A stretch of DNA of 64,000 bases, taken from positions 6,855-70,854 of the IMG/VR virus record IMGVR_UViG_3300003322_000414; one strand, given 5' to 3'. Below the pieces are notes generated by a model. The model was given only the letters and a program-made list of their open reading frames with translations, was not told the origin of the DNA and searched no databases. Source of the DNA: a virus. Shown piece by piece: positions 1 to 64,000 of the stretch; within the stretch, counting starts at the first letter, position 1, and every line of letters begins with the position of its first letter. A program made the translations under genes and the position numbers.

Positions 1-1965
1 CTCAATCAGGTCCCCGGCATCGTTCTGGACTATTCGGCCGGTCTCATCAGTCCGCCGTTCCAGCCGGTTGACGACGACAAGCTGACCAAGAACAGCGTGG
101 TCGTCAAGGTGGACGGCGGCTCCAGCAGCTCTCCGCAGATGCTGACGAGCGGGCCGATGTCGACGCAGGACCCGCCCGAGGGTGTCGGACTGTACGATGT
201 CGAGTACACGTACAGCCTGGAGAACGTGGCCATCGCAGAGAGCCTCGCCTCGTGGCTGCTGCGGACGGGCACCTTCGACGGTCTGCGCTACACGCGCATC
301 ACACTGGATCTCGCCAACGATCGTGTGTACCAGTACGCAGAGGACATCCTCAGTCTGGACATTGGCGACCTCATGGTGCTGAAGAACCTGCCGAGCGACC
401 TCCCGCCGGACGATGTGCCGCTGATCATCATCGGCTACAGCGAGAGCATGGGACCGGACGAGTGGAAGATCACGTTCGTCTGCATCCCCGGCGAGCCATA
501 CAATGTTGGATCTCTGCCGGGCACGGGTGCCTCTGACGACTTCGCCACGAACGCCGACAACCGGGCCGACCTCACCGGCTCTGTTGTTCTCACGGCAGCC
601 GACTCGGACGACACGTCCGTGGAGGTTGTCCTGGCTGACGACTCGGGTATCCCCTGGGCGAGCGCCTATCCGGTCATCAGCACCAACGCGGCTCTGCGAG
701 CGGGCATCACCAACTGGTCCGCTCAGGGCGGAACGCTGGCTTGGGCCGACGCTCCCGGCAACCCGCCGTTCGACGCGGACAAGGCGGCCAAGTTCACCAG
801 CGACGGTGTGGCGACGATCCAGTCCATCCTCAACGCCTCATCCGCCTCTGGCACGGTGACGCCTGGTCTGGCGTACTACGCCAACGGCTGGATCTACTCG
901 GACGTGGCCATCCGTGCCCGCATCGCGATCAACTGGGCAACCTCGGGCAACGTCTACATCTCGACGTCGAGCGGGTCCACGATCAACATCCAGCCGAACG
1001 TGTGGACTTACCTGTCCAGCTCGATGATTGCTCCGGCGACAGCCGCTCGTGGTGCCATCCACTTCAGCCTGGACGACTCGACCGGAGCTGCGACGGTTCC
1101 GGTGAACGCCAATGTGTACGGCACCGAGGCTCGTCTCCGGCGAGACGGCTCCTCTGTGTACCAGCAGTTCAGCGAGGACGACTTCCCTCTCGCCCTGCGC
1201 ATCGACGGCGAGGTGGTCCGGGCGGACTCCTGTGTGCCCAAGCTGCATGACTCCTTCTTCCGCACGACCGCGAGTGGATGGGGCACGGCCGACTCGGGTC
1301 AGGCCTGGTCCACCGGTGGCGGAGCCGCGAGCGACTACAGCACGGATGCGACCGCGCTGGAAGGCCGACACCTGCTCACGAGTGTCAACGTCTCCAGGCG
1401 AACGTTCATCAGCGACTTCGCGGACGACCTGGACACGACTGTGTTCATCGGTACCGACCAGCTCGCAACCGGAGCCGCCATCACCGGGGCGATCACAGGC
1501 CGGTACGCCGACAGCGACAATATGTACATGGCTCGCATCGAGTTCCTCACGACCGGCTTCCTCACGCTCGGCATTCGTAAGCGCGTTGGCGGAGTCGAGA
1601 CGTCGCTCGGAAGCGTGACCAAGCAGATCGCGCATGTCGTGAATCGTGGATATGGACTTCGCTTCTACATTCGCGGATCGAGTCTCAAGGCTCAACTGTG
1701 GGACAGCACCAATGGTCAGGCTCTTCAGAGGCCGTGGGACCTGGAAGTAACCGACACAGATCTCACGAGCGGAACGCTCCAGGGATTCAGGTCTATCCTG
1801 ATCACAGGCAACACCAATGCGAGTCCGACCGTAGCGTACGCTTTCGCGAAGAACAACTATCCGCAGGTGTTCAACGTGGAGCGTTCCAGGAACGGAGCTG
1901 TCAAGTCGATTCCGGTCGGGGCAGCCGTCAATGTCAACGAGCCGCTGACCACCACCATTCGGTAA
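1..1965 (+). CDS. minor tail protein (5' end lies before the window)
   Basis: Frame is open from base 1 to the stop at 1965; T/G/S/A-rich with beta-type modules; sits in the tail module ahead of lysis genes. Confidence 0.7.
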   Translation, partial: LNQVPGIVLDYSAGLISPPFQPVDDDKLTKNSVVVKVDGGSSSSPQMLTSGPMSTQDPPEGVGLYDVEYTYSLENVAIAESLASWLLRTGTFDGLRYTRITLDLANDRVYQYAEDILSLDIGDLMVLKNLPSDLPPDDVPLIIIGYSESMGPDEWKITFVCIPGEPYNVGSLPGTGASDDFATNADNRADLTGSVVLTAADSDDTSVEVVLADDSGIPWASAYPVISTNAALRAGITNWSAQGGTLAWADAPGNPPFDADKAAKFTSDGVATIQSILNASSASGTVTPGLAYYANGWIYSDVAIRARIAINWATSGNVYISTSSGSTINIQPNVWTYLSSSMIAPATAARGAIHFSLDDSTGAATVPVNANVYGTEARLRRDGSSVYQQFSEDDFPLALRIDGEVVRADSCVPKLHDSFFRTTASGWGTADSGQAWSTGGGAASDYSTDATALEGRHLLTSVNVSRRTFISDFADDLDTTVFIGTDQLATGAAITGAITGRYADSDNMYMARIEFLTTGFLTLGIRKRVGGVETSLGSVTKQIAHVVNRGYGLRFYIRGSSLKAQLWDSTNGQALQRPWDLEVTDTDLTSGTLQGFRSILITGNTNASPTVAYAFAKNNYPQVFNVERSRNGAVKSIPVGAAVNVNEPLTTTIR

Positions 1966-1975
1966 CGGAGGAACT

Positions 1976-2464
1976 GTGTCTGTAGCCCAGTGGCTCGGCG
2001 GCCAGCGTGTCACCGCCGAGCGCCTTCAGGAAATGCTCAACAAGTTCTCGGACTTCACGCCGACGCTGGCTCTGTCCGCCGCCGGAACTCCGCCGTCCTA
2101 CGGCAATGCGACAGTCCTGTGCCGTTGGTCGCAGTCCGGAGACCTCGTCACTGCTCACTACAACATTGTCTGGGGTAGCACCTCGACGTTCGGATCCACT
2201 GGCGTCAACTGGCGCATCGGATTGCCCGTGCCCGCTGCCGCCACGACTCAGGCGACCGGCGTCATCTTCGTGGAGAAGAGCACGGCCAAGCGCTATCCGT
2301 GCCGAGCACGATTCACGACGACGACCGCAATGGAGCTGGAGCTCGCGGGTGGAGCTCCCGACTCCGTCGCAGCCGCTGCAACCGGCATCGTGGACTCGGA
2401 GACTCCGTTCACATGGGCGTCCGGAGACACGTTCAAGGGTGTCATCCGGTACGAGGCTGCGTGA
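1976..2464 (+). CDS. minor tail protein, paralog of the next gene
   Basis: GTG start after GGAGG; N-terminus SVAQWLGGQRVTAERLQEML matches SASNWAGGQLLSAERMENML of 2474-2989; both end in ..YEAA/..YETA. Confidence 0.65.
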   Translation: MSVAQWLGGQRVTAERLQEMLNKFSDFTPTLALSAAGTPPSYGNATVLCRWSQSGDLVTAHYNIVWGSTSTFGSTGVNWRIGLPVPAAATTQATGVIFVEKSTAKRYPCRARFTTTTAMELELAGGAPDSVAAAATGIVDSETPFTWASGDTFKGVIRYEAA

Positions 2465-2473
2465 GGAGGGGCG

Positions 2474-2989
2474 ATGTCTGCAAGTAACTGGGCAGGAGGA
2501 CAGCTGCTCTCCGCAGAGCGCATGGAGAACATGCTCTCGCGCATGGTCGACTTCGTACCCACGTGGGACACCGTCACTGGCAACAACAGGCCGTCGTTCG
2601 GAAACGCAGTGATCAACTGTCGCTTCTCCGTTTCCGGCGACCTGGCCACGGTGCACTACGACATCACATTCGGATCAACTACGAACTTCGGTGCAGCTCC
2701 GACCAATGCCGATGACTGGATCTTCAGCCTTCCGGTAGAGGCTCTTGACGGAGCCGTGATCGTCCAGGCTGTCGGCGAGCTCGTCATCGGAACGACGGCC
2801 GGTGGTGCGCGAGTCACCGGTCGCGCTCGGCTGCACGACAAGAACAACGTCAAGATCGACATCTCAAACGGTCGCCTTGACGCTGGTGCTATCGGAGTGA
2901 ACAACCGAGGCACAACAGACTCGATTTCCCCCTTCACATTCAATGCAGGCTCGTCCGTGAAGGGCGTCATCGAATACGAAACCGCATAG
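2474..2989 (+). CDS. minor tail protein, paralog of the previous gene
   Basis: GAGGAGG RBS; similar to 1976-2464 over its full length. Confidence 0.65.
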   Translation: MSASNWAGGQLLSAERMENMLSRMVDFVPTWDTVTGNNRPSFGNAVINCRFSVSGDLATVHYDITFGSTTNFGAAPTNADDWIFSLPVEALDGAVIVQAVGELVIGTTAGGARVTGRARLHDKNNVKIDISNGRLDAGAIGVNNRGTTDSISPFTFNAGSSVKGVIEYETA

Positions 2990-3006
2990 AGAGGCTCGTA
3001 GGAATT

Positions 3007-3243
3007 ATGGCGAAAGAGATTTACGGATACACGATGTCGCTCCGCAGCACATGGGGCGAGGACGCGTTCGTCGCGAACACCAGCGGAGTCATGATCGCTG
3101 TCGACGCGGACTACGAGCAGGGGCTCTGGGACATGCTGGATGTCATGGACGCGAACATGACCACCAACCAGCCCGGCGGAGCTCCTTACACGCCCAAGCT
3201 CGTCCGTCACGAGCGCGAGGACATCGAGCTGACGCACCCGTAG
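3007..3243 (+). CDS. hypothetical protein
   Basis: RBS, GC3-biased codons, in the tail operon. Confidence 0.6.
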   Translation: MAKEIYGYTMSLRSTWGEDAFVANTSGVMIAVDADYEQGLWDMLDVMDANMTTNQPGGAPYTPKLVRHEREDIELTHP

Positions 3244-3313
3244 CCACCCCAGTAGAACGCGCTTTCGGTCCATTGGGTAAGATTCCTTAGGTCAGCTGAA
3301 AGGAGCCTACGCG

Positions 3314-3514
3314 ATGACAACCCCCGAGGACACGGTCCCCGAGCGTCTCGCTCGTATCGAGACCAAGGTGGACCAGCTCTTGGAGCGCACCAAGGAGGAC
3401 CGGACGGACTTCCGGTCGAGGATCAGAGCGCTGGAGTACTGGCGGTACGGGACAGGAGCGGCGGTGATCGCCTCGGTCGTCAACCTGATTCCTGGTTCGA
3501 CGCCGAAGGGCTGA
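3314..3514 (+). CDS. small protein with coiled coil and C-terminal transmembrane helix (lysis-cassette associated)
   Basis: AAGGAG RBS; ERLARIETKVDQLL coiled coil followed by a hydrophobic C-terminus; directly before the endolysin. Confidence 0.6.
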   Translation: MTTPEDTVPERLARIETKVDQLLERTKEDRTDFRSRIRALEYWRYGTGAAVIASVVNLIPGSTPKG

Positions 3515-3681
3515 GAGCCCGCGTAAGGCCCGAACGGCTGCCCTTGAGGCCCGCGTACCGACTCGGACGCCCCGTGTCGCTACGCGGGCCTCTGCGTCGG
3601 TTTACGAGCCCTCTCCGGAGGCACGCTTCGGGTAGGATTGACAGCGGAACACAATCCGGGGGAGAAAGCAGGGAGCACAAT

Positions 3682-4599
3682 ATGGCAACACCGCTCAGTG
3701 CAGACACGATCCTCACGGTCCTCCGGGCCGAGGGCGTCGAGGTCTTCGAGCACTCCGGATGGAAGACGCACAACCGCGACGCGGCCACGGGCAAGACCTT
3801 CGGCCCTGTCCACGGCGTTCTCATCCACCACACGGCTGGACACAACGACAAGGAGTACTGCTACAACGGCAGCTCCGCCCTTCCGGGTCCGCTGTGCCAC
3901 TCCTGGCTCGGCAAGACCGCCGGTCTCTGGATGATCGGTCACGGCCGAGCCAATCATGCCGGTCTCGTCGACGGCGACGTGCTCAACGCGCTCATCGCCG
4001 AGTCCAGCCCGCTGCCCAAGGACGACTACGCCAACGTCGACGGCAACGACGCTCTGTACGGACTGGAGATGGAGAACTACGGGGACGGCGTGGACCCGTG
4101 GCCGCAGGAGCAGTACGCCATCGCGGTCAAGTGGGCGGCGGCTCTGTGCCGCAAGCACGGCTGGACCGAGCGCTCTGTCGCCGGTCACAAGGAGATGCAG
4201 CCGGGCAAGATCGACCCGACGTTCGACATGGACGACTTCCGGCAGGCCGTCAAGGTCCAGCTCGCGAAGCAGCCCGGCGACGTCATCGTCACGCCGACCC
4301 CGAGCAAGCCGAAGGTGGACCTGTCGCGCCTCGTGTCGGCTGCCAAGACCGACCCCGGTGCCGCTCAGGGCCACGTCACGTACATGGCGGGCACCAACAT
4401 CGTCGAGTGGGCTCTCGTCAAGGAGGGCCTGATGTCCAAGACCTACGCGGGTGACGGCTCGTTCGGTTCGACGACGGTCTCCGCGTACGCGGCCTGGCAG
4501 CGTCGGCTCGGCTACACCGGCTCGGACGCCGACGGCATCCCCGGATCCACGAGCCTGAAGAAGCTCGGAGCCAAGTACGGCTTCGACGTCGTCGCCTAA
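3682..4599 (+). CDS. endolysin: N-acetylmuramoyl-L-alanine amidase (Amidase_2 type) with C-terminal peptidoglycan-binding domain
   Basis: Zn-amidase motifs VLIHHTAG, ANHAG, GHKE..KIDP; C-terminal DGSFGSTT..WQRRLG and DGIPG; start placed at ATG 3682 after GGGAG. Confidence 0.9.
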   Translation: MATPLSADTILTVLRAEGVEVFEHSGWKTHNRDAATGKTFGPVHGVLIHHTAGHNDKEYCYNGSSALPGPLCHSWLGKTAGLWMIGHGRANHAGLVDGDVLNALIAESSPLPKDDYANVDGNDALYGLEMENYGDGVDPWPQEQYAIAVKWAAALCRKHGWTERSVAGHKEMQPGKIDPTFDMDDFRQAVKVQLAKQPGDVIVTPTPSKPKVDLSRLVSAAKTDPGAAQGHVTYMAGTNIVEWALVKEGLMSKTYAGDGSFGSTTVSAYAAWQRRLGYTGSDADGIPGSTSLKKLGAKYGFDVVA

Positions 4600-4608
4600 G
4601 GAGGCAGC

Positions 4609-4842
4609 ATGGCTCTCAGTCACAAGACCAAGGTCACCATCAGAACGGTCATCCAGACGGTCGTGTCCGTCGCTCTCGTCGCCCCGCTGGTCATCGACCA
4701 GGTCGGCGGCACGGAGGCGGCTGGCTGGCTCGCAGGTGTGGCCGCCGTGTCCGCTGTCGTCACTCGGTTCATGGCGTCCGCCGTCGGCCAGAAGCTGATG
4801 GGTGCCCTGAACACCAGCATCGAGAACGACAACAAGAAGTAG
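4609..4842 (+). CDS. holin
   Basis: 77 aa, two hydrophobic helices, charged C-terminus, immediately after the endolysin. Confidence 0.75.
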   Translation: MALSHKTKVTIRTVIQTVVSVALVAPLVIDQVGGTEAAGWLAGVAAVSAVVTRFMASAVGQKLMGALNTSIENDNKK

Positions 4843-4861
4843 AACCTGGAGGAGCTCAGCC

Positions 4862-7800
4862 GTGGCAATCCCCGAAGGAGTCGAGACAGTCACGATCAGC
4901 AGCTGCACGCCGCTGACGCTGCCCGACGGAACCCTCATCCGTGGCCACATCAGGTTCGTGGCCCCTGACCTCAACCTGATCGCGGACGAGGACTACATCT
5001 TCGGTGGTGAGTCTGCGGCTGAGCTCTGCCACGGCGAGTTCAGCATCACGCTGGTCCCACCGGACGCCACGGGCATCACGCCCACTGGCTGGACCTACAC
5101 CGCGATCGCCGAGTTCGTCAACGCGCCCGGATGGACGCGATACGTCGACATCACCAAGGACAACCCGACGGTGTGCTTCGACGACGTGATCGTCCTCACT
5201 CCTGGCGACGTCACCAACCCCGACACGACGTTCGTCCGCAAGGCGGGCGACACCATGACCGGAGCGCTCATCCTCTCCGGCGACCCGGTCGCTCCGCTCC
5301 AGGCGGTGACCAAGCAGTATGTGGACAACGCCTTCGACCCGGACCAGTTCGTAGAGATCACCGGCGACACCATGACCGGTCCGCTGGTCCTGTCGGGCGA
5401 TCCCTCGATTGCTCTTGGCGCTTCCACCAAGCAGTACACCGATGCACAGGCCGCAGCTGCACAGTCTGCAGCCGAAGCGACGGCAGCGGCCGAATCGGTC
5501 TCGTTGACCGGCGACACCATGACCGGTCTCCTCGTGCTCAGCGGGGATCCGGTCGCTGCACTCGGAGCGGCTCCCAAGCAGTACGTTGACCAGGCGGAGG
5601 CGGACGCCGTATCGTCCGCTACGGCCATCGCGGCGGCCGAGTCGGTCAGCCTCTCAGGCGACACGATGACAGGCCCGCTCGTTCTGAGCGGAGCCCCGGC
5701 AATCGGCAACGGAGCGGCGACGAAGGATTACGTCGACGCGCAGGCGGCTGCGGCACAGGCTGCGGCCGAGGCAACGGCGGCTGCGGAGAGCGTCTCCATC
5801 TCCGGTGACACGATGACCGGTGCACTGGTTCTGAACGCGGATCCGCTCGTTGCCCTGGGAGCCGCCACGAAGCAGTATGTGGACCAGGCTCAGGCCGACG
5901 CGGAAGCCAACGCCGCTGCCGAATCGGTGTCCATCGCTGGCGACACGATGACTGGACAGCTCGTTCTCTTCGGCGATCCCAACACCGCGCTCGGTGCCGC
6001 TCCCAAGCAGTATGTCGACGCGGGAGACGCGGCCACCCTCGCGGCGGCTGCTGCCGAGTCGGTGAGCCTGTCCGGCGACACCATGACGGGCGAGCTGGTG
6101 CTCTTCGGAGACCCGACCGTTGCCCTCGGAGCCACGCCGAAGCAGTACGTGGACGGCCTGGACTCGGAGAATGTCAAGCTGACCGGAGACCAGACGATCT
6201 CCGGAATCAAGACGTTCACCAGCATCCCGGTCGGACCCGCCTCCGATCCGGTCTCGAACGACCAGCTCACGCGCAAGTTCTACGTGGACGCGCTGGATGC
6301 CCAGAACGTGAAGCTCACTGGTGACCAGACGGTTGCTGGGATCAAGACCTTCTCCTCCATCCCCGTGCTCCCCGGCTCCGACCCGGTCGCCGCCAACGAG
6401 GCGGTCCGCAAGGCGTATGTGGACACGCTCGATGCACAGAACGTCAAGATCACCGGCAACCAGTCAATCGCCGGGCTGAAGACCTTCACGGACGCACTCG
6501 CCATCACGGACGGGTCCGACGTCAATCTGCTGACCGTCACGCAGACCAACGTGGCGGCGACGGCGGGCGTAATGAAGCTCGTGGCCGGTAACGCCGCGCA
6601 GCAGGCTTTCCTCGGCTCTTACCAGGGAGCGGCGGCCAACTCCTGGGCCATCCGGGCGGACGGCCGCTACGAGGCCGGAGACGGCACCGGAGCGCGGGAC
6701 ACGCTGCTGGCTCGCATCGCTGCTGGCGTCTGGCAGGCCACATCTCAGATCCGCGTCACTGGCTCGGCTCCCAGCAACGCGGCCGACCTGACGCGCAAGG
6801 ACTATGTCGACGGTCTCGACGCGCAGAACGTCAAGCTGACTGGCGACCAGTCCATCGGCGGGATCAAGACGTTCACGTCGTCGCCGATCGTGCCCGATCC
6901 GACCACCGATCAGCAGGCTGCCAGCAAGGCATACGTCGACACCGGAGACGACGCCCGCGTCGCTGTCGCCGGAGACACCATGACGGGTGCTCTCGTTCTG
7001 TACGGCGACCCGATGGCTCCGCTGGAGGCGGCCACACAGCAGTACGTGGACCAGCAGGCCGACGCAGCCCAGGCTGCTGCTGAAGCGACCGCAGCTGCAG
7101 AGTCCGTCTCGGTCACTGGCGACACGATGACGGGGCCGCTCGTCCTGTCCGGCGACCCGGCCACGGACCTCGAAGCCGCACCCAAGCAGTACGTGGACAA
7201 CACGATCGATGCGGAGCTGCTCGCACAGCTCGGACTCTCGACCGGCATCCTGCTCGGCGGCGAGCTCAACGTCAACGTTGGCGACGACACGATGGTCGAC
7301 ATCGGAGACACCTACGGCGTCGTCGTCGACTACGTGGACACGCCGACCGCTCCGACCGTGACCAAGGTGACGTTCGCTGCGACGACCGTGACCATCACCA
7401 ACCTGTCCGAGCCGATCACCTGGCTGCTCATCGACGACACGGGCACTCTCTCGCAGCAGACGACTCGGCCGACCAACACTCAGCGCAGGACGCACCTGGT
7501 CCTCGGCGGCGTCCTGGTCGCGGGTGGCGGCATCATCCAGGACCAGAGCCTGCCCAACTACCCGCCTCAGGCCCTGAACCAGCTGTACGACCTGATGGAC
7601 GCGCTCGGTCCGTTCAACGTCACCGGCAACCTGCTCACTCCTGCTGGTGCGAATCTGCAGCTTGCCAAGACTGCTGGCACCGTGTTCAACCGAGGCTTCA
7701 ACCACTTCGCCGGGGCAACGCTGACGCGGGATCCGCACATCTCGTCCACGGCCGCTCAGAACCCGGTCACGATGCGGTATGTGACGCAGGTTCCGGCTGC

Positions 7801-9358
7801 ACCTGTGGCGACCGTGACAGTCGTGGACCCGACGATGTACGATGTTGCCGGCACGATCACGGCCGTGCCCGGCGGCTCAGCCACGTCTACCATCCAGCGG
7901 GTGTACATCACTCCGCTCAACGAGGTCACGCAGCAGGTCGTCATCCAGTACGGCCAGACGGCGTACGCGAGCCTGGACGCGGCCATCGCTGCGATCGGCA
8001 ACCAGACGTTCGTCAAGAACCCCAACCTGGCCGACGCAACGCTCCTCGGTTACGTCGTCACCAAGAAGAGCTGCACCAACCTGTCGGTCGCTGCCGATGC
8101 GCGAGTGATCCAGGCGGCGAGGCTCAGCGGGAACTCCGCCGGTTCGGGAGACAGCCTCTCGCTGGCTCTCCTGCTCACGGGCGGGACGATGACGGGCGAC
8201 CTCGTCCTCGCTGCGGACCCCGACCAGCCCCTGGAGGCGGCGACAAAGCAGTACGTTGACGCGGGCGACGCCACGGCCGTCAAGTTGACCGGTGACCAGA
8301 CTGTCGCTGGGATCAAGACGTTCTCGTCCATCCCTGTCCTCCCGGCCTCGGACCCGACGACCGCGAACCAGGCGACGCGCAAGTCGTATGTCGACACTCT
8401 CGACGGTGCGAACGTCAAGCTGACCGGAGCACAGACCGTGGCCGGTGTCAAGACGTTCTCGTCTATCCCGGTCGGTCCGGCGACGAACCCCACGACTGCC
8501 AACCAGCTGACCCGCAAGGACTACGTCGACACGGGCGACGCGACGAACGCCTCTGCCATCACGACCCTCGACGGACAGGTCGTCAAGCTCACCGGAGACC
8601 AGTCGGTTGCCGGCATCAAGACGTTCAGCTCGATCCCTGTGGGACCGGCGAGCGATCCGACCACCGACAACCAGCTCACCAGGAAGCTGTATGTCGACAG
8701 CGGCATCGCCGTCGTCTCGGGCGACCTGGCCACGCTCGACGGCGAAGTCGTCAAGCTCACGGGTGACCAGAGCGTCGCGGGCATCAAGACCTTCTCCAGC
8801 ATCCCGGTCCTGCCGGCAAGCAACCCCACGACAGACAACCAGGCCACTCGCAAGCTGTACGTCGACACGCTTGATGGCGCCAACGTCAAGCTGACCGGCA
8901 ACCAGAGCATCTCCGGCGTCAAGACATTCTCCAGCGGAATCAGTGTCACAGCCGGTCTCGGATCCGACCGGTTCGCCAGGAAGACGGCGAACACCTCTCG
9001 TTCGAGCACGACCACGACCACTGTCGACCCGCATCTCGTGATCGCCGTCGAGGCGAATGCGACATACAACGTATTGGCCAACTTGGTTTGGCGTCCGTCC
9101 GGATCTGGCGGATTCCGATTCAAGTTCACCGGCCCCTCTGGAGCCGAGATGATTTATGTCGACAACGACAGCGGATCGGTTCTGACGATCAACTCCGAGC
9201 TGACGTTCAACGTCACCACCGGAGCCAGCGTTGGAGGAATCCTTGTTACCGGAGGAACGGCCGGTAACCTGTCCCTGTTCTGGGCTCAGAATGTCTCGAA
9301 CGCCACCGCCACCGTTCTCAACGAGCACTCCTCCGTCTGGGCTCGTCGGGTAGCATAA
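4862..9358 (+). CDS. large repeat-rich tail fibre / virion appendage protein
   Basis: 1498 aa; 10 GDTMTGxLxLxxDP..KxYVD repeats and 9 VKLTGxQxxxGxKTF repeats, motif types typical of phage fibre shafts. Confidence 0.75.
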   Translation: MAIPEGVETVTISSCTPLTLPDGTLIRGHIRFVAPDLNLIADEDYIFGGESAAELCHGEFSITLVPPDATGITPTGWTYTAIAEFVNAPGWTRYVDITKDNPTVCFDDVIVLTPGDVTNPDTTFVRKAGDTMTGALILSGDPVAPLQAVTKQYVDNAFDPDQFVEITGDTMTGPLVLSGDPSIALGASTKQYTDAQAAAAQSAAEATAAAESVSLTGDTMTGLLVLSGDPVAALGAAPKQYVDQAEADAVSSATAIAAAESVSLSGDTMTGPLVLSGAPAIGNGAATKDYVDAQAAAAQAAAEATAAAESVSISGDTMTGALVLNADPLVALGAATKQYVDQAQADAEANAAAESVSIAGDTMTGQLVLFGDPNTALGAAPKQYVDAGDAATLAAAAAESVSLSGDTMTGELVLFGDPTVALGATPKQYVDGLDSENVKLTGDQTISGIKTFTSIPVGPASDPVSNDQLTRKFYVDALDAQNVKLTGDQTVAGIKTFSSIPVLPGSDPVAANEAVRKAYVDTLDAQNVKITGNQSIAGLKTFTDALAITDGSDVNLLTVTQTNVAATAGVMKLVAGNAAQQAFLGSYQGAAANSWAIRADGRYEAGDGTGARDTLLARIAAGVWQATSQIRVTGSAPSNAADLTRKDYVDGLDAQNVKLTGDQSIGGIKTFTSSPIVPDPTTDQQAASKAYVDTGDDARVAVAGDTMTGALVLYGDPMAPLEAATQQYVDQQADAAQAAAEATAAAESVSVTGDTMTGPLVLSGDPATDLEAAPKQYVDNTIDAELLAQLGLSTGILLGGELNVNVGDDTMVDIGDTYGVVVDYVDTPTAPTVTKVTFAATTVTITNLSEPITWLLIDDTGTLSQQTTRPTNTQRRTHLVLGGVLVAGGGIIQDQSLPNYPPQALNQLYDLMDALGPFNVTGNLLTPAGANLQLAKTAGTVFNRGFNHFAGATLTRDPHISSTAAQNPVTMRYVTQVPAAPVATVTVVDPTMYDVAGTITAVPGGSATSTIQRVYITPLNEVTQQVVIQYGQTAYASLDAAIAAIGNQTFVKNPNLADATLLGYVVTKKSCTNLSVAADARVIQAARLSGNSAGSGDSLSLALLLTGGTMTGDLVLAADPDQPLEAATKQYVDAGDATAVKLTGDQTVAGIKTFSSIPVLPASDPTTANQATRKSYVDTLDGANVKLTGAQTVAGVKTFSSIPVGPATNPTTANQLTRKDYVDTGDATNASAITTLDGQVVKLTGDQSVAGIKTFSSIPVGPASDPTTDNQLTRKLYVDSGIAVVSGDLATLDGEVVKLTGDQSVAGIKTFSSIPVLPASNPTTDNQATRKLYVDTLDGANVKLTGNQSISGVKTFSSGISVTAGLGSDRFARKTANTSRSSTTTTTVDPHLVIAVEANATYNVLANLVWRPSGSGGFRFKFTGPSGAEMIYVDNDSGSVLTINSELTFNVTTGASVGGILVTGGTAGNLSLFWAQNVSNATATVLNEHSSVWARRVA

Positions 9359-9401
9359 GGTCCGAGGGCGGATGCGTGTCCGCCCAAGGAACGGAGCGAC
9401 C

Positions 9402-10340
9402 GTGTCAGAGCTGAAGCTGTACATCCTCGGCTATCCCCAGGAGTTCCGTGGGAACCACTGGAAGCGGGATGTGGAGAAGGCTGCTCGGAAGCTCGGCTGG
9501 GATGTGACCCACAGAGCCGCACAGGCGGCTCGAACGGAAGAGGTCCTGCGTGAGTGCAAAGACGCGGACCTCTTCCTGTGGTTGCGGACGCATCGCAACG
9601 ATCCACACGACGACGCATACGCGATGCTCCGCCGGATCGAGGACGCCGGGGTTCCGACTGTCGGAATGCACATGGACCTGTACTGGAACCTGCCCCAGCG
9701 AGAGCCGCTCGTGAACATCCAGCAGAATCCGTGGTGGTCGTGTCAGCGCGTCTACACGGCGGACGGAGGGCACCAGGCCGAGTTCGCCGAGCGAGGCATC
9801 AACCACTTCTGGATGCCGCCTGCTATGGGTGACGACCACTTCGGACTCGCCACGCTCCCTGTGCGGTGCAGATTCAAGAAGCGCTATGTGTTCGTGGGCA
9901 GCAACTCGCGAGGCATCCATGGTCCGCACCGTTCGGAGTTGATCCGCTGGGCTCGTCGCCGGTTCGGCCCCGGCTTCCAGCACTACGGCCAGCACAACAA
10001 GGTGTACAACGAGGATCTGAGCCAGGTGTACGCCGTGGCCAGGGTCGCGTTCGGCGACTCGGCAGAGGCGGACCGGTACTGGTCTGACCGTGTCCCAACC
10101 ACCATGGGACGCGGCGGAGTGCTGGCCTATCCCAACACGCCGGGGCTCGCTGAGCAGGGCTACAACGACGAGAACATGATTCTGTTCGACCGGTTCGACT
10201 TCGACACGCTCAGCTACAAGATCTCGGCCATGGACAACGACGACTTCGACCGGATGCGAGAGGCCGCGCTCACTGTCACGGAAGAACGACACATGTGGCG
10301 GCACAGGCTGCTGCAGATCAAGGAGGAGGTTCTGGGATGA
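9402..10340 (+). CDS. glycosyltransferase (GT-B, CgeB/Glyco_trans_1_2-like)
   Basis: C-terminal YWSDRVPTTMGRGGVL...RHMWRHR resembles this family; GTG 9402 after GGAG (ATG 9372 is an alternative start). Confidence 0.7.
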   Translation: MSELKLYILGYPQEFRGNHWKRDVEKAARKLGWDVTHRAAQAARTEEVLRECKDADLFLWLRTHRNDPHDDAYAMLRRIEDAGVPTVGMHMDLYWNLPQREPLVNIQQNPWWSCQRVYTADGGHQAEFAERGINHFWMPPAMGDDHFGLATLPVRCRFKKRYVFVGSNSRGIHGPHRSELIRWARRRFGPGFQHYGQHNKVYNEDLSQVYAVARVAFGDSAEADRYWSDRVPTTMGRGGVLAYPNTPGLAEQGYNDENMILFDRFDFDTLSYKISAMDNDDFDRMREAALTVTEERHMWRHRLLQIKEEVLG

Positions 10341-10987
10341 GGATCATCGTCGCTGCGTCTGGCAGCCAGAGCAAGTGGGGACGACATCTTGGCGTCCCGT
10401 CGCACTTCGCTCCGCTGACACGCCACGGTGGACAGCCGCTCATCGAGCGAACCCTGTCCCAGCTCTCCGCGTACGGCCACGAGGTGCACGTCCTCACACC
10501 GAACGACCCGGCTTACGTCGGACTGCCGGCAACTCGACACATCATCCAGGAGTACAAGCAGAGCGAGTTCGAGGCCAGCCGTCCGCTGTGGGACACAGAG
10601 GGCCGGACGATCCTGTTCCTGGGCGACGTGTACTTCAGCGACCAGGCCATCGAGCGCATCATGCTGTTCGCCAAGCGACAGTACATGGCGTTCGGCCGGT
10701 TCGGTCCGAGCAAGATCACGGGCACGCCGTACGGCGAGCTGTTCGCCGCCACCTGGTATGGCGAGCACATCGAGCAGATGGACAGGCATCTCCTCAACGT
10801 GCACAAGCTGCGAGCCGAGGGCAAGGTCACGCGTCCGCCGGGCTGGATGCTCCTGCGCTCCTGGCAGGGAACGCCCATCGCTCGTCACAAGGTGACGCCC
10901 AAGCACTTCATCGAGATCAACGACGAGACCGACGACATCGACTTTCCGGTGGACTACGAGCGCCACCCCGCAACGAGGAGCAACTGA
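10337..10987 (+). CDS. nucleotidyltransferase / GT-A-fold sugar enzyme
   Basis: IIVAASGSQSKWG..P...PLIERTL, ILFLGDVYF and DIDFPVDY resemble NTP-transferase motifs; ATGA overlap with the previous gene. Confidence 0.6.
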   Translation: MRIIVAASGSQSKWGRHLGVPSHFAPLTRHGGQPLIERTLSQLSAYGHEVHVLTPNDPAYVGLPATRHIIQEYKQSEFEASRPLWDTEGRTILFLGDVYFSDQAIERIMLFAKRQYMAFGRFGPSKITGTPYGELFAATWYGEHIEQMDRHLLNVHKLRAEGKVTRPPGWMLLRSWQGTPIARHKVTPKHFIEINDETDDIDFPVDYERHPATRSN

Positions 10988-11637
10988 TGGGCAGCGTGTT
11001 CGTGGACTTCCCGAGCCTGGTGACCAACCTCGGCATCGAGCCGACCCACATCATCCACGTGGGTGCACACCGGGGCGAGGAGGTGGAGTTCTACAAGCAG
11101 GCCAACGCCGGACACATCACCCTGGTCGAGCCGATCCCGGAACTGGCCGAGCTCCTGCGCGACCGGTACGAGCTGGACCCGACGGTCACGGTCGTTGAGA
11201 GCGCCTGTGGTCCCGCCCCGACCACCGCCACGCTGAACATCATGCGGAAGACGAACCTGTCAACTCTGCACGAGCCGCAGAAGTCGGACCTGCTCGACCG
11301 CGTGATCCAGGTCTCCGTGGTCCGGCTCGACTCCATCCAGGGCGACGCCAACGTGGCCGTGATCGACGCGCAGGGCCTGGAGCTCGACGTGCTCGGAGCG
11401 GCCGACCTCACCAAGTTCGACCTGATCATCGCCGAGTGCTGCACCAAGGACGACCCGACGATCGCCGTCGGCTACGACGCCATGGTGGAGTTCATGGACG
11501 TCCACGGGTTCCGCGAGGCCAACAAGTGGTCGCGGGACTATCAGTGGATCAACAAGTGGTCGCGAGGCAGCCGAGCCCGCTTCCACAAGGGCAGCGGTGC
11601 CGTGTACGACGCCGCGTTCATCAAGCAGGAGGACTGA
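10987..11637 (+). CDS. FkbM-family SAM-dependent methyltransferase
   Basis: IIHVGAHRGEE, LVEP, VIDAQGLELDVL motifs; translationally coupled to the previous gene. Confidence 0.8.
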   Translation: MGSVFVDFPSLVTNLGIEPTHIIHVGAHRGEEVEFYKQANAGHITLVEPIPELAELLRDRYELDPTVTVVESACGPAPTTATLNIMRKTNLSTLHEPQKSDLLDRVIQVSVVRLDSIQGDANVAVIDAQGLELDVLGAADLTKFDLIIAECCTKDDPTIAVGYDAMVEFMDVHGFREANKWSRDYQWINKWSRGSRARFHKGSGAVYDAAFIKQED

Positions 11638-11855
11638 TGGACAACATCACGAAGGTGGACGCCTTCTGGGCTGTTCTTCTTCTGGCCGGAGCCGCCTACG
11701 AGCTCGTGGCCATCCGGCGTCGCAAGTGGAAGGCGACCCTGTCCCAGACCACTCGGCGCTGGTTCTTCACCGACACGGTCGTCGGCCGGTGGGTGTTCGG
11801 CGTCGCCTGGGTCGGCTTCTCCGGCTGGTACCTCTGGCACATCCTGTGGCAGTAA
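11637..11855 (+). CDS. small membrane protein
   Basis: 72 aa, two hydrophobic helices, coupled TGATG start. Confidence 0.6.
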   Translation: MDNITKVDAFWAVLLLAGAAYELVAIRRRKWKATLSQTTRRWFFTDTVVGRWVFGVAWVGFSGWYLWHILWQ

Positions 11856-11868
11856 TTTCTGGAGAGAG

Positions 11869-11898
11869 GTTTTGAACGGACTGGACATGGGGTAAAGT
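11869..11898 (+). promoter_or_regulatory. early-type promoter (GTTTTG-N18-TAAAGT)
   Basis: Same -10, spacer and downstream TTCTT..GTAAG as the promoters at 42.7-47 kb; followed by the CCCCAAGGAGG RBS. Confidence 0.65.
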
Positions 11899-11940
11899 TC
11901 TTCTTGTAAGGACGACAACGAAGCCCCAAGGAGGCTCCCC

Positions 11941-12462
11941 ATGGACCGCACCGAGTTCGAGAACGCTGCTTACTCCGGCTACGTCTCTCGCGGCATCGGC
12001 GACACCGACGGCTGGTTCCACCCGATCGACCGCACCGCCTTCGTGGACGCCATGCGTCTCCGTCTCCCGGTCGCCCCGGAGGACTTCAGCCGGTACAACG
12101 ACACCGAGTTCCGCCCGACCCAGGAGCAGTGCGACGAGTACAACCGCTCCTTCGGCGGCAAGCCGAAGAGCCTGCGCCTCGCGGTCCGCACGGACAAGGG
12201 CTGGAGGACGGTCGAGGTTGCCGGCACGAAGGACGCCCACGAGGTTCTGTCCCGACTCGCCGCCACGGTCGGCTGGCTGGAGGCTCGCCTGGAGGACTAC
12301 GTGATGCTGGACACCTACACCTGGGTCCCGCAGATCCGGATGCTCTTCGGCTCCTTCTGCAAGGGCAACGTCGCCATCACGGACCGCAAGAAGCAGCGCC
12401 TGGGAGACCGGTTCGGCAAGTTCGCCGAGCTCCTCCAGTACAGCGAGACCCACGAGCTGTAA
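11941..12462 (+). CDS. hypothetical protein in a stand-alone promoter-gene-terminator cassette
   Basis: CCAAGGAGG RBS, own promoter, downstream hairpin. Confidence 0.75.
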   Translation: MDRTEFENAAYSGYVSRGIGDTDGWFHPIDRTAFVDAMRLRLPVAPEDFSRYNDTEFRPTQEQCDEYNRSFGGKPKSLRLAVRTDKGWRTVEVAGTKDAHEVLSRLAATVGWLEARLEDYVMLDTYTWVPQIRMLFGSFCKGNVAITDRKKQRLGDRFGKFAELLQYSETHEL

Positions 12463-12478
12463 GGGTCCGGAAACACAG

Positions 12479-12512
12479 AGAGCCCCGCCTCCCGGAAGGG
12501 AAGCGGGGCTCT
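12479..12512. terminator. hairpin terminator between convergent genes
   Basis: AGAGCCCCGC / GCGGGGCTCT 10-bp inverted repeat. Confidence 0.6.
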
Positions 12513-12652
12513 TCTGCGTCCGGGGTTCGGACGGTTCGCCGAGACGATGCCGGCAAGGCGGCTCGCTGGCCGCGTAACGAGAGCGCGGGGTCGGTCCGGC
12601 CCCTTGGCCCACCGACCCCGCGCCGCTCAGCGAGACGCCCAGCGAGGGATTC

Positions 12653-14488
12653 TCAGCTGTTGTTGAACACCAGAGGCAGGTGCTTGGACATCTGCGGGAT
12701 CGGTCCGCGGATCAGCACCCGACGGAACCGGCCGTCGCACACGACCACCTTGCCCCGGTCCTCGGAGGACCGCAGGAGGCGACCGATGCCCTGGACGAGC
12801 CGGGTGTGCATGCACTCGTTGCTGTACGAGAACTGTGCATCCCGCGTCTTCCCACCGATCGCGTTGTGCAGGAGCGTCGGAACGGAGTAGGGCATCTTCC
12901 AGATGGCCACCAGCGAGAGCGCCGGACCGGCGACGTCAACGCCCTTCCAGAAGCTCTCCACGCCCACGAGGATGGCGTTACCGTCGTTGCGGAACGCCTC
13001 GATGAGGGCGGGGTTCCCGGCCGTGTTGCCGGGCTCCTGGCACAGCACGAGACGCCGACCCTGGTACCGCTTGGCGGCCAGGTTGTACAGCCGATCGGCG
13101 TCCGCGTTGGACGTGGCCAGGATCAGCACGCCGCCTTCGGTGTTGTCGATGTGCTCGGCGAGGAAGTCCCAGCGCTGGTCGAACCAGCCCCGGTTCTGCC
13201 AGTCGCCGGGGTCCATGCCGGCATCCACGACGACGCCCTCGCAGTTGTTCCTCCAGTCGAACATCTGCGGGATGAAGTCCGGCTTGGCCGTGTGGTAGCC
13301 GGTCCGACGCGGCAGGGACGCCGGGACCGTCGCCGAGATCATCTTGGGCTGCCAGGTGCGACAGGCGTTCTGCACGTGGATGCCGACGTTGAGCACATCC
13401 CAGTGGATGCCACTCGGGTCGATCCAGGTCAGGCCGAAGCCGTCGTCCCACTCCTGCTTCTCGGACACCTTCATGGCGTCGATGCGCCGGTCCAGGAAGC
13501 CCATCGCGGTCTCGACCTCGTCCGGGTCCAGGTCCTCCAGCTCGGACAGCTTGGGGTCGTTCTTGACCTCCTCACGGAGCGAACGCAGGATGGCCAGCAC
13601 CTCGCCACGCTCTGCATCGTTCAGCGCCCGGTCCTTGAGACGCTTGGAGGGCTGCTTGGCGTCGGCCGACCGGCCCTCGGCGATCTCGCTCTGGATGTAC
13701 TTGTCCACGACGTCCTTGATCCCGTCCTGCAGGATCTTGGACAGGTCCGGACCCAGAGCACGGCCGGACGTCGGCGTGAGCTCCCAGCCCAGCGAGGAGC
13801 GCACCGTCTCGGGGAGCTGCTGCGCCTCGTCCACGTACGACTGGCCGAACGGGATGAGCTGGACCGCGCCATCGGTCTGGTCGTACAGCGTGGAGTTGAT
13901 CAGCCACAGCGACGTGTTGGTGAGGACGATGTCGGCCTCGTGGGAGAGCAGCCGGGCTCGCTTGGCCCAGCAGATGCCTCCGTCGTGTGCGCAGTCCTCG
14001 CGCATGCAGACGCCTTCGCCTGCACAGGAGACGCAGCGCCCACCACCGTTGCACGGGTTGATGACGCCGTCGATGGGCTTGGCCTTCTCCGGGCCACGCA
14101 TCCGCCCGGCCTCGACGCACGCCTGCATCATGGCGATGTACTCGCGGCTGTTCTCGTTGTTGGCGGACGCACACGCGTAGTGGCGACGCCCCTTGACGAC
14201 CGCGTACTCGAACCGGCCGGACTGCGCCATGCGGGGCAGGTCCTTCGCGGCGTACTGGTCGAGCAGCGTGTTGTCGGCGGCGATGATGATGCTGTGGTCG
14301 CCCGTCATCTCCGCGTTGGCCGCCGCGATGGCGATGGCGGCGAACGACTTGCCGACTCCGGTCGGAGCCTGGACGAACTTGGCTCCGGAGTCGCTGAGGA
14401 ATCCGATCAGGTCCAGCTGACGCGGCCGAGGAGTGATGCCGGCAGCCTCCATGATCTCCACAGCGGCCTCGTAGACTCCTTGGGTCAT
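12653..14488 (-). CDS. DinG/YoaA-family SF2 helicase
   Basis: QAPTGVGKS, VDEAQ, ISAT, FWKGVDV, QGIGRLLRS..DRG motifs; Cys cluster consistent with an Fe-S domain. Confidence 0.9.
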   Translation of the reverse strand: MTQGVYEAAVEIMEAAGITPRPRQLDLIGFLSDSGAKFVQAPTGVGKSFAAIAIAAANAEMTGDHSIIIAADNTLLDQYAAKDLPRMAQSGRFEYAVVKGRRHYACASANNENSREYIAMMQACVEAGRMRGPEKAKPIDGVINPCNGGGRCVSCAGEGVCMREDCAHDGGICWAKRARLLSHEADIVLTNTSLWLINSTLYDQTDGAVQLIPFGQSYVDEAQQLPETVRSSLGWELTPTSGRALGPDLSKILQDGIKDVVDKYIQSEIAEGRSADAKQPSKRLKDRALNDAERGEVLAILRSLREEVKNDPKLSELEDLDPDEVETAMGFLDRRIDAMKVSEKQEWDDGFGLTWIDPSGIHWDVLNVGIHVQNACRTWQPKMISATVPASLPRRTGYHTAKPDFIPQMFDWRNNCEGVVVDAGMDPGDWQNRGWFDQRWDFLAEHIDNTEGGVLILATSNADADRLYNLAAKRYQGRRLVLCQEPGNTAGNPALIEAFRNDGNAILVGVESFWKGVDVAGPALSLVAIWKMPYSVPTLLHNAIGGKTRDAQFSYSNECMHTRLVQGIGRLLRSSEDRGKVVVCDGRFRRVLIRGPIPQMSKHLPLVFNNS

Positions 14489-14596
14489 TTCGCTAACTCC
14501 CTGTTCTGCATTCTCGCTTGTCGGTCTTTCGGATTAACAGATTTTACCTCAAAGAGGCCGCCGAGGCAAATCACCAGGTCGGCGGCCTCCCGAGGG

Positions 14597-15199
14597 TCAG
14601 GCCGACTTCAGCAGGTCAACCCGGTGCTTGCGGAGCCACATGAGAGCGTGGCGGGTCGCGTCCCTGGCATGGTCCGGACCCGGTGTGTACATCGCCATCA
14701 GCTTCAGGCGCTCGTCGGTCATGACCGACTTGGCGTCTCCAGGCGACTGCCAGTAGGGCTCGAACTTCGCCCTCTCGCCCGATGCCAGCTTCAGGCCACG
14801 CCACAGCTGATAGTCGATCTTGTGTCCGATGCGAACCGGCGACAGGAGCTCGCGCCCCTTGATGGCCGACCGGAGGATGAAGTCCTCGATGACCATGTCG
14901 GCTCGGTCCTGTGCGAACGACCTGTTGGCGAACCATCGGAGGATCTCGAGCGTCTGCTCGTTCTCGCCGCCGCGCAGGCACTCGGCCTGCCAGGCCATCA
15001 GGCACTTCTGCATCGGGATCTTCGGGTCGGCCAGACGATGCGCCGAGTACCAGACGGTACAGATCCCGGTAGAGCCGCCGGGGTCGACGGCCGTGATGGA
15101 GGAGAACGGATCGAGCTCGTCCTCTTCCTCCGCCCTCAGCCTCTGAATCCCGTTGGAGGATCCGGCTGACGGCGCGCTAGTGGCCCAGGACCAGTCCAC
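14597..15199 (-). CDS. RuvC-like Holliday junction resolvase
   Basis: AVDPGGSTG, VIEDF and DHARDA acidic RNase H-fold motifs. Confidence 0.7.
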   Translation of the reverse strand: MDWSWATSAPSAGSSNGIQRLRAEEEDELDPFSSITAVDPGGSTGICTVWYSAHRLADPKIPMQKCLMAWQAECLRGGENEQTLEILRWFANRSFAQDRADMVIEDFILRSAIKGRELLSPVRIGHKIDYQLWRGLKLASGERAKFEPYWQSPGDAKSVMTDERLKLMAMYTPGPDHARDATRHALMWLRKHRVDLLKSA

Positions 15200-15454
15200 T
15201 TAGAGAACTCCCCTCCAGCCGGTTCGAGCGATGTAGTGCCAGCGGAAGATCCTGTCCTTGATGGACAGGTCCTTGTTGCGGTGGATGATCTCGGTCGCGG
15301 ACCCGTGTCCTCCGAGCATGGCCGCGATGGCCTTGAGCTCGCAGGCCAGCTTGGGCCACTCGCCGGGGTCGAAGTCGACGCCCTCTTCGAAGTCCCAGAC
15401 ACCGCCGTCCCAGATGACCACGGGAGCGTTCGTCGCGTTCGACACGGCCCTCAC
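15200..15454 (-). CDS. hypothetical protein
   Basis: Coupled GTG start overlapping the upstream stop. Confidence 0.5.
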   Translation of the reverse strand: MRAVSNATNAPVVIWDGGVWDFEEGVDFDPGEWPKLACELKAIAAMLGGHGSATEIIHRNKDLSIKDRIFRWHYIARTGWRGVL

Positions 15455-15657
15455 AGCGCCCGGTTCCCGATGAGCACCTGCCACATCTTGACCTCGGCGA
15501 TCGAGGCCGGACGGACCATGCCCTGACGCGGGCTGTTGTGCTCCGTGTCCTTCGCGTCGAAGACCAGGTTGACGATCCGAGCGTCCCGGCCCGAGCCGGT
15601 CACGACGAACCCCAGACCAACGCCCACAGCCTTCTCACGGTCGTTGCGCCACTGCAT
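15451..15657 (-). CDS. hypothetical protein
   Basis: AAGG RBS, overlaps the next gene. Confidence 0.5.
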   Translation of the reverse strand: MQWRNDREKAVGVGLGFVVTGSGRDARIVNLVFDAKDTEHNSPRQGMVRPASIAEVKMWQVLIGNRAL

Positions 15658-15669
15658 GATGCCTGCCTT

Positions 15670-16179
15670 TCACTCTCCGTTGAGGAGAGGGTCGTTCTTG
15701 TATATGGCCGCTCCGAACATCTCCGGCACGCCGGTCTCGGAGCGGATCCTCGCCGCCAACTCGCCGTTGCCGGCATACCCGTTGGGCATCGCGTCGATCG
15801 CTGCTGCGATGCCGACGGCCACCAGCTCGGGCATGGACATTCGCCCGCGCGATTCGAGCACCGCGCTGGCCACGCTGTCCATGGCGTCTTCCAGGCAACT
15901 TAGGGCCTGTTCCTCGGACGTCATCTTCCGCCTGTTGCAGTCGTCAATCCCGAGGCCCGACACGCCGTCCCACGAGTCGTCCTTGCTGGAGTTGCAAGGC
16001 TCGCACATGAGCTGCAGATTCCCGAGAGCTCGCGGGTGTCCTCCCTTGGAGAGCGGACGGATGTGGTCAACCGTCAACTCCTCATTGGGGAACTCCTCCT
16101 TGCATCCCTGGCATACCAGACCGAACTTGGCTACGAGCTTGCGCCTGTTCCTGGCAATCCCCTTCTTCGCCATCACCAA
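15670..16179 (-). CDS. HNH endonuclease with an extra helical C-terminal domain
   Basis: CQGC..TVDHIRPLSKGG..NLQLMCEPCNSSK. Confidence 0.85.
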   Translation of the reverse strand: MVMAKKGIARNRRKLVAKFGLVCQGCKEEFPNEELTVDHIRPLSKGGHPRALGNLQLMCEPCNSSKDDSWDGVSGLGIDDCNRRKMTSEEQALSCLEDAMDSVASAVLESRGRMSMPELVAVGIAAAIDAMPNGYAGNGELAARIRSETGVPEMFGAAIYKNDPLLNGE

Positions 16180-16185
16180 CCCTGA

Positions 16186-16386
16186 CTAGTTGTAGCCGAG
16201 GACGACGTTGTCCCCGAGCTCGACCTCGGCGTTGCCGACCTGCTCGATCATGTCGCACAGAGACGCGTGAGCCGCGCCGGTTCGCACGTTGCAGAGAGCG
16301 CAACAGTAACCGACGACGACACCCTTGACCTGCGCCACGCGCTTGCACCCGGAGGTTCGGCACTCACCCTTTTGCATTGCGGGCAT
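16186..16386 (-). CDS. small Cys-rich protein
   Basis: 66 aa with several Cys/His; packed in the operon. Confidence 0.5.
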   Translation of the reverse strand: MPAMQKGECRTSGCKRVAQVKGVVVGYCCALCNVRTGAAHASLCDMIEQVGNAEVELGDNVVLGYN

Positions 16387-16567
16387 CCTCGTTCTCCTTG
16401 TGCTCAGCGCACTCCCAGCCGCCCTCTCCGTCGGCTCGGATCAGGTCGCCCTCCTCGAAGCGCTCGTCGATGCACTCGTAGTGCGAGCACGCACCGCCGT
16501 GGCCCGCGTGGAAGGCCGGTCCCTTCTTGTTCGGCTCCTTGTAGCCGAACGCCATCGTCGGGCTCAT
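16364..16567 (-). CDS. small Zn-ribbon-like protein
   Basis: C..C and ECAEH motifs; 67 aa. Confidence 0.5.
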   Translation of the reverse strand: MSPTMAFGYKEPNKKGPAFHAGHGGACSHYECIDERFEEGDLIRADGEGGWECAEHKENEDARNAKG

Positions 16568-16691
16568 CGGCCGCGTCCGCCCTTCGAACCGGCCCAGAGC
16601 AGGATCACGGCGACTGCGAGCACCATGAGGATGCCCTTGCCCGAGATGCTGGTGCTGCTGTCCTCTGCCGCCAACAGCATGAGAACGGTGT

Positions 16692-16826
16692 TCACTTGAC
16701 TCCTCCGGATGTGATGGCCGCCACCCACATGAAGACGACCAGACCCAACACGAACACGATGCGCCGAACCCAACGTCGCGCCCGGCTGTCGTTCTCGCCG
16801 GGCTCCCAGTCGTAGTCGAACTGCAT
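16692..16826 (-). CDS. small membrane protein
   Basis: 44 aa, single hydrophobic helix; overlapping starts and stops on both sides. Confidence 0.45.
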   Translation of the reverse strand: MQFDYDWEPGENDSRARRWVRRIVFVLGLVVFMWVAAITSGGVK

Positions 16827-17156
16827 CACTGCCTCCAGATCTCTCGCCACTGAACGCGCCCGGTCATCCAGAACCAGAGCATCCGCAGCTTGGTCGGGTA
16901 CCGCCACACGCGGTCGTACGCTCCCAAGTATCCCTCGAACGCTCGGACATGGAAGTACGCCTGACAGCTGTTGCACCAGTAGAGGCCGCCCACCCTCAAG
17001 AGCTCGGGGTCGGGCAAGTGTCCACACTCCTCGTTATGCGGCTTACCAGTCACCAGCCGTTCCTTCCGTCGCACAGCCCGGCGAGCCGGACGAACCAGTG
17101 GATCGGCGACCCACGGAACCTCCAGCACGCCGGGCAGAAGAGCTTGTTGAGCACGA

Positions 17157-17624
17157 TCAGAACTGGCCGGTCGTCATGACGTGGCCGTCCTTGTCGTAGA
17201 CGGTCACGAGACCGTTCTTCGACTTGTAGCAGTCGGCGAAGGCCGAGGCGATCAGCGCGGCGTCCGGGCCGTGCCCGCCGAACGCGCCTCCGCTGTAGTC
17301 GGTCCACGCCTTGGGGTTGTCGAGGATGTCGTTCCAGTCGTCCATGCCGGACAGCTTGACGACGTGCTTGACGGCCTTGACCTCGGTCGGGGTGCCGCCC
17401 TCCTCGACGCACATCTGGAACTCCTGAAGCGGAGTCCGCTTGACCGGCGTCGGCTGCGGGTTGCTGTCGCCCTCTGACGGAGCCTTGGGAGCGGCGTTGG
17501 GAGCCGGGTTGGGCTTGGCGGTCGTACCGCCGTCGTCGGCGCTCGACACGGCGGACGCGACGACACCCAGGGCGACGATGGAGGCGAACCCGATCGCGAA
17601 CGCCTGAACCTTCTTGCTGCTCAC
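17157..17624 (-). CDS. membrane-anchored or secreted protein
   Basis: GTG start coupled to the thyX stop; N-terminal hydrophobic helix, Pro-rich linker, soluble domain. Confidence 0.6.
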   Translation of the reverse strand: MSSKKVQAFAIGFASIVALGVVASAVSSADDGGTTAKPNPAPNAAPKAPSEGDSNPQPTPVKRTPLQEFQMCVEEGGTPTEVKAVKHVVKLSGMDDWNDILDNPKAWTDYSGGAFGGHGPDAALIASAFADCYKSKNGLVTVYDKDGHVMTTGQF

Positions 17625-18673
17625 TTGTTGTCCATTCCCGGCCGACGGCCGATGGTGTGGAACAGCGGCTTGAACGACCGCTGCTCGTCCTTGGCCCAGG
17701 GCTTGTCGCACTGGCCCTCGGGGCTCTCCCAGCCCTGGAAGGTGCACTTGGCACCCATGCGGCCCTGGCCGTTGCACAGGCCGCACTTGCCCTTGGTTCC
17801 GTACACCTCGTCGATGACGACCTCGCCGTCGCCCAGGCACTCGATGCAGAGCGTGCCCGTCTTCTCGCACGAGATCTTGATGTACGGCTCCAGCCACGGG
17901 CTCTGCTCCAGGATGGCCGTGCGCATCTTGCGCATGACGTCGACCATCTCCCACATGAACATGGAGCAGCCCCGGTACGCGAACACGTTGATGAACTCGC
18001 GCACGGTGTAGGTGCACTGGATGAAGTTCACCGTGCCCTCGGGCAGGATGAAGCGCGCGTCCTGGTACGAGATGTCGCGGTCGCACGCGATCTGGTACGC
18101 GTCCCAGGCCGCCTCCGCCGCCTTCTGGAAGGCCGCACGGGCGACAGGGTCCTTCCAGACGGACAGCGGCATGCGAACGTCCGGCCGGTCGCCGTACCAC
18201 GTCGCTCGCTGGCTCTGCTGGTGGAAGGCCGCGTTGCGCGACCGGACCAGCTGATGGGTCAGAGCCCGGCTCGCGTTGAAGACCTGGAAGACGATCGACT
18301 GCGTCTCCAGCGCGGACTGGAGACCGCCCCGCATCATCTCCTCCCAGTCCCTGTCGTCGTCCCCGCCGTCCGGGGCGAGACCGACCGTGGCCCGCGTCGC
18401 GGACGACAGGACCGCCTTGAACAGTTCCTGGTCGACGCCCTGGACGAGCTTGACCTGCAGACCGGCGGTGCCCGTGTAGATGTCGCCGTTGTCCGTCGGC
18501 GAGACGTGCTCGCCGTCGTTGACCGAGTGCTTGTTGAACGCGACGTCGGCCAGCGTGATGTTGCCGTGGTCGTCCGGCTCGTGCACGTAGTGCGCGCTGG
18601 ATCCGAACGGAGCGAACGGCTGCTCCATGCGGTGGTTGTCCAGCCAGGCCGGGATGTTGTTACCGATGCTCAC
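17621..18673 (-). CDS. thyX: FAD-dependent thymidylate synthase-like protein (divergent)
   Basis: SRALTHQLVRSRNAAFHQQSQR, YQDARFILP and TVREF match the ThyX fold; the RHR motif reads RSR; CxxCxGxG Zn-finger insert near the C-terminus. Confidence 0.8.
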   Translation of the reverse strand: MSIGNNIPAWLDNHRMEQPFAPFGSSAHYVHEPDDHGNITLADVAFNKHSVNDGEHVSPTDNGDIYTGTAGLQVKLVQGVDQELFKAVLSSATRATVGLAPDGGDDDRDWEEMMRGGLQSALETQSIVFQVFNASRALTHQLVRSRNAAFHQQSQRATWYGDRPDVRMPLSVWKDPVARAAFQKAAEAAWDAYQIACDRDISYQDARFILPEGTVNFIQCTYTVREFINVFAYRGCSMFMWEMVDVMRKMRTAILEQSPWLEPYIKISCEKTGTLCIECLGDGEVVIDEVYGTKGKCGLCNGQGRMGAKCTFQGWESPEGQCDKPWAKDEQRSFKPLFHTIGRRPGMDNK

Positions 18674-19011
18674 TGATTGCCCTGCTTCCTGATCTCGTCG
18701 ATGATGGCCTCGCCCCACGCCACGAACACTGCGGCGTTCTGCACGACCTCGTCGAACAACTTGCGGAGGTCCGTCTCGGACGCGGCCTCCATGAACTCCT
18801 CGGCGGCGATGGTCAGCCAGTCGTCCTTGCCGGCAGCGTTGTTGGCGTCGCAGATCTGCTTCCACTGGTCCATCAGGACCTTGGCCGCCTCGCTGCCGGT
18901 GCCGTGCGGGTGTCGCTGGACTCCCCACTTCTCGATCTGCTGCTGACGCTCCTTGCGGACGGCCGCCATCATCACGATGTGGTTGCTGTCCAACTGCGGA
19001 GGAGTACCCAT
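18670..19011 (-). CDS. MazG-like all-alpha NTP pyrophosphohydrolase
   Basis: ERQQQIEKWG..IAAEEFMEA..DEVVQNAAV pattern. Confidence 0.65.
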   Translation of the reverse strand: MGTPPQLDSNHIVMMAAVRKERQQQIEKWGVQRHPHGTGSEAAKVLMDQWKQICDANNAAGKDDWLTIAAEEFMEAASETDLRKLFDEVVQNAAVFVAWGEAIIDEIRKQGNQ

Positions 19012-19133
19012 CTGGTTCCGTTCTCTCAGACGCCGTAGACGGCCGCGTAAGCGATCGCGGGGACGGCGTCGGTACCTTCTACCGGCCGACCGGGGTTCGG
19101 TCGGCTCGTTGGCGCGTAGGCCCCTTGCCGGGA

Positions 19134-19778
19134 TCAGCCCTTGTCCGAGGTGATCGTACCCCCGGCCGCGATGCGCTCGATGACCGCCGTCGCGTCCTGC
19201 TCGGACATGCCCACCACCTCGCCCGGGATGGTCGAGATGGGCTGCGTCTTCTCCTCGGACTTCTCCACCGGCAAGTTCACGCGCTGCTCGGGCTTGGGCG
19301 CGGTCGGCCAGGTGATCTTGATGGACTGCGTGGTCTCGCCGTCGGGCGCAACCGGCGCGACCGGGTTCACGACGCGGGCGACCTTGGCCGCCTGGAGCCC
19401 CTGTCCCGTGGCCTTGGCCCGCTCGGGGTTCGGCGGGGCAGGCGTCTCCTGCGTCTGCTCGGCGGGGCTCTCGCCGTACGGCTTGACCTGCTGCGTCCAC
19501 TTCTGCTGGAGAGCCTCGTAGTCCGGCTCCTCCCAGCGCTCCTCGGTGATGGCGACGACGTTGACGATGATCGTCTCCAGGTCGGAGGGCATGATGAACT
19601 GCGTGTGCCCGTTCACGTTGGTGAACTCGATGGCGTAGTCCCGCAGCGACAGGTCCGACTTGGCCTTGCTCTTCAGGTCGTCCAGCTCCCAGCCGGTGTG
19701 CACCTGCTTGTGCTGCGCCCGGTACTGGCGTCCGCTGTGGGCCACGTAGATCAGCTCGACGGTGGCGATCTGGCTCAT
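19134..19778 (-). CDS. hypothetical protein
   Basis: AGGAG RBS, GC3 bias. Confidence 0.65.
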   Translation of the reverse strand: MSQIATVELIYVAHSGRQYRAQHKQVHTGWELDDLKSKAKSDLSLRDYAIEFTNVNGHTQFIMPSDLETIIVNVVAITEERWEEPDYEALQQKWTQQVKPYGESPAEQTQETPAPPNPERAKATGQGLQAAKVARVVNPVAPVAPDGETTQSIKITWPTAPKPEQRVNLPVEKSEEKTQPISTIPGEVVGMSEQDATAVIERIAAGGTITSDKG

Positions 19779-20081
19779 CGGTTCTGCTCCTTCTGAATCT
19801 TGCGCGTGTTGGCCTTGCGGGACTGAACGAGGTGCACCAGCATGCTTCGCTGGAAGAGCTGGTTGGTCTTGCGTCGGCGCGTCGCCTTCTGGTACGAGCG
19901 GACCCGCCTCATCGTGTTCGTCACTTCATCACCAGGTGAACAGGGAGGAGGCCGTGGTTGACGAGCCAGGGCATGGCCTGCGTCATCAGCCACGCGCCTC
20001 CTCCGAACGAGAGCGCCAACATCAGGTTGCTCACGGTCGTCTGCATGATCCGGTCCTTGAGCCCCATGTCGGCGCTCCTTC

Positions 20082-23000
20082 CTAGTCGTCGGGGTCGATG
20101 ACCCACATGTGTGTACAGTGCACTGTCTTGCCGTAGAACGCCTTCTTCTCGACCCGCATGAGCACGAAGTCGTGGCCCAGGTTGATGCCCCAGAGGGCGT
20201 CCTTCAGCTTGGGGTACATCCACCTGTTGACCTTGACAGTCATCAGGCCGGACTCGTCCTCCATGTACAGCGTCATGCTGTCCTTGAGGTGCGGATCCTT
20301 CACGGTCGCCGGGTCGAGCTCGTCACCGGTTCGCGACCTGTGGTTCTCGTACAGGTCCTGAAGGTTGCGAGCTCGCACCGTCCCCATGATCACATGGACA
20401 GACTTCTTGGCGTCGTACGGGATGTTGTCGGCCAGGGTGTTGGGCAGCGGGACGGTTCCCAGCTGTCCGCGCCGGATGGCCTCCGTGATCGTCTCAGCGC
20501 CGTTCTTCAGCTTGTCCAGTTCGAACGGATCGTCCCTCTCGCAGAAGTCCTTGATCTTCTGCATCTTGGCCGGTCCGATGCCACGAACCTTAATCAGGTC
20601 GTCCCAACTTTGGAAACCCCCGAGTTCGTCGCGAGTCTCGAGGATGGCCCGCGAGTAGGACTCGCCGATGCCGCTGATCTGGTTGAACCCCGCCTGTACG
20701 CCACGTCCGCTCGGGTGCACCTCCCAGGTCTCTCCGGAGCTGTTGAGCTCCGGCGGGAACACCTTGAAGTCCCTGCCGTACCTCGCGTCACCGGCGTCGC
20801 GCATGATGGCGATGTCGTTGCGCTTCTTGGGGTCCGGCTTGGTCTTCCGCAGCTGAGCCGCGTAGAAGGCGAGCGGATGGTGCTGCTTGAGCCACTGGCA
20901 CCAGAATGCCAGCATGCTGTACGACACGCAGTGCGCCATGTTGAAGGCGTACGTGCCCGACGTGACCAGCTTCTTCCAGATCTTGTCGGCCAGCGCGTCG
21001 TCGATGCCCTGGGAGCGCGAGCCCTCCAGGAACGTCTGGTACAGCTTGTTGAAGGCGGCCTCGCCCTTCTTCTGCGAGATCACCTTCCGGATCTCCGACG
21101 CGTGGACCCACGGGAACTTGCCGACGTTCCGGCACAGCGCGAGGATCTGCTCCTGGTAGATGATCTGGTACTGGCTGTAGTGCGTGAGCTCGTCTACCAG
21201 TGGATGGAGATGCTCCACCTTCTGCCGTCCGTGCTTGACGGCGATGTAGTCACCCGTAGAACCAGAGTGAAGCGGCCCAGGGCGAGAGAGCGCGTTGATA
21301 TCGCAGAGCTCCAGGAACGTTGTGGGGGCCACTTCCTGGCAGACCATACGAGTCGTGCGACCCTCAAATTGGAAGATGCCCACCACATCAGCCCGCCGGA
21401 ACGCGTCGAGCGTCTTCTCGTCCTCCATGCTAATCGCATACAAGTCCTCCAGGGACATGCCGATCAGTTCGAGTGCGATTCGGATCATGCCCATTGTCTG
21501 GAGTCCGAGAGCGTCCAGCTTGAGCAGACCCAGGTACTCGCCGTCGTACTTGTCCACCGAAAGGACGGCGAGCGTCTTCTTCTCCTTTCCAACATTGTGC
21601 TTGGCGTACGTGGCCACGTACTCGTGAAGCGGCTTCGCTCCGACGACCACACCGGCCGCGTGAACTCCGAACCCCTTGAGGTTGCCCTCCAGAGCCAGCG
21701 AGTAGCGGAACTCGGGATACCGGTCGTACACCTCCTTGGCCTGTGGGAACTGGGCGATGGTGTCTTCAAGCGACGCGTCGAACCGGCTGTCACCGCCGGA
21801 ACGCTCGACCAGAACCTCCTTGATCTTGGCGGCCTCGAACACCGGGATCTCGTACACCCGAGCCACATCGTCGATCGAGTTCTTGCCCCGATACCTGGTG
21901 TAGGTTCCGATGTTGCCGACGCGGTCCTCGCCGTACCGCTTGATCATGTGCTGGCGAACGTAGTCTCGCTGCTCGTCATCGAAGTCCAGGTCAACGTCCG
22001 GAAGGTCGTGGCGGTTGGGGTCGATGAAGCGCTCGAACATCATCTGCGGGTACAGCATCGGGTCGATCTCGGTGATGCGCAGCAGATAGCAGACCAGCGA
22101 TGCGGCGGCGGACCCTCGGGCCGGACCGACCGGGATGCCCGCGTCCTTGGTGTGGCGGACGGCGTCCGACAGCATCAGGAAGTAGTCGACAAAGTCCTTG
22201 CTCACGATCAGGTCGAGCTCGTACTCGGCACGCGCCTTGTAGTTGAGCTGCCTGTCGCGCGGGAACTTGTTGAAGCCTCGGTACTTCCAGCCGTCGTTCA
22301 TCCACTTGCGGATCATGTCGACGGAGGACATGCCCTCCTTGTATCCCGGCTCGTCCTGAATCGGATAGCGAACCCGGTCCATGGTCGGGAGCAGGACCTC
22401 GCATCGGTCTGCGATCTCCGCCGTGGACGCGATGGCCTCCTCGGCTCCGCGCTTCGAGAGCCCGGTACCTCGCAGCCGGTCGTACACCATCTTGTCCGAC
22501 GTGGGGAACGTCAGTCGGATGTCGTACTCCCAGCCCGCCTCCGCTGCGGCCACGGTACCGATGTTGCGACCAGCCGCATGCAGAATCTTCTGAATCTCAT
22601 TGTCGTCCGGGAATGGATAATGGCAGTCCGATGTTGCAGCAAGCTTGATTCCGTACTTCTTCCCGACCTGCTCGTACCACTGATTGAGCTGGCCAGAGCG
22701 CGACAGTTCGGGGAACTGCTGCGTCTCCAGGTAGTAGCGATCTCCGAACAGCTTCTGGAAGCTGCGGAGCGTCTTGATGGCCGCGCGCTCGTCGCCCTTG
22801 CGGACCCACTTGCCTCCGAGGAGGTTGTTGGCCAACATGGAGTCGGCACAGCCCGAGAGGCAGATGAGCCCCTCATGGTGGTCCTTGAGCATCTCGCCGG
22901 TCACGGTCGGCCAGCGGTAGAACCCCTCGGACCAGGACCGCGTCACGATCTGGTTCAGGTTGTGCAGCCCGGTCTCGTTCATGGCCAGCAGCGTCAGGTG

Positions 23001-23282
23001 CGCCTTCTGGGACATGCCGACACGGACCTTGCCCATCTTGTCGACCCACTCCATCTCCCGCATGTTAGACGGAGCGGTGTACGCCTCCAGGCCGAACAGC
23101 GGTCGGACGCCGTACTTCTGGCACGACAGCATGTGCTTGACGTGCGACGAGATGTTGCCGTGCTCGGTCAGAGCCAGAGCCGACATGCCGAGGTCCGCCG
23201 CGCGCTTGGCGTGCGTGTCAGGCGAACCGTACCCGTCCATGTACGAATACGTCGTGTGATGGTGAAGCGAGACATACTTCAT
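20082..23282 (-). CDS. dnaE: DNA polymerase III alpha subunit (family C)
   Basis: PHP domain (LHHHTTYSYMDG, LTEHGN, ATSDCHY), GPARGSAAASLV, PDVDLDF, LLKLDALG, AFNMAH; ATGA overlap fixes the start at 23282. Confidence 0.95.
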   Translation of the reverse strand: MKYVSLHHHTTYSYMDGYGSPDTHAKRAADLGMSALALTEHGNISSHVKHMLSCQKYGVRPLFGLEAYTAPSNMREMEWVDKMGKVRVGMSQKAHLTLLAMNETGLHNLNQIVTRSWSEGFYRWPTVTGEMLKDHHEGLICLSGCADSMLANNLLGGKWVRKGDERAAIKTLRSFQKLFGDRYYLETQQFPELSRSGQLNQWYEQVGKKYGIKLAATSDCHYPFPDDNEIQKILHAAGRNIGTVAAAEAGWEYDIRLTFPTSDKMVYDRLRGTGLSKRGAEEAIASTAEIADRCEVLLPTMDRVRYPIQDEPGYKEGMSSVDMIRKWMNDGWKYRGFNKFPRDRQLNYKARAEYELDLIVSKDFVDYFLMLSDAVRHTKDAGIPVGPARGSAAASLVCYLLRITEIDPMLYPQMMFERFIDPNRHDLPDVDLDFDDEQRDYVRQHMIKRYGEDRVGNIGTYTRYRGKNSIDDVARVYEIPVFEAAKIKEVLVERSGGDSRFDASLEDTIAQFPQAKEVYDRYPEFRYSLALEGNLKGFGVHAAGVVVGAKPLHEYVATYAKHNVGKEKKTLAVLSVDKYDGEYLGLLKLDALGLQTMGMIRIALELIGMSLEDLYAISMEDEKTLDAFRRADVVGIFQFEGRTTRMVCQEVAPTTFLELCDINALSRPGPLHSGSTGDYIAVKHGRQKVEHLHPLVDELTHYSQYQIIYQEQILALCRNVGKFPWVHASEIRKVISQKKGEAAFNKLYQTFLEGSRSQGIDDALADKIWKKLVTSGTYAFNMAHCVSYSMLAFWCQWLKQHHPLAFYAAQLRKTKPDPKKRNDIAIMRDAGDARYGRDFKVFPPELNSSGETWEVHPSGRGVQAGFNQISGIGESYSRAILETRDELGGFQSWDDLIKVRGIGPAKMQKIKDFCERDDPFELDKLKNGAETITEAIRRGQLGTVPLPNTLADNIPYDAKKSVHVIMGTVRARNLQDLYENHRSRTGDELDPATVKDPHLKDSMTLYMEDESGLMTVKVNRWMYPKLKDALWGINLGHDFVLMRVEKKAFYGKTVHCTHMWVIDPDD

Positions 23283-23542
23283 TTGCAGTTTATCCTCACC
23301 CATGGGGAAGGCTCCAGCACAGCGCCTATCCGATTGCCCTCGGCGACTTGTGCCTCAAGCCATTCCAGGTATTTGTCCAGGTCGTTCCTCGTCACCTGGC
23401 ATATGCGACTTGTCGTCGCCTTCAGCGCCACGTGCCATCCCTGAATATACCGGTCCTTGTTGCCGGCATCGATCTCCCGTTTGGCTTTCAGGATCTCGTC
23501 CAACAACCATGTGATAGTCGATCTGCTGGGGGCTCCCGACAT
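23279..23542 (-). CDS. hypothetical protein
   Basis: AAGGA RBS, coupled to dnaE. Confidence 0.6.
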   Translation of the reverse strand: MSGAPSRSTITWLLDEILKAKREIDAGNKDRYIQGWHVALKATTSRICQVTRNDLDKYLEWLEAQVAEGNRIGAVLEPSPWVRINCK

Positions 23543-23618
23543 GTGTTGTCCTTTCGTGCAGAGACCGGTCCGTCCGCCGGAGGGGAGGCAGACGGGCCGG
23601 TCGGTCCTGCGGTGTGTG

Positions 23619-24623
23619 CTAGCTGCGGTCGAGCCACGAGGCGAGCGTGTTCAGCCCGGCCTCCTGCTCCTTCGCCATGACGTGCTGGTCCTTCTGCGCC
23701 CGCTCGATGAGAGCCTTGGGCACGAGGGCGAGCGGCTCACGGTCCGCGCCGGGGTAGGCCTCGTGGTAGTACCGAACCTTGCCGTCCACCTGCTCTGTGA
23801 CGACGCGGGCCGGACCGACCTTCAGCTCGGCGCTGTAGGGGTAGTGGTTGTGGTGCTGGAGGAAGTCGCCCTCGGCGAACTCCTCGCTGGCGAATCCGTC
23901 GGCTCCGTCGTTCCGGACCTTGAAGCCGTACGCGCCGTTCTCGCTGAGCGCCCGGAGCGAGGCTTCCCCCGGCGACCCGTCGGCCGCCCCGATCAGCCGA
24001 GCGCCCTCGTAGGCCTCACGCCGGGTCGCTCCGTCCCGCCGCATCCCGGCGACGACCTCGTGCAGGATGACGGACGCCCTCCGCGGAACGTCCTCGCCGT
24101 CTCCGAGCGACGCGGCGTGCTCGGCCTCGGATTGCTGCTCCTCCAGCATCTGCGTGGCGCGGGCGGCGACGAGCTCGCGGAAGGGCGGGTTCAGCAGGTG
24201 CGACATGTTGAGCGCCGCACGCGGGTCTCCGCCGGTCATCCGGAAGAACGCGTCCACAGCGGCGTCGTCCTCGGTGTAGGCGTACAGCCGGTCGGCCTCG
24301 TCCTTGACGCGCATCATCTGGAGCGTCAGGAACAGGTGGCCGATCAGGTCCGAGATGACCTCCTCGGTCTTCTCGAACTCCAGCTTCTCGTCGTCCCACA
24401 TGGCCCGCTTCAGCTTGGACATCTTCCTCCAGATGTCCGCGTACTGGCCCTTGATGCCGAGGACGCTGGCGTTGCCGTCGTCGCCCCCGCCGTACTCCGC
24501 GTTCTTCCGGGCGAACAGGAGCGCCCACTCGGGCACCAGGTGCTCGATGATGTCGCGGAGCTGCTGGCTGTCGTCGGGCTGGAGGCCGTACTTGACCTGA
24601 TCGCCTTCGCGGCTGACGTACAT
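23619..24623 (-). CDS. protein with N-terminal DUF1599/Nmad1-like (nucleotide-modification-associated, all-alpha NTP-PPase-like) domain
   Basis: LFARKNAEYG..YADIWRKMSKL..EEVISDLIGH resembles the KKNxDYG..DK..R..EDTLxD pattern of that family, judged by eye. Confidence 0.55.
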   Translation of the reverse strand: MYVSREGDQVKYGLQPDDSQQLRDIIEHLVPEWALLFARKNAEYGGGDDGNASVLGIKGQYADIWRKMSKLKRAMWDDEKLEFEKTEEVISDLIGHLFLTLQMMRVKDEADRLYAYTEDDAAVDAFFRMTGGDPRAALNMSHLLNPPFRELVAARATQMLEEQQSEAEHAASLGDGEDVPRRASVILHEVVAGMRRDGATRREAYEGARLIGAADGSPGEASLRALSENGAYGFKVRNDGADGFASEEFAEGDFLQHHNHYPYSAELKVGPARVVTEQVDGKVRYYHEAYPGADREPLALVPKALIERAQKDQHVMAKEQEAGLNTLASWLDRS

Positions 24624-24625
24624 GG

Positions 24626-25312
24626 TTACTTTCCTCCGGAGATCTCGACGATGGTGCCGGTCAGGTAGGTGGGGGACTGGAGCAGGTCACGCATGACCTG
24701 GGCGATCTCTGCCTTGGTGCCGCGACGTCCCATGGGGATCATGGAGCGCTCGTACTCGCTCGCCCGCTCCTGCGACCAGCCACGGATCGCCGGGACCGTG
24801 GCGTCGATGTAGGCCGTCATGTCCGTGTTGGCGATGATGCCGGGCGCAACGGCGTTGACCTGCCAGCGCGGTGCCAGCTCACGAGCCGCGCACCGGACAG
24901 CCATGTTGATGGCCGCCTTGCTGGAGCAGTACGAGATCGAGGTCCGCATTGCGATGCGGCTCGCGTCCGACGTGATGGCGACGATGGAGCCCGTGTGTTC
25001 CGGGAACCGGCTCACGTGTGCGTCCAGCATCCAGATGAAGCCCTCGACGTTGACGGCGAACGTGTCGTCCACGACGTCGTCCGTGATCTCGCCGATCCAC
25101 TGGAGCGTGTTGACGCCCGCGCAGTAGACCAGATAGTCGAACGGGCCGTTCTCGCTGATGTACTTGTGGACGGAGTACGGACTGCGAACGTCCAACTCCT
25201 CAACGCTCGGCGTGAGCCACTCGACCCCGCCGAAGCGCTCGTCCGTCTTGGCGTCCTCGACGAACTGCGCCCCGATGCCGGAGGTGCCTCCGATGACCAG
25301 GCCCTTACGCAT
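24626..25312 (-). CDS. short-chain dehydrogenase/reductase
   Basis: GGTSGIG Rossmann motif, YCAG, YCSSK (YxxxK), VNAVAPG. Confidence 0.9.
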   Translation of the reverse strand: MRKGLVIGGTSGIGAQFVEDAKTDERFGGVEWLTPSVEELDVRSPYSVHKYISENGPFDYLVYCAGVNTLQWIGEITDDVVDDTFAVNVEGFIWMLDAHVSRFPEHTGSIVAITSDASRIAMRTSISYCSSKAAINMAVRCAARELAPRWQVNAVAPGIIANTDMTAYIDATVPAIRGWSQERASEYERSMIPMGRRGTKAEIAQVMRDLLQSPTYLTGTIVEISGGK

Positions 25313-25952
25313 AGATGCCGGTTCCGTTCTTGTGCATGTTGATCAGCTCAAGGATGGTCTCCTTGGCTGCTTCCAGGGACCAGACGGCCATCTGGTCCGC
25401 TTCGGGCTCGTAGCCCTGGTTGGCCTCGTTGCGTCGCATGATGCTCGGCACACCCAGCCGGTTCGCTACTCCGATCTGGCTGAGGTCGTCGTCCAGCGCG
25501 CAGACCACACGGTCGCGGCCAACCGACTTCACGAGGTCCCTGTACTTGTGCTCGCCGTACAGGATGTGGTCGACCTTGATCCCGTTCCGGCGGAGCCAGT
25601 GCTGGGTGTCGAGGTCGATGGTGCTCATGGCGAGGTACGGCCGCGTCGTACAGGCGGCGACGCCCACACCCGCGCCACGGATCGCCCGGACCATCTCGGC
25701 GGCTCCGTCGAACACGGGGATGGAGCGCTTCATGCCGCCCATCCGATAGGCCAGCTTGCACTGGCGGTACACGGCCTTGCTCATACCGAGCTGCCTGTAG
25801 AACGGACCGACGACCTCCGGGTCCCAGGTCAGGTCGCGGCCCGTCCACATCTGCGCGAACCTCTCGAAGTGCCGGTGGTAGTCCCCCAGCGTTCCGTCAA
25901 GGTCCAGCGCCACCAGCGGAGCGCTAGGCCCCGGTCGGGTCGATCGGTACAT
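25305..25952 (-). CDS. HAD-superfamily phosphatase (5'-nucleotidase-like)
   Basis: ALDLDGTLGD, CTTR, LDDD motifs. Confidence 0.8.
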   Translation of the reverse strand: MYRSTRPGPSAPLVALDLDGTLGDYHRHFERFAQMWTGRDLTWDPEVVGPFYRQLGMSKAVYRQCKLAYRMGGMKRSIPVFDGAAEMVRAIRGAGVGVAACTTRPYLAMSTIDLDTQHWLRRNGIKVDHILYGEHKYRDLVKSVGRDRVVCALDDDLSQIGVANRLGVPSIMRRNEANQGYEPEADQMAVWSLEAAKETILELINMHKNGTGIYA

Positions 25953-26718
25953 CCGTCTGTACTCCGTCCATGATCTTGTTGGCCTCCTCCCAGGCCTGGT
26001 GCGAGAGGACGCCCTTGGTCCACTTACCGTACCGGCCCATCCGGTGAACGTCGGGGAAGCACCGGCACGACGTGCTCAGCGGCTTCTCGACTCGCCAGAT
26101 CTGGCCTTTGTACGCAAGCGGGTACTTGTTGTGCGGCCACTCCGTGTTGGTGAAGCCCTGGATCTTGCTGGCTCGGTACCAGTCGAAGCTGGCCTCGCCG
26201 TTGCACAGGACTGTGTTGTCCGAGAGCGTGCACTCAAGCTCGTTCGTGGACCACACCATCTCGGAGCGGAACTTGTGTCGGCTGTCGTAGCAGAGCACCT
26301 TGGCCGGGATGGTCGAGATGACCGCGTCCGGCTTCCAGTTGCGGATCAGGTTCGACAGAACCGACGGCGAGATGTCAACGTCCTGCACGTCGTGGCCGTA
26401 CATGGCCCACAGAGCGTCGTACGCCTCGCGGATGTCCCAGGCCAGGTGGCGGCCGAGCAGCGACTCCGGGCTGACCTCCACCCCGCTGTCCTTGCCGTAC
26501 ACCTTGTCCCGGTAACCGGCCACGTCGCCCGACAGCTCGTAGTTGATCTCGAACGGGTCGGCCAGCGACACGCCGGGGATCGGCGCGTGCAGGTACTGGG
26601 CTCCGTTCATGAACGACTTGCGAGCCTTGGACATGACGATGAAGTTCGCGCCCCGGTTGTACGCAGCATGCGCCGCGATCAGACCGGCCGGACCACATCC
26701 CAGGATCAAGACCTTCAC
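25924..26718 (-). CDS. FAD/NAD(P)-dependent oxidoreductase (remote UDP-galactopyranose mutase-like architecture)
   Basis: VLILGCGPAGLIAA dinucleotide-binding motif; C-terminal MGRYGKW. Confidence 0.7.
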   Translation of the reverse strand: MKVLILGCGPAGLIAAHAAYNRGANFIVMSKARKSFMNGAQYLHAPIPGVSLADPFEINYELSGDVAGYRDKVYGKDSGVEVSPESLLGRHLAWDIREAYDALWAMYGHDVQDVDISPSVLSNLIRNWKPDAVISTIPAKVLCYDSRHKFRSEMVWSTNELECTLSDNTVLCNGEASFDWYRASKIQGFTNTEWPHNKYPLAYKGQIWRVEKPLSTSCRCFPDVHRMGRYGKWTKGVLSHQAWEEANKIMDGVQTDVPIDPTGA

Positions 26719-26887
26719 GGGCTCTCCACTGTCTCAATCGGTTTCCTTCCGACCTCGTGGATCCGAGATCGGGTTGCTCCCGCTCGTGCGTGCGGAACGC
26801 ACTGGGAGTCTATCACGTGGACGCCGCCGCACGGCTGGAGCTTCTCGCACGTGCATCCGGGCTCTGCCGGCAGGCAGCAGACCAGGC

Positions 26888-27127
26888 TCACCGCTTCAGC
26901 ACCGAGAGGCCGGGGTGCGGCATCCTCTTGAACATGGCCAAGTCCCTGGGGTCGGCCCACCGCTTGGGGTTGAAGCCCCAAGCCTCCGCGTCGAAGTCGT
27001 CCGCCATGACCTGATGGTCGAGCCAGAGGTCCAGCAGCGCGTTCACGAGATCCATGTTGCCCTGGTCCTTAGCACTCTTGATGCGCATCTTCAGGTATTC
27101 CAGAGCCTCAGGCTGGATGTTCGGCAT
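26888..27127 (-). CDS. hypothetical protein
   Basis: Coupled TAATG start. Confidence 0.55.
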   Translation of the reverse strand: MPNIQPEALEYLKMRIKSAKDQGNMDLVNALLDLWLDHQVMADDFDAEAWGFNPKRWADPRDLAMFKRMPHPGLSVLKR

Positions 27128-27708
27128 TACAGGTTCACCACCCTCTGTCTGATGTCGTCCGGAAGCCAGAGGTCGTCAACCTCCATCGCGGCCTTGTCGG
27201 ACTTGTTCACACGCAGCTCGTAGCCATCATCCTCGGCGGGAACGGGCCACAGGGTCGGCCAGTACTCGTCTACCTCCTCCCACGGTACCTTGATGTCGAC
27301 CACGACCGCCTTGTGACGGAGCGCGGTCGACCAGTGCGACTTGATCAGGTCCTCGTCCTCGTACCATGCCGGCATCTCGAACGTGGCTCCGAGGCGGACG
27401 AGCTCCTTGCCAGCGTTGGCGAAGAGCCAGAACCAGCCGGGGTCGTCGTAGCGGTTGAGCCGCATCTCCTGGCAGGCCAGCGAGCCGTACACGCAGAGCG
27501 CGAGGTGGCTGTCTCGCCATCCCATCTCCGCTGCCGGCAACTTCTCAGCCCCGCCTTCGAGTCGGCTGTGCGCCGCTCCCAACACCCTGACCATGTCGGC
27601 CAGTTGGTCGTCCATCAGCCAGTCGAGCGTCAGCGTCGGACGCGGGTCAAGCCACCAGATGATGCGTGGCGCGTCGGTCACTTGAACCATCCTTCCACCT
27701 CGTCGCAC
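27127..27708 (-). CDS. possible pyrimidine-dimer glycosylase (T4 endonuclease V / MSMEG_6728-like) fold protein
   Basis: GWRDSHLALCVYG..C.E and MPAWYEDEDLIKSHWSTALRH..WP resemble that family, judged by eye. Confidence 0.45.
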   Translation of the reverse strand: MRRGGRMVQVTDAPRIIWWLDPRPTLTLDWLMDDQLADMVRVLGAAHSRLEGGAEKLPAAEMGWRDSHLALCVYGSLACQEMRLNRYDDPGWFWLFANAGKELVRLGATFEMPAWYEDEDLIKSHWSTALRHKAVVVDIKVPWEEVDEYWPTLWPVPAEDDGYELRVNKSDKAAMEVDDLWLPDDIRQRVVNL

Positions 27709-27878
27709 GAGACGCCGGGCTTGTGCTCCACGACGTCGATGATCTCGAAGCCCTGGTCCTCCAACTCATCAGCGCGGTCGTTGGCTCCGTCCTCGCTGTA
27801 CGAGACGACCGATGCCCGCACCTGGCCACGTTCGTCACGCCAGACCGGCTTGAAGCACCTGTACTTGGACTTGCTCAC
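27678..27878 (-). CDS. hypothetical protein
   Basis: Coupled GTGA start. Confidence 0.55.
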   Translation of the reverse strand: MSKSKYRCFKPVWRDERGQVRASVVSYSEDGANDRADELEDQGFEIIDVVEHKPGVSCDEVEGWFK

Positions 27879-28225
27879 CGCCTGTCCTCCATGCGGATCT
27901 CAAGACAGTTCGAGGACGTCGGCTTGACCAGCACGGTGGTGGCCGCGTAGATCTTCAGCGTGTCGCCCTCGACATGCACGTTGAACTCGTCGCCCCACGC
28001 CTTGCCCGTGGGGACCTTGAAGATGATGCGCGGGCTCTTGCCCAGCGCCTCGTTGTCGACCTCGTGCGGTCCCTGAAGGAAGGTGTTGCTGTCGCTCACG
28101 TCCTGTTCGAGTGCCTTCTGCAAGGTCCGGATAGATCCTCGCAGCGAGTTGATGTGGTCCTGAACCCACTTGGGCAGGCTGCCCTCTCGCGGGTCGATCT
28201 TGTAATACATGTCCACCTCCCTCAA
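27875..28225 (-). CDS. hypothetical protein
   Basis: GGAGG RBS, GC3 bias. Confidence 0.6.
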   Translation of the reverse strand: MREVDMYYKIDPREGSLPKWVQDHINSLRGSIRTLQKALEQDVSDSNTFLQGPHEVDNEALGKSPRIIFKVPTGKAWGDEFNVHVEGDTLKIYAATTVLVKPTSSNCLEIRMEDRR

Positions 28226-28288
28226 GGCCGCGCCCCGGCTGCGTCCAGCTCCCTGATGGGAGGCCGGGGCACGACGTTCAGGGGATGA

Positions 28289-28969
28289 TCAGAACTGCAT
28301 GTTCTTCACGAGGAAGTCGTCGCGGTCGCCCTGCTTGACGTCGACCGACGCGTCCAGCACCCGGAGCGTCCAGTGCTCGGGCTTCTCCGGCGTGGCGGGC
28401 TGTCGAGTCAGGACCGCGCAGCCGATGGTGTTCTTCGGACGCAGGAGCGACGGCTCGATGTACGCCACGGGCGTCTTGGTTCCGCCGGTGGAGTCGTACA
28501 GCGTGACCGTGATGTTCTTGGCCCGCTTCATGGACGAGCCCGGCTTGAACGCGGCAGCCGTCAGCACGATCTTCTTGATGCGCGGCGGCAGCTTGGCGAA
28601 CTCGATCCGGATGGTCTCGTCGTCGCCCGCTCCCTCGCCGGTCTGGTTGTCGCCCGTGTGGACGGCCGAACCGGCGTGCGCGGGCTCGTTGGCGAAGGAG
28701 TCCAGCTCGTCCCAGCCGAGGTACTTGATCGGCTTCTGCGGCGCGGTGTAGAAGACCGCGTTCCCGTCGAGGTCCGAGCCCGCCTTCCGGCTCAGCCAGC
28801 CGACGACACCACCGTGTCCGCCGGTCGACTTGTCCCAGCCCAGACCCATCTCCAGGACGTCGACGCCGGTGAGGTCGTTCTCGCTGCCGTCCGGCTCCAG
28901 GTTGGTCAGGGCGGAGTAGTCCACCTCGACGACGGGCGTGACGTACGGCTCCTTGGCGAGACTTGCCAT
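28289..28969 (-). CDS. terD: TerD/TerZ-family stress protein
   Basis: MGLGWD, SDLDG, HTGDNQTGEGAGDDETIRI signature. Confidence 0.9.
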   Translation of the reverse strand: MASLAKEPYVTPVVEVDYSALTNLEPDGSENDLTGVDVLEMGLGWDKSTGGHGGVVGWLSRKAGSDLDGNAVFYTAPQKPIKYLGWDELDSFANEPAHAGSAVHTGDNQTGEGAGDDETIRIEFAKLPPRIKKIVLTAAAFKPGSSMKRAKNITVTLYDSTGGTKTPVAYIEPSLLRPKNTIGCAVLTRQPATPEKPEHWTLRVLDASVDVKQGDRDDFLVKNMQF

Positions 28970-29138
28970 TGTGTCCAGCTCCTTCTCCGGGCCAGACAGC
29001 CCGGAATCGGTAGGAGCCCGCGTAAGGGCTCCGGGAAGCGGGGTCGGCCCCTTTGACCGACCCCGGCGTGCCAATCAGCGAGCGGCCCCAGAGAATCGCT
29101 TCTCGGGGCCGCTCTGGGTGGGACGGGACGCGCGCCGG

Positions 29139-30014
<876 letters not shown>

Positions 30015-30029
30015 GTGCTGAGTTCTCCT

Positions 30030-30812
30030 CTATCGGGTGGTGCTGCGAGCGGTGGTCTTCTTGGCCGCCGTCTTGCGGACAGGCCGTGCGGCAGGAGCCT
30101 CGATGATCTCGCGGACGCCTGCCAGCGTCGGCTTGTCGATGTACCGGGGCAGCTTGTTGAATCGGTCCTTGCCTCGGTACGGACCGGTGTTCCGGAAGTA
30201 CACACGGCGGACTTCACGACCGTTGTCGTCTTCCGCCATGATTCCGTACCCGGCCACGTTCATGTGCCCCAGGGCCTGCTGGGCTACCTCGCCACGGCCA
30301 CCGTGCACGTACGGGAGGATGTAGGGCTCGCCCTCGCCGTCCTCCAGGTGCATCGGGTGCGCGGTGAAGAGCGTGTTCATCGGCAGGTCGTTGAACTGCA
30401 TGATGAACTTGATGGTCTGGATCTGCGCCTTCTGGTGCACGTCCATGGACGGAACGTCCGGATCGCGCTTGCCGGGCTGTGCGGCGTACGAGGCGTCGAG
30501 CGCGGACCTCTGGAGGATCCGCTGGGCTCCGCCGACCGTGTCGATACACACCCACTTGAACTCGGCGTGGCCCTCGTCCCGCAGCCAGCGATATGCCTCG
30601 TCGAGGTCCTTGTAGGTCTTGATCGGCCACTCCTCGGCGGAGCTGCCCATCGCACCGGCGGAGATGGTGCCCTCGGGATCGCACGTGAGGAACAGCACGC
30701 CCTCGTCCGAACCTCCGAACACCGTCTTGCCCCAGCCCGCGTCGGCCACCAGCGCCATGTGGATGAACGCCTTCTGGCCCTTCACAGATCGGATGGCTTT
30801 AGGCCGTGCCAT
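30030..30812 (-). CDS. AAA_24/Sak4-like P-loop ATPase (recombinase)
   Basis: ADAGWGKT Walker A, CIDT Walker B; next to exonuclease and SSB. Confidence 0.8.
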   Translation of the reverse strand: MARPKAIRSVKGQKAFIHMALVADAGWGKTVFGGSDEGVLFLTCDPEGTISAGAMGSSAEEWPIKTYKDLDEAYRWLRDEGHAEFKWVCIDTVGGAQRILQRSALDASYAAQPGKRDPDVPSMDVHQKAQIQTIKFIMQFNDLPMNTLFTAHPMHLEDGEGEPYILPYVHGGRGEVAQQALGHMNVAGYGIMAEDDNGREVRRVYFRNTGPYRGKDRFNKLPRYIDKPTLAGVREIIEAPAARPVRKTAAKKTTARSTTR

Positions 30813-30975
30813 CGTCCTCCTCTTCCATGTCTCGCATTCGCTGCTCAACCTCGTCGAGCCGCGTCTGGATGTAGTCGTGGTCCTCCTGCGAGATCCGCTC
30901 CCACAGTCGCGCCCGGCCAACCCTACGCCGGATCCGGTTGACCTCCTCGGGACCAGCGTCCTTGACGCTCCTCAT
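30799..30975 (-). CDS. hypothetical protein
   Basis: GAGGAAGG RBS, coupled start. Confidence 0.5.
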   Translation of the reverse strand: MRSVKDAGPEEVNRIRRRVGRARLWERISQEDHDYIQTRLDEVEQRMRDMEEEDDGTA

Positions 30976-31970
30976 GCTGCCTTCCTCGTGTCTCGGTGGT
31001 CCCCGTACGGGTCCCGAATCCTGTAGACCGCCTCCTTGTACTCCTCTACGTCCGCACCTGCTTCGTCGAGCATGCACATCTTGTAGAACTCGCATCGCCA
31101 GGAGCAGTCCCTCTGCGGTCGCTTGTAGATGGGAAGCGTGCCGTTGCGCATCGCCTCCATGTGAAGCGCTTCGTCCTGGATCCGACGCTCCATGTTGCGC
31201 CGGTTCGCGTCCGACTTCCAGTCGACCTCTCGGACGAACAGGGGAGCCGGTTGGTTCTTGGACACCGAACCGTTCTTGTTCAGGGCCTCGCCGCGCTCGT
31301 TGGTCGGCCGGTCGTCCGGCAGCCCCTTGCGCATGAAGTTGTACTGGATGCCCGCGATGGACTCGCGTGGCCCGATGAGACCCTGCTTGCGGAGAACACG
31401 CGTCGCCACGTACCAGTATGAACCGGCCTGGTCATCGAGCGGCAGATGCGCCGTGCTGATGCCGGCAGCCGTCTTGTGCTCCATGAGGAAGATCTCGCCG
31501 GTTCGCAGGTCTCGGTACACACCGTCGAAGGTGCCCACGTACCGAACCAGCGCCTTGAGCTTGCCACCCGGCTCCGGCTTGTATCGCGGGTCGGCGATGA
31601 GGAGTCGGAACGTCTGCTCCGTGGCGATGACGTCCCAGTGCTCGTCCTCGCCGTACTTGTCGACGTAGCCCTCCATCATCGCGATGCCGAGCTCCTTGGC
31701 CTCGACGAACTTCGCTCCATCCTCGTCGTACTCGGTCGGGATGTAGCGCTCCTCGTCGGCGCAGAAGTCTTCCCAGGTGTCAGCCGGATGCGGTCCCCGT
31801 TCCGCACCCTTCCGATACCACTCGGCAAGAGCGATGTGGATACCCTGACCGAACCAGAGCGGGTTCGAGTCCCGCTTGGCTGCCAGGCCCTCGTTGGTGG
31901 ACCACTGCCACTTCTGAGGGCACTCCTTGAAGGTTCCTCGCTCAGACGTCCGCAGCATCTGAATGGGCAT
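30972..31970 (-). CDS. PD-(D/E)xK exonuclease (Cas4/RecB-like)
   Basis: FKECP, GTFDGV..LMEHKT, CSWRCEFYKMC. Confidence 0.85.
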   Translation of the reverse strand: MPIQMLRTSERGTFKECPQKWQWSTNEGLAAKRDSNPLWFGQGIHIALAEWYRKGAERGPHPADTWEDFCADEERYIPTEYDEDGAKFVEAKELGIAMMEGYVDKYGEDEHWDVIATEQTFRLLIADPRYKPEPGGKLKALVRYVGTFDGVYRDLRTGEIFLMEHKTAAGISTAHLPLDDQAGSYWYVATRVLRKQGLIGPRESIAGIQYNFMRKGLPDDRPTNERGEALNKNGSVSKNQPAPLFVREVDWKSDANRRNMERRIQDEALHMEAMRNGTLPIYKRPQRDCSWRCEFYKMCMLDEAGADVEEYKEAVYRIRDPYGDHRDTRKAA

Positions 31971-32187
31971 ACAGCTCCAGCTCCTCGTTGGCATGGGCGG
32001 GACGGACGATGTGGTGCGCGCCCGTCAGGCTGCCCCGGTTGGTCTCGTGCCAGCCCATGCTCGGGCCGGACTCCCAACCGCCCTTGAGCTCTCGGTCGTG
32101 GTTCTTGGCCTTGTCGGCCGTCGTGAACACGCCACGAACTCTGGTGCGGGGTCCTTCAGGGTCCTGTATCAGGAGGAAGATCTGCAT
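31942..32187 (-). CDS. hypothetical protein
   Basis: GGAGAG RBS. Confidence 0.45.
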   Translation of the reverse strand: MQIFLLIQDPEGPRTRVRGVFTTADKAKNHDRELKGGWESGPSMGWHETNRGSLTGAHHIVRPAHANEELELYAHSDAADV

Positions 32188-32278
32188 TGTGCTCTCCGGG
32201 GAAGTGCGAGGGGGACCGGCCGGTGTCGACTGGTCCCCCTCGGGGTTGTGCTGGTTGGTGCTGGTTGCCGGCAGACGA

Positions 32279-32848
32279 TCAGCCGAGGTCGTCCTCGTCG
32301 AAGTCGTCGTCCACGTCCGCGACCTTCTTGGCGGCGGGCTTGGCAGCGGCCGGACGGCGGCGACGGCGGGACACCGGCTTGGCGGCGGGCTCCTCGGCCT
32401 CCTCCGCCTCCTCGGCGACCGGCTCGGCCTTCTTCGCGGCGGCGGTGCTGGCACCCCGGCGACGGCGGCTGACCGGCTTCGCGGGCGGCTCCTCCGCCTC
32501 GTCCTCGTCGGCCTCGACCGGCGCGGCCTTCTTGGCCTTGGCCGCAGCCGCCTTCTTGGCCTTGGCCGCCTCCTCGTCCCGCTTCTTCTGCTCGCGAGCC
32601 TCCCGACGCGCCTCGCGCTCCTCCTCGGCCTTCTCGGCGGCGGCACGGCGCTCGGCGAGGTGCTCCTGGTTCTCGGGCGAGCGCTGGAAGTCCATGCGGA
32701 GCGCGGTGGCCAGCTGGACGGACTTGAGGTCCACGTCCTCGTAGCCGGTCTTCTCGACCAGCCAGTCGGCGAAGCGCTCGTGCAGCTCCGTCGGGTCCTT
32801 GTCGACGAGCTTCGTGTAGCGCTCGGTGTTCTCTTCGGCGTCAGCCAT
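32279..32848 (-). CDS. paralog family member 1 (PTELH..FADWL..DLK.VQL..RMDFQ.S.ENQ domain with K/A/E-rich tail)
   Basis: Shares a ~55-aa domain with 38576-39049 and 42098-42682; TATAGT upstream at 32885-32890. Confidence 0.75.
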   Translation of the reverse strand: MADAEENTERYTKLVDKDPTELHERFADWLVEKTGYEDVDLKSVQLATALRMDFQRSPENQEHLAERRAAAEKAEEEREARREAREQKKRDEEAAKAKKAAAAKAKKAAPVEADEDEAEEPPAKPVSRRRRGASTAAAKKAEPVAEEAEEAEEPAAKPVSRRRRRPAAAKPAAKKVADVDDDFDEDDLG

Positions 32849-33082
32849 GGGATTCGCTCCATATCGAATGAGTGGGCACGACCAACTATACCTGAAATTC
32901 GCCGTGCCGGGGTTGTCAACGTCGTTCTGCTGAATTGGCTCCGCTGGAGTACCTGCGACGCCTTTCCTGTCGCCTTCGCTCCTCCGTGCGTCCCTGCTGG
33001 TAGCCGACCCGGTAAGCCCGTCCCGCCATCGCGGCCGGAACTCCGGTCATGACCATGACGAACAGGATCTCACGAATGTCCA

Positions 33083-34972
33083 TCACTGCTCCTTCAGCAT
33101 TCGGAGTGCGAACTCCACTCCTCTCCGGCCATCAAGCACTCGCTTCTGGATCTGATCCTTCGAGATGTTCATCCCGGCGATCTTCTCGTCGATACTACCC
33201 TTGGCGTAGAGGTAGTGGATGGACACCTGGTGAATACGGGACACACGGTGGATGCGGTCCTCGACCTGCTCCTGGTCGTCCGGCACGAACGTCTCGTCCA
33301 TGAAGAACAACTCGTCGCAGTGGGCGTCGAGGTCGATCGCTACGCCACCAGCGATCGTGTTCAGCAGCATGATGCGTGGCCCGCCCTCGGACTGGAACGA
33401 GGCCTGTGCTGCCAGGCGCTGCTTCGGCGTGACGTCGCCCGTGATCTTGAGCGTCGGCACCTTCAGCTTGCGGAACTCTGCCTCCATGGCGTTGATGACT
33501 TGCCCGAACTGGGAGGCGATGACGTACTTGGTGCCGTTGTTGTACCGGCTTGTCCCGACCAGGCCACGTTCCTCCAACAGCTCAAGAAGGAACAGCCACT
33601 TGCAGCTCTTGGCCATGATCGGGCCGTCGGCACCCTGGTAGGCCGTGGCGATCTGTCGGAGCCGGGTAAGCTCCGCCAGGACGCCCGTTGCGCTGACCGA
33701 CTTCTCGCCGAACATCGCTTCGCCCATCAGGGCCATCTCCTCATACTGCTTAGCCTGTTGAGGAGACGGCTCGCACCAGTGTTCGATGTACTGCTTGGGC
33801 GGGAGGTCCTTGGCAACCTCGCCCTTGGTCCGACGCAGCATCACGTAGTCCAGCGATCGGTACAGAGCCTCCGCACGAGCCGGGTTCAGCCCGCCGATGC
33901 TCTGTCCGAACCGGGTCTCGTTGACCTCCAAGTATTGTTGCGCCCATGTCCACTTGGAGGAGTACTGCTTCGGGTCGAGCCAGTGGAGCACACCCCAGAA
34001 GTTGACCGGGTTGCCCTTGATGGGCGTGCCTGACAGGGCCACCTTCAGCCCGTCCTCGTCAACCTTCAGCCGACACAGGCCCTCTGCGATCTGCGTCTTG
34101 GAGTGTGCACCCTTGATCCCAGACAGGAACCGGTGCGACTCGTCGACGATGATTGAGGTCCAGCTGGGCTCGAAGAACTCCGGGAACTGGACGACGTACG
34201 GCTTGGGCGCGGTCTTGTGTCCGGCCTCTCTGTGGTCGATGTCCTCCTGAGGAGTTGCGAAGTCCTCCTCGAACGACTTGCACTTGGAGCACCAGCGCCC
34301 CATCTTGATGCGCGTCGTCTCGGGGTTGATCACGACAAACCGGGGCTCGTCCTCGGGTGCGAGGAGCGCGGCCTCGATAGCCTTCCGCTTCTGCGTGGCG
34401 GAGCCGGTGACCGGGAACACTCGGAAGTCGGTCCACTTGCGAACCTCCTTCTCCCATGTGATCCGGATCGCCGTCGCCGGGCACGCGATCAGGTGAAGGC
34501 CGACCTCAAGGCCGCGCTCAACGATGCCTCCGAGCGTCTGGATGGACTTGCCCAGACCGGGCTGGTCCGCCAGCAGGACACCGCCGTTGGGCTGGTTGGC
34601 GAGGAACGATGCACCCACACGCTGGTAGGTCCTCGTGTCCATCGCCATGGCCAGCCGGGGCAGGATCTCGTGCAGGCGGTCCAGCTCGATGTCGGCCAGC
34701 TTCCCAAGGTCCCGCATCGCCTGTTCCTCGGCGATGGCCTGCCTGGCCCATGACGACAGCCTCTTGCCGACGACGAGCATGTCGGTGAAGACGTGGCGCA
34801 TGTGGCGACATGCCTGGAGCGACACCGGGTATGTCCAACACCCCTTGGTCTTTGACCAGTTGTGGCCTGGGATCTCCTTGCACATCTCGGCCACGCCGGG
34901 GAAGAACGGGCTCCGCAGGATGATGCGTTCGCCCTTGTCGTCCAGCTCGATGTGGACCCTGGGTGCCGGCAT
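33083..34972 (-). CDS. SNF2-family helicase
   Basis: DQPGLGKS, IVDESH, ALSGTP, QVEDRIHRV. Confidence 0.9.
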   Translation of the reverse strand: MPAPRVHIELDDKGERIILRSPFFPGVAEMCKEIPGHNWSKTKGCWTYPVSLQACRHMRHVFTDMLVVGKRLSSWARQAIAEEQAMRDLGKLADIELDRLHEILPRLAMAMDTRTYQRVGASFLANQPNGGVLLADQPGLGKSIQTLGGIVERGLEVGLHLIACPATAIRITWEKEVRKWTDFRVFPVTGSATQKRKAIEAALLAPEDEPRFVVINPETTRIKMGRWCSKCKSFEEDFATPQEDIDHREAGHKTAPKPYVVQFPEFFEPSWTSIIVDESHRFLSGIKGAHSKTQIAEGLCRLKVDEDGLKVALSGTPIKGNPVNFWGVLHWLDPKQYSSKWTWAQQYLEVNETRFGQSIGGLNPARAEALYRSLDYVMLRRTKGEVAKDLPPKQYIEHWCEPSPQQAKQYEEMALMGEAMFGEKSVSATGVLAELTRLRQIATAYQGADGPIMAKSCKWLFLLELLEERGLVGTSRYNNGTKYVIASQFGQVINAMEAEFRKLKVPTLKITGDVTPKQRLAAQASFQSEGGPRIMLLNTIAGGVAIDLDAHCDELFFMDETFVPDDQEQVEDRIHRVSRIHQVSIHYLYAKGSIDEKIAGMNISKDQIQKRVLDGRRGVEFALRMLKEQ

Positions 34973-35382
34973 CAGTCCTCCCAGACGATCTGGTCACGCA
35001 TGAACCCGAAGTACTCAAGGTCCATGTCGCACTGCTCGCACGGCTTCCGCGTCGAGTACAGCATGACGTTCGGAGTCACCACACGATAGTGCTTGAGGTA
35101 CTTGCGGAGCGCGTTGATCTCCGCGTGCACCGCGTGACACTTGACGCAGCCGTTGAACGGCGACCCGTGGGGGAGCTGCTCGTTGGTGAGCTGTCCTCGC
35201 GGGCAGCCTCCCAGGTCGCAGTTCAGCTTGCCCGAGGCAGGACCGTTGTAGCCGATGTACGTGAACTCGTTGTCCACGACAAGGACCGCGCCGACCTGAT
35301 CGCGTATGCATGAGCTGCGACCCGCCACGGCGCGAGCAACGCCGAGCCAGACCTTGTTCCAGTCGTCACGAGGTGGGGCCAT
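34972..35382 (-). CDS. dCMP deaminase
   Basis: RSSC..QVGAV, GYNG, HAEINAL, PCEQC. Confidence 0.9.
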   Translation of the reverse strand: MAPPRDDWNKVWLGVARAVAGRSSCIRDQVGAVLVVDNEFTYIGYNGPASGKLNCDLGGCPRGQLTNEQLPHGSPFNGCVKCHAVHAEINALRKYLKHYRVVTPNVMLYSTRKPCEQCDMDLEYFGFMRDQIVWED

Positions 35383-35572
35383 ACGTGATCACCATCCAGA
35401 AGTAGTAGGCCGAGACGAAGAACGCTACCGTCCCCGGGATGGCGAAGGACTGGTCCTCGTCGGGGTGCAGGAAGAACCGGCGCTGGACCCAGAGGGCCGC
35501 AGATCCGGTGCTGATACCCGCGACCAGCTGGCCGAGGATAACCAGGATTCCGACGAGTCCGATCTCGCTCAT
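35366..35572 (-). CDS. small membrane protein
   Basis: Two hydrophobic helices. Confidence 0.55.
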   Translation of the reverse strand: MSEIGLVGILVILGQLVAGISTGSAALWVQRRFFLHPDEDQSFAIPGTVAFFVSAYYFWMVITYGPTS

Positions 35573-35598
35573 GATGTCGCTTGCTCGCTCTCTTGTTG

Positions 35599-35826
35599 CT
35601 AGTTGCCGGTGGTCGGCTTGTGGGGAGTGGTGACGGCCGGACCCGGCTTGGGGTCCGGCTGCTTCTTGTCCGCGTCGTCGGAGCCGCAGCTCTGGAGCAC
35701 GAGCGTCAGCACCGCGCCACAGATGATGCCAGCACCGAACGCCTTGGGCTTGCCGGCACGGAGCTCCATCGCCGTGTCCTTGGACATGGAGAAGGTGGTT
35801 CCGTCCGGGACTTCATTCCATCTCAT
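35599..35826 (-). CDS. small membrane protein or lipoprotein
   Basis: Hydrophobic helix ending LQSCG, then a Pro-rich tail. Confidence 0.5.
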   Translation of the reverse strand: MRWNEVPDGTTFSMSKDTAMELRAGKPKAFGAGIICGAVLTLVLQSCGSDDADKKQPDPKPGPAVTTPHKPTTGN

Positions 35827-35964
35827 GTTCGGCCTCCGACCGATGGGGTGAGCCGGGGCGGCTCCGAGAACCGATTCTATCTGAGCCCTCGCCGATCGCG
35901 GGGCCGCCCCGAGTACCTTTGCCCGACGCGCTCACGCCGAGCCCTTACGCGCCAACCTACGGCG

Positions 35965-36537
35965 TCACGCGGTGAGCTTGGCGTAGCAGGTGTCCCCGAT
36001 GCCGCGCTCTCGGGTGTGCTTCTGGGTCAGCGGGCTGCCGCACCGTCCACACGTCCCGACGTTCAGGCCGAACAGAGCGAACGCGGCGACCGGGTCGTCG
36101 GCGATCCGCTTGAGGATCTTCTCGGGCCTGTAGATGCGCTGCATCTTGAAGTCGCCAGGGGCACCGGTCAGCTCCCACAGGATGCGGTGTCGCGTCCCGC
36201 CGATGGCGTAGAACCGGATGTCCTCGTCGTCCTCGTTGCGCAGCGCGTACTTGCCGTTCTGCACCTTGGCGAAGAGCTCGTCCCTGCTCATGCCGGCATT
36301 CGGCTGCTTGAGCATCTTGGTCAGGAACTCTCCCATGGCCTTGCGGCCGAGCCCGGCGATGGCGAGGTGGTAGTCCTCCTCGCTCATCCCCTGGTACTCG
36401 GCCAGGCGCACCTTCTCACGACCCAGAGCCTGCGCGAGCGACATCTGCTTCTCGCTCGGCTGCCCCTCCTTCGTGGCGAAGCATCGCTTGACCTTCGCCA
36501 CGCTGTCGTGCTCACCCTTGCAGTTCCCGCATCGCAT
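35965..36537 (-). CDS. Zn-finger protein (DUF6011-like C-terminus)
   Basis: CGNC..H N-terminus; CGRCGSPLT..TRERGIGDTC C-terminus; coupled start. Confidence 0.65.
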   Translation of the reverse strand: MRCGNCKGEHDSVAKVKRCFATKEGQPSEKQMSLAQALGREKVRLAEYQGMSEEDYHLAIAGLGRKAMGEFLTKMLKQPNAGMSRDELFAKVQNGKYALRNEDDEDIRFYAIGGTRHRILWELTGAPGDFKMQRIYRPEKILKRIADDPVAAFALFGLNVGTCGRCGSPLTQKHTRERGIGDTCYAKLTA

Positions 36538-37553
36538 CAGCCGATCTCCTTCTTGCGACCACCCATGCGGTCCTGACCGATGTCCGCCGTGCGACCGTCG
36601 GCCTGGCCTCGGTAGTACGCCTCGCCGACGATGCGCTGCCGGTACCCCTTGCCGTCCTTGTGCCCCATGCTGGCCTTGAGCGCGTCCATCGCGTCCTGAA
36701 CCAGCTTGTTGCGGTCGAACAGCACGAGCTCCGCGCCGTTGGTGGACTTGATCTGGTCCTCGCGGTACTTGCGGAGCCGAGCGAACCGGTCCCGCACCTC
36801 GTTGAGGAAGCCCTGCGCGTAGGAGCGCTGGAAGGTGACCGGCGACTGCACCGCCCGGTAGGGCTCTCCGATCTCGGCAGCCCAGCGCTTGCACGCCTTG
36901 ATGAGCCTGCCACCGTCCTTGCGCTTCTCGTCCCAGGGCACCTCCTGCCAACCGGCCGTCTTCTCGTCGACGCGGAAGTTCCAGGTGTGGTCGGTGTCCT
37001 CCGGGATGCCCAGCCGGTCCAGACGACCGAGCTCCTTCTCCTCGTGGTACGCCTGGTTCATCAGGTGGGCGATGGTCTGCCACTTGATGCCCGACTCGTG
37101 GAGCAGGTAGACGTTCTCGTCGAACGACTTGCGCTTGTTGGGCTTGGGGTCGAGCTTCTGCAGGGCCTGGAGGCGGAGGGAGGTGTACACCATCTCCACC
37201 AGGTCCATGTTCGAGGGGAAGCCGACCAGGTAACCCGTGCCGGAGGTCCAGCCGAAGAACTCGCAGTCGTAGTGCTTGGCGACCGCGATGATCAGGTTGT
37301 ACCACTGGTTGCCGAGCTTGTCGTTTGCCGGCATGAACGTGATCACGCGCTGGTCGGGCTCCTCGACGATGCCCCCGGCGAGCTGCCGAGCGGCGCTCAG
37401 CATGGCCTCGTCAACGGCGTACTTCTGCATCAGCTGCTCGGCCTTGTCGAGGTATGCCTGCGCACCCTCGGGGTTGGTGTCGGTGAGCGACTGATACGTG
37501 TCGAGCAGGCCCTGGATCTTGGCCAGCATCGGGTTGGTGGTGTTGTCGGACAT
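36537..37553 (-). CDS. DUF2786-like domain protein; lies directly below hammerhead 1
   Basis: KIQGLL..AQAYLDKAEQLMQKYAVD N-terminus; SYAQGF..YYRGQADGRTADI C-terminus. Confidence 0.7.
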   Translation of the reverse strand: MSDNTTNPMLAKIQGLLDTYQSLTDTNPEGAQAYLDKAEQLMQKYAVDEAMLSAARQLAGGIVEEPDQRVITFMPANDKLGNQWYNLIIAVAKHYDCEFFGWTSGTGYLVGFPSNMDLVEMVYTSLRLQALQKLDPKPNKRKSFDENVYLLHESGIKWQTIAHLMNQAYHEEKELGRLDRLGIPEDTDHTWNFRVDEKTAGWQEVPWDEKRKDGGRLIKACKRWAAEIGEPYRAVQSPVTFQRSYAQGFLNEVRDRFARLRKYREDQIKSTNGAELVLFDRNKLVQDAMDALKASMGHKDGKGYRQRIVGEAYYRGQADGRTADIGQDRMGGRKKEIG

Positions 37554-37568
37554 GTGCGAATCTCCTCG

Positions 37569-37620
37569 GGACTCGTCAGCACCGGTACCTTACCGGCGGA
37601 CGCCTCACGGCGTTTCGTCC
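37569..37620 (-). ncRNA. type II hammerhead ribozyme HH1
   Basis: RNA: GGAC GAAA CGCC-GUGA-GGCG UC^ CGCCGGU-AAGGU-ACCGGUG CUGACGA GUCC; predicted cut between 37599 and 37598, 45 nt before the AUG at 37553. Confidence 0.9.
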
Positions 37621-37632
37621 TAGGTTGAGGGA

Positions 37633-37782
37633 TCAGAAGAAGATGGTCCACAGCAGCAGACCGACGATGATTGCACCGGCGAGGAACGCTCCGAGCAGGA
37701 CGGCCGTGGCGATCAGGCAGCAGCCCTTGCCATCGCGGTCCATGTCGTGCTTCTTCCACCAGTTGCTCATGTAGCTCGCCAT
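37633..37782 (-). CDS. small membrane protein
   Basis: 49 aa with a C-terminal hydrophobic helix. Confidence 0.5.
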   Translation of the reverse strand: MASYMSNWWKKHDMDRDGKGCCLIATAVLLGAFLAGAIIVGLLLWTIFF

Positions 37783-37966
37783 CAGCCCAGAGCCTCCCAC
37801 AGCGGCTTGACCGCCGGGTTGGTTGCCGGCATCTGTGGCGGCTCCTCGGTGACCCAGACGTCCTGCTCTTCGTTCACGTTGTGCTCCTACCTTAGCCACG
37901 TCCAGAGGATGTACACAGCCAGCAGGACGAGGCCGGTGATGACCTCGTCCCGCGACCACTTGCCCA

Positions 37967-38443
37967 TCAGTACTGCGTCGTCTCCACGAACCCGCCGTCG
38001 TCCGTCCCGAAGTCGCTCGGGGCGTTCTCGTCGGCGATGCCGAACTCGCTGCGACGACGCTGCTCGTCCTTGGAGACCAGCTTCATCTCTCGACCCTTGA
38101 AGTCGATGCCGATGCTGTACTTGGCCTTGAGCTCGTGGACCAGCCACGCCGGGTTGATCCACAGGGGCACGTACATCTTGCCGTTGTTGGCCAGCTCGAT
38201 GTAGGCCGACTTGAGCAGCTCGTCGCAGCCCATCTCGCGGAGCGTCTTGGGGAGCTCCAGCATGTCGGGCGTCGGGTCCGTGTTGCACGGCCGGAGGTTG
38301 TAGTCAACCTCGTCGTTGGCCTCGTCGCGCAGCCGGAGCCGGTTGATCGCGTCGTTGGCCTTGCCCTCGTCGGTGAAGACGGCCACGATCTCCTCGCGGT
38401 CCTCCTCGACGAGAACCTTCCAGATGATGTGCACCTGGTCCAT
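37967..38443 (-). CDS. hypothetical protein below hammerhead 2
   Basis: AUG 38443 follows CCAAGGAGG; the longer ORF-track start would run through the ribozyme. Confidence 0.7.
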   Translation of the reverse strand: MDQVHIIWKVLVEEDREEIVAVFTDEGKANDAINRLRLRDEANDEVDYNLRPCNTDPTPDMLELPKTLREMGCDELLKSAYIELANNGKMYVPLWINPAWLVHELKAKYSIGIDFKGREMKLVSKDEQRRRSEFGIADENAPSDFGTDDGGFVETTQY

Positions 38444-38456
38444 GAATCCTCCTTGG

Positions 38457-38509
38457 GGACTCCTCAGCAGCGCCATCCAGCGCCGGACGCCCGGTTGGGC
38501 GTTTCGTCC
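38457..38509 (-). ncRNA. type II hammerhead ribozyme HH2
   Basis: RNA: GGAC GAAA CGCCC-AACC-GGGCG UC^ CGGCGCU-GGAU-GGCGCUG CUGAGGA GUCC; cut 38486/38485, 42 nt before the AUG. Confidence 0.9.
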
Positions 38510-38575
38510 TTGGTCGCAGGGCACCTGGCCCGAGGGACTCGTGGTCTCCTCTGGGCCAGGGCCGTCTGTGGGGTG

Positions 38576-39049
38576 TTACTTCTTGGCGGCGGTCCGACGC
38601 GTCCGGCGCACCGGCTGCTTCGGCTTGTCCTCCGCCTTGGGCTCGTCGGCGGCCTCGGTGGCCGTCTCCGCGCCGTTCTCGGCCTCCGCCTCACCCGTGG
38701 GCTCGGCCTCCGCCGTCGGGGCCTCGGCGGGCTCCTCGGGCTTCGGCTCGTCGGCGGCGGTCTCGCCCTTGAGCTTGGCGAGCTCCGCCTCCAGCTTGGC
38801 GAGCTTCCGGGCCTTGGCCTCTTCCGCCTTCTTGGCGGCCGCAGCCTTGCGCTCGGCGAGAGCCTTCTGGTTCTCCTCGGAGGACTGGAAGTCCATCCGC
38901 ATGATGGTAACGAGCTGGACCGTCTTCAGGTCGACGTCGACGCCCGTCTTCTCCTTGAGCCAGTCCGCGAACTGCTTGTGCAGCTCGGTGGGCTCGGCAG
39001 CCGCACGCTCAGCGAAGGTCTTCTTGCTGGGGGTGTTGTTCTCGGCCAT
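38576..39049 (-). CDS. paralog family member 2, flanked by hammerheads 3 and 2
   Basis: PTELHKQFADWLKEKTGVDVDLKTVQLVTIMRMDFQSSEENQ; AUG 39049 after CCAAGGAGG. Confidence 0.8.
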   Translation of the reverse strand: MAENNTPSKKTFAERAAAEPTELHKQFADWLKEKTGVDVDLKTVQLVTIMRMDFQSSEENQKALAERKAAAAKKAEEAKARKLAKLEAELAKLKGETAADEPKPEEPAEAPTAEAEPTGEAEAENGAETATEAADEPKAEDKPKQPVRRTRRTAAKK

Positions 39050-39065
39050 GGTGTTTCCTCCTTGG

Positions 39066-39129
39066 GGACTCATCGGCACCGGCATCCACCGGCGGACGAG
39101 CAGCGCTTCCCAGCGGGCTCGTTTCGTCC
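39066..39129 (-). ncRNA. type II hammerhead ribozyme HH3 (variant core CCGAUGA)
   Basis: RNA: GGAC GAAA CGAGC-(15 nt)-GCUCG UC^ CGCCGGU-GGAU-GCCGGUG CCGAUGA GUCC; cut 39095/39094. Confidence 0.8.
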
Positions 39130-39546
39130 TTGTTTGTTGCGTGCCGGCATCTCCTCCTTGCGGAGTGCGGTTGCCGGCAGACCGGCCGCCCTTTCGACTT
39201 CCTGGCCAGAGGGTGCTCATCGGAGTTTCTCACGTGACCCAGGCTTGAAGAGGACAGCTTCCGTCGCTCGCTAGCAGCTTTCAGTACCGCCCGGCTGTGT
39301 GCGCTTCCGACGCCCGCAGTGGGTGTCGGCTGCCCGTCCTCGGGAAGTCCAGTCGCTTCGCTCGCAACTACCGGTTTTGAGGAGTCCGGCTCCTGTCTAG
39401 AGTCAGCGGCCAGGACCGAAGTCCTGTGCGCGATCGCAGCCGTCTCTCTTGGCTGTCCTGCTCGGGTTCGCGGTCTTCGGGCGGAACCTCGACCCTCGGC
39501 CAGACCGGCCATCCGGGGAGTTCGTTCCTTGCCCTCGTCGCTTCCT
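39130..39546 (-). ncRNA. candidate structured non-coding RNA B (unrecognised), paralog of RNA A
   Basis: Lies between a promoter (39554-39583) and HH3; 59/74 identity with 43338-43411 including a 1-nt indel; no RBS-led ORF. Confidence 0.65.
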
Positions 39547-39553
39547 GAGTAGA

Positions 39554-39583
39554 ACTATGCGCCAGATCCGGGCGGAAGGCAAC
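39554..39583 (-). promoter_or_regulatory. promoter GTTGCC-N18-CATAGT driving RNA B
   Basis: Aligns with the promoter of RNA A (shared AGTTCTAC..AAGCGA start region). Confidence 0.6.
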
Positions 39584-39730
39584 AACCCATCTACCTGGGC
39601 ATTCACCGCGTTTGCGCAGGTAGAAGCATGTGCGAACTTCCCAAAACTTTTTCTGACAATTTTCGAACCCTGAGGCCGGCATGAGTGCGACGCGTATCGG
39701 TGTCATGCCGGCCTCTCAGGGCGAATCGGG

Positions 39731-40129
39731 CTATTCGATCGTGCGGTAGGAGATGTTCAGCTGCTGTGCAGCCTGCTTCCGGATGATGTCCAGGACGAAC
39801 TCGTCGCGGTCCTCGGGCAGGATGGCCAGCCACTGCTGGCGCGGGATCATCAGCCAGCCCTGAGCAGTCGTGGCGGCCGGTCCGAAGCCGATCGTGTACC
39901 GCACCTCGACGGAGTCGAAGATGTCCTGGAGCGGCTCGGCCTGCTTGGGGATCCAGCAGCTCGGGCACTTGGTGACCGGCTTCCAGTCCTGCGCCTCTTC
40001 CAGCGTCATGCGGCGCGGAGGGTGCACCTCGTTGCCGTTGCGCCGTGCTGCCTCCTGTCCAGCCACGATCTGCCGGCATGCAGCCGTCTGGTGGTACGAG
40101 TCGCCTCGCGCCGTTACGTACACGTCCAT
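39731..40129 (-). CDS. hypothetical protein (Cys/His-containing N-terminal domain)
   Basis: AAGGA RBS; YH..AAC..KCPSC. Confidence 0.65.
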   Translation of the reverse strand: MDVYVTARGDSYHQTAACRQIVAGQEAARRNGNEVHPPRRMTLEEAQDWKPVTKCPSCWIPKQAEPLQDIFDSVEVRYTIGFGPAATTAQGWLMIPRQQWLAILPEDRDEFVLDIIRKQAAQQLNISYRTIE

Positions 40130-40230
40130 GGTGCTTGTCCTTGCTCGTCGTTGTATGGGCGTCTGCCGAGAGATCGGAGCCCCGGCCTCCCAAGGGGACG
40201 ACCGGGGCTCCTGCGGGCCTTACGGGGCTG

Positions 40231-40605
40231 TCAGAGCGCCTTCAGCGCGTACAGCCGGTTGTCCTCGTCGCGCACGACCAGGCTTCCGTCCTGCATCTCG
40301 CCGACCTGCTCGAAGAGGCCCAGGGACTTGCCGGCATTCGGGTTGGCCTTCTCCGAGGTGTCCGGCTTGGACAGGCTCTCCAGCCTCCAGCTGTTGCCCC
40401 GGCTGACGACGGTGATGTCCATCGCCTCGCCCTCGACCAGCCGACGCATCGCGCCACGGACGGACGCCGGGTTGGCACCGGAGGGCAGGTAGCCCATGAT
40501 GTCGTCCAGCGTGACCACGATGCCCGCGTTCATGCGCAGGAAGCTGACGACCTTCGGCTCGACCGACATGCGGGACGAACCGGTGTTGCTCTTGCCTCGA
40601 ACCAT
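40231..40605 (-). CDS. putative winged helix-turn-helix DNA-binding protein
   Basis: VVTLDDIMGYL..PASVRGAMRRLV..RGNSWRL; CCAAGGAGG RBS. Confidence 0.55.
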   Translation of the reverse strand: MVRGKSNTGSSRMSVEPKVVSFLRMNAGIVVTLDDIMGYLPSGANPASVRGAMRRLVEGEAMDITVVSRGNSWRLESLSKPDTSEKANPNAGKSLGLFEQVGEMQDGSLVVRDEDNRLYALKAL

Positions 40606-40625
40606 GGTGCTGTCCTCCTTGGGGA

Positions 40626-41030
40626 CTAGTTGTCGTACTTGACGGTGATGGACTTGTTCGTGGCGACGGGCGCGCAGCCACGCTCGGGGAACTCGACGAG
40701 GTCGTCGTCGGCCAGCTGAAGCCACAGCTCCCCGCGCTCCAGCTCGTTCAGGCGTCCGCCCTTGGCGATCTCCGCCTTGTGCTCGGCGTGGGCGAACAGG
40801 AACAGCGCGCGGAGCTCCATCAGGGAGTAGCGCGACGACAGCGCCTCGCGGACGTGCGGACGGGTCTGGTCGCGCTTGTCGCGGGAGCCCAGCCGGTACA
40901 TCGCCAGCTGGTACTCGGTGGCGAACTCCAGGTGGTCCTCGAACGTGTCGGGGTCCAGCTTGATGCCCGTCGCTTCCGCGACAGTGGCGGCGTCGAACGC
41001 CACCTGGATGCGATGCTTGCGGTCGTACAT
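40626..41030 (-). CDS. hypothetical protein below hammerhead 4
   Basis: AUG 41030 after CCAAGGAGG. Confidence 0.7.
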   Translation of the reverse strand: MYDRKHRIQVAFDAATVAEATGIKLDPDTFEDHLEFATEYQLAMYRLGSRDKRDQTRPHVREALSSRYSLMELRALFLFAHAEHKAEIAKGGRLNELERGELWLQLADDDLVEFPERGCAPVATNKSITVKYDN

Positions 41031-41046
41031 GGTGAATCCTCCTTGG

Positions 41047-41099
41047 GGACTCGTCAGGAGTGCCATCCAGCACCCGACCTCCTTTCGGAGGTTTCGTCC
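41047..41099 (-). ncRNA. type II hammerhead ribozyme HH4
   Basis: RNA: GGAC GAAA CCUCC-GAAA-GGAGG UC^ GGGUGCU-GGAU-GGCACUC CUGACGA GUCC; cut 41076/41075; begins 5 nt after the upstream stop codon. Confidence 0.92.
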
Positions 41100-41104
41100 T
41101 TGCC

Positions 41105-41293
41105 CTACAGGTCCTTGAGCACCTCGCGGATGCAGTCCTCGCTCATGAACGGGTAGTCCCGCCGGATGAGCGCGGCGATCTGCTCCTTGCGCTCTACCGA
41201 CGGCGTCGCCGCCTGGACCGGCTCGGTCGCAGCGCGTCCAGGAACGCGCCGAGCAAGTCGGCCAACAAGTCGATCAAGAACATCTCGCATCAC
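41105..41293 (-). CDS. hypothetical protein
   Basis: Coupled GTGA start. Confidence 0.5.
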   Translation of the reverse strand: MMRDVLDRLVGRLARRVPGRAATEPVQAATPSVERKEQIAALIRRDYPFMSEDCIREVLKDL

Positions 41294-41691
41294 TCGCTCT
41301 CTCGCTTGGTCACCGGGATGAGGAGCCCCTGCTCGCTCATCGACACCATCTTGCAGAAGCCGACGAGCTCTCGCACGACGCGCGGGGGCGCGCTGTGGAT
41401 GACGACGTAGTCCTTGTTGACCACACCGTCGAAGATCGCGGCGGTCGACATCTTGACGACCAGTCCGCAGTTCATCAGGTACTCGTACACGGCCTTGCGG
41501 TCGTTGTCCATCTCGTTGTCCTCCTTGGGGACTTGGTTATGCGAGGTCCATGCCGGCATCGTAGCCGCACTGTGCGTGCGCCCACACGGTCTCCGTGCGG
41601 TCGGTGGTGATGAACAGCCCCATCTCGTTGTCCGCGTCCTCGTCGCAGAGCTGGCAGCTGTCGTCGTCCATCAGGTCGCGTTCGTCGTCCA

Positions 41692-42003
41692 TTACACCGG
41701 GTCAATCTTGTCGAGGTAGCGGCGCATGGCCGCTCGGACGGACTGGGGCTTGACGCCGAAGCGCTTCGCCAGACGGCCGACCGAGTGGCAGTCGCCGCCC
41801 TCCTTCAGGTACGCCCCGTACAGCTGCGCTCCCTGGAGCGGGAGCCGCTTGTACTGTCGCGGCTTGTGGCCGTTGCGGAGCAGCACCTTCCGGATCGTGC
41901 TCTCGTTGACGCCCAAGCTGCGGGCCGTCGCCGAGTTGTTCTTGCCGTGCTCGCGCCACGCCTTGACGACCTCGTCGTCGCTAGGCAGCGGAACCAGACC
42001 CAT
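41692..42003 (-). CDS. double helix-turn-helix protein below hammerhead 5
   Basis: NNSATARSLGVNESTIRKVL and VGRLAKRFGVKPQSVRAAMRRY. Confidence 0.75.
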   Translation of the reverse strand: MGLVPLPSDDEVVKAWREHGKNNSATARSLGVNESTIRKVLLRNGHKPRQYKRLPLQGAQLYGAYLKEGGDCHSVGRLAKRFGVKPQSVRAAMRRYLDKIDPV

Positions 42004-42017
42004 GACATCCTCCTGGG

Positions 42018-42086
42018 GGACTCGTCAGTACGGCCACACAGCCGCAGACCGCCCGGTCCTGTGGTAGCGACCGGGCGGTTTCGTCC
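42018..42086 (-). ncRNA. type II hammerhead ribozyme HH5
   Basis: RNA: GGAC GAAA CCGCCCGGUC-(10 nt)-GACCGGGCGG UC^ UGCGGC-UGUGUG-GCCGUA CUGACGA GUCC; cut 42047/42046. Confidence 0.9.
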
Positions 42087-42097
42087 TGGGGTGTTGC

Positions 42098-42682
42098 TTA
42101 GCTGTCCAGCGCGGGGCAGCAGGGCTTCAGGTCGTAGCCCATGTAGTTGTCCTCCAGGCTGCTCTCACCCGAGTCGATCATGTCGCTGTAGATCAGGCGG
42201 GTCAGCTCGGTGTGGCTCCGGACCTCGGCGGTCTCCTTGGTGAAGCCCTTGGCGCGGGTGAACTTCTTGAGGTCGTTGCAGCCGAACTTGTGGACCTCGG
42301 GCTCGCCGTTGCCGTACAGGACCGTCAGCTTCTGGACCGGACCCGGCTCCTCGGTCTTGGCCTCCTCGACCGGCTCAGCCGTCTCGGTCTTGGCCTCGCC
42401 CTTGATCTCGGCGAGCATCTTCTCCAGCTTGGCCTTCTTGCGCTCGGCCGACGCCTTCTTGGCCGCCGCCGCCTTGGCCTTGCGCTCGGCCAGCGCCTGC
42501 TGGTTCTCGGGGCTCGCCTGGAAGTCGTGGCGCAGGACCGTCACCAGCTGAACCGTCTTCAGGTCAACCCGGACGCCGGTCTGGACGTACAGCCACTGGG
42601 CGAAGTCCTCGTGGAGCTGGGTCGGAGCCTTGGCGGCGATCGCCTCGTAGTTCTTCGGGGTCTTGTTCTCGTTGCGGGCCAT
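42098..42682 (-). CDS. paralog family member 3, with an additional C-terminal domain
   Basis: PTQLHEDFAQWLYVQTGVRVDLKTVQLVTVLRHDFQASPENQ; own promoter and CCAAGGAGG RBS. Confidence 0.8.
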   Translation of the reverse strand: MARNENKTPKNYEAIAAKAPTQLHEDFAQWLYVQTGVRVDLKTVQLVTVLRHDFQASPENQQALAERKAKAAAAKKASAERKKAKLEKMLAEIKGEAKTETAEPVEEAKTEEPGPVQKLTVLYGNGEPEVHKFGCNDLKKFTRAKGFTKETAEVRSHTELTRLIYSDMIDSGESSLEDNYMGYDLKPCCPALDS

Positions 42683-42727
42683 GGGGTCCTCCTTGGGGAC
42701 TCTCGTTCGGTCGGCCTTACAGTAACT

Positions 42728-42757
42728 ACTATACTCCATGTGCAGCCGTTTCGCTAC
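42728..42757 (-). promoter_or_regulatory. repeated early promoter GTAGCG-N18-TATAGT
   Basis: Exact motif and spacing, repeated seven times in 42.7-47 kb. Confidence 0.8.
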
Positions 42758-42821
42758 TCTGGAGTGCAACTTGTTTGCCGGCAAGCCGGGGGAGCTGGGG
42801 GCTCCCCCGGTGCCGTCGTGC

Positions 42822-43013
42822 TTACCGCTGGATCTCGTCCGGACCAGGCGTGCCGAGCGGGTTCTCGACCTGGATCAGGTCGCGCCCGTCGGACTCGGTC
42901 GGGAGCGGCCGGTCCACGATCGGACCGGACGCACCGCCCGTGTTGGACTGTCCCTTGGGGCCGGTTCCGTTCGGCGGGTTGCTCGCCTGCGGGGTCCGCT
43001 TGGGCAGTGCCAT
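42822..43013 (-). CDS. small P/G-rich protein below hammerhead 6
   Basis: AUG after CCAAGGAGG. Confidence 0.6.
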   Translation of the reverse strand: MALPKRTPQASNPPNGTGPKGQSNTGGASGPIVDRPLPTESDGRDLIQVENPLGTPGPDEIQR

Positions 43014-43031
43014 GGTGGTTCCTCCTTGGTG

Positions 43032-43102
43032 AGGCTCCTCAGGAGCGCCGTTCAGCGCCCGACCTGCAAGCCGGCATGTGATCCGACCTGCAGGTTTCGC
43101 CT
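43032..43102 (-). ncRNA. type II hammerhead ribozyme HH6
   Basis: RNA: AGGC GAAA CCUGCAGGUCGG-AUCACAUG-CCGGCUUGCAGG UC^ GGGCGCU-GAAC-GGCGCUC CUGAGGA GCCU; stem II covaries (GGAC/GUCC to AGGC/GCCU); cut 43061/43060. Confidence 0.9.
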
Positions 43103-43434
43103 TGATTGTGTTGCGCAGGCGTCGGTGGGACCTACCATCCGCTCCGCCTGCTCGCTCCGCCCTCGCGCCTTGCCAACCTCTCGGATGTTCTCTCGTGGGG
43201 TGGCTGGTTCCGTGTCTCCCTAGCCAGTCCCGCGTCCGTCCCCGAGGAGTTGCGCGCTACTACCTTCGCTGCCGTTTTCTTGTGGAGGGTCGGTGCCCTG
43301 TCTCCGACGCTGCATTTGCTGCTACCGACCTGTCGCCTGGCCGCCTTGCTCGGTGTTCGCGTTCTTCGGGTGGAGCCTCGACCGTCGGCTGGAGTCGCCG
43401 TCCCGGGAGTTTCGCTCGCCGCCCTCTCGCTTAC
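43103..43434 (-). ncRNA. candidate structured non-coding RNA A (unrecognised), paralog of RNA B
   Basis: Lies between promoter 43442-43471 and HH6; no - strand ORF with a start codon; homologous to 39450-39522. Confidence 0.65.
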
Positions 43435-43441
43435 AGGTAGA

Positions 43442-43471
43442 ACTTTACTCCAAGTCGCACACCTCCGCTAC
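43442..43471 (-). promoter_or_regulatory. early promoter GTAGCG-N18-TAAAGT driving RNA A
   Basis: Exact motif match. Confidence 0.8.
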
Positions 43472-43700
43472 CCTCAGCCCACCTGGTCATTCACCGTAAA
43501 CCCTCAGGTAGTTGAGCCGGCAACTTCTTCCAAGATTTTTTCAGAATTCTTAAAGCCTGAGGCCGGCATGAGTCTGGCCCGGCGCGTCGCTACGTGGCCG
43601 TCTGCGGGCCTCTCGCGGGCGAGCGCGCCCAGTTGGGCCGGTCGGGGCTGCGCGCCACGGAGACGACCAGCGAGCCACGCGCACGACCCCAGAACGCAGC

Positions 43701-43733
43701 GGAGCCCCGCTCCCTTGTCAGGGGCGGGGCTCC
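43701..43733. terminator. GC-rich hairpin terminator
   Basis: 13-bp stem just after the 43746 stop. Confidence 0.55.
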
Positions 43734-43745
43734 GGGTTGGGCCGG

Positions 43746-44105
43746 TCAGTCGCGGCAGCGAGCCAGCGCCCGGTAGGCCGCCTGCATCGCCTTGCGCTCG
43801 TAGGCCTCGCGGGTGTTCTGGATGGCGGAGGTGGAGCCGCCGACGTTGCCCTCGATCAGGGCCTCGGCCGCGTCCTCCAGCCACTCCTCGATGGCGCGCA
43901 TGCCGGCACGGTTCCAGCGGGTCTGGAGCTTGGCGGTCAGGTCGGCGTTGGCCTGCGCCTCCAGCAGGTTCTCCAGCGTCCCCGGCAGGACCAGCTCGCC
44001 AGCCGCGAAGGAGGCGGTGATCCGGCTCTGGACGGTCAGCAGGGTCTGCGCGGCGGACTGGGCGATGCGCTCGACGGTGGCGGCGGTACGCTCGGAGTTC
44101 ATCAT
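43746..44105 (-). CDS. early hypothetical protein
   Basis: Own promoter and CCAAGGAGG RBS. Confidence 0.75.
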   Translation of the reverse strand: MMNSERTAATVERIAQSAAQTLLTVQSRITASFAAGELVLPGTLENLLEAQANADLTAKLQTRWNRAGMRAIEEWLEDAAEALIEGNVGGSTSAIQNTREAYERKAMQAAYRALARCRD

Positions 44106-44159
44106 GGTGGCCTCCTTGGGGCCTCGGGGGAGAGCCTTGCGCTCTCCCTTACAGTAAGA

Positions 44160-44189
44160 ACTATACTCCATCTGCAGCGGTTTCGCTAC
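44160..44189 (-). promoter_or_regulatory. early promoter GTAGCG-N18-TATAGT
   Basis: Exact motif match. Confidence 0.8.
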
Positions 44190-44273
44190 TCTGCAGTGAA
44201 GATTTCTTGCAGTCCTTCTACTGCCTCAGGCCCGCACCCCGGTGTGGGATGCGGGCCGGTTGCCGGCAGGTGC

Positions 44274-44633
44274 TCAGCCCTCCAGGGGCAGCGCGGGCGG
44301 CGTGTATCCCGTCCGCTCGATCGCCACGATCAGCATCGCCCGCAGCGCCGGGACGTCGGGCGAGTCCGAGTTGACCACGTCTTCGTACAGCTCACGCGCG
44401 GTCGCCTCCAGGTCGGTCACCAGCTCCATGTTCTCCGGGACCATCGCGTCGTACATGTCGCAGTTGCAGTGCGAGAAGCTGCCGCAGCCGCACCCCGTCG
44501 CCTTGAGCGAGAACAGCTCGCCGGTCTCGTCCTTGATGACCAGCATCGCGACGCCCGCCAGGTCGTAGTTCTCCTGCGTGATGTCCACGTCGCCGAGGAC
44601 CGTGTAACCGGGGATCGTGTAGTCGCTGCTCAT
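44274..44633 (-). CDS. early hypothetical protein (GCGCGSFSHCNC Cys cluster)
   Basis: Own promoter and CCAAGGAGG RBS. Confidence 0.7.
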   Translation of the reverse strand: MSSDYTIPGYTVLGDVDITQENYDLAGVAMLVIKDETGELFSLKATGCGCGSFSHCNCDMYDAMVPENMELVTDLEATARELYEDVVNSDSPDVPALRAMLIVAIERTGYTPPALPLEG

Positions 44634-44671
44634 GGCTGCCTCCTTGGGGCTTCGTTCGGGCTGTTGATAGA

Positions 44672-44701
44672 ACTTTACTCCATCTGCAGTCCGGGCGCTA
44701 C
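44672..44701 (-). promoter_or_regulatory. early promoter GTAGCG-N18-TAAAGT
   Basis: Exact motif; tandem TGCCGGCA pair just upstream (44721-44736). Confidence 0.8.
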
Positions 44702-44785
44702 CCCTTTGTGCAGATTTCTTTGCCGGCATGCCGGCAAGGGCAGAGCCCCGGCTCCGCTGGGGAACCGGGGCTCGCCTGCGTGCGA

Positions 44786-45109
44786 TCAGTGCATCGTGTC
44801 GATCGGGTTGGCCGGGATGATCGCCTTGACGCCCCGGAACTCCCCGGCGTCCACGATCGCGCCGAGCTCCGTCTGGAGCAGCGTTGCCAGCCACGTGGCG
44901 TCGATGTGGTCGGGGACCTCCCAGAAGCCGTCCAGCGCGACCTGCTCCTCGATGGCGGTGAGCAGGTCCTCCCGCATCTCGACCAGCTCGTCGGTGGTCT
45001 TCTCCTTCATCAGGGTCGGCACGACCGGGTTGAGCCGGTTGAGGTCGTACGACAGCACCGACACGACGATCGCGATCTGATGCTTCTCGTGCTCGGCCGA
45101 GTGGACCAT
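44786..45109 (-). CDS. early hypothetical protein
   Basis: CCAAGGAGG RBS; promoter GTTTAC-N18-TATAGT at 45164-45193; hairpin at 44743-44773. Confidence 0.7.
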   Translation of the reverse strand: MVHSAEHEKHQIAIVVSVLSYDLNRLNPVVPTLMKEKTTDELVEMREDLLTAIEEQVALDGFWEVPDHIDATWLATLLQTELGAIVDAGEFRGVKAIIPANPIDTMH

Positions 45110-45275
45110 GGTGCCCTCCTTGGGGGCTTGGGGCCGACCCTCGCGGTCGGCCTTACACTAAGAACTATACCCCATCTGGAGTCTGGAGTAAACCCCTTCT
45201 GGGAAACTTGTTGTATGGCCATCTGCCGAGACGGCCGCCTCCCGGTGGGGGAAGCGGCCGTGGGCGTTGCCTCGG

Positions 45276-46046
45276 TCAGCAGGAGACGCAGACGCGGCGC
45301 TCCTTGACGGTCGGCATGCCGTAGTAGACCGGCTTGGGCGAGCCGTCCTCGTTCTTGTACTCGATCGGCTCCGACACGATCTTGGAGTTGGCGTAGGTCA
45401 CGGCCTTGCGGCAGTCGGAGCAGATGGCCGTCGTGTGGGTCGCCCAGACGCGGTAGTCGACCGGGACCGAGCCCGGCTTGTGCAGCTCCGAGGCGTCCGT
45501 CCCCTGGGTCGCTGCCGGCACGCCGGGGACCTGGACCACGTAGCTGAACCGGGGTGCCCAGGCGGTCGCCTGCTTGTGGTCCACGACCTTGGTGACCACC
45601 ACGTTGCCGGCAGGGATGCAGTAGCCGTGCGGGCGGGCTCCGGGCAGGAAGTACAGCTCGTCGCCGACCTGGTGCTCGGCACCCTCGACGATCTCCGGCT
45701 TGTCCTGGGTCGTGATGACCGGGGTGTCCTCGTACTTGTCCGACAGCTCCTGGTCGGCCAGGCTGTCGTAGGCCTCCGCCTCGGCGGCGATGGCGGCCAG
45801 CGCGGCCTTCTCGCAGGTCTTGCAGACCTTGCGACCGCCGGTGATGCGGGCGGCGTCCAGCGCCTCCTGGAGGCCCTCGAAGGAGGCTCCCTGGGCCAGG
45901 CGGCCACGGGTCAGGACGCCACAGGCGTTCTCGGCGTAGTAGGCCACGACCCCGGTCTCGGCCGAGCGGTCCGTCTCCGGGCCGGTGGTCTTGCAGGCGA
46001 TCCCGGCGATGTGGTTCGTGGCGCGGTTGTAACGGATGCTGAACAC
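45276..46046 (-). CDS. early hypothetical protein with Zn-ribbon motifs
   Basis: GTG after CCAGGAGG; CKTC, CSDC and CVSC motifs. Confidence 0.7.
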   Translation of the reverse strand: MFSIRYNRATNHIAGIACKTTGPETDRSAETGVVAYYAENACGVLTRGRLAQGASFEGLQEALDAARITGGRKVCKTCEKAALAAIAAEAEAYDSLADQELSDKYEDTPVITTQDKPEIVEGAEHQVGDELYFLPGARPHGYCIPAGNVVVTKVVDHKQATAWAPRFSYVVQVPGVPAATQGTDASELHKPGSVPVDYRVWATHTTAICSDCRKAVTYANSKIVSEPIEYKNEDGSPKPVYYGMPTVKERRVCVSC

Positions 46047-46091
46047 GGTTGCCTCCTGGGGGCTTCGGTCGTTCCCTGCCTTACGAGAGTA

Positions 46092-46121
46092 ACTATACTC
46101 CAGATTGGAGGTCGGCGCTAC
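46092..46121 (-). promoter_or_regulatory. early promoter GTAGCG-N18-TATAGT
   Basis: Exact motif match. Confidence 0.8.
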
Positions 46122-46287
46122 CCTCTTCTGAGGATTTGTTGAATCGGATTTGCCGGCATCTGCAGGGGGCTGGAGGGCTGAGCCGCATAGGTTAAAGCCC
46201 AGCGGACCTCCAGATGCCGGCATATGGCCATCTCCACATGCAGAGAGGCCCGCCCTCCGGAGTGGAGAGCGGGCCTCGCCGGGTCGG

Positions 46288-46560
46288 TCAGATCTCGCCG
46301 TCGAACTCGACCAGGTGGGCGTAGTCCAGGTCCATCGCGTCGGGGTCGGCGTCCAGGACCTCGATCATCTTGTAGCCGACCGGGTTGACGTCGTCCATCG
46401 CGGCCCAGTAGGCGTAGGCCTCGGACTCGCCGGGGAAGTGCTCGATGACCTCGTGCCACTGGCCACGGATCCGGCCGGTCGCCTCGACCGTGCCCTCGAT
46501 CTCCTGGGTCGCGCGGATCCGGGCGATCAGCGCCTCGTTGGTGTTCTCGGCGTCGAACAT
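46288..46560 (-). CDS. early hypothetical acidic protein
   Basis: CCAAGGAGG RBS; hairpin at 46245-46277 after the stop. Confidence 0.7.
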   Translation of the reverse strand: MFDAENTNEALIARIRATQEIEGTVEATGRIRGQWHEVIEHFPGESEAYAYWAAMDDVNPVGYKMIEVLDADPDAMDLDYAHLVEFDGEI

Positions 46561-46598
46561 CTTGGCCTCCTTGGGGCTCTCACTTGCTGACAGTAGTA

Positions 46599-46628
46599 AC
46601 TATACCCTACGCGGGGTGGAGGCGCTAC
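46599..46628 (-). promoter_or_regulatory. early promoter GTAGCG-N18-TATAGT
   Basis: Exact motif match. Confidence 0.8.
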
Positions 46629-46650
46629 CCTCCACCCCGGTTGGATTTGA

Positions 46651-46902
46651 CTACTTGGCGTCGGGCTGGAAGGTCTCGCCGATCCAGTAGCCGGTGCCCA
46701 CCGCGCCCCACAGCACCGTCTGGTAGCCCTTGCCCTTCATCTCCGTGGAGAGCTTGGCCAGGGACTCGGCGTTGTTCCGGACCTTGCGGACCTCCAGCAC
46801 CTGGCGGTCCTCGCCGTAGCCGGTCTTGAAGGCGGCGGTCGCCCAGCCGTTGCGGCCGACGCGGTACTCGATGCGGATCTTGGGGAGCTGGTTCTCGGTC
46901 AT
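46651..46902 (-). CDS. early hypothetical protein
   Basis: CCAAGGAGG RBS. Confidence 0.7.
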   Translation of the reverse strand: MTENQLPKIRIEYRVGRNGWATAAFKTGYGEDRQVLEVRKVRNNAESLAKLSTEMKGKGYQTVLWGAVGTGYWIGETFQPDAK

Positions 46903-46943
46903 TCGGGTTGCCTCCTTGGGGCGTTCTCTCGCTTACAGTAAGA

Positions 46944-46973
46944 ACTATACTCCATTCTGCAGGTCCGCGCTAC
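46944..46973 (-). promoter_or_regulatory. early promoter GTAGCG-N18-TATAGT
   Basis: Exact motif match. Confidence 0.8.
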
Positions 46974-47148
46974 CCTGCAGTGGACTTTTCTTCAAGATTC
47001 TTTTGGAGGCATGCCGGCTTCAGGCTCAGTGGATTTTGAGCATCAAACCAAGTCTACTCCAGATTGGTCCAGATGGAAACCCCTCCGGCACAACTTGTTG
47101 AAATGCCGGCAGCCCGGTCCCGAGGAGGGACCGGGCCACCGCCGCGAC

Positions 47149-47406
47149 CTAGAGGCCGAGGTCCCGGAGGTCCGCCGCGCGGGCAGCGTCCAGGTAGGCC
47201 GCCGTGGGCTCCGAGCCGTCCGACGGGTCGGCCGCGTCCAGGGTGACGTAGGAGTCGCCGTCGGGCCGCGCCCAGAAGGAGAAGCCGCACTCGGGGACGG
47301 AGGCGTCGAACTCCACCCACGGACCGGCCACGCGGCCGGTAGCAGAGGCGGGGTAGCGCGGGTCGTCGGTGGAGTCGGCGATGACCTTGGCGTTGAAGTC
47401 GGACAT
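47149..47406 (-). CDS. early hypothetical protein
   Basis: GAAGG RBS; promoter GTTGCT-N18-TATACT at 47451-47480. Confidence 0.65.
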   Translation of the reverse strand: MSDFNAKVIADSTDDPRYPASATGRVAGPWVEFDASVPECGFSFWARPDGDSYVTLDAADPSDGSEPTAAYLDAARAADLRDLGL

Positions 47407-47569
47407 TTTGCCTTCCCGGTCGGGGGACCTTCCCCCTTCCTTGTAGTTTAAGTATACCTGTTGGCGTCCAGAAAAGCAACTCTGCAACTCAGATGCCGGC
47501 AAGATTCTTTTGGAGATTTTGGACATGCCGGCAGGCCCCACCCCGAAGGGCAGGGCCACCGACCGGCGA

Positions 47570-47788
47570 CTAGCAGCCGGAGCAGTCCGGGTGGGAGAAG
47601 CAGGCGGTCCGACGGCAGGCCATCGAGTGCGGGTGCGCCATGCGGCCGCAGTCCAGGCAGACGTGGGACAGACAGAACCGGCCAGCGGGCAGCGACAGGC
47701 AGTCGACGCAGGAGTAGGTAGCCAGCGCCGTAACGGACAGCAGGCGGACGTAGAGGGCGGAGAGCGGGACGAAGACGGGAGCGGACAC
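47570..47788 (-). CDS. small Cys-rich protein
   Basis: GTG after CCAAGGAGG; several CxxC motifs. Confidence 0.5.
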   Translation of the reverse strand: MSAPVFVPLSALYVRLLSVTALATYSCVDCLSLPAGRFCLSHVCLDCGRMAHPHSMACRRTACFSHPDCSGC

Positions 47789-47897
47789 GATAGCCTCCTT
47801 GGGGCTTGTTGACTAAGAGAAGCTTACCCTACGAACTGCAAAAAGAAAAGTCTCCAAAGGGGTTTTCTTTGGACTGCAGTTGGGGTATAGTTCTAGT

Positions 47898-48050
47898 ATG
47901 GACAACGAAGAGAACACGAACCCCGAAGCTCCCTCCGACTCCTGGACCCTGTACCAGATCGAGCAGGCGACCCGCCGTCGGGAAGCGCAGATGGACGAGC
48001 TGGAGATCCTCTCCCGCCACCTGCACGACCCCGAGGGCAACCCGCTCTAG
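47898..48050 (+). CDS. 50-aa protein, probably translated from a leaderless mRNA (not in the ORF track)
   Basis: ATG 6 nt after TATAGT (47886-47891), no SD; MDNEENTNPEAPSDSWTLYQIEQ... Confidence 0.55.
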   Translation: MDNEENTNPEAPSDSWTLYQIEQATRRREAQMDELEILSRHLHDPEGNPL

Positions 48051-48195
48051 CGGGTGGGGCGGGGCCGGTCCTCCGGGGCCGGTCCTGTCCGTCCAAGTCC
48101 ATGCCGGCTGGGGGTAGCGGACTTGGTGTACAGTAGGGTAGAGTTGTTGTTGTGAGGGCGGGCAGGTGGCCCGCCCCAGTCCCCAAGGAGGACGC

Positions 48196-48393
48196 ATGAG
48201 CAAGCCCACGGCCGACATGACCAAGGCCGAGCTGGCCCAGTACCTGGCCGACAAGTGGTACCCGTCAGAGGAGGGCAACGCCAGCGCGGCCGAGTCGTAC
48301 ATGAAGTACACCAAGCACCAGCTGCTGGAGCAGGTCGAGCACGCGCGTGGTGAGAGGGCCACGTCGGACCTGACCTACAAGTACGACCACTGA
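48196..48393 (+). CDS. early hypothetical protein
   Basis: Promoter GTAGCG-N19-TAGAGT (48114-48144), CCAAGGAGG RBS, hairpin after the stop. Confidence 0.7.
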   Translation: MSKPTADMTKAELAQYLADKWYPSEEGNASAAESYMKYTKHQLLEQVEHARGERATSDLTYKYDH

Positions 48394-48719
48394 CAGACGC
48401 AGAAGAGGCCCGCTGCCCCGGTTGGGGTGGCGGGCCTCCTGCTTGCCGGCACCAGGCGACAGGGTCGCAGTGGTCGTGTGGCTCCTATGCCTTGCGTGCC
48501 GGCAACCTGGTGAGGTTGCGTCCTCAGCTGTTGGTCGCAGCCTCGTAGTCGGCAAGGTCGCGGATCACGTCCACGGTCTTGCGACTTGGGACAAGCTTAC
48601 CTCGTCCGCGCCACGCGGGGTCGCACACGCCCGCAAGCACCTCGGGCACCGGCCTGGAGTCCTGCCGGCATGCAGCCGCCTCCGGGCTTGGGCAGTCCCA
48701 CGGACACCACGCACACTGA

Positions 48720-49004
48720 CTACTTGCCGAGGGCCGAGTCATCGATCTCGAAGTCCATGTCCGAGAATCGCGGCTCACCGCAGATGTTGTGCAGGTGCTG
48801 CGAGAACACCACCGGCACGCCGTCGGGGCCGATGAACATCGGCTCGATGCGGTCGTTGCCGTCGTTGTCCACGTCGACGACGGCCCATGCCAGGACGTCG
48901 TACTCCATGAACTTCTCCTTGAAGTCTCCGCTTCCCTTCTCCCACTCAGTGCGCACGCACACCTTGAGGCCGGGCTGGACGGGCGTGATGCTGCCGATCT
49001 TCAT
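48720..49004 (-). CDS. hypothetical protein
   Basis: Starts 1 nt after the primase stop. Confidence 0.6.
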   Translation of the reverse strand: MKIGSITPVQPGLKVCVRTEWEKGSGDFKEKFMEYDVLAWAVVDVDNDGNDRIEPMFIGPDGVPVVFSQHLHNICGEPRFSDMDFEIDDSALGK

Positions 49005-49005
49005 G

Positions 49006-51837
49006 TCACTTCTCCACTGTGAGCTTGAGCTGGCCGTCCGCGCTGATGCGGAGACCGATCATGACTGCACGGCCCTTGAACGGGTCGCGCCTGTACTTGG
49101 GGTTCTTCTCGTATCCCAGCTCCTCCAGTCGGTTGCCGAACGCCTTGAGGCCGGGCACGTCACCCTTGAGGACGTGCTCCACCTTGCACCAGGCCTCGAA
49201 CATCCTGTGGAGCGGCGTGACCTGCGCCACGTAGCGATCGCCGTCCTTCTCCTCGGAGTGCTCGCCGACCTCGATGTCGCCTTCCTCGACGGCGTGGACG
49301 ATCCAGCGCTGAACGATGTCCGCGTCGGTCCTGTAGCCCATGGAGGCGTTGGCAACCTCCTCGGGCGGGAACAGCCCCTCCTCGCGGTACATGCGGAGCC
49401 CCTCGACCATCCAGGCCAGGACGCCCTCAACCTCGCCGGGGAACCCGCCTTCACCAAGAATCTTGTCCGACAGCTTCTCGTCGCGGTCGGGGTGGCCCTT
49501 GGGGAACGCCACGGTCCACGGGACGACCTGGATGCGGTTCCAGATGGCCTCGTCCTCGGCGTTGATCCGGCTGAGGTGGTTCGTGGCGACGAGCACGAGG
49601 CACTCGGGCTGCCAGCGCTTGTTGCCCTCGGCGTAGTTGCCTCGCGTGGAGACGCCGTCGCCACCCGTGAGCTGCTTGACGAAGCGCTCGTCCAGAGGCT
49701 CGTTGGGTGCGAGCTCGCTGGACACGACGAAGCGCTTGCCCTTGATGGCGTCGCGGTCCGGGTCGCGACCGCCCGTGTCGAACCGGCGCTTGCTCAACGC
49801 TCCCTCGGCCAGCGTTGCGCTGTAGGTGCTCCCGAGCACCTTCTCGATGACCTTGAGGAAGATGGACTTGCCGGTGTCGCCGACGCGGCTGTACAGGAAG
49901 GCGATCAGCTTCTGGTCGCCGTCGCCCGACATGGCGTAGCCGACCAGCTTCTGCAGATACCGGCGCGTCTCCTCGTTGGGCTGGTTCGTGGCCAGATACC
50001 CGGTCCAGATGGGCGCGGTGGCCTCGGGGTTGTAGCGCACCTGGCAGATGCGCGTGTTCATGTCTTCGAGCCGGTGCGGGCCGAGCTCCAGCGTCTGGGT
50101 GTTGATCTCGCCGTTCAGCACACAGAACGTGCCGCGCACATTGTCGAAGTCCTCCTCAGTGACCGAGATGCCCGGCTGGTGCTCCAGCTGACGGACGGCT
50201 TCCCGCATGCGCGCGCCATCCTTGCACTTCTCGATCCACTTGAGCGTCTCCTGGTACAGGCCGTCAGCCTGCTCCCACGCCAGCCGGTCGCCCAGGAAAT
50301 CGGCGTGCTCAGCGCTCTGGGCCGCATAGCCCATCGTCTGGGCCGGTGCCTGGGCGAGGGCTCCGTAGCGCCCGAGGAGCGCCTTGTAGGGCTTCCCGGA
50401 GGCGTTCAGGACGTCCCAGTCGCTCGGGAATGCCGGCATGTCCGGATCCTTGTAGTCGAACACCTCCGCGAACTCCATGTAGTCCGTCAGGTCGGAGGAG
50501 GCCGCCATGACGAGCGCGCCGGTGTCCTGCCCCCAGTGCGTGCCTGTCCAGGTGCGCCACGTTCCCTCGTTGCCCTTGGTGACGCGACGGAACACCTTGC
50601 CGTACAGGTCGAACATCCGCTTGCCGTTGCCCTTGTCGTTGGGCTCGTTGTTGGCGGTGACGCCGATGTGCCCCTCGAAGGCCGGGTGGAACGCGGGCCA
50701 GTCGGTCGGGTTGACCTGCTTCTCCGGGTCGGCCTCCAGCTTGGGCCGCTGCTTGACCTGCTTCTTGTCGTACAGGTCCTGGCCCTTGAGACCGAGATAC
50801 TCCAGGAGTGCAGCCAGGCCCGTCTCGCTCTGGTCGGTGCAAGGTCCCTGAGAGGACTCGCACCACATTCGGACGCATCCCTCGCCCTGCTCAAACTCGA
50901 AGCTGGGATTCTTGTCCTCGTGATGCGGGTTGGGGCAATTGGTCTTGTATCTGCTGCCGGCAATCTTGTCCAGATAGTGCCCCTTGGCCTCCAGCGCCTT
51001 GATGAACCGTCGCATCGCCGGTCCCTGGGGCAGGTCGGAGTCTGACAGGACCATCTTGGTGCTGCGCTTGTTGCCCGCCTCCTTGGGCGCGCGAGCCTTG
51101 AGGACGTCCAGCTTGATCTTGTTCAGATCCTCGATGGGGCTTCCGAATTCGAGGTGGTCTCGCAAGTCCTTGCCGGTCTTGGCCTCGCGGAAGAACACCT
51201 TGATGCTGGCATCCACGGCCTTGATCGATCGGAACTTGCGAATCGCGCTTGCAGCGCCCGGGAAGTCGACTCCGTCCTCATTGAAGCGCTTCTGGTGCTT
51301 CTCGTCAAGGTGGTCCCGGTCCACGATGACGTACACCGTGCCCTTGAAGCCTCGGAGATGTTCGGCAACCTCCTCGGGGAACTTGGTGCCCAGGTGCGTT
51401 GTCGTGGCGTAGACGTGGCTCAGCGCCCACGCAGCCTCGCAGTCGCCCTCTCCCTCGGGGATGTAGAGCTTGTCCGCCGGGTTGCGGCGAGCCACGAGCT
51501 CCTGAATCCTGTGCATACCGTACAGAAGGCTCTGGTGGTGCATCGACTTGCGGTCGAAGTGCGGACAGTACCGGAACGTCTTGTCGACCTTGCCGGTGAA
51601 GTCACCAGGGACGCGGATCTTGTACCGGAAGCGCGAGAACAGCCGCTTGCCGTCCGCGTTGTAGTACGGGTACAGGTGCGTCAGCTCGCCGTACACGCGC
51701 ATATCCGTGTTGCGGTCGCAGTCGCACTCGTCCGTGGGCTTGGCCGGGGGAGAGTACTTAGCCAGCTGGACACCGGGCGTGTATGTGATCAGCTTGATCC
51801 GCTCTCGCTTGCGCCGACGTGTTGGCTCTGTTGCCAA
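49006..51837 (-). CDS. DNA primase-helicase (Toprim-like N-terminus, D5-like SF3 helicase C-terminus)
   Basis: YIPEGEGDC, VIVDRD, GKDLRD; GDTGKS Walker A, FVVSSE, VATNH. Confidence 0.88.
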   Translation of the reverse strand: MATEPTRRRKRERIKLITYTPGVQLAKYSPPAKPTDECDCDRNTDMRVYGELTHLYPYYNADGKRLFSRFRYKIRVPGDFTGKVDKTFRYCPHFDRKSMHHQSLLYGMHRIQELVARRNPADKLYIPEGEGDCEAAWALSHVYATTTHLGTKFPEEVAEHLRGFKGTVYVIVDRDHLDEKHQKRFNEDGVDFPGAASAIRKFRSIKAVDASIKVFFREAKTGKDLRDHLEFGSPIEDLNKIKLDVLKARAPKEAGNKRSTKMVLSDSDLPQGPAMRRFIKALEAKGHYLDKIAGSRYKTNCPNPHHEDKNPSFEFEQGEGCVRMWCESSQGPCTDQSETGLAALLEYLGLKGQDLYDKKQVKQRPKLEADPEKQVNPTDWPAFHPAFEGHIGVTANNEPNDKGNGKRMFDLYGKVFRRVTKGNEGTWRTWTGTHWGQDTGALVMAASSDLTDYMEFAEVFDYKDPDMPAFPSDWDVLNASGKPYKALLGRYGALAQAPAQTMGYAAQSAEHADFLGDRLAWEQADGLYQETLKWIEKCKDGARMREAVRQLEHQPGISVTEEDFDNVRGTFCVLNGEINTQTLELGPHRLEDMNTRICQVRYNPEATAPIWTGYLATNQPNEETRRYLQKLVGYAMSGDGDQKLIAFLYSRVGDTGKSIFLKVIEKVLGSTYSATLAEGALSKRRFDTGGRDPDRDAIKGKRFVVSSELAPNEPLDERFVKQLTGGDGVSTRGNYAEGNKRWQPECLVLVATNHLSRINAEDEAIWNRIQVVPWTVAFPKGHPDRDEKLSDKILGEGGFPGEVEGVLAWMVEGLRMYREEGLFPPEEVANASMGYRTDADIVQRWIVHAVEEGDIEVGEHSEEKDGDRYVAQVTPLHRMFEAWCKVEHVLKGDVPGLKAFGNRLEELGYEKNPKYRRDPFKGRAVMIGLRISADGQLKLTVEK

Positions 51838-51900
51838 CGGATGCCTCCTCTGTGGTTCTGGGTCGTGCGGGTGTTACGTGCGCGTTGAGAAGGCTACGCG

Positions 51901-52263
51901 CTAGAGCTCGTCGGGCTCCAGGTCCTCGATGTCGCCGTCCTTGTCGGGCTGCGCGGTACGGGTGCGCGCGAGCGCCTCGGCGTTGGTCTCGACTGCGTCG
52001 GCGGTGTAGTCCTCGTCGTCGAGGTCGAAGAGCATGTTTGCGAGAGAGGACAGGTCCTCCTTCGTGAAGAACTGGCGACCCAGCAGGATCTCGCTCTCGA
52101 CGCGAGCGAGCGAGAGAAGGCGTCGGCCCTCGTCCTCCATGTCGGGCTTGGACTGGTTGACGCCGCGCCCGATCATCGCGATGGCGGTGGTCATGCGGCG
52201 CTGCAATTCGGGGCTTGCGACCTTCTTGGCCACTTTGCTGCTCCTTGTTGTTGGCTTCGGCAT
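51901..52263 (-). CDS. hypothetical protein
   Basis: 120-aa ORF upstream of the primase. Confidence 0.6.
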   Translation of the reverse strand: MPKPTTRSSKVAKKVASPELQRRMTTAIAMIGRGVNQSKPDMEDEGRRLLSLARVESEILLGRQFFTKEDLSSLANMLFDLDDEDYTADAVETNAEALARTRTAQPDKDGDIEDLEPDEL

Positions 52264-52746
52264 CGGGGTTGACGCCGAGGGAACTACCTTACCTTACCCG
52301 GTCTTGGGGCGTTTCGGAATTGGTGAATTGGGTGAATTCTGAGTTTATGCATGCCGGCGGTGGGTCGGAGGGCGGGAGGGGTTCAGAAGCCCCCCTCGGC
52401 CCCTCCGTGTCGAAATGTGCTCTGACCTGCGCATATATGGGAGGAGCGGGGGAAAGGGGGAAGAGGGCCCTTCTCTTTCCGGGAGATATCTTTTTAGGTC
52501 TGGTCCTCGGGGCTAAGGCCGAGGGTTACTTTTATGTTGTTTTTCTCTGGGTTACCTACCTACTCTCTCACGGAGCTCTACGTCATTTTTCCCCTCTTCC
52601 CCTCTGATTAGAGAAGAAGCGCAGGTAGACAAGGGTTTGAGTCGGAGGGGAATGGGAGGGGAAGTGGGAGGGGAACGGAGGGAAAGGAGGGATTCTGAGG
52701 GGCGGCTGATATGCAGAATGCCGGCTTGTTGGATGGCGTAAGGTAA

Positions 52747-53304
52747 GTGGACAATGACGTTCATTCAATTAAGGTGGTGTCCAGAGTGGGTCGGCTGAAG
52801 CGAAGGAGTCCGGGGAGGGGCGCAGGACGGCCCTCGGACATTACGAACACGTTCAGGGACGCCGTCACCACTCGGGCTATGGAGCTCCGCATGGAGTCCT
52901 ACACTCTGCGTGAGACCACCGAGATCGTGAACGAGGAGTTTGGTGACACGCTCTCCATCTCAACAGTTCGAGGTTGGATAGAGGAGCGCATCAAGCCCGA
53001 GCTCGAAGAGACTGCTGATGCGTATCGCCAGCATCTGCTGGACCAGATTGCCACGGCCAAGCGAGCGGTCTGGAAGCGCGTTCAGATGGGTGACGACAAG
53101 GCAGTGACTGCCTGGACTCGACTTCTGGACCGCGAGATGCGACTGACCGGGGTGGAGAAGCCGCACCAGATCGCAGTGACGACGTCGAATGCAGACTCGG
53201 ATGCGCTGGAGGTTCAGAAGATCATGGACCACTTCTTCGGTGCGCCCGACTCGGCTGCTGGCCACGTGATCCAGGGCGAAGTGGTGAGGCGTGAGGAGGG
53301 CTGA
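52747..53304 (+). CDS. terS: terminase small subunit (start uncertain; GTG 52774 or 52777 possible)
   Basis: N-terminal HTH, RLLDREMRLTGVE pattern; first gene of the late arm. Confidence 0.7.
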   Translation: MDNDVHSIKVVSRVGRLKRRSPGRGAGRPSDITNTFRDAVTTRAMELRMESYTLRETTEIVNEEFGDTLSISTVRGWIEERIKPELEETADAYRQHLLDQIATAKRAVWKRVQMGDDKAVTAWTRLLDREMRLTGVEKPHQIAVTTSNADSDALEVQKIMDHFFGAPDSAAGHVIQGEVVRREEG

Positions 53305-53440
53305 ATCGCTCGGTGGCCGTTTGCCGAGAGATCGTTTGGCGGGCGGAGCCGGGGAAGGGTCGGAGCGGGTTCGGGGCTTACGACTCAGAAAGAATCGGCG
53401 GACGGGGCTGAATCGGGGGCATTGACGAAGGGAGCGGACG

Positions 53441-53752
53441 GTGTCGGTCAGGTGCAAGGAGTGCAAGCGCCACAGATGCGGGAGGTGCGGTTGGACTGGA
53501 AGACGGAAGACTGGCGTTCAGCTTCCGTGCGCGCGCTGTGGCCACGTCGTCACCATTCATGCGGTGATGCATCGCAACGGCTACTGCTCGCTGGCTGACT
53601 CGTCGACGAAGCACAAGCGGTTCACGTGTCGTTGGTGCGAGCGGGTCCGGCGGGACGACCGCATGAGGCGGGTCGGTCGTGAGTGGGAGTGCAAGGAAGT
53701 CCACTCGTGTGGTAGGGCGCAGCGAGAGCGGGGTGGCTATGGGACTGCGTAA
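53441..53752 (+). CDS. Cys-rich Zn-finger protein
   Basis: Five CxxC pairs; similar in pattern to 53739-54092. Confidence 0.55.
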   Translation: MSVRCKECKRHRCGRCGWTGRRKTGVQLPCARCGHVVTIHAVMHRNGYCSLADSSTKHKRFTCRWCERVRRDDRMRRVGREWECKEVHSCGRAQRERGGYGTA

Positions 53753-54092
53753 GGTGTGCATGTCCTGCTATCGCCACGTGTGCCCGTGTGGTTGGTACAA
53801 GGTCCTGTCGCGTGCGTATGGTGGAGTATTGCCGTGCGGACGATGTGGGAACGCGGACCGGGTGACCGTGCGAGAGGTGGCGCACTACAGTGCGGGTGCC
53901 GATGGGCTGTGTCCGTACCGGGCCACGATGCCAGCCGCTGTTGTGGTGAAGAGGCGCTGCCAGTTCTGCGAGCGTGAGCGCGACGAGGCGTTCATGGACT
54001 ACGCAGAGGGCGAAGGATGGGAGTGTCGAGATGCTGTGCGCTGCGAGGCCACGCAACTCGGCGCTGAACTGGAGATCGGAGAGGTGGCATGA
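53739..54092 (+). CDS. Cys-rich Zn-finger protein
   Basis: CxxC pairs; shares LPCxRCG and GWEC with the previous ORF. Confidence 0.55.
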   Translation: MGLRKVCMSCYRHVCPCGWYKVLSRAYGGVLPCGRCGNADRVTVREVAHYSAGADGLCPYRATMPAAVVVKRRCQFCERERDEAFMDYAEGEGWECRDAVRCEATQLGAELEIGEVA

Positions 54093-54355
54093 GCGACAAG
54101 CTTGTCGTGGGCTATCAGGAGTTCGTGCGGACTGTGGCCGGTGGCCTAGCCACGACGGACAAGCACGACTGCGAGGGCGGGGAGCGCCCGGACTACAAGG
54201 AGATGGCCAAGGTCCTGTGGGCGAGCGGGTACAGGTTCGACCCGGAGGCGCGCAAGCAGTGGCTCGTCGTGGAGCTGCGCTCTCGGCTTGCCGGCAACAC
54301 CGAGCTGACCGACATGCTGGGCGAGCTCCTCACGCTGTCCGGGTATGATGACTGA
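54089..54355 (+). CDS. hypothetical protein
   Basis: GGAGAGG RBS, coupled start. Confidence 0.6.
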   Translation: MSDKLVVGYQEFVRTVAGGLATTDKHDCEGGERPDYKEMAKVLWASGYRFDPEARKQWLVVELRSRLAGNTELTDMLGELLTLSGYDD

Positions 54356-54375
54356 GTCGGAGGGAGGTGAGCAGC

Positions 54376-54540
54376 ATGCCCGTTCAGAAGGTGAAGAACG
54401 GCTACCGATGGGGTCCGAGCGGGACGGTGTACCCGACACGGAAGCAGGCGGAGACGCAGGGCGCAGCGATCGAGTCGAGCAAGGCGTCCTACACCCTGAA
54501 GTGGCCCGCGAGGAAGGGCAGGGAGCGCAAGCGCGTCTGA
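54376..54540 (+). CDS. 54-aa basic protein (not in the ORF track)
   Basis: GGAGG RBS; MPVQKVKNGYRWGPSGTVYPTRKQAETQG... Confidence 0.6.
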   Translation: MPVQKVKNGYRWGPSGTVYPTRKQAETQGAAIESSKASYTLKWPARKGRERKRV

Positions 54541-54864
54541 CCTGTAGCAGTTGTTGGATGGACTCGCACCACTGCGTGTCCAACAGGAAGTGTGGCTGCT
54601 GGGTATGCCGCACCGAGGAGGAGATCAACATGTTGGGCATGGCACCGAACACCATCGACCGGGACGTCCAGGAATGGCAGCGCATCGAGGAGGCCGTGGC
54701 CTTCAGGCTGCCCAACGGGGACGAGTTGTTCATCGCGCGTCGAGTGCCGTGCCCGACATGCAACAAGCCCGTGGCCCTGGTGCTCGCGGACGAGACGACG
54801 ATCGGCTACGCCCGACGCCACGGGCAGTGTGGCCTGGACAAGATCAAGCTGGGAGACGAGAACG

Positions 54865-55212
54865 ATGGCTGAAGCGAATCTGGAAGTCTCGGTGTCGAGC
54901 GAGGTGGAGTTCTCTGTCGGCGAGAAGACGGAGGCCTGGCTGGTGTCCCTGGGGTGGACGCCTCCTCCGGCCGAGGAGCCCGCAGGCTCGGACCTGGTGA
55001 ACAACACGCGCGCTCCGTACGCCTCGATGCCCGAGGCGCTGGAGGCGATGAACGGTCGCCAGGCCGCCAAGTACCAGGCGCAGCAGGACTACCAGGCCAT
55101 GAAGGCGGAGCTCTCCTCGCCGGAGCGTCTGGACAACCTGCTCAAGTTCTTCGGGGTGCAGCTGCCCCGCTTCATCCAGGTTCCGGTCACGGATGCCCCG
55201 GCTGAATCCTGA
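54865..55212 (+). CDS. hypothetical protein
   Basis: GGAG RBS, GC3 bias. Confidence 0.55.
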   Translation: MAEANLEVSVSSEVEFSVGEKTEAWLVSLGWTPPPAEEPAGSDLVNNTRAPYASMPEALEAMNGRQAAKYQAQQDYQAMKAELSSPERLDNLLKFFGVQLPRFIQVPVTDAPAES

Positions 55213-55486
55213 ACAGAAAGAGGCGTACGCGGAGCTGGAGCGCGCCATTGAGCGAGTGCTCCGGCTCCGTGGGGCCGAAGGCATCCTGACCGAGTACGTG
55301 ACGTTGGCCGGAGTCCAGACCATAGACGACGAGGGCGACACGGCCGGTTCGGTCATGATGATCCTGCCCATGGGAGGTGGACTTCCGTACCATCGGGTCA
55401 TGGGCCTTGTTGACTACACACAAACGGTGCTGCGCGCTGAAGTGGCGCGCAACGAGCTGGGAGCGCGGGAAGACGATGAGGATTAG
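55193..55486 (+). CDS. hypothetical protein (commonly seen before TerL in actinophages)
   Basis: 97 aa overlapping the terL start. Confidence 0.55.
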   Translation: MPRLNPEQKEAYAELERAIERVLRLRGAEGILTEYVTLAGVQTIDDEGDTAGSVMMILPMGGGLPYHRVMGLVDYTQTVLRAEVARNELGAREDDED

Positions 55487-57092
55487 TCGAGAGGTTGCAG
55501 ACTACCTCCAGCAGGTTGCGGACTTCTTCTGCGAGGGCGACAAGGAGCTGATGCGGCACCTGCTGGGCACATCGGCTGGACGCCGGTACCTGACGATGGA
55601 CGAGCCGCTGCTGTTCGCCCTGACGTACATGACCAACTCCCTCAAGATGCCTGCGCCCATGGAGGACCTGGCCGAAGGGGCGGAGTCCGATGTCGGCGTT
55701 ATCTCCATGTCGGAGTTCCACTGGGAGATCTGCGAGAAGGCGCGCGAGTGGAGCGAGAAGCCCGCTGGTCAGTTCGGACCGGCGGAGATGCGGGACGCCT
55801 TCATCGCGCCCCGAGATGCCGGCAAGTCCACATGGCTGTTCAAGCTCCTGCCGATGTGGGCGGCTGCACACGGGCATGTGTCGTTCGTTGCGGCGTTCGC
55901 CGACTCCGGGCCGCAGGCCAAGAAGCACCTGTCGTCGTTCAAGCGCGAGCTGGAGACCAACGCGCTACTCCAGCGCGACTTCCCTGATCTGTGCCAGCCC
56001 CTGAAGCGGCGTGGCAACGTCAACGTGTCCGACACCCAGGACTTGTACCAGGCGCAGTCGGGATTCGTGTTCGCAGCTGGAGGCGCAGACGTCTCCGTCC
56101 TGGGTATGAAGGTCGAGGACAAGCGTCCGGACCTGCTGATCCTGGACGACCTGGAGCCGGACGAGGCAAGCTACTCGGACTACCAGATGCAGCAGCGCCT
56201 GGGCACTCTGACCGACGCCATCCTGCCGCTCAACATCCGAGCTCGCGTCATCCTGGCTGGCACCGTCACCATGCCCGGCTCGATCACGCACCAGTTGATC
56301 AAGGCGCACCAGGCCCGCGAGGGGCACCTGTCCGAGGACGAGATCGAGGAGTGGATCAAGACCGAGAAGTTCAAGGTCCACCACTTCAAGCCGATCAAGG
56401 TGGACGACGAGGGCAACGAGTCCAGCCTGTGGCCGGAGAAGTGGCCGATGGACTGGCTCAACACGGTGCGCCACACCCGGTCGTTCGCCAAGAACTACGA
56501 GAACAACCCGCTCGCGATCGATGGCCAGTACTGGACGCGGGACGACTTCACGTACGGCTCTGTTGACTGCGCGATCACGGTGCTGTCCGTCGACGGTGCG
56601 GTGACCGACAACAAGAAGTCGGACTTCACAGGGCTGGCCGTCGTTGGCGCCACGCCTCACAAGCCTGGAGACCCGCGTCGGCGCTGCGAGGTCAAGTACG
56701 CCGTGGGCGTCAAGCTCCTGGGCAAGGCGCTGCGACAGCGCATCCTCAAGATCCTGGAGATGTACCCCGAGATCAAGGTGATCATGGTCGAGGCGAACCA
56801 GGGTGGCGAGCTCTGGCGCGAGGTCATGCACGACATGCCGGTCAAGGTGGTGCTGTTCAACAACTCGGAGCCCAAGGAGGTCCGGGCCGGTAAGGTCCAT
56901 GCCTACTACCAGCGCATCCCGACCCGCGTCCTGCACACGGCAAGGCACCAGCAGGCCGAGGAGAACATGGTGGGCTTCCCCAAGCTCAAGCACGACGACA
57001 TCGTGGACGCCGTGGGCAACGCCGTCCTCAAGCTCCTCGGAGCGCCCAAGGGCACGCCCAAGCCCAGGGTGAGCTCTGGGTCTTATGCATAG
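55476..57092 (+). CDS. terL: terminase large subunit
   Basis: APRDAGKS Walker A, LLILDDLE Walker B, SVDGA and HDDIVDA nuclease motifs. Confidence 0.92.
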   Translation: MRISREVADYLQQVADFFCEGDKELMRHLLGTSAGRRYLTMDEPLLFALTYMTNSLKMPAPMEDLAEGAESDVGVISMSEFHWEICEKAREWSEKPAGQFGPAEMRDAFIAPRDAGKSTWLFKLLPMWAAAHGHVSFVAAFADSGPQAKKHLSSFKRELETNALLQRDFPDLCQPLKRRGNVNVSDTQDLYQAQSGFVFAAGGADVSVLGMKVEDKRPDLLILDDLEPDEASYSDYQMQQRLGTLTDAILPLNIRARVILAGTVTMPGSITHQLIKAHQAREGHLSEDEIEEWIKTEKFKVHHFKPIKVDDEGNESSLWPEKWPMDWLNTVRHTRSFAKNYENNPLAIDGQYWTRDDFTYGSVDCAITVLSVDGAVTDNKKSDFTGLAVVGATPHKPGDPRRRCEVKYAVGVKLLGKALRQRILKILEMYPEIKVIMVEANQGGELWREVMHDMPVKVVLFNNSEPKEVRAGKVHAYYQRIPTRVLHTARHQQAEENMVGFPKLKHDDIVDAVGNAVLKLLGAPKGTPKPRVSSGSYA

Positions 57093-57218
57093 AGGCGAGA
57101 AGGGCAAGGTATCATTGGGCCCATTGCGCAGCAATGCGATGCCAGCCCTGAGTGGGGCGCTACAGCCCTGGCTTGGGGCGTCTCCCTCCCCTTGCCTGTC
57201 AACCCGTGAGGAGGGGAG

Positions 57219-58772
57219 ATGCCCAACAAGAAGCTGCTCAGGGAAGCGCTCAAGGAGCTGGACTGCGCCATCCCTGGCTACGTCGAGGCCGACCGGTTCT
57301 ACAAGGGCACGTTCGTCGAGCCGTTCCAGTCGCTGGTGATGCAGCGCCTGCTGGTCCGCAAGGAAGTCAACTACAAGGCCGTGCTGAGCGCTGTGCCGGT
57401 TGACGCCGTTGTGGAGAAGCTGGAGATCGTCGACATCCAGTCCTCGGACGAGGAGGTCACGGACTTCCTTCAGGAGGAGGTCTGGAAGGCGAACCAGCTG
57501 CAGTTCGTCCACAAGACGGCGATCCTCGCGGCCGAGAAGTTCGGCGACGCCTACATCTTCATGTGGCCGGAGTACGACTACGAAGAGCAGGTCGTCACCG
57601 AGGAGACCGCGCCCGCAGAGGGCGAAGAGGCGCAGCTGGTCATGACCGGCATCGTGGCGTCGTACCAGAGCCCCATGAAGGTACGGGTGTTCTACGACGA
57701 CATGAACCCCGCGCTCAAGACCCACGCCGTCAAGCGCAAGAAGACCGGCAAGGGCAAGCAGGAGTGCGCGTGGCTGTACCTCGCGGACGGCACAATCGAG
57801 TACTACGAGACCCCGGTCAACAAGTGCGGCATCGACGACTTCGAGTACGTCGAGGACGTGGACAACCCGACCGGCGAGATCCCGTTCATCCACCTGCGCA
57901 ACGACCTGCCTTACGGATGCCCGCTCCACAAGAACGCCTATGGGCCGCAGAACCAGATCACCAAGTTCCTCGTGAACGAGGTGTCGGGCTCGGACTTCAA
58001 CGCCTTCCCGCAGCGGTACGCGCTCGCCAAGACCCGAGGCACCAGCACGGGCGGCGACGACATCGACTGGTCGGGGCAGGACGACACCCTGCCGGACCGG
58101 GAAGAGAACGTCGTGAGCAAGCTGGTGTCCGGACCGGGGCGCATCTGGGACCTGTCGGGCTTCGACTCGGTGGGCCAGTTCGCCAGTGCGGACGTGGAGC
58201 AGTACCTCAAGCCGCTGGAGAAGGCGGTTCAGCTGATGGCCGCCGCCACGAACACGCCGGTCTACTACTTCACCGCTGACAGCACGGGCGGGGGCACGCC
58301 CACCGGCGAGTCCATCCGTCAGCGCGACGCGCGGCTGAACACGAAGACCGAGTGGCAGCAGAAGCTCCTGGACTCCCAGTTCGACGAGATGCTGACCATG
58401 GCCGTTGAGATGGCGTTCGACACGCTGCCCGACGACCTGTCCATCTCGATCAAGTGGAAGCCGATCGAGTACGTGCCCGAGTCGGAGAAGCTGGACCTCA
58501 TCCAGAAGAAGATCGACCTGGGCATCCCTGCGGCCGTGGCCTTCGCCGAGGCAGGCTACGACGAGGCCACAGTGGAGATGTGGCTGGCCGGTCAGCCCAA
58601 CGATGCCGAGCTCCTGCGTCGCGTGACGCTGCTCAACACGATGGGCGATGCCGTACAGAAGCTGGGCACTGCGGCCACGCTCGGCATCGACATGACCCAG
58701 GCCAACGAGCTCATCCAGAACCTGTTCATCGATCTCGCGGGACTCCGCGAGTCCGACACGGAAGAGGCATGA
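57219..58772 (+). CDS. portal protein
   Basis: 517 aa after terL; SPP1-type features (IPFIHLRN, PQRYA, TGESIR). Confidence 0.88.
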   Translation: MPNKKLLREALKELDCAIPGYVEADRFYKGTFVEPFQSLVMQRLLVRKEVNYKAVLSAVPVDAVVEKLEIVDIQSSDEEVTDFLQEEVWKANQLQFVHKTAILAAEKFGDAYIFMWPEYDYEEQVVTEETAPAEGEEAQLVMTGIVASYQSPMKVRVFYDDMNPALKTHAVKRKKTGKGKQECAWLYLADGTIEYYETPVNKCGIDDFEYVEDVDNPTGEIPFIHLRNDLPYGCPLHKNAYGPQNQITKFLVNEVSGSDFNAFPQRYALAKTRGTSTGGDDIDWSGQDDTLPDREENVVSKLVSGPGRIWDLSGFDSVGQFASADVEQYLKPLEKAVQLMAAATNTPVYYFTADSTGGGTPTGESIRQRDARLNTKTEWQQKLLDSQFDEMLTMAVEMAFDTLPDDLSISIKWKPIEYVPESEKLDLIQKKIDLGIPAAVAFAEAGYDEATVEMWLAGQPNDAELLRRVTLLNTMGDAVQKLGTAATLGIDMTQANELIQNLFIDLAGLRESDTEEA

Positions 58773-59224
58773 CCATGAACCCGGAGAGCATCCTGCACGA
58801 GCGGGGCAACGTGGCCGTTGTCGTCCACAAGAACCAGCTCAGCCGCGAGGAGAAGGACGCGGTGCGCTACAGCGACGACATCGTCGCCATGGGCGACTAC
58901 TTCGGCTTGCTGATCCAGGAGGAGCCGGAGGACATGGCCGCCTTCGACGCGCACCACACGCCCGAGCCGGGGCACGTCTGCGACAACAACGACGATTGCG
59001 AGTTCCACGAGTACCAGGGTCCCAAGGACGAGGAGCCGGTCGTCGAGCCGGTCATGCCGCCCAACACGCCGACGATCCCCGACGAGCTGGAGGGCCTGAC
59101 CGTCGCCCAGCTCAAGGAGATCGCGGAGACCGAGGAGATCGACATCTCCGACGTCAAGCTGAAGGCCGACATCGTCGGTCGCATCTGGGGCGCGCGGGAG
59201 ATGCGCGCCGAACAGGAGGGCTGA
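58769..59224 (+). CDS. acidic protein with C-terminal HeH/Rho-N-like motif
   Basis: LTVAQLKEIAE..ISDVKLKADIVGRI. Confidence 0.6.
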   Translation: MTMNPESILHERGNVAVVVHKNQLSREEKDAVRYSDDIVAMGDYFGLLIQEEPEDMAAFDAHHTPEPGHVCDNNDDCEFHEYQGPKDEEPVVEPVMPPNTPTIPDELEGLTVAQLKEIAETEEIDISDVKLKADIVGRIWGAREMRAEQEG

Positions 59225-59228
59225 CACC

Positions 59229-60278
59229 ATGGCCGACCCGATCAACTCTGAGGAGCTGCTGAAGCTCATCCAGGAGAAGCAGATCGCCGCGATCCAGGGC
59301 ATCGAGGACAAGGCGATCAAGGCCGCCACCGAGAAGCGCTACAAGGCGATCGACGACGCGATCGGGTCGGCCACCTCCAACTGGATCAAGGCGTTCGGCT
59401 CGCCGGGCGCAGCAGGAACGGGAGCGCCGCTGTCGGACATGATCCGAGCGGCGCTCTCCGCCAGCAACGGCGCGCTCAAGGGCCTGGAGGGCTCGGTCAT
59501 CTCCGCCCTGTCCGAAGCCGTAGGATCGGCTGTAACGACAGCGGCCGAGCAGGGGAAGGACTTCGTCCGGGCCGCCACCGGCAAGTCGGCAGCTGCCAAC
59601 GTAGCGACGCCTGCGGTGTCTCTCGCCGACGAGCGTAAGGCCGTGGCTGCCGCCGTGAAGGAGGGCGAGTCCGCTTTCAAGAAGCTGTTGCGTCGTCCTG
59701 TTGTCGAGCGGCTCGGGCTCCGAGGCATCCTGGCTGGACTCCGACAGGCGCGCAATGTCCTGGGTCGCGCCAAGGCGACAATCACCACTTCGGTTAACGC
59801 GAACGTTGAGCGCACCATGCGCGCCACGTCTACCGCCAACAAGGCTCCATTCGAGTTGTGGGTGGCAGAGCGAGACGCCTGTGTCCGGTGCTCGGCATAT
59901 GCAGGCCGACTGGTGAAGACCGGCGAGGACTTCCCCGGTGGACTGTCGTGGGATCCGAATCAGCGCGACAAGAATGCACCAGACGTCCGTCCACCGCTTC
60001 ATCCACATTGTCGTTGCAGGCTCGTACCTTGGAATCCAGCGTGGGCCAAGGAAGGCGAGGTAAGCTTGCCAGACGCGGTCGCAAGAGAGGCGCAGCGATC
60101 GGTGGCAAGGGGATTCTCGCTTCCGAGCGAATCCAATGCCTCCCGAATTCGAGCGCTGAAGGAATTGCTGCAGAACGGCAGTCCCCAACTTCCCAAGACC
60201 GTGCTCGAGAGGGCTCAACGCGATCTCAAGCGTGGAGAGTTCGCTCGGGGCCGGAGTGTTCCGACCAGTAACCCGTGA
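59229..60278 (+). CDS. MuF-like minor capsid protein
   Basis: AERDACVRC and RPPLHPHCRCRL. Confidence 0.85.
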   Translation: MADPINSEELLKLIQEKQIAAIQGIEDKAIKAATEKRYKAIDDAIGSATSNWIKAFGSPGAAGTGAPLSDMIRAALSASNGALKGLEGSVISALSEAVGSAVTTAAEQGKDFVRAATGKSAAANVATPAVSLADERKAVAAAVKEGESAFKKLLRRPVVERLGLRGILAGLRQARNVLGRAKATITTSVNANVERTMRATSTANKAPFELWVAERDACVRCSAYAGRLVKTGEDFPGGLSWDPNQRDKNAPDVRPPLHPHCRCRLVPWNPAWAKEGEVSLPDAVAREAQRSVARGFSLPSESNASRIRALKELLQNGSPQLPKTVLERAQRDLKRGEFARGRSVPTSNP

Positions 60279-61171
60279 GGTATGCACACATGATGAAGAA
60301 CCTTCTCCGTCCTGGCCTGTCGGCCGCCAAGGCTGCCAGGGCCGGTCGCGACCTCCTGGAGGCCGCCGGTCTGGACGAGTACGAGCCTGGGTGGGCTCAC
60401 CCTTACAGCTCCACCGACCCCTTCATGCCCTGGCACGCCGACGGCGGCGACGAGGACGACGACGAGGGCGACGAGGACGAGGAGGACGACAAGGGTGAGG
60501 AGGACGACGAGGAAGACGATGACGACGACGAGGACAAGGGCAAGTCGCCCGAGGAGCTCGCCGCCGAGGTCAAGCGTCTCCGTGCCGCCTACCTCAAGAA
60601 GCTGAAGAACTCCAAGAACCGGGGTACCCGGCTGCGCGAGGCGGAGACCGCCAAGGCCAAGCTGGAGGGCGACCTCGCCACTCTCCAGGAGCAGCTCGAC
60701 GAGCTCAAGAAGACTGCCGGCAAGGAGGTCGACTCCGAGGCCGCGCAGCGCCGGATCAACGAGCTCGTGGAGAAGGCCAAGGAGGAGGGGCGTGAGGCGT
60801 TCAAGCCGACCGTCATCCGCATGGCCGCCCGTGCCGAGCTCATGGCGGCCGGTGCGCGTCCGGCTCTGGTGGACCGTCTCGTCCGGATGATCGACGTCAA
60901 CGAGGTCGACATCGACGACGAGGACGGGACCATCGACGTCACCGACCAGGTCGACAGCCTCAAGAAGGACATGCCCGAGATGTTCGGGCCGAAGCGTCAG
61001 ACCACCAAGCGCACGACCCGCCGGACCTCCGGCGACGGCGACGGCAAGGGCGCGGGGACCGGCAAGGGTTCCGCCCGCAAGGCCGGTGGCGGTGGCGGGA
61101 GCGACGAGGGCGCGGGCGACGAGAAGCTCACGGCTGCACAGAAGGTCGCGAACCGACTCCGGGGCCTGTAA
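60275..61171 (+). CDS. capsid scaffolding protein (start uncertain)
   Basis: Acidic tract, coiled coil, KKDMPEMF; directly before the major capsid gene. Confidence 0.75.
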   Translation: MRYAHMMKNLLRPGLSAAKAARAGRDLLEAAGLDEYEPGWAHPYSSTDPFMPWHADGGDEDDDEGDEDEEDDKGEEDDEEDDDDDEDKGKSPEELAAEVKRLRAAYLKKLKNSKNRGTRLREAETAKAKLEGDLATLQEQLDELKKTAGKEVDSEAAQRRINELVEKAKEEGREAFKPTVIRMAARAELMAAGARPALVDRLVRMIDVNEVDIDDEDGTIDVTDQVDSLKKDMPEMFGPKRQTTKRTTRRTSGDGDGKGAGTGKGSARKAGGGGGSDEGAGDEKLTAAQKVANRLRGL

Positions 61172-61307
61172 GTCAAATCCCGGTGCATGGGGTATCATTA
61201 CCCCGAGCACGTCACGGCCAAGTGCCGAGTGCAGCAGCCCTGGGTGGGGCAACCCCTCACCTGGGGCTGTATGCATTTCTACCTACGTCTCCCGGAAGGA
61301 GCCCAGC

Positions 61308-62381
61308 ATGGATTACTCCATGGAAGAGTGGGCGGCACGCAAGGCCGAGTTCGCGGCCCAGCGCGCGGCCCAGGTCGTCTGGACCGAGTTCGAGCCCGGC
61401 GACATCGTCGGCTACCGCAAGAACGGCCAGCCGATCTACCACGTCGTCGGTGGTGCGGCCGACAACTTCGACGACTGGATCCCGGAGGAGACCGACTCCG
61501 CCGTCATCCAGCGCGTCAACCAGGTCTCGGCGGTCGAGGCGTGGGCGCGTCACACGCCCATGGCCACGGCCACCAAGAAGGAGCCGCGCTCCTCGGGCAT
61601 GGAGGTCAAGACCCTCGGCAAGTCGGGTCAGTACACCTCCAGCAACGACGAGAACGACGACGTCCTGCTCACCGCCCGCAAGCACACCGGTCTCCTGACC
61701 GTGGCGGAGGAGGACCTCAACGACTCGGCGGCCGACATCATCGCGGCCAAGGAGCGGGACTGGGCCACCAGCTACGCGAAGTACTTCGACAACGCGACGC
61801 TCGCGACCTCCGCTGCGGAGAACGCGCCGACCGTCCCGTACACGTCGGTCTACTACGCGCTGACCCAGACCAACGCCACGACCGGCTACACCGCCAACGA
61901 CAACATCGTCGGCACGGTCACGGCGGGCGAGGTCACGTACGACGAGCTCTCGGAGGCCCTGGGCCGGTACGAGGACGGCGACTACTTCGACGAGTCGATG
62001 TCCATCGTCATCGCGCACCCGACCTTCCGCAAGCAGCTCCGCCAGATCAAGGACGACCAGGGCCAGCCGATCTTCGTGCGGGGTCAGGGCGGCGACCGGG
62101 GCACCCCGGACACCGTCTTCGACATCCCCGTCCGCTGGTCGAACGGCTGCCGCCTGTCCGCCACGGCCACGGCTTCGCCCACGGGTGCGCCGATCATGGT
62201 CTTCGGCAACCGGGACTTCCTGATCGTCGGCGACCGCTCCACCGTCGAGACCCAGCCGATCCCGGCCGCGATCTCCACGACGGACGAGGCGAACGTCAAG
62301 ATCCGCGTCCGCAAGGGCTTCGCCATCGGTCACGAGAAGGCGTTCGCCATCCTCGTGGACGACGGCTCCGCCCTGAGCTGA
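61308..62381 (+). CDS. major capsid protein (HK97 fold)
   Basis: AAGGAG RBS; HPTFRKQLRQIKDDQGQPIF, FDIPV and VFGNR motifs. Confidence 0.88.
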   Translation: MDYSMEEWAARKAEFAAQRAAQVVWTEFEPGDIVGYRKNGQPIYHVVGGAADNFDDWIPEETDSAVIQRVNQVSAVEAWARHTPMATATKKEPRSSGMEVKTLGKSGQYTSSNDENDDVLLTARKHTGLLTVAEEDLNDSAADIIAAKERDWATSYAKYFDNATLATSAAENAPTVPYTSVYYALTQTNATTGYTANDNIVGTVTAGEVTYDELSEALGRYEDGDYFDESMSIVIAHPTFRKQLRQIKDDQGQPIFVRGQGGDRGTPDTVFDIPVRWSNGCRLSATATASPTGAPIMVFGNRDFLIVGDRSTVETQPIPAAISTTDEANVKIRVRKGFAIGHEKAFAILVDDGSALS

Positions 62382-62423
62382 TCCGCGTAAGGCCGCGTAC
62401 GCCCGCGTAGCGGCCTGCGAGCG

Positions 62424-62456
62424 ACGGCCCGGCCCCTTTCACCGGGACCGGGCCGT
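62424..62456 (+). terminator. hairpin terminator after the capsid gene
   Basis: ACGGCCCGG / CCGGGCCGT followed by TCGTTCGTT. Confidence 0.55.
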
Positions 62457-62507
62457 TCGTTCGTTACGCGCCCACCTAGACCGCTCTACGAGGCCGAGGA
62501 GGCCGAG

Positions 62508-62996
62508 GTGTCAACTCCCGCCGAGGACTGCGCTGAGACCTGGGCCACTCCGGCAGAGGCGTCCGCCATCACTGGTGTGGCGATCTATCAGAGCGACCTG
62601 TGCACCGCGCAGTCCATCATCGACTTGTTCACAGACCTTCACTACGGACTGCTGGACAGCCTCCAGCCGCGCACGCTGCGCATCCTGAAGCAGGCTGTCT
62701 CCTGGCAGGCCAAGTGGCAGAAGGAGCAAGGTGTCGACGACTTCGGCACCGGCACCGAGAAGCAGAGCGAGTCGCTCGGCGACTACAGCTACACCAATGG
62801 CTCCGGCGGTTCGGGGTCGGGCGGCAGCTCGGAGGATTCCGCGATGCTTGCACCGATCGCGCAGCGCTGGATCACCAAGCTCAACTGGAAGCGCACCCGC
62901 ACCATCGATCCGCTGACTCCGAGCGAGAAGGTGCTCGTCGAGAACGGTGACCTGGAGGGCGTCTTCCCCTGGATCCCGCGAGGTGATCTCGGATGA
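62508..62996 (+). CDS. head-to-tail adaptor
   Basis: SESLGDYSYT motif; position after the capsid gene. Confidence 0.75.
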   Translation: MSTPAEDCAETWATPAEASAITGVAIYQSDLCTAQSIIDLFTDLHYGLLDSLQPRTLRILKQAVSWQAKWQKEQGVDDFGTGTEKQSESLGDYSYTNGSGGSGSGGSSEDSAMLAPIAQRWITKLNWKRTRTIDPLTPSEKVLVENGDLEGVFPWIPRGDLG

Positions 62997-63334
62997 GCTT
63001 GGTGACGCACCTGCTCAAGCAGACCGCCGATGTCTATCGACGGACTGAAGTGTCGGACGGGCAAGGCGGAGTGACGTACTCCTATGCCCTGCTTGAGAGC
63101 GGACGCAGAGTCAAGATTGACCAGGCGTCCGCCAGGGAGCAGTTCGAGGCGGAGCAGGCTGGTGCATCCTTGACCCACAAGGTGTACCAAAACCATGACG
63201 ACGACATCCAGCGCGGCGATGAGTTTCGCCAGGGCTCGGATCGTTTCCGTGTGATGAACGTCGTCAAGCCCTCGACGCCCGGCGTGTACCTGCGCGCTGA
63301 CGTCGAGTTCATCCAGAGCGAGCAGGAGAGCTGA
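62993..63334 (+). CDS. head-to-tail stopper
   Basis: DGQGG, DIQRGDE, position. Confidence 0.75.
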   Translation: MSLVTHLLKQTADVYRRTEVSDGQGGVTYSYALLESGRRVKIDQASAREQFEAEQAGASLTHKVYQNHDDDIQRGDEFRQGSDRFRVMNVVKPSTPGVYLRADVEFIQSEQES

Positions 63335-63336
63335 TC

Positions 63337-63513
63337 ATGATGGATGCAGAGAAGCCCTCCCAGGAGGCGAAGCCGATCGGTCCCACAGAGGCACGAGAGC
63401 GGGCGGAAGCTGCTGCCCGTGCCGGCAAGTGGGACGAGTCCACTGCGTGGTCATTGCTCGGCCTGCTCGCTCTGGAGCGGCGAAACACAGGAGGAGGTCG
63501 ACGTGGGCATTAA
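63337..63513 (+). CDS. 58-aa hypothetical protein (not in the ORF track)
   Basis: Fills the gap between the stopper and gp10-like genes. Confidence 0.45.
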   Translation: MMDAEKPSQEAKPIGPTEARERAEAAARAGKWDESTAWSLLGLLALERRNTGGGRRGH

Positions 63514-63850
63514 CGCACGCGGCATCCGTGGCGCCCAGCAGCGCCTGCGTCGCCTGTCCGACCGGCTGGCCGGTGTGACGGACGATGCGATCAGCGAGTT
63601 CGCGGACGACGTCGCCAACCACATGAAGGGTGTCGTGCCGGTGGATACCGGCAGGCTGCGAGACTCCATCTCGAAGGAGAAGGCCGGAGACAGCTACACC
63701 GTCGGACCGCGCGGCGTGGAGTACGCCGCATACGTCGAGAACGGAACCAGCCGCTCACCGGCCCAGCCCTACGTAGCGCCGACGATCCAGTGGGCGCGTG
63801 CCAACGGTCCGAAGCGCATCGCGCGCCGCATCGAGGGAGAGATCAGCTGA
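63503..63850 (+). CDS. HK97 gp10-like tail-completion protein
   Basis: VPVDTGRLRDSI, EYAAYVENGT, AQPY. Confidence 0.85.
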   Translation: MGINARGIRGAQQRLRRLSDRLAGVTDDAISEFADDVANHMKGVVPVDTGRLRDSISKEKAGDSYTVGPRGVEYAAYVENGTSRSPAQPYVAPTIQWARANGPKRIARRIEGEIS

Positions 63851-64000
63851 TGTCGACTCCCACGGCTGCGGGACCATTCAACGAGCTTCTGGCGGGGCTG
63901 TACGCCACGCTGGATACCGGCCTGGATTCGGCCGGTGTGTACGACGACGTTCCTGAGCGAATCACCAAGCCATACGTCACGATGGGTGAGATGTTCTCCA
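63850..64000 (+). CDS. tail terminator (partial, runs off the window)
   Basis: Coupled TGATG start; GVYDDVP..PYVTMGE. Confidence 0.7.
   Translation, partial: MSTPTAAGPFNELLAGLYATLDTGLDSAGVYDDVPERITKPYVTMGEMFS

Follow-up and report, generated by a model that had tools for sequence, protein, structure and literature searches.

A T-flanked GCCGGC palindrome iterated in a subclade of lytic Streptomyces phages, with a possible thymine-linked shield against restriction

The 8-bp palindrome TGCCGGCA is present in 47 copies in the window, that is, the whole 64-kb stretch of phage DNA analysed, and the flanks of the hexamer GCCGGC at its core are sharply restricted: among its 56 copies, 47 are flanked by T..A, nine have one of these flanks and none has neither. 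In the explanation preferred here, with a probability of roughly 45%, two layers are superimposed, namely a thymine-linked shield against restriction and positive selection for the shielded TGCCGGCA.

The window phage is a Streptomyces phage of the BN cluster, which has been described as lytic (PMC8852317), and its relatives are Gibson, Wentworth, Dryad, phiRKBJ001 and Yara. The copies of TGCCGGCA start at the following positions:

7846, 8608, 8811, 10524, 12219, 12548, 13216, 14437, 15768, 18828, 23461, 26865
27367, 27532, 31460, 32266, 34964, 35751, 36291, 37326, 37824, 39142, 39172, 40071
40329, 41551, 42776, 43901, 44261, 44721, 44729, 45513, 45605, 46151, 46215, 47104
47494, 47526, 48444, 48497, 48663, 50431, 50955, 54289, 55817, 60715, 63420

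The initial annotation had counted at least 45 perfect copies by eye, with all its listed coordinates correct, against an expectation of 2-3 at about 68% GC; the measured G+C content is 64.8%. Markov models of orders 0-5 give approximate expectations of 2.1-5.9 copies per strand in the whole 74.5-kb record, and 1.8 in the window at order 1. In coding DNA, 28 copies are observed, whereas 200 synonymous-codon shuffles give 2.8 +/- 1.6 with a maximum of 7; the same excess is found in four relatives, related genomes being non-independent samples. No 8-mer of the record exceeds TGCCGGCA in over-representation (z = 34); it is multiplied about fifteen-fold in the window phage and 19-fold in the pooled genomes, and among the T-hexamer-A words compared the enrichment is limited to it. 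The enrichment is equal in genes of either orientation, and the preference around the site extends to W-TGCCGGCA-W, with S beyond. GCCGGC in other contexts is depleted. Copies with neither flank number 0 against 34 expected and those outside the T..A context 9 against about 50 (both order 1), while in coding DNA GCCGGC outside TGCCGGCA is absent against about 55 expected from the codon shuffles. Thus, exact counts against Markov and codon-preserving backgrounds, one of the checks proposed with the initial annotation, uphold both the excess and the scarcity of the other flanks.

GCCGGC is one of six palindromes that are depleted about 20-fold, the others being CCGCGG (2 observed/48 expected), GGCGCC (3/68), GGGCCC (2/32), CCCGGG (5/30) and CTCGAG (3/58). 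The depletion holds against both Markov and codon-preserving expectations, and unrelated Streptomyces phages avoid several of these words too. Enzymes of the NaeI, SacII, NarI and XhoI types are found in actinomycetes, and the purging of GCCGGC alongside other G/C-rich palindromes fits restriction avoidance. The spared copies of the avoided words have a T directly 5' on each strand, and such survivors exist also for CCGCGG, GGCGCC, CTCGAG, AGGCCT and GGGCCC. For instance, in the window:

12704..12711, unstranded, TCCGCGGA; with the copy at 24080-24087, the only two CCGCGG, both T..A-flanked
8875..8882, unstranded, TGGCGCCA, a T..A-flanked GGCGCC

The two remaining GGCGCC copies lie at 56645-56652, T..A-flanked, and at 63530, with a 5' T only. 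A 5' A spares none, and the sparing by 5' T, seen also for AGGCCT, does not occur where the depletion has another cause, as with CTAG. The pooled observed/expected ratios for T..A, one-flank and no-flank copies are:

GCCGGC, 19.3 / 0.45 / 0.000
CCGCGG, 0.15 / 0 / 0
GGCGCC, 0.71 / 0.08 / 0.01
CTCGAG, 0.41 / 0.51 / 0.04
GGGCCC, 0.51 / 0.20 / 0.12

T-flanked survivors are few for all avoided words but GCCGGC, which is also the one word whose half-shielded sites are retained alongside a surplus of shielded copies. The strong depletion of 6-bp palindromes is shared with restriction-avoiding phage genomes, but unlike ordinary avoidance it is flank-dependent here and one flanked form is enriched. CTCGAG is avoided despite the T inside it, so that a shield would have to be context-dependent or partial.

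A footprint of the same kind is seen in phages with thymidine-hypermodified DNA, of which Pseudomonas phage M6, Delftia phage phiW-14 and Salmonella phage ViI are representatives. In phiW-14 and M6, where the hypermodified T is chemically proven, the corresponding ratios are 1.12 / 0.83 / 0.04 for GCCGGC and 1.06 / 0.62 / 0.00 for GGGCCC (phiW-14), and 0.55 / 0.30 / 0.00 for GCCGGC and 0.55 / 0.12 / 0.00 for GGCGCC (M6). With these two as calibration, the BN phages show the same sparing by T flanks: unflanked GCCGGC, GGGCCC and GGCGCC are purged, the T-flanked forms remaining near expectation in M6 and phiW-14. The DNA of phiW-14 resists NaeI, NgoMIV, ApaI and NarI, and the flanking TG, as in tGCCGGC, has been suggested as a possible cause (Flodman et al. 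2019, PMC6449724). Unlike in these phages, the footprint of the BN phages is read from sequence alone, no gene of a known pathway is recognised in the window phage, and TGCCGGCA is enriched; M6 has 1 copy against 1.8 expected and phiW-14 has 5 against 4.5.

The same footprint could arise with unmodified DNA, if T-flanked sites were poor substrates for the host enzymes, which include the two-site type IIE/IIF enzymes NaeI, NarI and SacII, and T-flanked copies were the last to be purged. Such enzymes are known for strong site preferences set by flanking sequence, and, GCCGGC apart, each avoided word has few survivors. Nevertheless, six or seven recognition sequences would have to share one intolerance of a 5' T, and the footprint is the one found in M6 and phiW-14. 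Furthermore, Xkcd426, isolated on the host strain of Gibson and Wentworth, and JustBecause, which also infects Streptomyces, have purged the T..A-flanked copies of the avoided sites completely (0 against 8.6 and more than 16 expected); GCCGGC, CCGCGG and CTCGAG are all at 0 in both, as is GGCGCC in Xkcd426. The survivors in the Streptomyces phages SF3 and Foxboro also lack T flanks. We therefore regard poor cutting of unmodified DNA as improbable.

According to the shield explanation, the BN phages would be under restriction pressure against the six palindromes, and their DNA would carry a thymine-linked modification, on T or on the paired A, which blocks cleavage of a site that has a T directly before it on a strand. 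Copies lacking the shield would consequently be purged, half-shielded ones would persist only intergenically, where they are needed, and fully shielded T-site-A copies would be neutral. Since T..A flanks are not peculiar to GCCGGC, a general T-linked shield is preferred over a site-specific binder or methylase. The initial annotation had proposed a binding site or methylation target kept against GCCGGC avoidance. The avoidance and the selected excess of TGCCGGCA are both real, but its retention is better described through the general shield, as the survivors of other palindromes are T-flanked too.

The following genes of the window phage stood out:

15670..17053, minus strand, long-form HNH endonuclease (15670-16173) and small Cys-rich proteins (16186-16386, 16826-17053)
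17621..18673, minus strand, divergent ThyX-like protein (350 aa) whose Thy1 domain is partial and whose score falls below the NCBIfam thyX cut-off (PMC5977210)
23619..26718, minus strand, enzyme cluster adjoining dnaE: a 334-aa protein without family assignment, SDR reductase, HAD hydrolase-like protein and FAD-binding-motif protein
34972..35277, minus strand, dCMP/cytidine deaminase-like protein
41692..42003, minus strand, 103-aa protein with two helix-turn-helix motifs

In the Pfam/NCBIfam scans, the proteins examined yielded the divergent ThyX-like, dCMP deaminase-like and SDR reductase matches and weak sub-threshold HAD-hydrolase and FAD-binding matches; no ThyA-type/dUMP hydroxymethylase, 5-hmdU DNA kinase or aGPT-Pplase was recognised among them. 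The ThyX-like protein is offered as a lead only to a maker of a modified pyrimidine, and the cluster next to dnaE is possibly a nucleotide-modification pathway. The HNH/Cys-rich genes are present in the motif-rich subclade and are short or missing in Yara and in locus L039. In the early region, the tandem helix-turn-helix protein stands alone as a clear DNA binder, and tblastn does not detect it in the motif-rich Dryad.

The excess of TGCCGGCA is confined to the Gibson-like subclade, whose DnaE is at least 89% identical to that of the window phage and whose members have 34-51 copies per genome; Yara has 5, and 12 unrelated Streptomyces phages have 0-2 each. The two sister subclades thus show a roughly ten-fold difference in copy number and differ by only a dozen small genes. 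Orthologous conservation is higher for TGCCGGCA sites (37-57%) than for random 8-mers (28-35%), but the sites turn over, many being derived from ancestors with 2-3 mismatches, and amino-acid changes accompany 21 out of 32 site/non-site pairs. TGCCGGCA is therefore under selection, and we infer a factor that reads it. In the subclade, positive selection would have driven TGCCGGCA, in practice W-TGCCGGCA-W, to its present numbers as the recognition site of a putative sequence-specific factor, probably dimeric and phage-encoded. In four Streptomyces replicons (0.46-2.35 Mb) the density of TGCCGGCA is 22-37 per Mb, below the 52-64 of a control word, whereas it is 734 per Mb in the window, about 30 times higher. 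This lack of enrichment makes a phage-encoded binder most likely and speaks against the host protein that the initial annotation had also allowed for; no TGCCGGCA-binding protein was identified among the phage proteins examined.

The placement of the sites gives a hint of their role. The 37-49 kb stretch, pointed out at the outset as the densest, holds 22 of the 47 copies, and 19 of the 47 lie outside called genes although only 13% of the sequence is non-coding (p = 4e-6); 60% of the copies are intragenic, and the intergenic density is 2-3 times that within genes. The nine one-flank copies (starts 39675, 39707, 43070, 43516, 43562, 47013, 48103, 52353 and 52720) are all intergenic, and seven of them read GCCGGCATG. 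Early promoters and A/T patches had been described as frequent neighbours, which is partly so: for six of the eight early promoters, a GCCGGC lies no more than 60 nt upstream (p = 5e-7). Intergenic sites often have a terminator on one side and an early promoter on the other. Individual stretches are:

39142..39179, unstranded, pair of TGCCGGCA (39142, 39172) 30 bp apart in a non-coding stretch, kept in four of four close relatives
42728..42783, minus strand, early promoter GTAGCG-N18-GGAGTATAGT with TGCCGGCA upstream, in the order terminator hairpin, site, A/T-rich stretch, promoter
44672..44736, minus strand, two abutting TGCCGGCA (44721, 44729) followed by A/T-rich DNA and an early promoter
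46092..46158, minus strand, early promoter whose GTAGCG element has TGCCGGCA about 30 nt upstream
46944..47018, minus strand, one-flank site (aGCCGGCAtg), with A/T-rich DNA and an early promoter after it
1..7845, unstranded, 7.8 kb with no GCCGGC

The last of these contains genes of the tail region that either diverge strongly from those of the BN relatives or are unmatched there. The distance from site to promoter ranges from 5 to 44 nt, and such variation fits the position of a classical activator poorly. Intergenic and promoter-upstream enrichment is seen in Yara as well. The ancestral sites, which Yara shares, would be those at gene boundaries of the early region, many of them with a terminator on one side and the A/T-rich upstream stretch of an early promoter on the other. 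This suggests a role in the control or insulation of early transcription; the spread into coding DNA would have made the word behave as a highly iterated palindrome (HIP) does.

A short operator-like site in tens of copies across a phage genome, many of them near early promoters or where genes meet, recalls the stoperators of cluster A mycobacteriophages and, in Streptomyces phage phiC31, the conserved inverted repeats (CIRs). Those, however, are 13-17 bp long and belong to temperate phages with a known repressor, stoperators being asymmetric and oriented, while TGCCGGCA is shorter, palindromic and largely intragenic in a lytic phage. No cognate repressor or regulator was identified among the phage proteins examined, and the BN cluster is described as lytic, not temperate.

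A different use of the shielded sites would be as decoys that tie up two-site GCCGGC enzymes, the uncleavable copies protecting the few half-shielded intergenic sites which the phage needs, or as Chi-like self-marks at which a phage helicase-nuclease degrading host DNA halts. Such roles agree with the coexistence of half-shielded sites and shielded excess for GCCGGC only, with the Poisson-like genome-wide density (about one per 1.3 kb, without fixed positions, as for Chi and other host-specified oligomers), with the sparseness of the word in the host, and with the Cas4-family nuclease, RecA-like ATPase and two helicases encoded by the phage. Against this, DNA decoy sites have no known precedent, type IIE enzymes are activated and not inhibited by uncleavable cognate DNA, and Yara, which has no array, retains half-shielded sites. 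The Chi sites known so far are asymmetric and set by the host, whereas TGCCGGCA is palindromic, without strand bias and, in the four replicons, not over-represented in Streptomyces. Either role seems distinctly improbable.

In its format, TGCCGGCA resembles cyanobacterial HIP1 (GCGATCGC) and the alternate HIPs, that is, an 8-bp palindrome around a 6-bp core of restriction/methylation type, many-fold over-represented in coding and non-coding DNA beyond codon usage (Elhai 2015, PMC4390886). This raises the explanation that a methyltransferase of the phage or its usual host targets the hexamer and that biased mismatch repair, not selection for binding, produces the excess. The turnover of copies in both kinds of DNA agrees with it, and the one-mismatch neighbours of the core fall slightly short of expectation (23 against 30-36). 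The deamination neighbour TGCTGGCA, however, is undepleted (6 against 5), a site gain frequently takes 2-3 changes, with transversions and amino-acid replacements among them, and Streptomyces DNA has no excess. HIP1 belongs to cellular genomes with orphan methyltransferases, while TGCCGGCA is found in one lytic phage subclade with its core otherwise strictly avoided. No orphan methyltransferase for the inner hexamer and no other DNA methyltransferase appeared in the scans, which covered the larger proteins of unassigned function and part of the small ones, nor any Vsr-like gene among the proteins scanned, which weakens the earlier suggestion of a methylation target. Biased repair is accordingly a poor prospect. 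The sole methyltransferase found is of the FkbM type and lies next to a glycosyltransferase.

A role in RNA, where the self-complementary UGCCGGCA of transcripts pairs with other copies or is bound by an RNA-binding protein or nuclease, could draw on the conserved pair at 39142 and 39172 and on the several sites overlapping start codons as AUGCCGGCA, but it is highly improbable, as most sites are far from a partner (of the 55 intervals that separate successive GCCGGC in the window, 11 do not exceed 200 nt), a single-stranded target needs no perfect palindrome, and both gene orientations are equally enriched.

Beyond the two-layer explanation, a fuller version would join a new thymine-linked modification outside the known pathway to a phage-borne HIP that a phage factor may read, possibly only when modified, so as to distinguish phage from host DNA or to control early transcription; in its entirety it appears rather unlikely. 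The function of HIPs in cyanobacteria has been open for decades, and these phages, if correctly understood, would offer a tractable case. If the footprint is correctly read, a new DNA base modification is predicted in cultured and archived Streptomyces phages (Gibson, Wentworth, Dryad, Yara and others), and thymidine-modified phages could be screened for from sequence, by comparing T-flanked with unflanked copies of avoided palindromes. This comparison separated M6 and phiW-14 from the unmodified controls.

The window spans bases 6855–70854 of a 74.5-kb IMG/VR virus record. GCCGGC occurs 56 times in it. An exact count gave 47 copies of TGCCGGCA, the 8-bp palindrome in which the hexamer has a T just 5′ and an A just 3′, nine copies with one of these flanks and none with neither. 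TGCCGGCA ranks first among 8-mers (z = 34), and 2.1–5.9 copies are expected per strand for the whole record (Markov orders 0–5, approximate for flanked words). Coding DNA holds 28 copies vs. 2.8 ± 1.6 expected (maximum 7) from 200 shuffles preserving protein sequences and per-gene codon usage. The same shuffles predict ~58 coding GCCGGC, and none is present outside TGCCGGCA. The initial annotation had proposed both the excess of the palindrome and the scarcity of GCCGGC in other contexts; its coordinates were all exact, the excess persists in the Markov test that it suggested and the scarcity holds as well. Its assumed G+C content of ~68% is replaced by a measured 64.8%.

The closest relatives of the window are the Streptomyces phages Gibson, Rooney, Wentworth, Dryad, phiRKBJ001, Lizz, PHTowN, and ShakeNBake (~84–87% nucleotide identity), with Yara more distant. 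Together they make up the BN cluster, whose members are lytic and circularly permuted (PMC8852317). Late genes are encoded on the + strand; the − strand carries the replication and early genes.

Five other hexamers, that is, CCGCGG, GGCGCC, CTCGAG, GGGCCC, and CCCGGG, are depleted ~20-fold in the genome. Their survivors in the window carry at least one T/A flank in 13 of the 14 cases, and both flanks in six. The same gradient was examined in six BN genomes, which are related, so that pooled counts overstate independence.

Table. Observed/expected ratios pooled over six BN genomes (T..A flanks / one flank / no flank)
GCCGGC: 19.3 / 0.45 / 0.000
CCGCGG: 0.15 / 0 / 0
GGCGCC: 0.71 / 0.08 / 0.01
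CTCGAG: 0.41 / 0.51 / 0.04
GGGCCC: 0.51 / 0.20 / 0.12
CCCGGG: 0.63 / 0.31 / 0.27

Sparing needs a 5′ T, and a 5′ A gives none. AGGCCT also obeys the flank rule, whereas words depleted for other reasons, for instance CTAG, do not. Of the eight palindromic hexamers made of G and C alone, BN phages avoid five, and they avoid CTCGAG as well. The T-containing CTGCAG, GCATGC, CAGCTG, and GAGCTC, which other Streptomyces phages purge, are unavoided here. This set of avoided words is consistent with a shield linked to thymine.

The exemption of T..A-flanked sites could belong to the host enzymes or to the phage DNA. Xkcd426, an isolate from Gibson's host strain, and JustBecause, which infects S. lividans, absolutely avoid GCCGGC, CCGCGG, and CTCGAG (Xkcd426 also GGCGCC), and have no T..A-flanked copies vs. 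8.6 and >16 expected, respectively. This disfavours host enzymes as the source of the exemption. In SF3 and Foxboro, the surviving copies of avoided sites lack a T flank, and the exemption is therefore assigned to BN phage DNA.

M6 and phiW-14, phages with chemically proven hypermodified thymidine, were chosen as positive controls because phiW-14 DNA resists NaeI, NgoMIV, ApaI, and NarI, for which a flanking TG, as in "tGCCGGC", was suggested as a cause (Flodman et al. 2019, PMC6449724). Both match the genomic flank gradient of the BN phages. In the order of the table, the ratios of phiW-14 are 1.12 / 0.83 / 0.04 for GCCGGC and 1.06 / 0.62 / 0.00 for GGGCCC, and those of M6 are 0.55 / 0.30 / 0.00 for GCCGGC and 0.55 / 0.12 / 0.00 for GGCGCC. 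Neither is enriched in TGCCGGCA. The comparison of T-flanked with unflanked sites told M6 and phiW-14 (database loci L075–L085) from the unmodified controls (Xkcd426 and JustBecause, loci L054–L067), and may work as a general sequence-only screen when applied to avoided palindromes.

Judged from these genomic footprints, a thymine-linked modification in BN phages most likely shields neighboring G/C-only sites, although it could sit on the paired adenine instead. The putative BN shield acts like thymidine hypermodification in its footprint, but genes that would make the modification were not recognised among the proteins scanned, which offer candidates only. No DNA methyltransferase was found among the phage proteins scanned. 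Candidates include a divergent ThyX-like protein, a dCMP deaminase-like protein, a cluster adjacent to dnaE (SDR reductase, with weak HAD-hydrolase and FAD-binding matches) and a glycosyltransferase/FkbM methyltransferase pair. Phage SP-15, which has hypermodified T, encodes two Thy1-family proteins, one of them a proposed hydroxymethyl-dUMP synthase (PMC5977210). A ThyX scan of the genome collection, aimed at host genomes, matched only one Saccharibacteria metagenome-assembled genome. The short-chain dehydrogenase gene of the dnaE cluster (window 24626–25312, − strand) is also found in the IMG/VR relative L041 and is missing from all five named BN phages examined.

The shield would account for the tolerance of TGCCGGCA, but not for its 19-fold enrichment while TCCGCGGA and TGGCGCCA are unenriched. 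The palindrome is unevenly distributed among the relatives.

Table. Copies of TGCCGGCA per genome
Whole 74.5-kb record: 51
Wentworth: 49
Gibson: 48
phiRKBJ001: 35
Dryad: 34
Yara: 5
Gordonia phage Foxboro: 0

IMG/VR relatives with DnaE at least 89% identical have 3–6 copies per 10 kb, and those with DnaE 85% identical have 0–1. In all compared genomes, named or from IMG/VR, the count of GCCGGC with neither flank is zero. All seven GCCGGC of Yara are located in the early region (three upstream of promoters of the early family described below), and the ancestral state is therefore taken as a few early-region sites. From this distribution, the genome-wide array originated on the branch leading to the Gibson-like subclade.

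Orthologous sites are conserved in 37–57% of cases vs. 28–35% for random 8-mers. Opposite a site, sister genomes often show two to three mismatches, as in CGTCGGCG or GTCCGTTG. Of 32 site/non-site pairs, 21 encode different amino acids, at a rate of 27% under the site vs. 17% in flanking codons. Streptomyces DNA (four replicons, 5.4 Mb) contains 22–37 copies per Mb vs. 734 per Mb in the window, and 12 unrelated Streptomyces phages have 0–2 each. The conservation, mismatch, and density comparisons therefore indicate an excess that is lineage-specific, positively selected at the DNA level, and neither a host word nor a by-product of composition. A host Chi- or uptake-type word was rejected, since TGCCGGCA is only about half as dense as the control word in Streptomyces replicons.

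Just outside the 8-mer, A or T is favoured (0.33 and 0.37 vs. 0.18 background each) and C is disfavoured on the 3′ side; one position further out, G or C is favoured. With genes called by our own simple caller, the whole record has 32 genic sites, uniformly distributed along gene length, in the frames nnT-GCC-GGC-Ann (22), nTG-CCG-GCA (nine), and TGC-CGG-CAn (one). Called genes leave 13% of the window uncovered, and 40% of the sites fall there (p = 4e-6); four relatives show the same two- to threefold intergenic excess. The one-flank GCCGGC are all intergenic (9/9), and seven of them read GCCGGCATG. At many intergenic copies a stop codon or terminator hairpin is followed by the site, an A/T-rich stretch and an early promoter. 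The promoters form one family:

42728–48144, − strand with one + copy at 48114: early-promoter family GGGTAGCG-N17/18-GGAGTATAGT, each copy preceding a short gene

Its conservation extends to every BN phage, Yara among them, and an A/T-rich stretch like aaagaatcttgaagaaaagt lies ahead of each promoter. GCCGGC is found within 60 nt upstream of six of the eight early promoters in the window (p = 5e-7), at distances of 5 to 44 nt.

The palindrome fits a putative recognition site of a dimeric sequence-specific factor, because of its palindromic 10-bp preference, early-region origin, gene-boundary position, and selection signature. As a −35 element, TTGCCG has a −10 partner at 16–18 nt in just one of 138 sites. 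Helical phasing of neighboring sites (Rayleigh p = 0.3–0.6) and the regular spacing of a priming or structural array (coefficient of variation 1.0–1.4) were also rejected. Operator arrays such as stoperators and the phiC31 CIRs behave alike, but no repressor was found here and the life style is lytic. That the sites act as decoys or self-marks is unlikely. The array also behaves like the highly iterated palindrome HIP1 (PMC4390886), but no cognate methyltransferase was found in the phage, and a HIP-like methylation or repair process behind it is quite improbable; a role at the RNA level is far-fetched. The array lacks a defining feature of each of these two systems.

Concerning a protein that reads such a site, the only clear HTH protein encoded in the early region, a tandem-HTH protein (41692–42003), has no tblastn match in Dryad. 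Twelve small genes divide the motif-rich phages from Yara, and none belongs to an informative family. The exception among the dividing genes is an HNH endonuclease with a C-terminal extension of ~90 residues in the motif-rich subclade only, which had no match in the ESM Atlas. Literature on TGCCGGCA returned unrelated uses only, for example cos ends and primers. Three paralogs were also considered:

32279–32848, − strand: Lys/Ala-tailed paralog
38576–39049, − strand: Lys/Ala-tailed paralog
42098–42682, − strand: Lys/Ala-tailed paralog

They match PHROGs 20596 and 34140 (function unknown) and share a conserved helical N-terminal domain of ~70 residues, followed by Lys/Ala-rich and acidic tails. 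They are candidate readers, as are the tandem-HTH protein, the long HNH endonuclease and the small Cys-rich proteins (15670–17053); the domain is a confident helical bundle (AlphaFold pLDDT 84) with no PDB match at E ≤0.001.

The recurring one-flank sites lie in a longer repeated word, ctgagGCCGGCatgag (39675–39712, 43562–43567). The copies at 39675 and 39707 are inverted relative to each other. The stretches concerned carry no called gene, and the initial annotation had flagged them as non-coding RNAs. The hammerhead ribozymes proposed in the initial annotation were unconfirmed by an Rfam scan at the gathering threshold (36000–53000), which returned no family. The GCCGGC at 43070 falls within the sixth of these proposed hammerheads.

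In the record (G000:C1), the first 4.2 kb duplicate a tail-gene block of the last 5 kb at just 82% identity. Proteins from 62.5 kb of the window (62508–64000) to the record end are 97–100% identical to Gibson, and the remainder ~65–95%. On these alignments the record looks composite, likely because metagenomic sequences from two BN phages, or from a permuted mixed population, were joined. In the tail region (window 1–3243), the genes at 1976–3243 have no match in BN relatives and the 1310-aa protein ending at 1965 reaches only 33–35% identity. These divergent genes contain no GCCGGC; therefore, their donor avoided the hexamer too.

What the first reader, a model, noticed from the sequence alone, without database searches (positions are those of the whole stretch)
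37569..43102. Six hammerhead ribozymes, each fused to a ribosome-binding site: a candidate self-cleaving mRNA-processing system in the phage early region
Seen: six - strand elements (37569-37620, 38457-38509, 39066-39129, 41047-41099, 42018-42086, 43032-43102) have the full type II hammerhead order: stem II 5' strand, GAAA, stem III hairpin, GUC^, stem I hairpin, CUGANGA, stem II 3' strand. Stems I and III differ in sequence and length yet stay paired (first stem I pair C-G, G-C or U-A), and stem II covaries (GGAC/GUCC versus AGGC/GCCU). In all six, stem II runs straight into the Shine-Dalgarno (for example GUCC-CCAAGGAGG), and the cut lies 42-47 nt before the AUG. Established: this core self-cleaves after GUC, giving 5'-OH and 2',3'-cyclic phosphate ends. 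Inference: the phage cuts its polycistronic early transcript into units that each start with a 5'-OH, a terminal hairpin and the same strong RBS, like a natural version of the synthetic RiboJ insulator. This could standardise translation and protect against 5'-monophosphate-stimulated decay. Single hammerheads in phages are known; I do not know of a described array coupled to RBSs like this.
Basis: partly seen in the sequence, partly recalled or inferred. Interest (0 to 1): 0.95.

Follow-up and report, generated by a model that had tools for sequence, protein, structure and literature searches.

The report
Hammerhead ribozyme array before phage genes
Six small self-cutting RNA motifs (type II hammerhead ribozymes) sit just before the ribosome-binding sites of six genes of a Streptomyces-type phage; they are conserved in related cultured phages, but such ribozyme arrays between phage genes have been known since 2011.

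Summary
My descriptor scan finds exactly six type II hammerhead motifs on the - strand, none elsewhere in the 74.5-kb genome and none in 100 shuffles. Each folds alone into the three-way junction. The cut lies 42-47 nt before the AUG. One (39066-39129) has a U4C core change.

Six cultured Streptomyces phages (about 81-83% identical; Yara much more distant) carry 6-8 each, on one strand in one ~7-kb region, unannotated. Across 44 distinct copies every core base is invariant, N7 takes all four bases and H17 is never G. Of stem cells, 98.9% pair (74.7% shuffled), and 12 of 17 pairs show compensatory changes.

The novelty claim fails. Perreault et al. 2011 described clustered hammerheads flanking prophage genes, proposed processing into gene-length mRNAs and showed cleavage in vitro. 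More than 120 IMG/VR contig stretches match the pattern, with arrays of up to 7. There, 74% of 163 motifs have an SD-like motif and start 8-45 nt downstream, against 13% of random positions. This scan has reported similar arrays on other DNA at least eight times.

Additions: two ribozymes end paralogous non-coding leaders; the same RBS module serves genes without a ribozyme; Rfam's threshold misses this pseudoknot-less subgroup. Cleavage is untested. Verdict: new member of a known kind.

The parts
43032..43102 (-). HH1: type II hammerhead. Stem II AGGC/GCCU, stem III 13 bp, stem I 7 bp. Cut between 43061 and 43060. It ends the ~370-nt non-coding leader A and precedes the 63-aa gene.
   Evidence: Descriptor scan; model R1 77.4 bits; MFE is the hammerhead fold, z -3.37.
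42018..42086 (-). HH2: type II hammerhead, GGAC/GUCC. Cut between 42047 and 42046. Intercistronic: it starts 11 nt after the stop of gene 42682-42098 and precedes the HTH gene.
   Evidence: Rfam RF02276 23.4 bits, below threshold.
41047..41099 (-). HH3: type II hammerhead, GGAC/GUCC. Cut between 41076 and 41075. Intercistronic, before gene 41030-40626.
39066..39129 (-). HH4: type II hammerhead with core CCGAUGA (U4C; the C is at 39075). Cut expected between 39095 and 39094. It ends the ~450-nt non-coding leader B and precedes gene 39049-38576. It is near-identical in five relatives.
   Evidence: 94 bits in all relatives; Rfam 23.9 bits.
38457..38509 (-). HH5: type II hammerhead, GGAC/GUCC. Cut between 38486 and 38485. 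Before gene 38443-37967.
37569..37620 (-). HH6: type II hammerhead with an 8-bp stem I. Cut between 37599 and 37598. Before the 338-aa gene 37553-36537 (DUF2786/DUF7168).
   Evidence: Rfam 26.2 bits; Pfam.
43011..43031 (-). RBS (AAGGAGG) and ATG after HH1. The equivalent RBS-plus-start stretches follow the other five: 42001-42017, 41028-41046, 39047-39065, 38441-38456 and 37551-37568.
   Evidence: Read from the sequence; start codons and distances.
43442..43471 (-). Phage promoter motif GTAGCG-N18-TAAAGT that drives leader A, HH1 and the 63-aa gene.
   Evidence: 7 exact matches on the - strand against 0.05 expected.
42728..42757 (-). The same promoter motif. It starts the transcript that carries gene 42682-42098, HH2 and HH3.
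   Evidence: its 5' UTR was read.
39554..39583 (-). Variant of the promoter (-10 CATAGT), upstream of leader B and HH4.
43061..43434 (-). Leader A: non-coding stretch between the promoter and the HH1 cut. Its 5' ~150 nt are homologous to leader B.
   Evidence: Alignment A4; no SD-preceded ORF.
39095..39546 (-). Leader B: non-coding stretch between the promoter variant and the HH4 cut. Paralogue of leader A.
   Evidence: Alignment A4.
42686..42700 (-). RBS module GUCCCCAAGGAGGAC with no ribozyme. It also occurs at 41518-41532 and 40612-40626.
   Evidence: weak partial R1 hits.

Best explanation
These are six self-cleaving type II hammerhead ribozymes in the leftward-transcribed arm of a Streptomyces-type phage, in a region of small genes upstream of the replication genes. 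As each is transcribed, stems III and I fold and the 4-bp stem II closes the junction. The RNA then cuts itself after C17. The two products are held together only by stem II, so they separate. The upstream RNA ends in the stem III hairpin plus UC with a 2',3'-cyclic phosphate. The downstream RNA begins with a 5'-OH flush against the 7-8-bp stem I hairpin. About 11 single-stranded nt, a consensus AAGGAGG Shine-Dalgarno and the AUG follow, 42-47 nt from the cut. Four ribozymes (HH2, HH3, HH5, HH6) split multi-gene transcripts. Two (HH1, HH4) detach 370-450-nt non-coding leaders from the first gene. The likely result is gene- or block-length mRNAs with hairpin-capped ends and a uniform 5' UTR like that of the phage's promoter-proximal genes. 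That would uncouple their stability and translation from upstream sequence. Shown here: motif, fold, covariation, core conservation, placement. Inferred: cleavage in vivo, hairpin protection, any effect on expression. HH4 (U4C) probably cuts more slowly.
For: Exactly six motifs in the genome and none in 100 shuffles. The hammerhead fold is the MFE and centroid for all six. Model R1 finds 48 copies in the window plus six related phages. 98.9% of stem cells pair against 74.7% in shuffles and 32-50% in slid controls, and 12 of 17 pairs have compensatory changes. In 44 distinct copies G12 A13 A14, A15.1-U16.1, C3, G5, A6, G8, A9 and G10.1-C11.1 are invariant. N7 takes all four bases and H17 is C or A, never G. 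All six positions are kept in the five ~82%-identical relatives. Whole-genome counts are 6, 8, 6, 7 and 8, all on one strand in one region. All six lie between ORFs, just 5' of an SD and start. Every promoter-less spacer of 75-135 nt except one (40231-40129) holds one (read). Published precedent (PMC3088659): tandem hammerheads in prophages cleave in ~2-kb native transcripts in vitro, and one set also in E. coli. The HF1/HF2 hammerhead sits 13 nt before a start codon, and the transcript's mapped 5' end lies within 3 nt of its cleavage site. Three type II hammerheads cleave in Desulfovibrio vulgaris in vivo (PMC8782182).
Against: No cleavage data exist for these sequences. Rfam RF02276 does not reach its gathering score. 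The loop I-tail pseudoknot that supports fast cleavage in many type II hammerheads is not detectable (2.56 bp against 2.30 with shuffled tails), so the tertiary contact is unknown. HH4 carries U4C, which is reported to lower activity considerably in vitro (PMC3088659). With downstream context, predicted folds of four of six replace stem II by a GUCC-SD hairpin, and HH3 prefers another fold. In two RNA-labelled metagenome runs, contigs span HH1, HH4 and HH5 uncut, although DNA in those libraries cannot be excluded.
Confidence: 0.8

Rival explanations
1. The main job is to make defined non-coding RNAs. HH1 and HH4 form the 3' ends of two paralogous 370-450-nt leader RNAs, which would then act on their own. 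The RBS adjacency would just reflect tight packing.
For: Leaders A and B each start at a copy of the phage promoter, hold no SD-preceded ORF, share about 150 nt of homology and end exactly at a hammerhead. HH4 and its surroundings are nearly invariant among relatives.
Against: Four of the six ribozymes follow protein-coding ORFs, not leaders. In viral contigs generally this hammerhead type sits before starts. This reading is not exclusive of the best explanation.
Confidence: 0.25
2. The ribozyme state controls translation. The stem II 3' strand (GUCC, or CCUC in HH1) is complementary to part of the SD, so it pairs either with the upstream GGAC (active ribozyme, free SD) or with the SD. This would couple folding or cleavage to ribosome access.
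For: MFE folds with downstream context show the GUCC/GGAG(GA) hairpin in place of stem II in four of six. RBS modules without a ribozyme have the same potential hairpin, GUCC-CCAAGGA-GGAC. Two of three GAUC-type stem II variants have GAUC right after the SD.
Against: The hairpin has only 3-4 bp. Complementarity is not kept in the GUCU-type copies and in only some GCUC-type copies (read). Cleavage would free GUCC to mask the SD, which is the wrong direction for an activating switch.
Confidence: 0.1
3. The units are cassette boundaries at the DNA level. Conserved ribozyme-plus-RBS modules would act as recombination hot spots that shuffle small early genes, with RNA cleavage secondary.
For: Stem III hairpins are exchanged between non-orthologous sites in relatives, and extra gene-plus-ribozyme units appear in ShakeNBake and Dryad. 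CCAAGGA-like sequence flanks both sides of the elements.
Against: Compensatory changes and a perfectly kept catalytic core show selection on the RNA, not only on DNA identity. N7 varies freely while its neighbours never do.
Confidence: 0.1
4. Segments between consecutive ribozymes are ligated into circular or spliced RNAs. This could use the shared GGAC/GUCC stem II to rebuild a chimeric hammerhead, or a host RtcB-type ligase.
For: The ends (5'-OH and 2',3'-cyclic phosphate) are ligatable, and five of six ribozymes share the same stem II.
Against: Perreault et al. looked for spliced or circular products of tandem prophage hammerheads and detected none (PMC3088659). The joints seen in RNA-run contigs do not link cut sites.
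Confidence: 0.04
5. The motifs are structured but catalytically dead RNA elements, for example protein-binding or decay-blocking hairpins that only resemble hammerheads.
For: They fall below the Rfam threshold, show no pseudoknot, and one copy has U4C.
Against: Thirteen core positions are invariant in 44 distinct copies, with variation exactly at N7 and H17. Plain hairpins would not require this.
Confidence: 0.04

Closest known systems
Clustered hammerhead ribozymes flanking genes in prophages (Perreault et al. 2011, PLoS Comput Biol, PMC3088659)
   Same: Several hammerheads lie within a few kb on one strand between small phage genes of varying identity. Type II topology is common. The proposed role is processing of long phage transcripts into operon- or gene-length mRNAs.
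   Different: Here there are 6-8 per genome in cultured, apparently lytic Streptomyces phages, where I found no report. Stem II runs within 2-5 nt into a consensus SD. There is no loop I-tail pseudoknot. Two copies end non-coding leaders. None is annotated in GenBank.
Hammerhead of haloarchaeal viruses HF1/HF2 (discussed in PMC3088659)
   Same: The ribozyme sits a few nt before the start codon of the first gene of an early polycistronic transcript. The transcript's mapped 5' end lies within 3 nt of its cleavage site.
   Different: That is a single copy, a salt-adapted core variant, in an archaeal virus.
Rfam RF02276 Hammerhead_II
   Same: Same core, same order of helices and same open stem II.
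   Different: Scores are 23-26 bits against a gathering score of 37. The Rfam consensus has a 2-bp stem II, a longer stem I and a pseudoknotted 3' tail. Only 3 matches passed the threshold in 14 loci rich in descriptor-positive hammerheads.
RiboJ synthetic insulator (a hammerhead plus hairpin placed before an RBS; from my own knowledge)
   Same: It works alike on paper: self-cleavage removes variable upstream RNA and leaves a standard structured 5' end before the RBS.
   Different: RiboJ is an engineered satellite-RNA hammerhead with an added hairpin. The phage elements are natural type II hammerheads whose own stem I is the 5' hairpin. No insulation has been measured.
Hammerhead-interspersed vrRNA arrays of VIPR systems (bioRxiv 10.64898/2026.04.26.720920)
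   Same: Phage-encoded arrays in which hammerheads separate functional RNA units.
   Different: vrRNAs consist of 9-16 GGY/NN repeats. This genome has no run of even four such units, and the units here are protein genes.

Membership tests
Hammerhead ribozyme (criteria of Perreault et al. 2011, PMC3088659, methods) | Consensus core: C3 U4 G5 A6 N7 G8 A9, G12 A13 A14, A15.1-U16.1, H17 | tested here: met
   Met by five of six elements in the window. The core is invariant across 44 distinct homologues, with N7 free and H17 = C or A.
Hammerhead ribozyme (criteria of Perreault et al. 2011, PMC3088659, methods) | The same core criterion applied to the element at 39066-39129 (HH4) | tested here: not met
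   Its core reads CCGAUGA, that is U4C, in the window and in all five close relatives. U4C is a known natural viroid variant with reduced activity in vitro. HH4 is therefore a core variant, not a consensus member.
Hammerhead ribozyme (criteria of Perreault et al. 2011, PMC3088659, methods) | No mispair next to the core in stems I, II or III, and no multiple mispairs in short stems | tested here: met
   G10.1-C11.1 and A15.1-U16.1 are invariant. Pair 1.1-2.1 is C-G, G-C or U-A. 98.9% of stem cells pair.
Hammerhead ribozyme (criteria of Perreault et al. 2011, PMC3088659, methods) | Helices supported by covariation | tested here: met
   12 of 17 pairs show changes on both sides. The covariation score is 0.571, against 0.157 in shuffles (0 of 500 reach it) and 0.05-0.09 in slid controls. 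Caveat: the alignment was fitted to the model.
Hammerhead ribozyme (criteria of Perreault et al. 2011, PMC3088659, methods) | Mg-dependent self-cleavage 3' of H17 | not testable with these tools
   Contigs from RNA-labelled runs were inconclusive.
Type II hammerhead (Rfam RF02276) | Stems I and III closed by loops, stem II open | tested here: met
Type II hammerhead (Rfam RF02276) | Score at or above the curated gathering score (37 bits) | tested here: not met
   The best scores are 26.2, 23.9 and 23.4 bits, and three elements are not reported at E <= 10. The threshold also misses nearly all descriptor-positive copies in viral contigs. This is an operational cut-off, not a structural definition.
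Type II hammerhead (Rfam RF02276) | Pseudoknot of 4 or more bp between loop I and the 3' tail (present in a majority of type II members, so not strictly defining) | tested here: not met
   The best complementarity is 2-3 bp (UGG:CCA at most). The mean is 2.56 bp against 2.30 with shuffled tails, and it does not covary.
Clustered phage hammerheads (Perreault et al. 2011) | Several hammerheads close together on one strand, flanking single genes or short gene blocks of a phage | tested here: met
   Six in 5.5 kb on the - strand, all between ORFs. The phage context is shown by 81-83% identity to Streptomyces phages.
VIPR ribozyme-vrRNA array | vrRNAs made of 9-16 tandem GGY/NN units between the ribozymes | tested here: not met
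   No run of 4 or more GGYNN units on either strand of the genome.

The most novel reading that the evidence does not exclude
In this phage group, ribozyme cleavage and a dedicated phage promoter would be two interchangeable ways of giving each early gene the same short 5' UTR and RBS module. The complementarity between the stem II 3' strand and the SD, and the slow U4C copy, would add cleavage-dependent timing of translation and of leader-RNA release. That would make the array a natural, tunable RiboJ-like expression system rather than simple transcript trimming.
Probability: 0.15. Interest if true: 0.7.

Novelty: new member of a known kind. Interest (0 to 1): 0.4.

Why it matters
What self-cleaving ribozymes do in bacteria and phages is still an acknowledged open question (review PMC6765202). 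These arrays sit in phages that are in culture with named laboratory hosts: Wentworth and Gibson on S. griseus, and ShakeNBake, Dryad and Rooney on S. viridochromogenes. Each phage has 6-8 ribozymes at defined gene starts, one naturally weakened copy, and neighbouring genes that use the same RBS without a ribozyme. That offers a convenient system for asking by mutation what cleavage contributes. The results also show that the Rfam threshold misses a widespread pseudoknot-less subgroup of type II hammerheads, so phage annotations under-report them.

Tried and rejected
- **Rfam at gathering threshold.** No hit in the window. At E <= 10 only three sub-threshold hits appeared.
- **Loop I-3' tail pseudoknot.** Not above the shuffled control and not covarying.
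- **Stem II 3' strand pairing with the SD as a switch.** MFE folds predict it, but support from stem II variants is mixed (read). I kept it only as a minor rival.
- **RNA evidence.** Four RNA-labelled metagenome runs hold relatives, but only as undirected Logan contigs. Some contigs span HH1, HH4 and HH5. In X17 none of the listed pieces crosses a cut site and gaps fall on HH4 and HH5. At 3-8x depth, and with DNA possible in the libraries, this decides nothing.
- **Contig breaks at ribozymes in X16.** These are 30-nt overlaps, that is graph branch points, not RNA ends.
- **Literature.** I found no paper linking hammerheads with Streptomyces phages or actinobacteriophages. The two hits are versions of one aminoglycoside study. 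I did not open it; from the title it looks unrelated.
- **Protein functions of the ribozyme-led genes.** Mostly unknown: one HTH protein, one DUF2786/DUF7168 protein and two phrog_20596 paralogues. They gave no functional clue.
- **Generic promoter and terminator scan.** Uninformative. The phage's own promoter motif was informative.

Full report
**Observation.** I read the - strand of 37400-43300. I then wrote a descriptor for a type II hammerhead. It asks for the stem II 5' strand, GAAA, a stem III hairpin closed by A15.1-U16.1, a non-G at position 17, a stem I hairpin, C(U/C)GANGA and the stem II 3' strand.

- It returns nothing else on either strand, even with shorter stems or one core mismatch, and nothing in 100 dinucleotide-preserving shuffles.
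- The whole genome (74,517 nt; the window is 6855-70854) holds no further copy.
- Folded alone, each element has the three-way junction as both minimum-energy and centroid structure.
- C17 lies at 43061, 42047, 41076, 39095, 38486 and 37599. The cut-to-AUG distances are 47, 43, 45, 45, 42 and 45 nt.
- Rfam finds nothing at its gathering score. At E <= 10, RF02276 Hammerhead_II hits three of the six at 26.2, 23.9 and 23.4 bits against a threshold of 37.

**Relatives.** The region is 81-83% identical to the Streptomyces phages Wentworth, ShakeNBake, PHTowN, Lizz, phiRKBJ001, Rooney, Gibson and Dryad. Yara shares only a 42-nt match. No ribozyme is annotated in any of the fetched records.

- My descriptor finds 4-8 motifs in each of the six fetched loci, all directly 5' of an SD and start.
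- A covariance model built from the six window copies (A1, R1) finds 48 copies at E < 1e-7 in the window plus six loci.
- Over whole records it finds 6, 8, 6, 7 and 8 copies in Wentworth, ShakeNBake, phiRKBJ001, Dryad and Yara. All are on one strand within about 52-60 kb.
- All six window positions are occupied in the five close relatives. ShakeNBake and Dryad have extra gene-plus-ribozyme units.

On the 44 distinct sequences, 98.9% of stem cells form standard pairs. The figure is 74.7% after shuffling partners (0 of 500 shuffles reach the observed value) and 32-50% with slid partners. Twelve of 17 pairs show changes on both sides. The alignment was fitted to the model, which favours pairing. 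The descriptor hits show the same compensations without the model.

Column counts give the expected hammerhead signature.

- G12 A13 A14, A15.1-U16.1, C3, G5, A6, G8, A9 and G10.1-C11.1 are invariant.
- N7 is C, G, U or A.
- H17 is C (41) or A (3), never G.
- U4 is C only in the orthologues of HH4.
- Stem II occurs as GGAC/GUCC, AGAC/GUCU, GAUC/GAUC, GAGC/GCUC and AGGC/GCCU.

No relative keeps the RBS while degrading the core.

**Setting.** A phage-specific promoter motif, GTAGCG-N18-TAWAGT, occurs seven times on the - strand between 42728 and 46973, against 0.05 expected.

- Upstream of 43.5 kb, each small gene has its own copy, a 20-50-nt 5' UTR and the RBS module (A/G)GCC-CCAAGGAGG-C.
- From 43.5 kb down to 36.5 kb, promoters are rare and hammerheads appear.
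- The promoter at 43442-43471 is followed by about 370 nt without an SD-preceded ORF, then HH1 and a 63-aa gene.
- A promoter variant at 39554-39583 is followed by about 450 nt, then HH4 and gene 39049-38576.
- The two leaders share about 150 nt of clear homology at their 5' ends (A4).
- HH2, HH3, HH5 and HH6 lie between ORFs, starting 5 to 66 nt after the preceding stop.
- Three further genes (RBS at 42700, 41532, 40626) use GUCCCCAAGGAGGAC with no ribozyme.

The strong RBS is therefore the phage's general early-gene module. The stem II 3' strand is simply its first four bases in the ribozyme-led genes.

The genes served are mostly of unknown function: an HTH protein, a DUF2786/DUF7168 protein and two phrog_20596 paralogues. 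Downstream on the same strand lie nucleotide-metabolism and replication genes, as annotated in relatives (dCMP deaminase and helicase). 'Early' is thus a reasonable but unproven label.

**Mechanism.** By the established chemistry of the class, cleavage 3' of C17 gives a 2',3'-cyclic phosphate and a 5'-OH. In the type II arrangement the cut falls between two closed hairpins. The upstream product ends in stem III (5-13 bp here) plus UC>p. The downstream product begins flush with stem I (7-8 bp, GC-rich). Only the 4-bp stem II holds the halves together, so they should part and re-ligation should be rare.

I infer that both new ends are protected by terminal hairpins. I also infer that the downstream mRNA gets a uniform 5' UTR close to that of the promoter-proximal genes. 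Whether a 5'-OH protects is doubtful in a host with RNase J. From my own knowledge, the 5'-OH product of the glmS ribozyme is degraded by RNase J1 in Bacillus subtilis. The flush hairpin is therefore the better candidate for protection.

HH4's U4C is a known natural variant. It is reported to lower activity considerably in vitro yet to suffice in a viroid (PMC3088659). Its strict conservation, with nearly invariant surroundings (94 bits in every relative), suggests a slower or regulated cut at the leader B junction.

**Open points.**

- The loop I-tail pseudoknot typical of many type II hammerheads is not detectable: 2.56 bp against 2.30 bp with shuffled tails, and UGG:CCA does not covary. Other conserved features might make the tertiary contact. 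These are an invariant A just 5' of stem II, a G-U at the second stem I pair (39 of 44) and a U-G or U-A closing pair.
- With downstream sequence included, predicted folds of four of six replace stem II with a short hairpin between GUCC and the SD, and HH3 prefers another fold. Co-transcriptional order favours stem II. Covariation support for the alternative is mixed.
- Four RNA-labelled metagenome runs hold relatives, but only as undirected contigs. Some span HH1, HH4 and HH5. In run X17 none of the listed pieces crosses a cut site. This is inconclusive.

**Comparison with what is known.** Perreault et al. 2011 (PMC3088659) reported all of the following.

- Type II hammerheads and the pseudoknot.
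- Natural core variants.
[quoted passage not shown] - In vitro cleavage of three tandem arrangements.
- A halovirus hammerhead 13 nt before a start codon, where the transcript's mapped 5' end lies within 3 nt of the cleavage site.

A 2019 review still lists the purpose as unresolved (PMC6765202).

Of 163 such motifs, 74% have an SD-like motif and the start of an ORF of at least 60 aa 8-45 nt after the core, against 13% of random positions in the same loci. Only 3 matches in 14 loci rich in descriptor-positive motifs pass Rfam's threshold.

Start-codon proximity and clustering are therefore general properties of this hammerhead subgroup, not a peculiarity of this phage. Earlier follow-ups in this scan reached the same verdict on similar arrays in at least eight other genomes.

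Hammerhead-interspersed vrRNA arrays of VIPR systems (bioRxiv 10.64898/2026.04.26.720920) are excluded. The genome has no GGYNN repeat tract.

**Verdict.** The mechanism is well supported by sequence and comparison but untested at the bench. The novelty claim is not upheld.

I did not find the following in the searched literature:

- the occurrence in cultured Streptomyces phages;
- the 2-5-nt fusion of stem II to a consensus SD that is shared with ribozyme-less genes;
- the two leader-RNA junctions;
- the conserved U4C copy;
- the blind spot of the Rfam threshold for this subgroup.

I class it as a new member of a known kind, with moderate interest as a tractable test system.

Noticed in passing
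window 43061-43434 and 39095-39546 (- strand): Two paralogous non-coding leaders. Each starts at a copy or variant of the phage promoter and ends at a hammerhead. About 150 nt at their 5' ends are clearly homologous. They could be stable RNAs released by cleavage.
   Followed up: partly
window 42728-46973 (- strand): The promoter-like motif GTAGCG-N18-TAWAGT occurs seven times exactly, against 0.05 expected. Most copies are followed by a short 5' UTR, the CCCCAAGGAGG RBS and one small gene.
   Followed up: partly
window 42686-42700, 41518-41532, 40612-40626; promoter cassettes at 44.1-47 kb: The early-gene RBS module is flanked by short inverted repeats (GUCC...GGAC or GCC...GGC). It could therefore form a small hairpin that presents or partly masks the SD, with or without a ribozyme upstream.
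   Followed up: no
alignment A3 (48 hammerheads from the window and L001-L006): Conserved features outside the catalytic core: an invariant A just 5' of stem II, G-U at the second pair of stem I (39 of 44), U at the seventh stem I position (44 of 44) and a small loop of GGAU or GAAC type. They may make the unknown tertiary contact that replaces the pseudoknot.
   Followed up: no
L002:3106-3179, L004:3617-3690, L003:3703-3776, L005:5058-5131: The same stem III hairpin (CCCGGC...GCCGGG) precedes the HTH gene in two phages and the MYDRK-type gene in two others. Ribozyme modules or their parts are therefore exchanged between sites.
   Followed up: no
L008, L016, L017, L024, L025, L043, L065, L069, L110, L112, L116 (IMG/VR): Viral contigs of very different G+C (about 0.4-0.6) carry arrays of 4-7 GGAC/GUCC-type type II hammerheads. 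Rfam's gathering score detects only 3 matches in the 14 loci tested.
   Followed up: partly
window 42098-42682 and 38576-39049 (- strand): Two paralogous genes (both phrog_20596, unknown function). One is led by a promoter plus RBS, the other by leader B plus the U4C hammerhead.
   Followed up: no
window 42786-42810, about 40180-40225, 39668-39721, about 38520-38560 (- strand): Long GC-rich hairpins lie after genes, mostly without a U tract. They may be terminators or decay barriers, and one lies just upstream of HH5.
   Followed up: no
window 36500-44500: Sequencing runs from several soil and root metagenome studies, some labelled RNA, hold about 55% of the sampled 31-mers of this region. Close relatives of this phage therefore seem widespread in soil.
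   Followed up: partly

What the first reader, a model, noticed from the sequence alone, without database searches (positions are those of the whole stretch)
39095..39546. Paralogous non-coding RNA B (~450 nt) with the same promoter-RNA-hammerhead-RBS architecture
Seen: 39450-39522 aligns with 43338-43411 at 59/74 positions with a single-base indel, which argues against a shared reading frame. Similarity continues through the start region and -10 box (AGTTCTAC..AAGCGA) and reappears downstream (AGACAGG..AAAAC, ACU.C.CG.GGACGG) and just before each ribozyme (CGCAACA..CAAGG). One short hairpin is kept despite different sequence (GGC-gacucca-GCC versus GGCC-ggucu-GGCC). B ends in HH3 as A ends in HH6. 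Inference: two diverged copies of one RNA family kept under structural selection. The 167-aa ORF-track call over this region has no RBS and looks spurious.
Basis: partly seen in the sequence, partly recalled or inferred. Interest (0 to 1): 0.8.

Follow-up and report, generated by a model that had tools for sequence, protein, structure and literature searches.

The report
Ribozyme-ended structured phage RNA B
A Streptomyces phage carries a 452-base stretch that codes for no protein but is kept as a folded RNA, starts at its own special promoter and ends at a self-cutting hammerhead just before the next gene; it has a sister copy 4 kb away, matches no described RNA family, and what it does is still unknown.

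Summary
39450-39522 aligns with 43338-43411 at 59/74 positions with one indel, and blastn extends the A/B match to 244 columns (E 2e-18).

The region is non-coding:
- It has no GC3 periodicity.
- The 167-aa ORF is not conserved in 21 homologues.
- Nine annotated cluster-BN phages leave the gap empty.

RNA B (39546-39095, minus strand) runs from a promoter to the cleavage site of a type II hammerhead that abuts the RBS. A covariance model of the 5' domain finds exactly two copies in the 74.5-kb genome and 49 copies across 32 sources (the window plus 31 related loci). Every copy with enough downstream sequence is followed by a hammerhead plus RBS.

Compensatory changes support a 5' hairpin domain, an H-type pseudoknot, long-range helices and a hairpin with an invariant loop. 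Thermodynamic tests alone are weak. Rfam has no match for the body.

The function is unknown. I favour a released, trans-acting early RNA (about 45%) over a cis-acting leader (about 30%).

Notes from this scan on other genomes also describe hammerheads joined to folded RNAs, so the layout recurs. This sequence family is new.

The parts
39672..39715 (-). 13-bp inverted repeat (GAGGCCGGCATGA ... TCATGCCGGCCTC) just after the stop codon of the upstream gene (TAG 39733-39731). It looks like a terminator hairpin. Its right arm, CACTCATGCCGGCCT, is shared with locus A.
   Evidence: Read from the sequence. The right arm is conserved in relatives and in A.
39591..39623 (-). Inverted repeat CTACCTG-N19-CAGGTAG directly upstream of the -35 element. 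Candidate operator specific to the promoters of the two RNAs.
   Evidence: Conserved in the alignments. In 7 GenBank relatives the pattern CTAYCWGG..CCWGGTAG lies 40 nt before the GTTGCC-class promoter at the A-locus RNA of all 7 and at the B-locus RNA of 3, and nowhere else in the 12.8-kb loci.
39554..39583 (-). Promoter GTTGCC-N18-CATAGT (equivalently TTGCCT-17-CATAGT). Inferred transcription start at about A39546.
   Evidence: It aligns with the recurrent phage promoter GTAGCG-N18-TAWAGT, which has 7 exact copies against 0 expected. The GTTGCC class occurs only at the two RNAs in each relative. The generic sigma-70 scan does not call it.
39095..39546 (-). RNA B: a 452-nt non-coding transcript running from the inferred start to the hammerhead cleavage site. 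Composition: 11% U, 58% purine.
   Evidence: No codon periodicity. No conserved ORF. Left unannotated in 9 phages. Composition.
39479..39534 (-). 5' domain, irregular hairpin P1-P2. Helices: GGGC/GCCC, GGAAC/GUUCC, CUC/GAG, CCC/GGG, UGGCC/GGCCG. Loop: GGUCU.
   Evidence: Covariation. For example, P1b has GC:20 and AU:12; the P2 pair at columns 31-74 has GC:19 and CG:14. Variants AGCG/CGCU and GGAAGC/GCUUCC occur in L014 and L123.
39456..39478 (-). Near-invariant unpaired linker GAAGACCGCGAACCCGAGCAGGA.
   Evidence: 97-99% column identity across phages, the highest in the locus together with the hammerhead.
39437..39455 (-). P3 hairpin CAGCC-AAGAGAGAC-GGCUG, with a purine-rich loop.
   Evidence: Variants CGGCC/GGUCG (A type) and GGGCC/GGUCC (L045) keep the pairing.
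39411..39426 (-). P4 variable hairpin CAGGAC-UUCG-GUCCUG. It is closed by GCG/CGC.
   Evidence: The hairpin is replaced wholesale by other hairpins in Dryad and Wentworth. The closing pair varies CG:13 / AU:5.
39371..39398 (-). H-type pseudoknot module AGAC-AGGAG-CCGG-A-CUCCU-CAAAA-CCGG.
   Evidence: Stem 1 and stem 2 covary independently across 17 haplotypes. It is the only module present in every RNA type, including the Yara A-locus RNA.
39286..39348 (-). P5 long-range helix (ACUUCCCG / CGGGCGGU) enclosing the conserved AGGACGG and hairpin P6 (39329-39307). P6 has a hypervariable stem and the invariant loop CCACUGCGG.
   Evidence: One P5 position occurs as GU:6, CG:6 and UA:4. P6 has at least 7 stem haplotypes, 7-8 of 9 pairs each.
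39266..39284 (-). Invariant stretch CUGAAAGCUGCUAGCGAGC.
   Evidence: Identical in all B-type sequences.
39185..39258 (-). P7 domain. Outer helix GCUGUCCUCUUC / GAAAGGGCGGC, inner helix CCUGG/CCAGG, and a variable tip.
   Evidence: GCUG/CGGC in the window and phiRKBJ001 versus UCCA/UGGA in the others.
39142..39179 (-). P8 hairpin made of two TGCCGGCA palindromes, with an inner helix that varies.
   Evidence: Inner helix variants CCUCA/UGAGG, CAUCC/GGAUG and CUCC/GGAG. Caveat: TGCCGGCA is over-represented across the genome, 47 copies against 2 expected, so this conservation may act on the DNA.
39130..39141 (-). CA-rich spacer of variable length (12-40 nt in relatives).
39065..39129 (-). Type II hammerhead. 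Order: GGAC, GAAA, stem III, GUC cut after C39095, stem I, CCGAUGA, GUCC.
   Evidence: Rfam Hammerhead_II scores 23.9 bits, below the gathering score of 37. Stems covary in relatives. The core has C at position 4 instead of U.
38576..39063 (-). RBS AAGGAGG (39063-39057) and the downstream gene. ATG at 39049; 157 aa; PHROG 20596, function unknown.
43061..43434 (-). Paralogue RNA A (374 nt) with its hammerhead at 43102-43031 and RBS. 5' domain at 43432-43298.

Best explanation
RNA B is a real non-coding, structured RNA gene of cluster-BN Streptomyces phages. It is one of two paralogues per genome.

Shown:
- The stretch is not coding.
- It is conserved as a set of helices: a 5' hairpin domain, an H-type pseudoknot with an A-rich third loop, two long-range helices, and a hairpin with an invariant loop.
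- It is always followed by a type II hammerhead that abuts the RBS of the next gene.

Inferred:
- Host RNA polymerase starts at about 39546 from a promoter class (GTTGCC-N18-CATAGT, preceded by an inverted repeat at all seven A-locus RNAs, at three of seven B-locus RNAs in the relatives, and at B in this window) that in the relatives is used only for these two RNAs.
- The hammerhead cuts after C39095.
- This releases a 452-nt RNA with a 5' triphosphate and a 2',3'-cyclic phosphate end capped by stem III. It also releases an mRNA that begins with the stem I hairpin and an exposed RBS.

My committed reading: the released RNA is the product that matters. It would be a stable early phage RNA that acts in trans by binding a host or phage protein through its invariant single-stranded segments and loops (GAAGACCGCGAAC, CCACUGCGG, CUGAAAGCUGCUAGCGAGC). 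The hammerhead serves both to free it and to shield translation of the next gene from the folded leader. The partner and the effect are unknown.
For: Non-coding:
- GC3 spread is at most 0.16 in 39750-39100, against 0.5-0.6 in the flanking genes.
- The ORF is not conserved.
- The gap is left unannotated in 9 phages.

Family and architecture:
- Model R1 finds exactly 2 copies per genome and 49 copies across 32 sources (the window plus 31 related loci).
- Every copy with enough sequence is followed, after 214-440 nt, by a hammerhead plus RBS.

Structure:
- Pseudoknot haplotypes are; P5 and P6 haplotypes.
- Column-shuffle z is -2.4 on the sense strand and -1.5 on the antisense strand.

Constraint:
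- The 5' domain and the hammerhead are the most conserved 40-nt windows of the locus (0.97-0.99). That is above most of the downstream gene.

Independence from the downstream gene:
- A-type 5' domains sit at the B locus in Yara and L123.
- The gene after the A-locus RNA differs in Dryad, L011, L014 and L123.

Dedicated promoter class.

A self-cleaving ribozyme between the RNA and the mRNA separates their fates. Clustered phage hammerheads are known to cleave (Perreault 2011, PMC3088659).
Against: - There are no transcript data. The RNA-library runs that hold relatives are contigs covering the whole phage evenly, and could be DNA.
- Single-sequence folding energy is no better than shuffles (z -0.48). 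The alignment-level z is modest.
- Diversity is low (mean 92% identity), so the number of independent compensatory events is small. I also derived the structure from the same sequences.
- The hammerhead of B has C at core position 4 in most phages and scores below Rfam's threshold, so release may be slow or partial.
- No binding partner, target or complementary site was found.
- The P8 conservation may reflect the genome-wide TGCCGGCA DNA motif.
Confidence: 0.45

Rival explanations
1. RNA B is a cis-acting leader. The 5' domain and pseudoknot act on the transcribing polymerase or on the nascent transcript. This could be processive antitermination of the put/nut kind, attenuation at the P8 hairpin, or sensing of a ligand or protein. 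Either way it would control how much of the downstream operon is made. The hammerhead then only trims the leader away.
For: - The conserved domain begins within a few nucleotides of the start site.
- There are two paralogous copies behind two similarly built early promoters. From my own knowledge, this resembles putL/putR of HK022 and nutL/nutR of lambda.
- Every RNA type carries a GC-rich hairpin without a U tract just before the CA-rich spacer. It could be an attenuator.
- The RNA has G above C and little U. That suits an untranslated leader that must escape Rho and RNase E.
- H-type pseudoknots with A-rich loops are common ligand-binding folds.
Against: - A self-cleaving ribozyme between the element and the polymerase would cut the tether that put and nut RNAs need (my own knowledge, not tested here).
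- 250-350 nt of further conserved structure is more than such elements use.
- Rfam riboswitch and leader models give nothing.
- The RNA types swap between loci and downstream genes, so a gene-specific control is unlikely.
Confidence: 0.3
2. The body has no function of its own. It is a tolerated spacer or an old insertion in a standard short leader, and the hammerhead-RBS unit neutralises it.
For: - Other cassettes of the same promoter family go from the start site to the RBS in 25-45 nt. They share the first ~13 nt (CUGUAAGCGAGAG) and the last ~15 nt (GAGUCCCCAAGGAGG) with A and B. So A and B look like insertions into that leader.
- Body length varies from 214 to 440 nt.
- Folding energy is not exceptional.
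Against: - The 5' domain is 97-99% identical across phages whose genomes differ by about 17% (PMC8852317).
- Compensatory changes keep the helices.
- Two copies are retained in every genome sampled.
- The promoter class is dedicated to them.
Confidence: 0.1
3. The conservation acts on DNA, for instance an array of protein-binding sites, an origin of replication or a packaging signal, and not on an RNA.
For: - TGCCGGCA palindromes are about 24-fold over-represented, and two of them lie in B.
- Operator-like repeats flank the promoters.
Against: - Variation is compensatory between distant positions, including a pseudoknot. It includes G-U pairs on the transcribed strand.
- There are no iterons or AT-rich tracts.
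- The unit is bounded by a promoter and a ribozyme on the same strand as all neighbouring genes.
Confidence: 0.05
4. The region encodes a protein or small peptides.
For: A 167-aa ATG ORF is open in the window. There is an SD-like AAGGAGGAG next to an AUG at 39150.
Against: - No GC3 periodicity.
- The open frames differ between homologues, and indels are not multiples of three.
- U-poor, GC-rich sequence makes long chance ORFs.
- The AUG lies 2 nt after the SD-like motif and inside helix P8. The spacer lengths that follow break the frame between phages.
Confidence: 0.02

Closest known systems
Clustered hammerhead ribozymes that flank genes in prophage and phage operons (Perreault et al. 2011, PMC3088659)
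   Same: Several type II hammerheads on one strand of a phage gene block, each between transcription units. The paper proposes that they cut long phage transcripts into gene-length pieces. In the three tandem arrangements it tested, it observed cleavage during in vitro transcription, and in vivo for one of them.
   Different: Here the piece upstream of the ribozyme is not a gene. It is a 452-nt conserved folded RNA that starts at its own promoter. The ribozyme is fused to the RBS. The core of this copy has C4. The paper describes no such RNA.
putL/putR of phage HK022 and nutL/nutR of lambda (from my own knowledge, not tested here)
   Same: Two paralogous structured RNA elements placed right after two early phage promoters.
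   Different: Those elements are 30-75 nt long, work only while tethered to the polymerase, and are not followed by a ribozyme.
phi29 pRNA and other phage-encoded stable RNAs (from my own knowledge)
   Same: A structured non-coding RNA of a lytic phage, made from an early promoter, that would work in trans as part of a phage-host interaction or a phage machine.
   Different: No homology. pRNA has a defined role in the packaging motor and a terminator-defined end. For RNA B no partner is known and the 3' end is set by a ribozyme.
Large orphan structured RNAs often found in phages (GOLLD, ROOL and others in Rfam 15)
   Same: Several hundred nucleotides, multi-domain, with pseudoknots, phage-borne, function unknown.
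   Different: Tested by cmscan with no match, even at E up to 10. RNA B is restricted to one phage cluster and its metagenomic relatives.
RiboJ-type synthetic insulators (a hammerhead placed before an RBS; my own knowledge)
   Same: A self-cleaving hammerhead directly upstream of an RBS removes the upstream RNA context from the mRNA.
   Different: RiboJ is an engineered part. Here the arrangement is natural, and the removed context is itself a conserved RNA.

Membership tests
Hammerhead ribozyme, type II (Rfam RF02276), for the 3' end of RNA B | Three-stem junction with stems I and III closed by loops and stem II open | tested here: met
   The cmscan alignment covers model positions 1-66. Order: GGAC, GAAA, stem III, GUC, stem I, core, GUCC.
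Hammerhead ribozyme, type II (Rfam RF02276), for the 3' end of RNA B | Conserved core CUGANGA | tested here: not met
   The window has CCGAUGA (C at position 4), as do most relatives. Dryad and L029 have CCGAAGA. L010, L011, L014, L023 and Yara have CUGAGGA.
Hammerhead ribozyme, type II (Rfam RF02276), for the 3' end of RNA B | GAAA core with the A15.1-U16.1 pair and a cleavage triplet NUH | tested here: met
   CGAAAC ... GUC in the window; GUA in the canonical-core allele.
Hammerhead ribozyme, type II (Rfam RF02276), for the 3' end of RNA B | Score at or above Rfam's gathering threshold (37 bits) | tested here: not met
   23.9 bits; E 0.29 in a 10-kb search and 0.015 in a 501-base search.
Hammerhead ribozyme, type II (Rfam RF02276), for the 3' end of RNA B | Stems kept by compensatory change | tested here: met
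   Stem III occurs as GAGC/GCUC, GACC/GGUC, AACC/GGUU and GGUC/GGCC. Stem I varies among the A copies.
Hammerhead ribozyme, type II (Rfam RF02276), for the 3' end of RNA B | Self-cleavage | not testable with these tools
   Needs in vitro transcription of the C4 and U4 alleles.
Any described RNA family (Rfam 15), for the body of RNA B | A covariance-model match | tested here: not met
   No hits at gathering thresholds in the 64-kb window. With E up to 10 only the hammerhead and chance hits appear. No tRNA or tmRNA.
RNA A / RNA B family (defined here) | 5' domain P1-P2, linker, P3, matched by model R1 | tested here: met
   B scores 138.5 bits and A 141.5 bits. There are no other hits in the genome.
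RNA A / RNA B family (defined here) | H-type pseudoknot module with covarying stems | tested here: met
RNA A / RNA B family (defined here) | Followed by a CA-rich spacer, a type II hammerhead and an RBS | tested here: met
   True in all 43 units with enough downstream sequence.
Processive antitermination RNA (put/nut kind) | Paralogous elements just downstream of early promoters | tested here: met
Processive antitermination RNA (put/nut kind) | Element stays tethered to the elongating polymerase, with read-through of downstream terminators | not testable with these tools
   The hammerhead between the element and the genes argues against a lasting tether. This is inference only.
Protein-coding gene | Codon periodicity, a conserved open frame, an RBS | tested here: not met
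   There is no SD motif at a working distance before the ATG at 39512.

The most novel reading that the evidence does not exclude
RNA A and RNA B found a new class of phage RNA genes. These would be multi-domain structured RNAs with their own operator-controlled promoter class, released from the nascent transcript by a hammerhead. They would act in trans early in infection, for example as a decoy or scaffold for a host or phage protein. A more radical variant: the folded body is an aptamer domain that tunes the adjacent non-canonical (C4) hammerhead. That would be the first natural allosteric hammerhead.
Probability: 0.35. Interest if true: 0.8.

Novelty: new variant of a known kind. Interest (0 to 1): 0.62.

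Why it matters
The biological job of bacterial and phage hammerheads has been open since they were catalogued in 2011. Here a hammerhead has a clear structural role. It marks the 3' end of a conserved, folded, promoter-driven RNA and, at the same nucleotide, the 5' end of an mRNA.

That makes two questions directly testable in culturable phages that are easy to engineer (Gibson, Wentworth and ShakeNBake on S. griseus or S. viridochromogenes):
- Do phages use ribozymes to release functional non-coding RNAs?
- What does a 450-nt early RNA with a pseudoknot do during infection of Streptomyces?

The finding also explains two 700-800 bp gaps that curated annotations of nine phage genomes leave blank.

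The family is narrow: one phage cluster plus soil and root metagenomic relatives. This limits its general reach.

Tried and rejected
- **Rfam.** Gathering and permissive searches gave nothing for the body. ARAGORN found nothing.
- **Single-sequence folding energy.** Not different from shuffles for B, for its antisense strand, or for A.
- **RNAalifold on the whole B alignment.** It proposed long-range pairing between the pseudoknot region and hammerhead stem I, with no covariation and no counterpart in A. I did not adopt it.
- **RNAalifold on the mixed A/B alignment.** It misplaced P1 because of alignment shifts, so I set the structure by hand and tested it.
- **Degenerate pattern scans.** Scans of metagenome and genome collections returned mostly chance hits in GC-rich DNA. 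Only 31 loci hold true copies after nhmmer and CM filtering.
- **More distant phages.** Phages with a homologue of the downstream gene (Arthrobacter phage Wollypog, Microbacterium phage Krampus) have only a ~125-nt gap and no such RNA. A protein-guided scan of viral contigs gave only close relatives.
- **RNA-library runs.** They hold relatives, but only as contigs over the whole region. No ends or strand could be read.
- **Pairing partners.** No complementary target for the invariant loops in the phage. No A-B duplex beyond the shuffle level.
- **Generic sigma-70 scan.** It does not call the promoter. The promoter rests on motif recurrence.
- **Hammerhead-like regex hit in the 5' domain of A (43417-43358).** Rejected: B has GAAC rather than GAAA, and stem III does not form.
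- **Other ideas considered and dropped.** A CRISPR-repeat mimic, a toxin-antitoxin RNA and a retron RNA: there are no repeats, no conserved repeat-like stem and no reverse transcriptase.
Full report
**What the window is.** The window is most of a 74.5-kb viral record. It is closely related to nine GenBank Streptomyces phages: phiRKBJ001, ShakeNBake, PHTowN, Lizz, Dryad, Gibson, Rooney, Wentworth and Yara. These are the lytic siphoviruses of cluster BN (PMC8852317). Genes around the finding lie on the minus strand.

**The observation.**
The score is 101, against 29 +/- 6 for shuffles.
- blastn extends the A/B similarity to 244 columns at 70% identity, E 2e-18. This covers the promoter region and the first ~95 nt of each RNA.
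- The later similarity islands also exist, and I could assign each to a structural element (below).

**Not coding.**
- A GC-by-codon-position plot gives a spread of 0.5-0.6 in every neighbouring gene. It gives at most 0.16 across 39750-39100 and across 43850-43050. Because third-position GC bias is visible from either strand, this excludes genes on both strands.
- The 167-aa ORF is open only in some homologues. In 21 B-locus sequences the longest open frame switches frame and ranges from 70 to 175 aa.
- The alignments contain many 1-, 2-, 4- and 5-nt indels.
- All nine curated annotations leave a ~700-nt gap at B, or about 510 nt in Yara (L006 5993-6508), and a 560-860-nt gap at A.
- The RNA has 11% U, which by itself makes long chance ORFs likely.

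**Boundaries.**
- Upstream lies GTTGCC-N18-CATAGT (39583-39554). It aligns with a phage promoter motif, GTAGCG-N18-TAWAGT, that has seven exact copies in the window against none expected.
- In the other cassettes this promoter reaches an RBS after 25-45 nt. A and B look like long insertions into a standard short leader.
- In seven GenBank relatives the GTTGCC class occurs exactly twice per 12.8-kb locus, at the two RNAs. The inverted repeat CTACCWGG..CCWGGTAG lies about 40 nt upstream of it at all seven A-locus RNAs and at three of the seven B-locus RNAs. Other cassettes use the GTAGCG class. The two RNAs therefore have their own promoter class, and probably their own regulator.
- The start site (about A39546) is inferred from the spacing. 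It is not shown.
- Downstream, a type II hammerhead occupies 39129-39065 and cuts after C39095. It is followed at once by AAGGAGG and the ATG at 39049.
- Six such hammerheads lie on this strand, each fused to an RBS. Clusters of this kind are known from prophages, where tested examples cleave (PMC3088659).

**The hammerhead of B.**
- It scores 23.9 bits, below Rfam's threshold of 37. Its core is CCGAUGA rather than CUGANGA.
- Relatives show two alleles. One has GUC, stem I loop UGGAU and C4. The other has GUA, loop UAAGAG and the canonical CUGAGGA.
- Within the C4 allele, stem III still changes by compensatory pairs (GAGC/GCUC, GACC/GGUC, AACC/GGUU), so the fold remains under selection. I cannot say how fast it cleaves.
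- Perreault et al. list other tolerated core variants. In the text I read they do not describe this one.

**One family, two copies.**
- A covariance model of the first 135 nt (R1) finds only A and B in the window and in the whole genome.
- It finds 49 copies across 32 sources: the window plus 31 loci from GenBank, IMG/VR and metagenomes.
- Each genome sampled over both loci has two RNAs.
- In all 43 units with enough downstream sequence, a hammerhead plus RBS follows after 214-440 nt.
- The types recombine:
  - Yara and L123 carry an A-type 5' domain at the B locus.
  - L097 has B-type outer helix strands around an A-type inner hairpin.
  - The Yara A locus has a third type, with a different 5' domain but the same pseudoknot.

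**Structure.** Thermodynamics alone says little.
- MFE z-scores are -0.48 (B), +0.22 (B antisense) and +0.17 (A).
- A column-shuffle test of the RNAalifold energy gives z = -2.4 on the sense strand and -1.5 on the antisense strand.

Comparative evidence is clearer.
- **5' domain** (33 distinct sequences): 87.7% of cells in my hand-set helices are standard pairs, against 25-52% when partners are slid by 1-3 columns. Six pairs change on both sides, against 0-2. The covariation score is 0.12 against at most 0.035. No shuffle out of 500 reaches the observed values.
- **B body** (18 distinct sequences, my own script): 88.9% paired against 26-45%. Twelve pairs change on both sides against 1-3. Covariation is 0.13 against at most 0.044.
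- **Pseudoknot:** stem 2 occurs as CCG/CGG, CCA/UGG, CCGG/CCGG and CGGG/CCCG. Stem 1 occurs as AGGG/CCCU, UGGG/CCCA, AGGAG/CUCCU and AGGA/UCCU. L045 combines the stem 1 of one type with the stem 2 of another.
- **P5:** one position occurs as G-U, C-G and U-A.
- **P6:** this hairpin keeps an invariant loop CCACUGCGG on a stem with at least seven haplotypes, 7-8 of 9 pairs each.
- **P7:** the outer helix switches from GCUG/CGGC to UCCA/UGGA.
- **RNA A:** the helix homologous to P5 (AACUCCUCGG / CCGAGAGGUU, followed by GGACGG) also changes by compensatory pairs.

Limits of the structural evidence:
- The sequences are close (mean 92% identity).
- Many changes are shared by descent or moved by recombination.
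- I derived the structure from the same data.
- P8 consists of two copies of TGCCGGCA, a palindrome with 47 copies against 2 expected. Its conservation may act on the DNA.

**Constraint.** Across seven phages, the 40-nt windows covering the 5' domain (39520-39440) and the hammerhead plus RBS have 0.97-0.99 mean pairwise identity. This is the highest in the locus and above most of the downstream gene. The genomes overall are about 82-84% identical.

**What it is not.**
- No Rfam family matches the body, even at E up to 10 on the isolated RNAs.
- There is no tRNA or tmRNA.
- No complementary targets for the invariant loops exist in the phage.
- There is no A-B duplex signal.
- More distant phages with a homologue of the downstream gene lack the long leader.

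**Expression.** Root metatranscriptome libraries contain close relatives. They are available only as contigs that cover the whole early region, so they show neither ends nor strand and may be DNA.

**How it most likely works.**

Shown: a non-coding, structurally constrained unit bounded by a promoter-like motif and a hammerhead.

Inferred: transcription from about 39546 and self-cleavage after C39095. The products would be a 452-nt RNA (5' triphosphate, 3' cyclic phosphate behind the stem III hairpin) and an mRNA that starts with the stem I hairpin and an unpaired RBS.

I favour a trans-acting released RNA (about 0.45), for four reasons:
- A ribozyme separates its fate from that of the mRNA.
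- The RNA types are exchangeable between loci and downstream genes.
- The RNAs have a dedicated promoter class.
- Several invariant unpaired segments look like recognition sites.

The main rival (about 0.30) is a cis-acting leader: antitermination, attenuation at the pre-spacer hairpin, or sensing.
- For it: the position right at the start site, and the two-copy layout reminiscent of put or nut sites.
- Against it: the ribozyme would cut any tether, and the element is very large.

The remaining rivals are a functionless spacer (0.10), a DNA-level element (0.05) and coding sequence (0.02).

**Comparison and novelty.**
- The hammerhead layout belongs to a known kind (Perreault 2011).
- A promoter-to-hammerhead folded RNA with its own promoter class is not described in the papers I could search.
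- Notes from this scan on other genomes report hammerheads attached to folded RNAs in a lambda-like prophage, a Klebsiella jumbo phage and a Patescibacteria genome (I did not check them). So the layout may be general, while this sequence family is new.
- I class it as a new variant of a known kind and score interest at 0.62.

Noticed in passing
window, whole; e.g. 39142, 39172, 42776, 44721/44729, 47494/47526: The palindrome TGCCGGCA has 47 copies against 1.95 expected. It often lies 20-40 nt upstream of the -35 of the early promoters, or in pairs about 30 nt apart. It is probably the binding site of a phage regulator, or hairpin-forming terminators.
   Followed up: partly
window 42728-46973 (minus strand): Promoter motif GTAGCG-N18-TAWAGT: seven exact copies against none expected. 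Each is followed by CUGUAAG at the start region and an RBS within 25-45 nt.
   Followed up: partly
window 39591-39623 and 43480-43515; L001-L007 about 40 nt before each RNA promoter: The inverted repeat CTACCWGG-N10-20-CCWGGTAG lies 40 nt upstream of the GTTGCC-class RNA promoters: at the A-locus RNA in all seven relatives and at the B-locus RNA in three of them, and nowhere else in these loci. Relatives also carry the repeats GGTGAATCGCC and CCCGATTCGCCC upstream. These are candidate operators.
   Followed up: partly
window 39065-39129 and homologues: The hammerhead of RNA B exists as two linked alleles. One has GUC, stem I loop UGGAU and the non-canonical core CCGAUGA. The other has GUA, loop UAAGAG and the canonical CUGAGGA.
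   Followed up: partly
L006 (Yara) 2058-2500: The A locus of Yara holds a third RNA type. It has the same promoter class, an unrelated 5' domain, the same pseudoknot module, and an A-like GGGAGACACGGAACC block. A hammerhead follows.
   Followed up: partly
window about 39750: Mosaic boundary. The gene upstream of RNA B in the window (39731-40129) is not homologous to the upstream gene in the GenBank relatives, whereas everything from the promoter region onward is conserved.
   Followed up: no
window 38576-39049; L017, L018: The N-terminal ~60 aa of the gene after RNA B (PHROG 20596) has homologues in Arthrobacter and Microbacterium phages. There the gene sits between a DNA helicase and a RecB-like exonuclease, which suggests a role in replication or recombination.
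   Followed up: partly
window 42822-43013 and homologues: In most phages the gene after RNA A encodes a 61-67-aa Gly/Pro-rich protein with a conserved C-terminal motif. It has no Pfam or PHROG match. In Dryad, L011, L014 and L123 other small ORFs replace it.
   Followed up: no
L202 (DATIPO010000416.1, 1525 nt): A short contig binned as an Acidobacteriota MAG carries an RNA A/B 5' domain (106.6 bits). It is probably a mis-binned fragment of a BN-like phage.
   Followed up: no
window 39130-39141; L023, L029: The spacer before the hammerhead is a CA-rich tract of variable length (12-40 nt, e.g. ACACAACACAAACAACACAAACAACACAAA). It is presumably unstructured.
   Followed up: no
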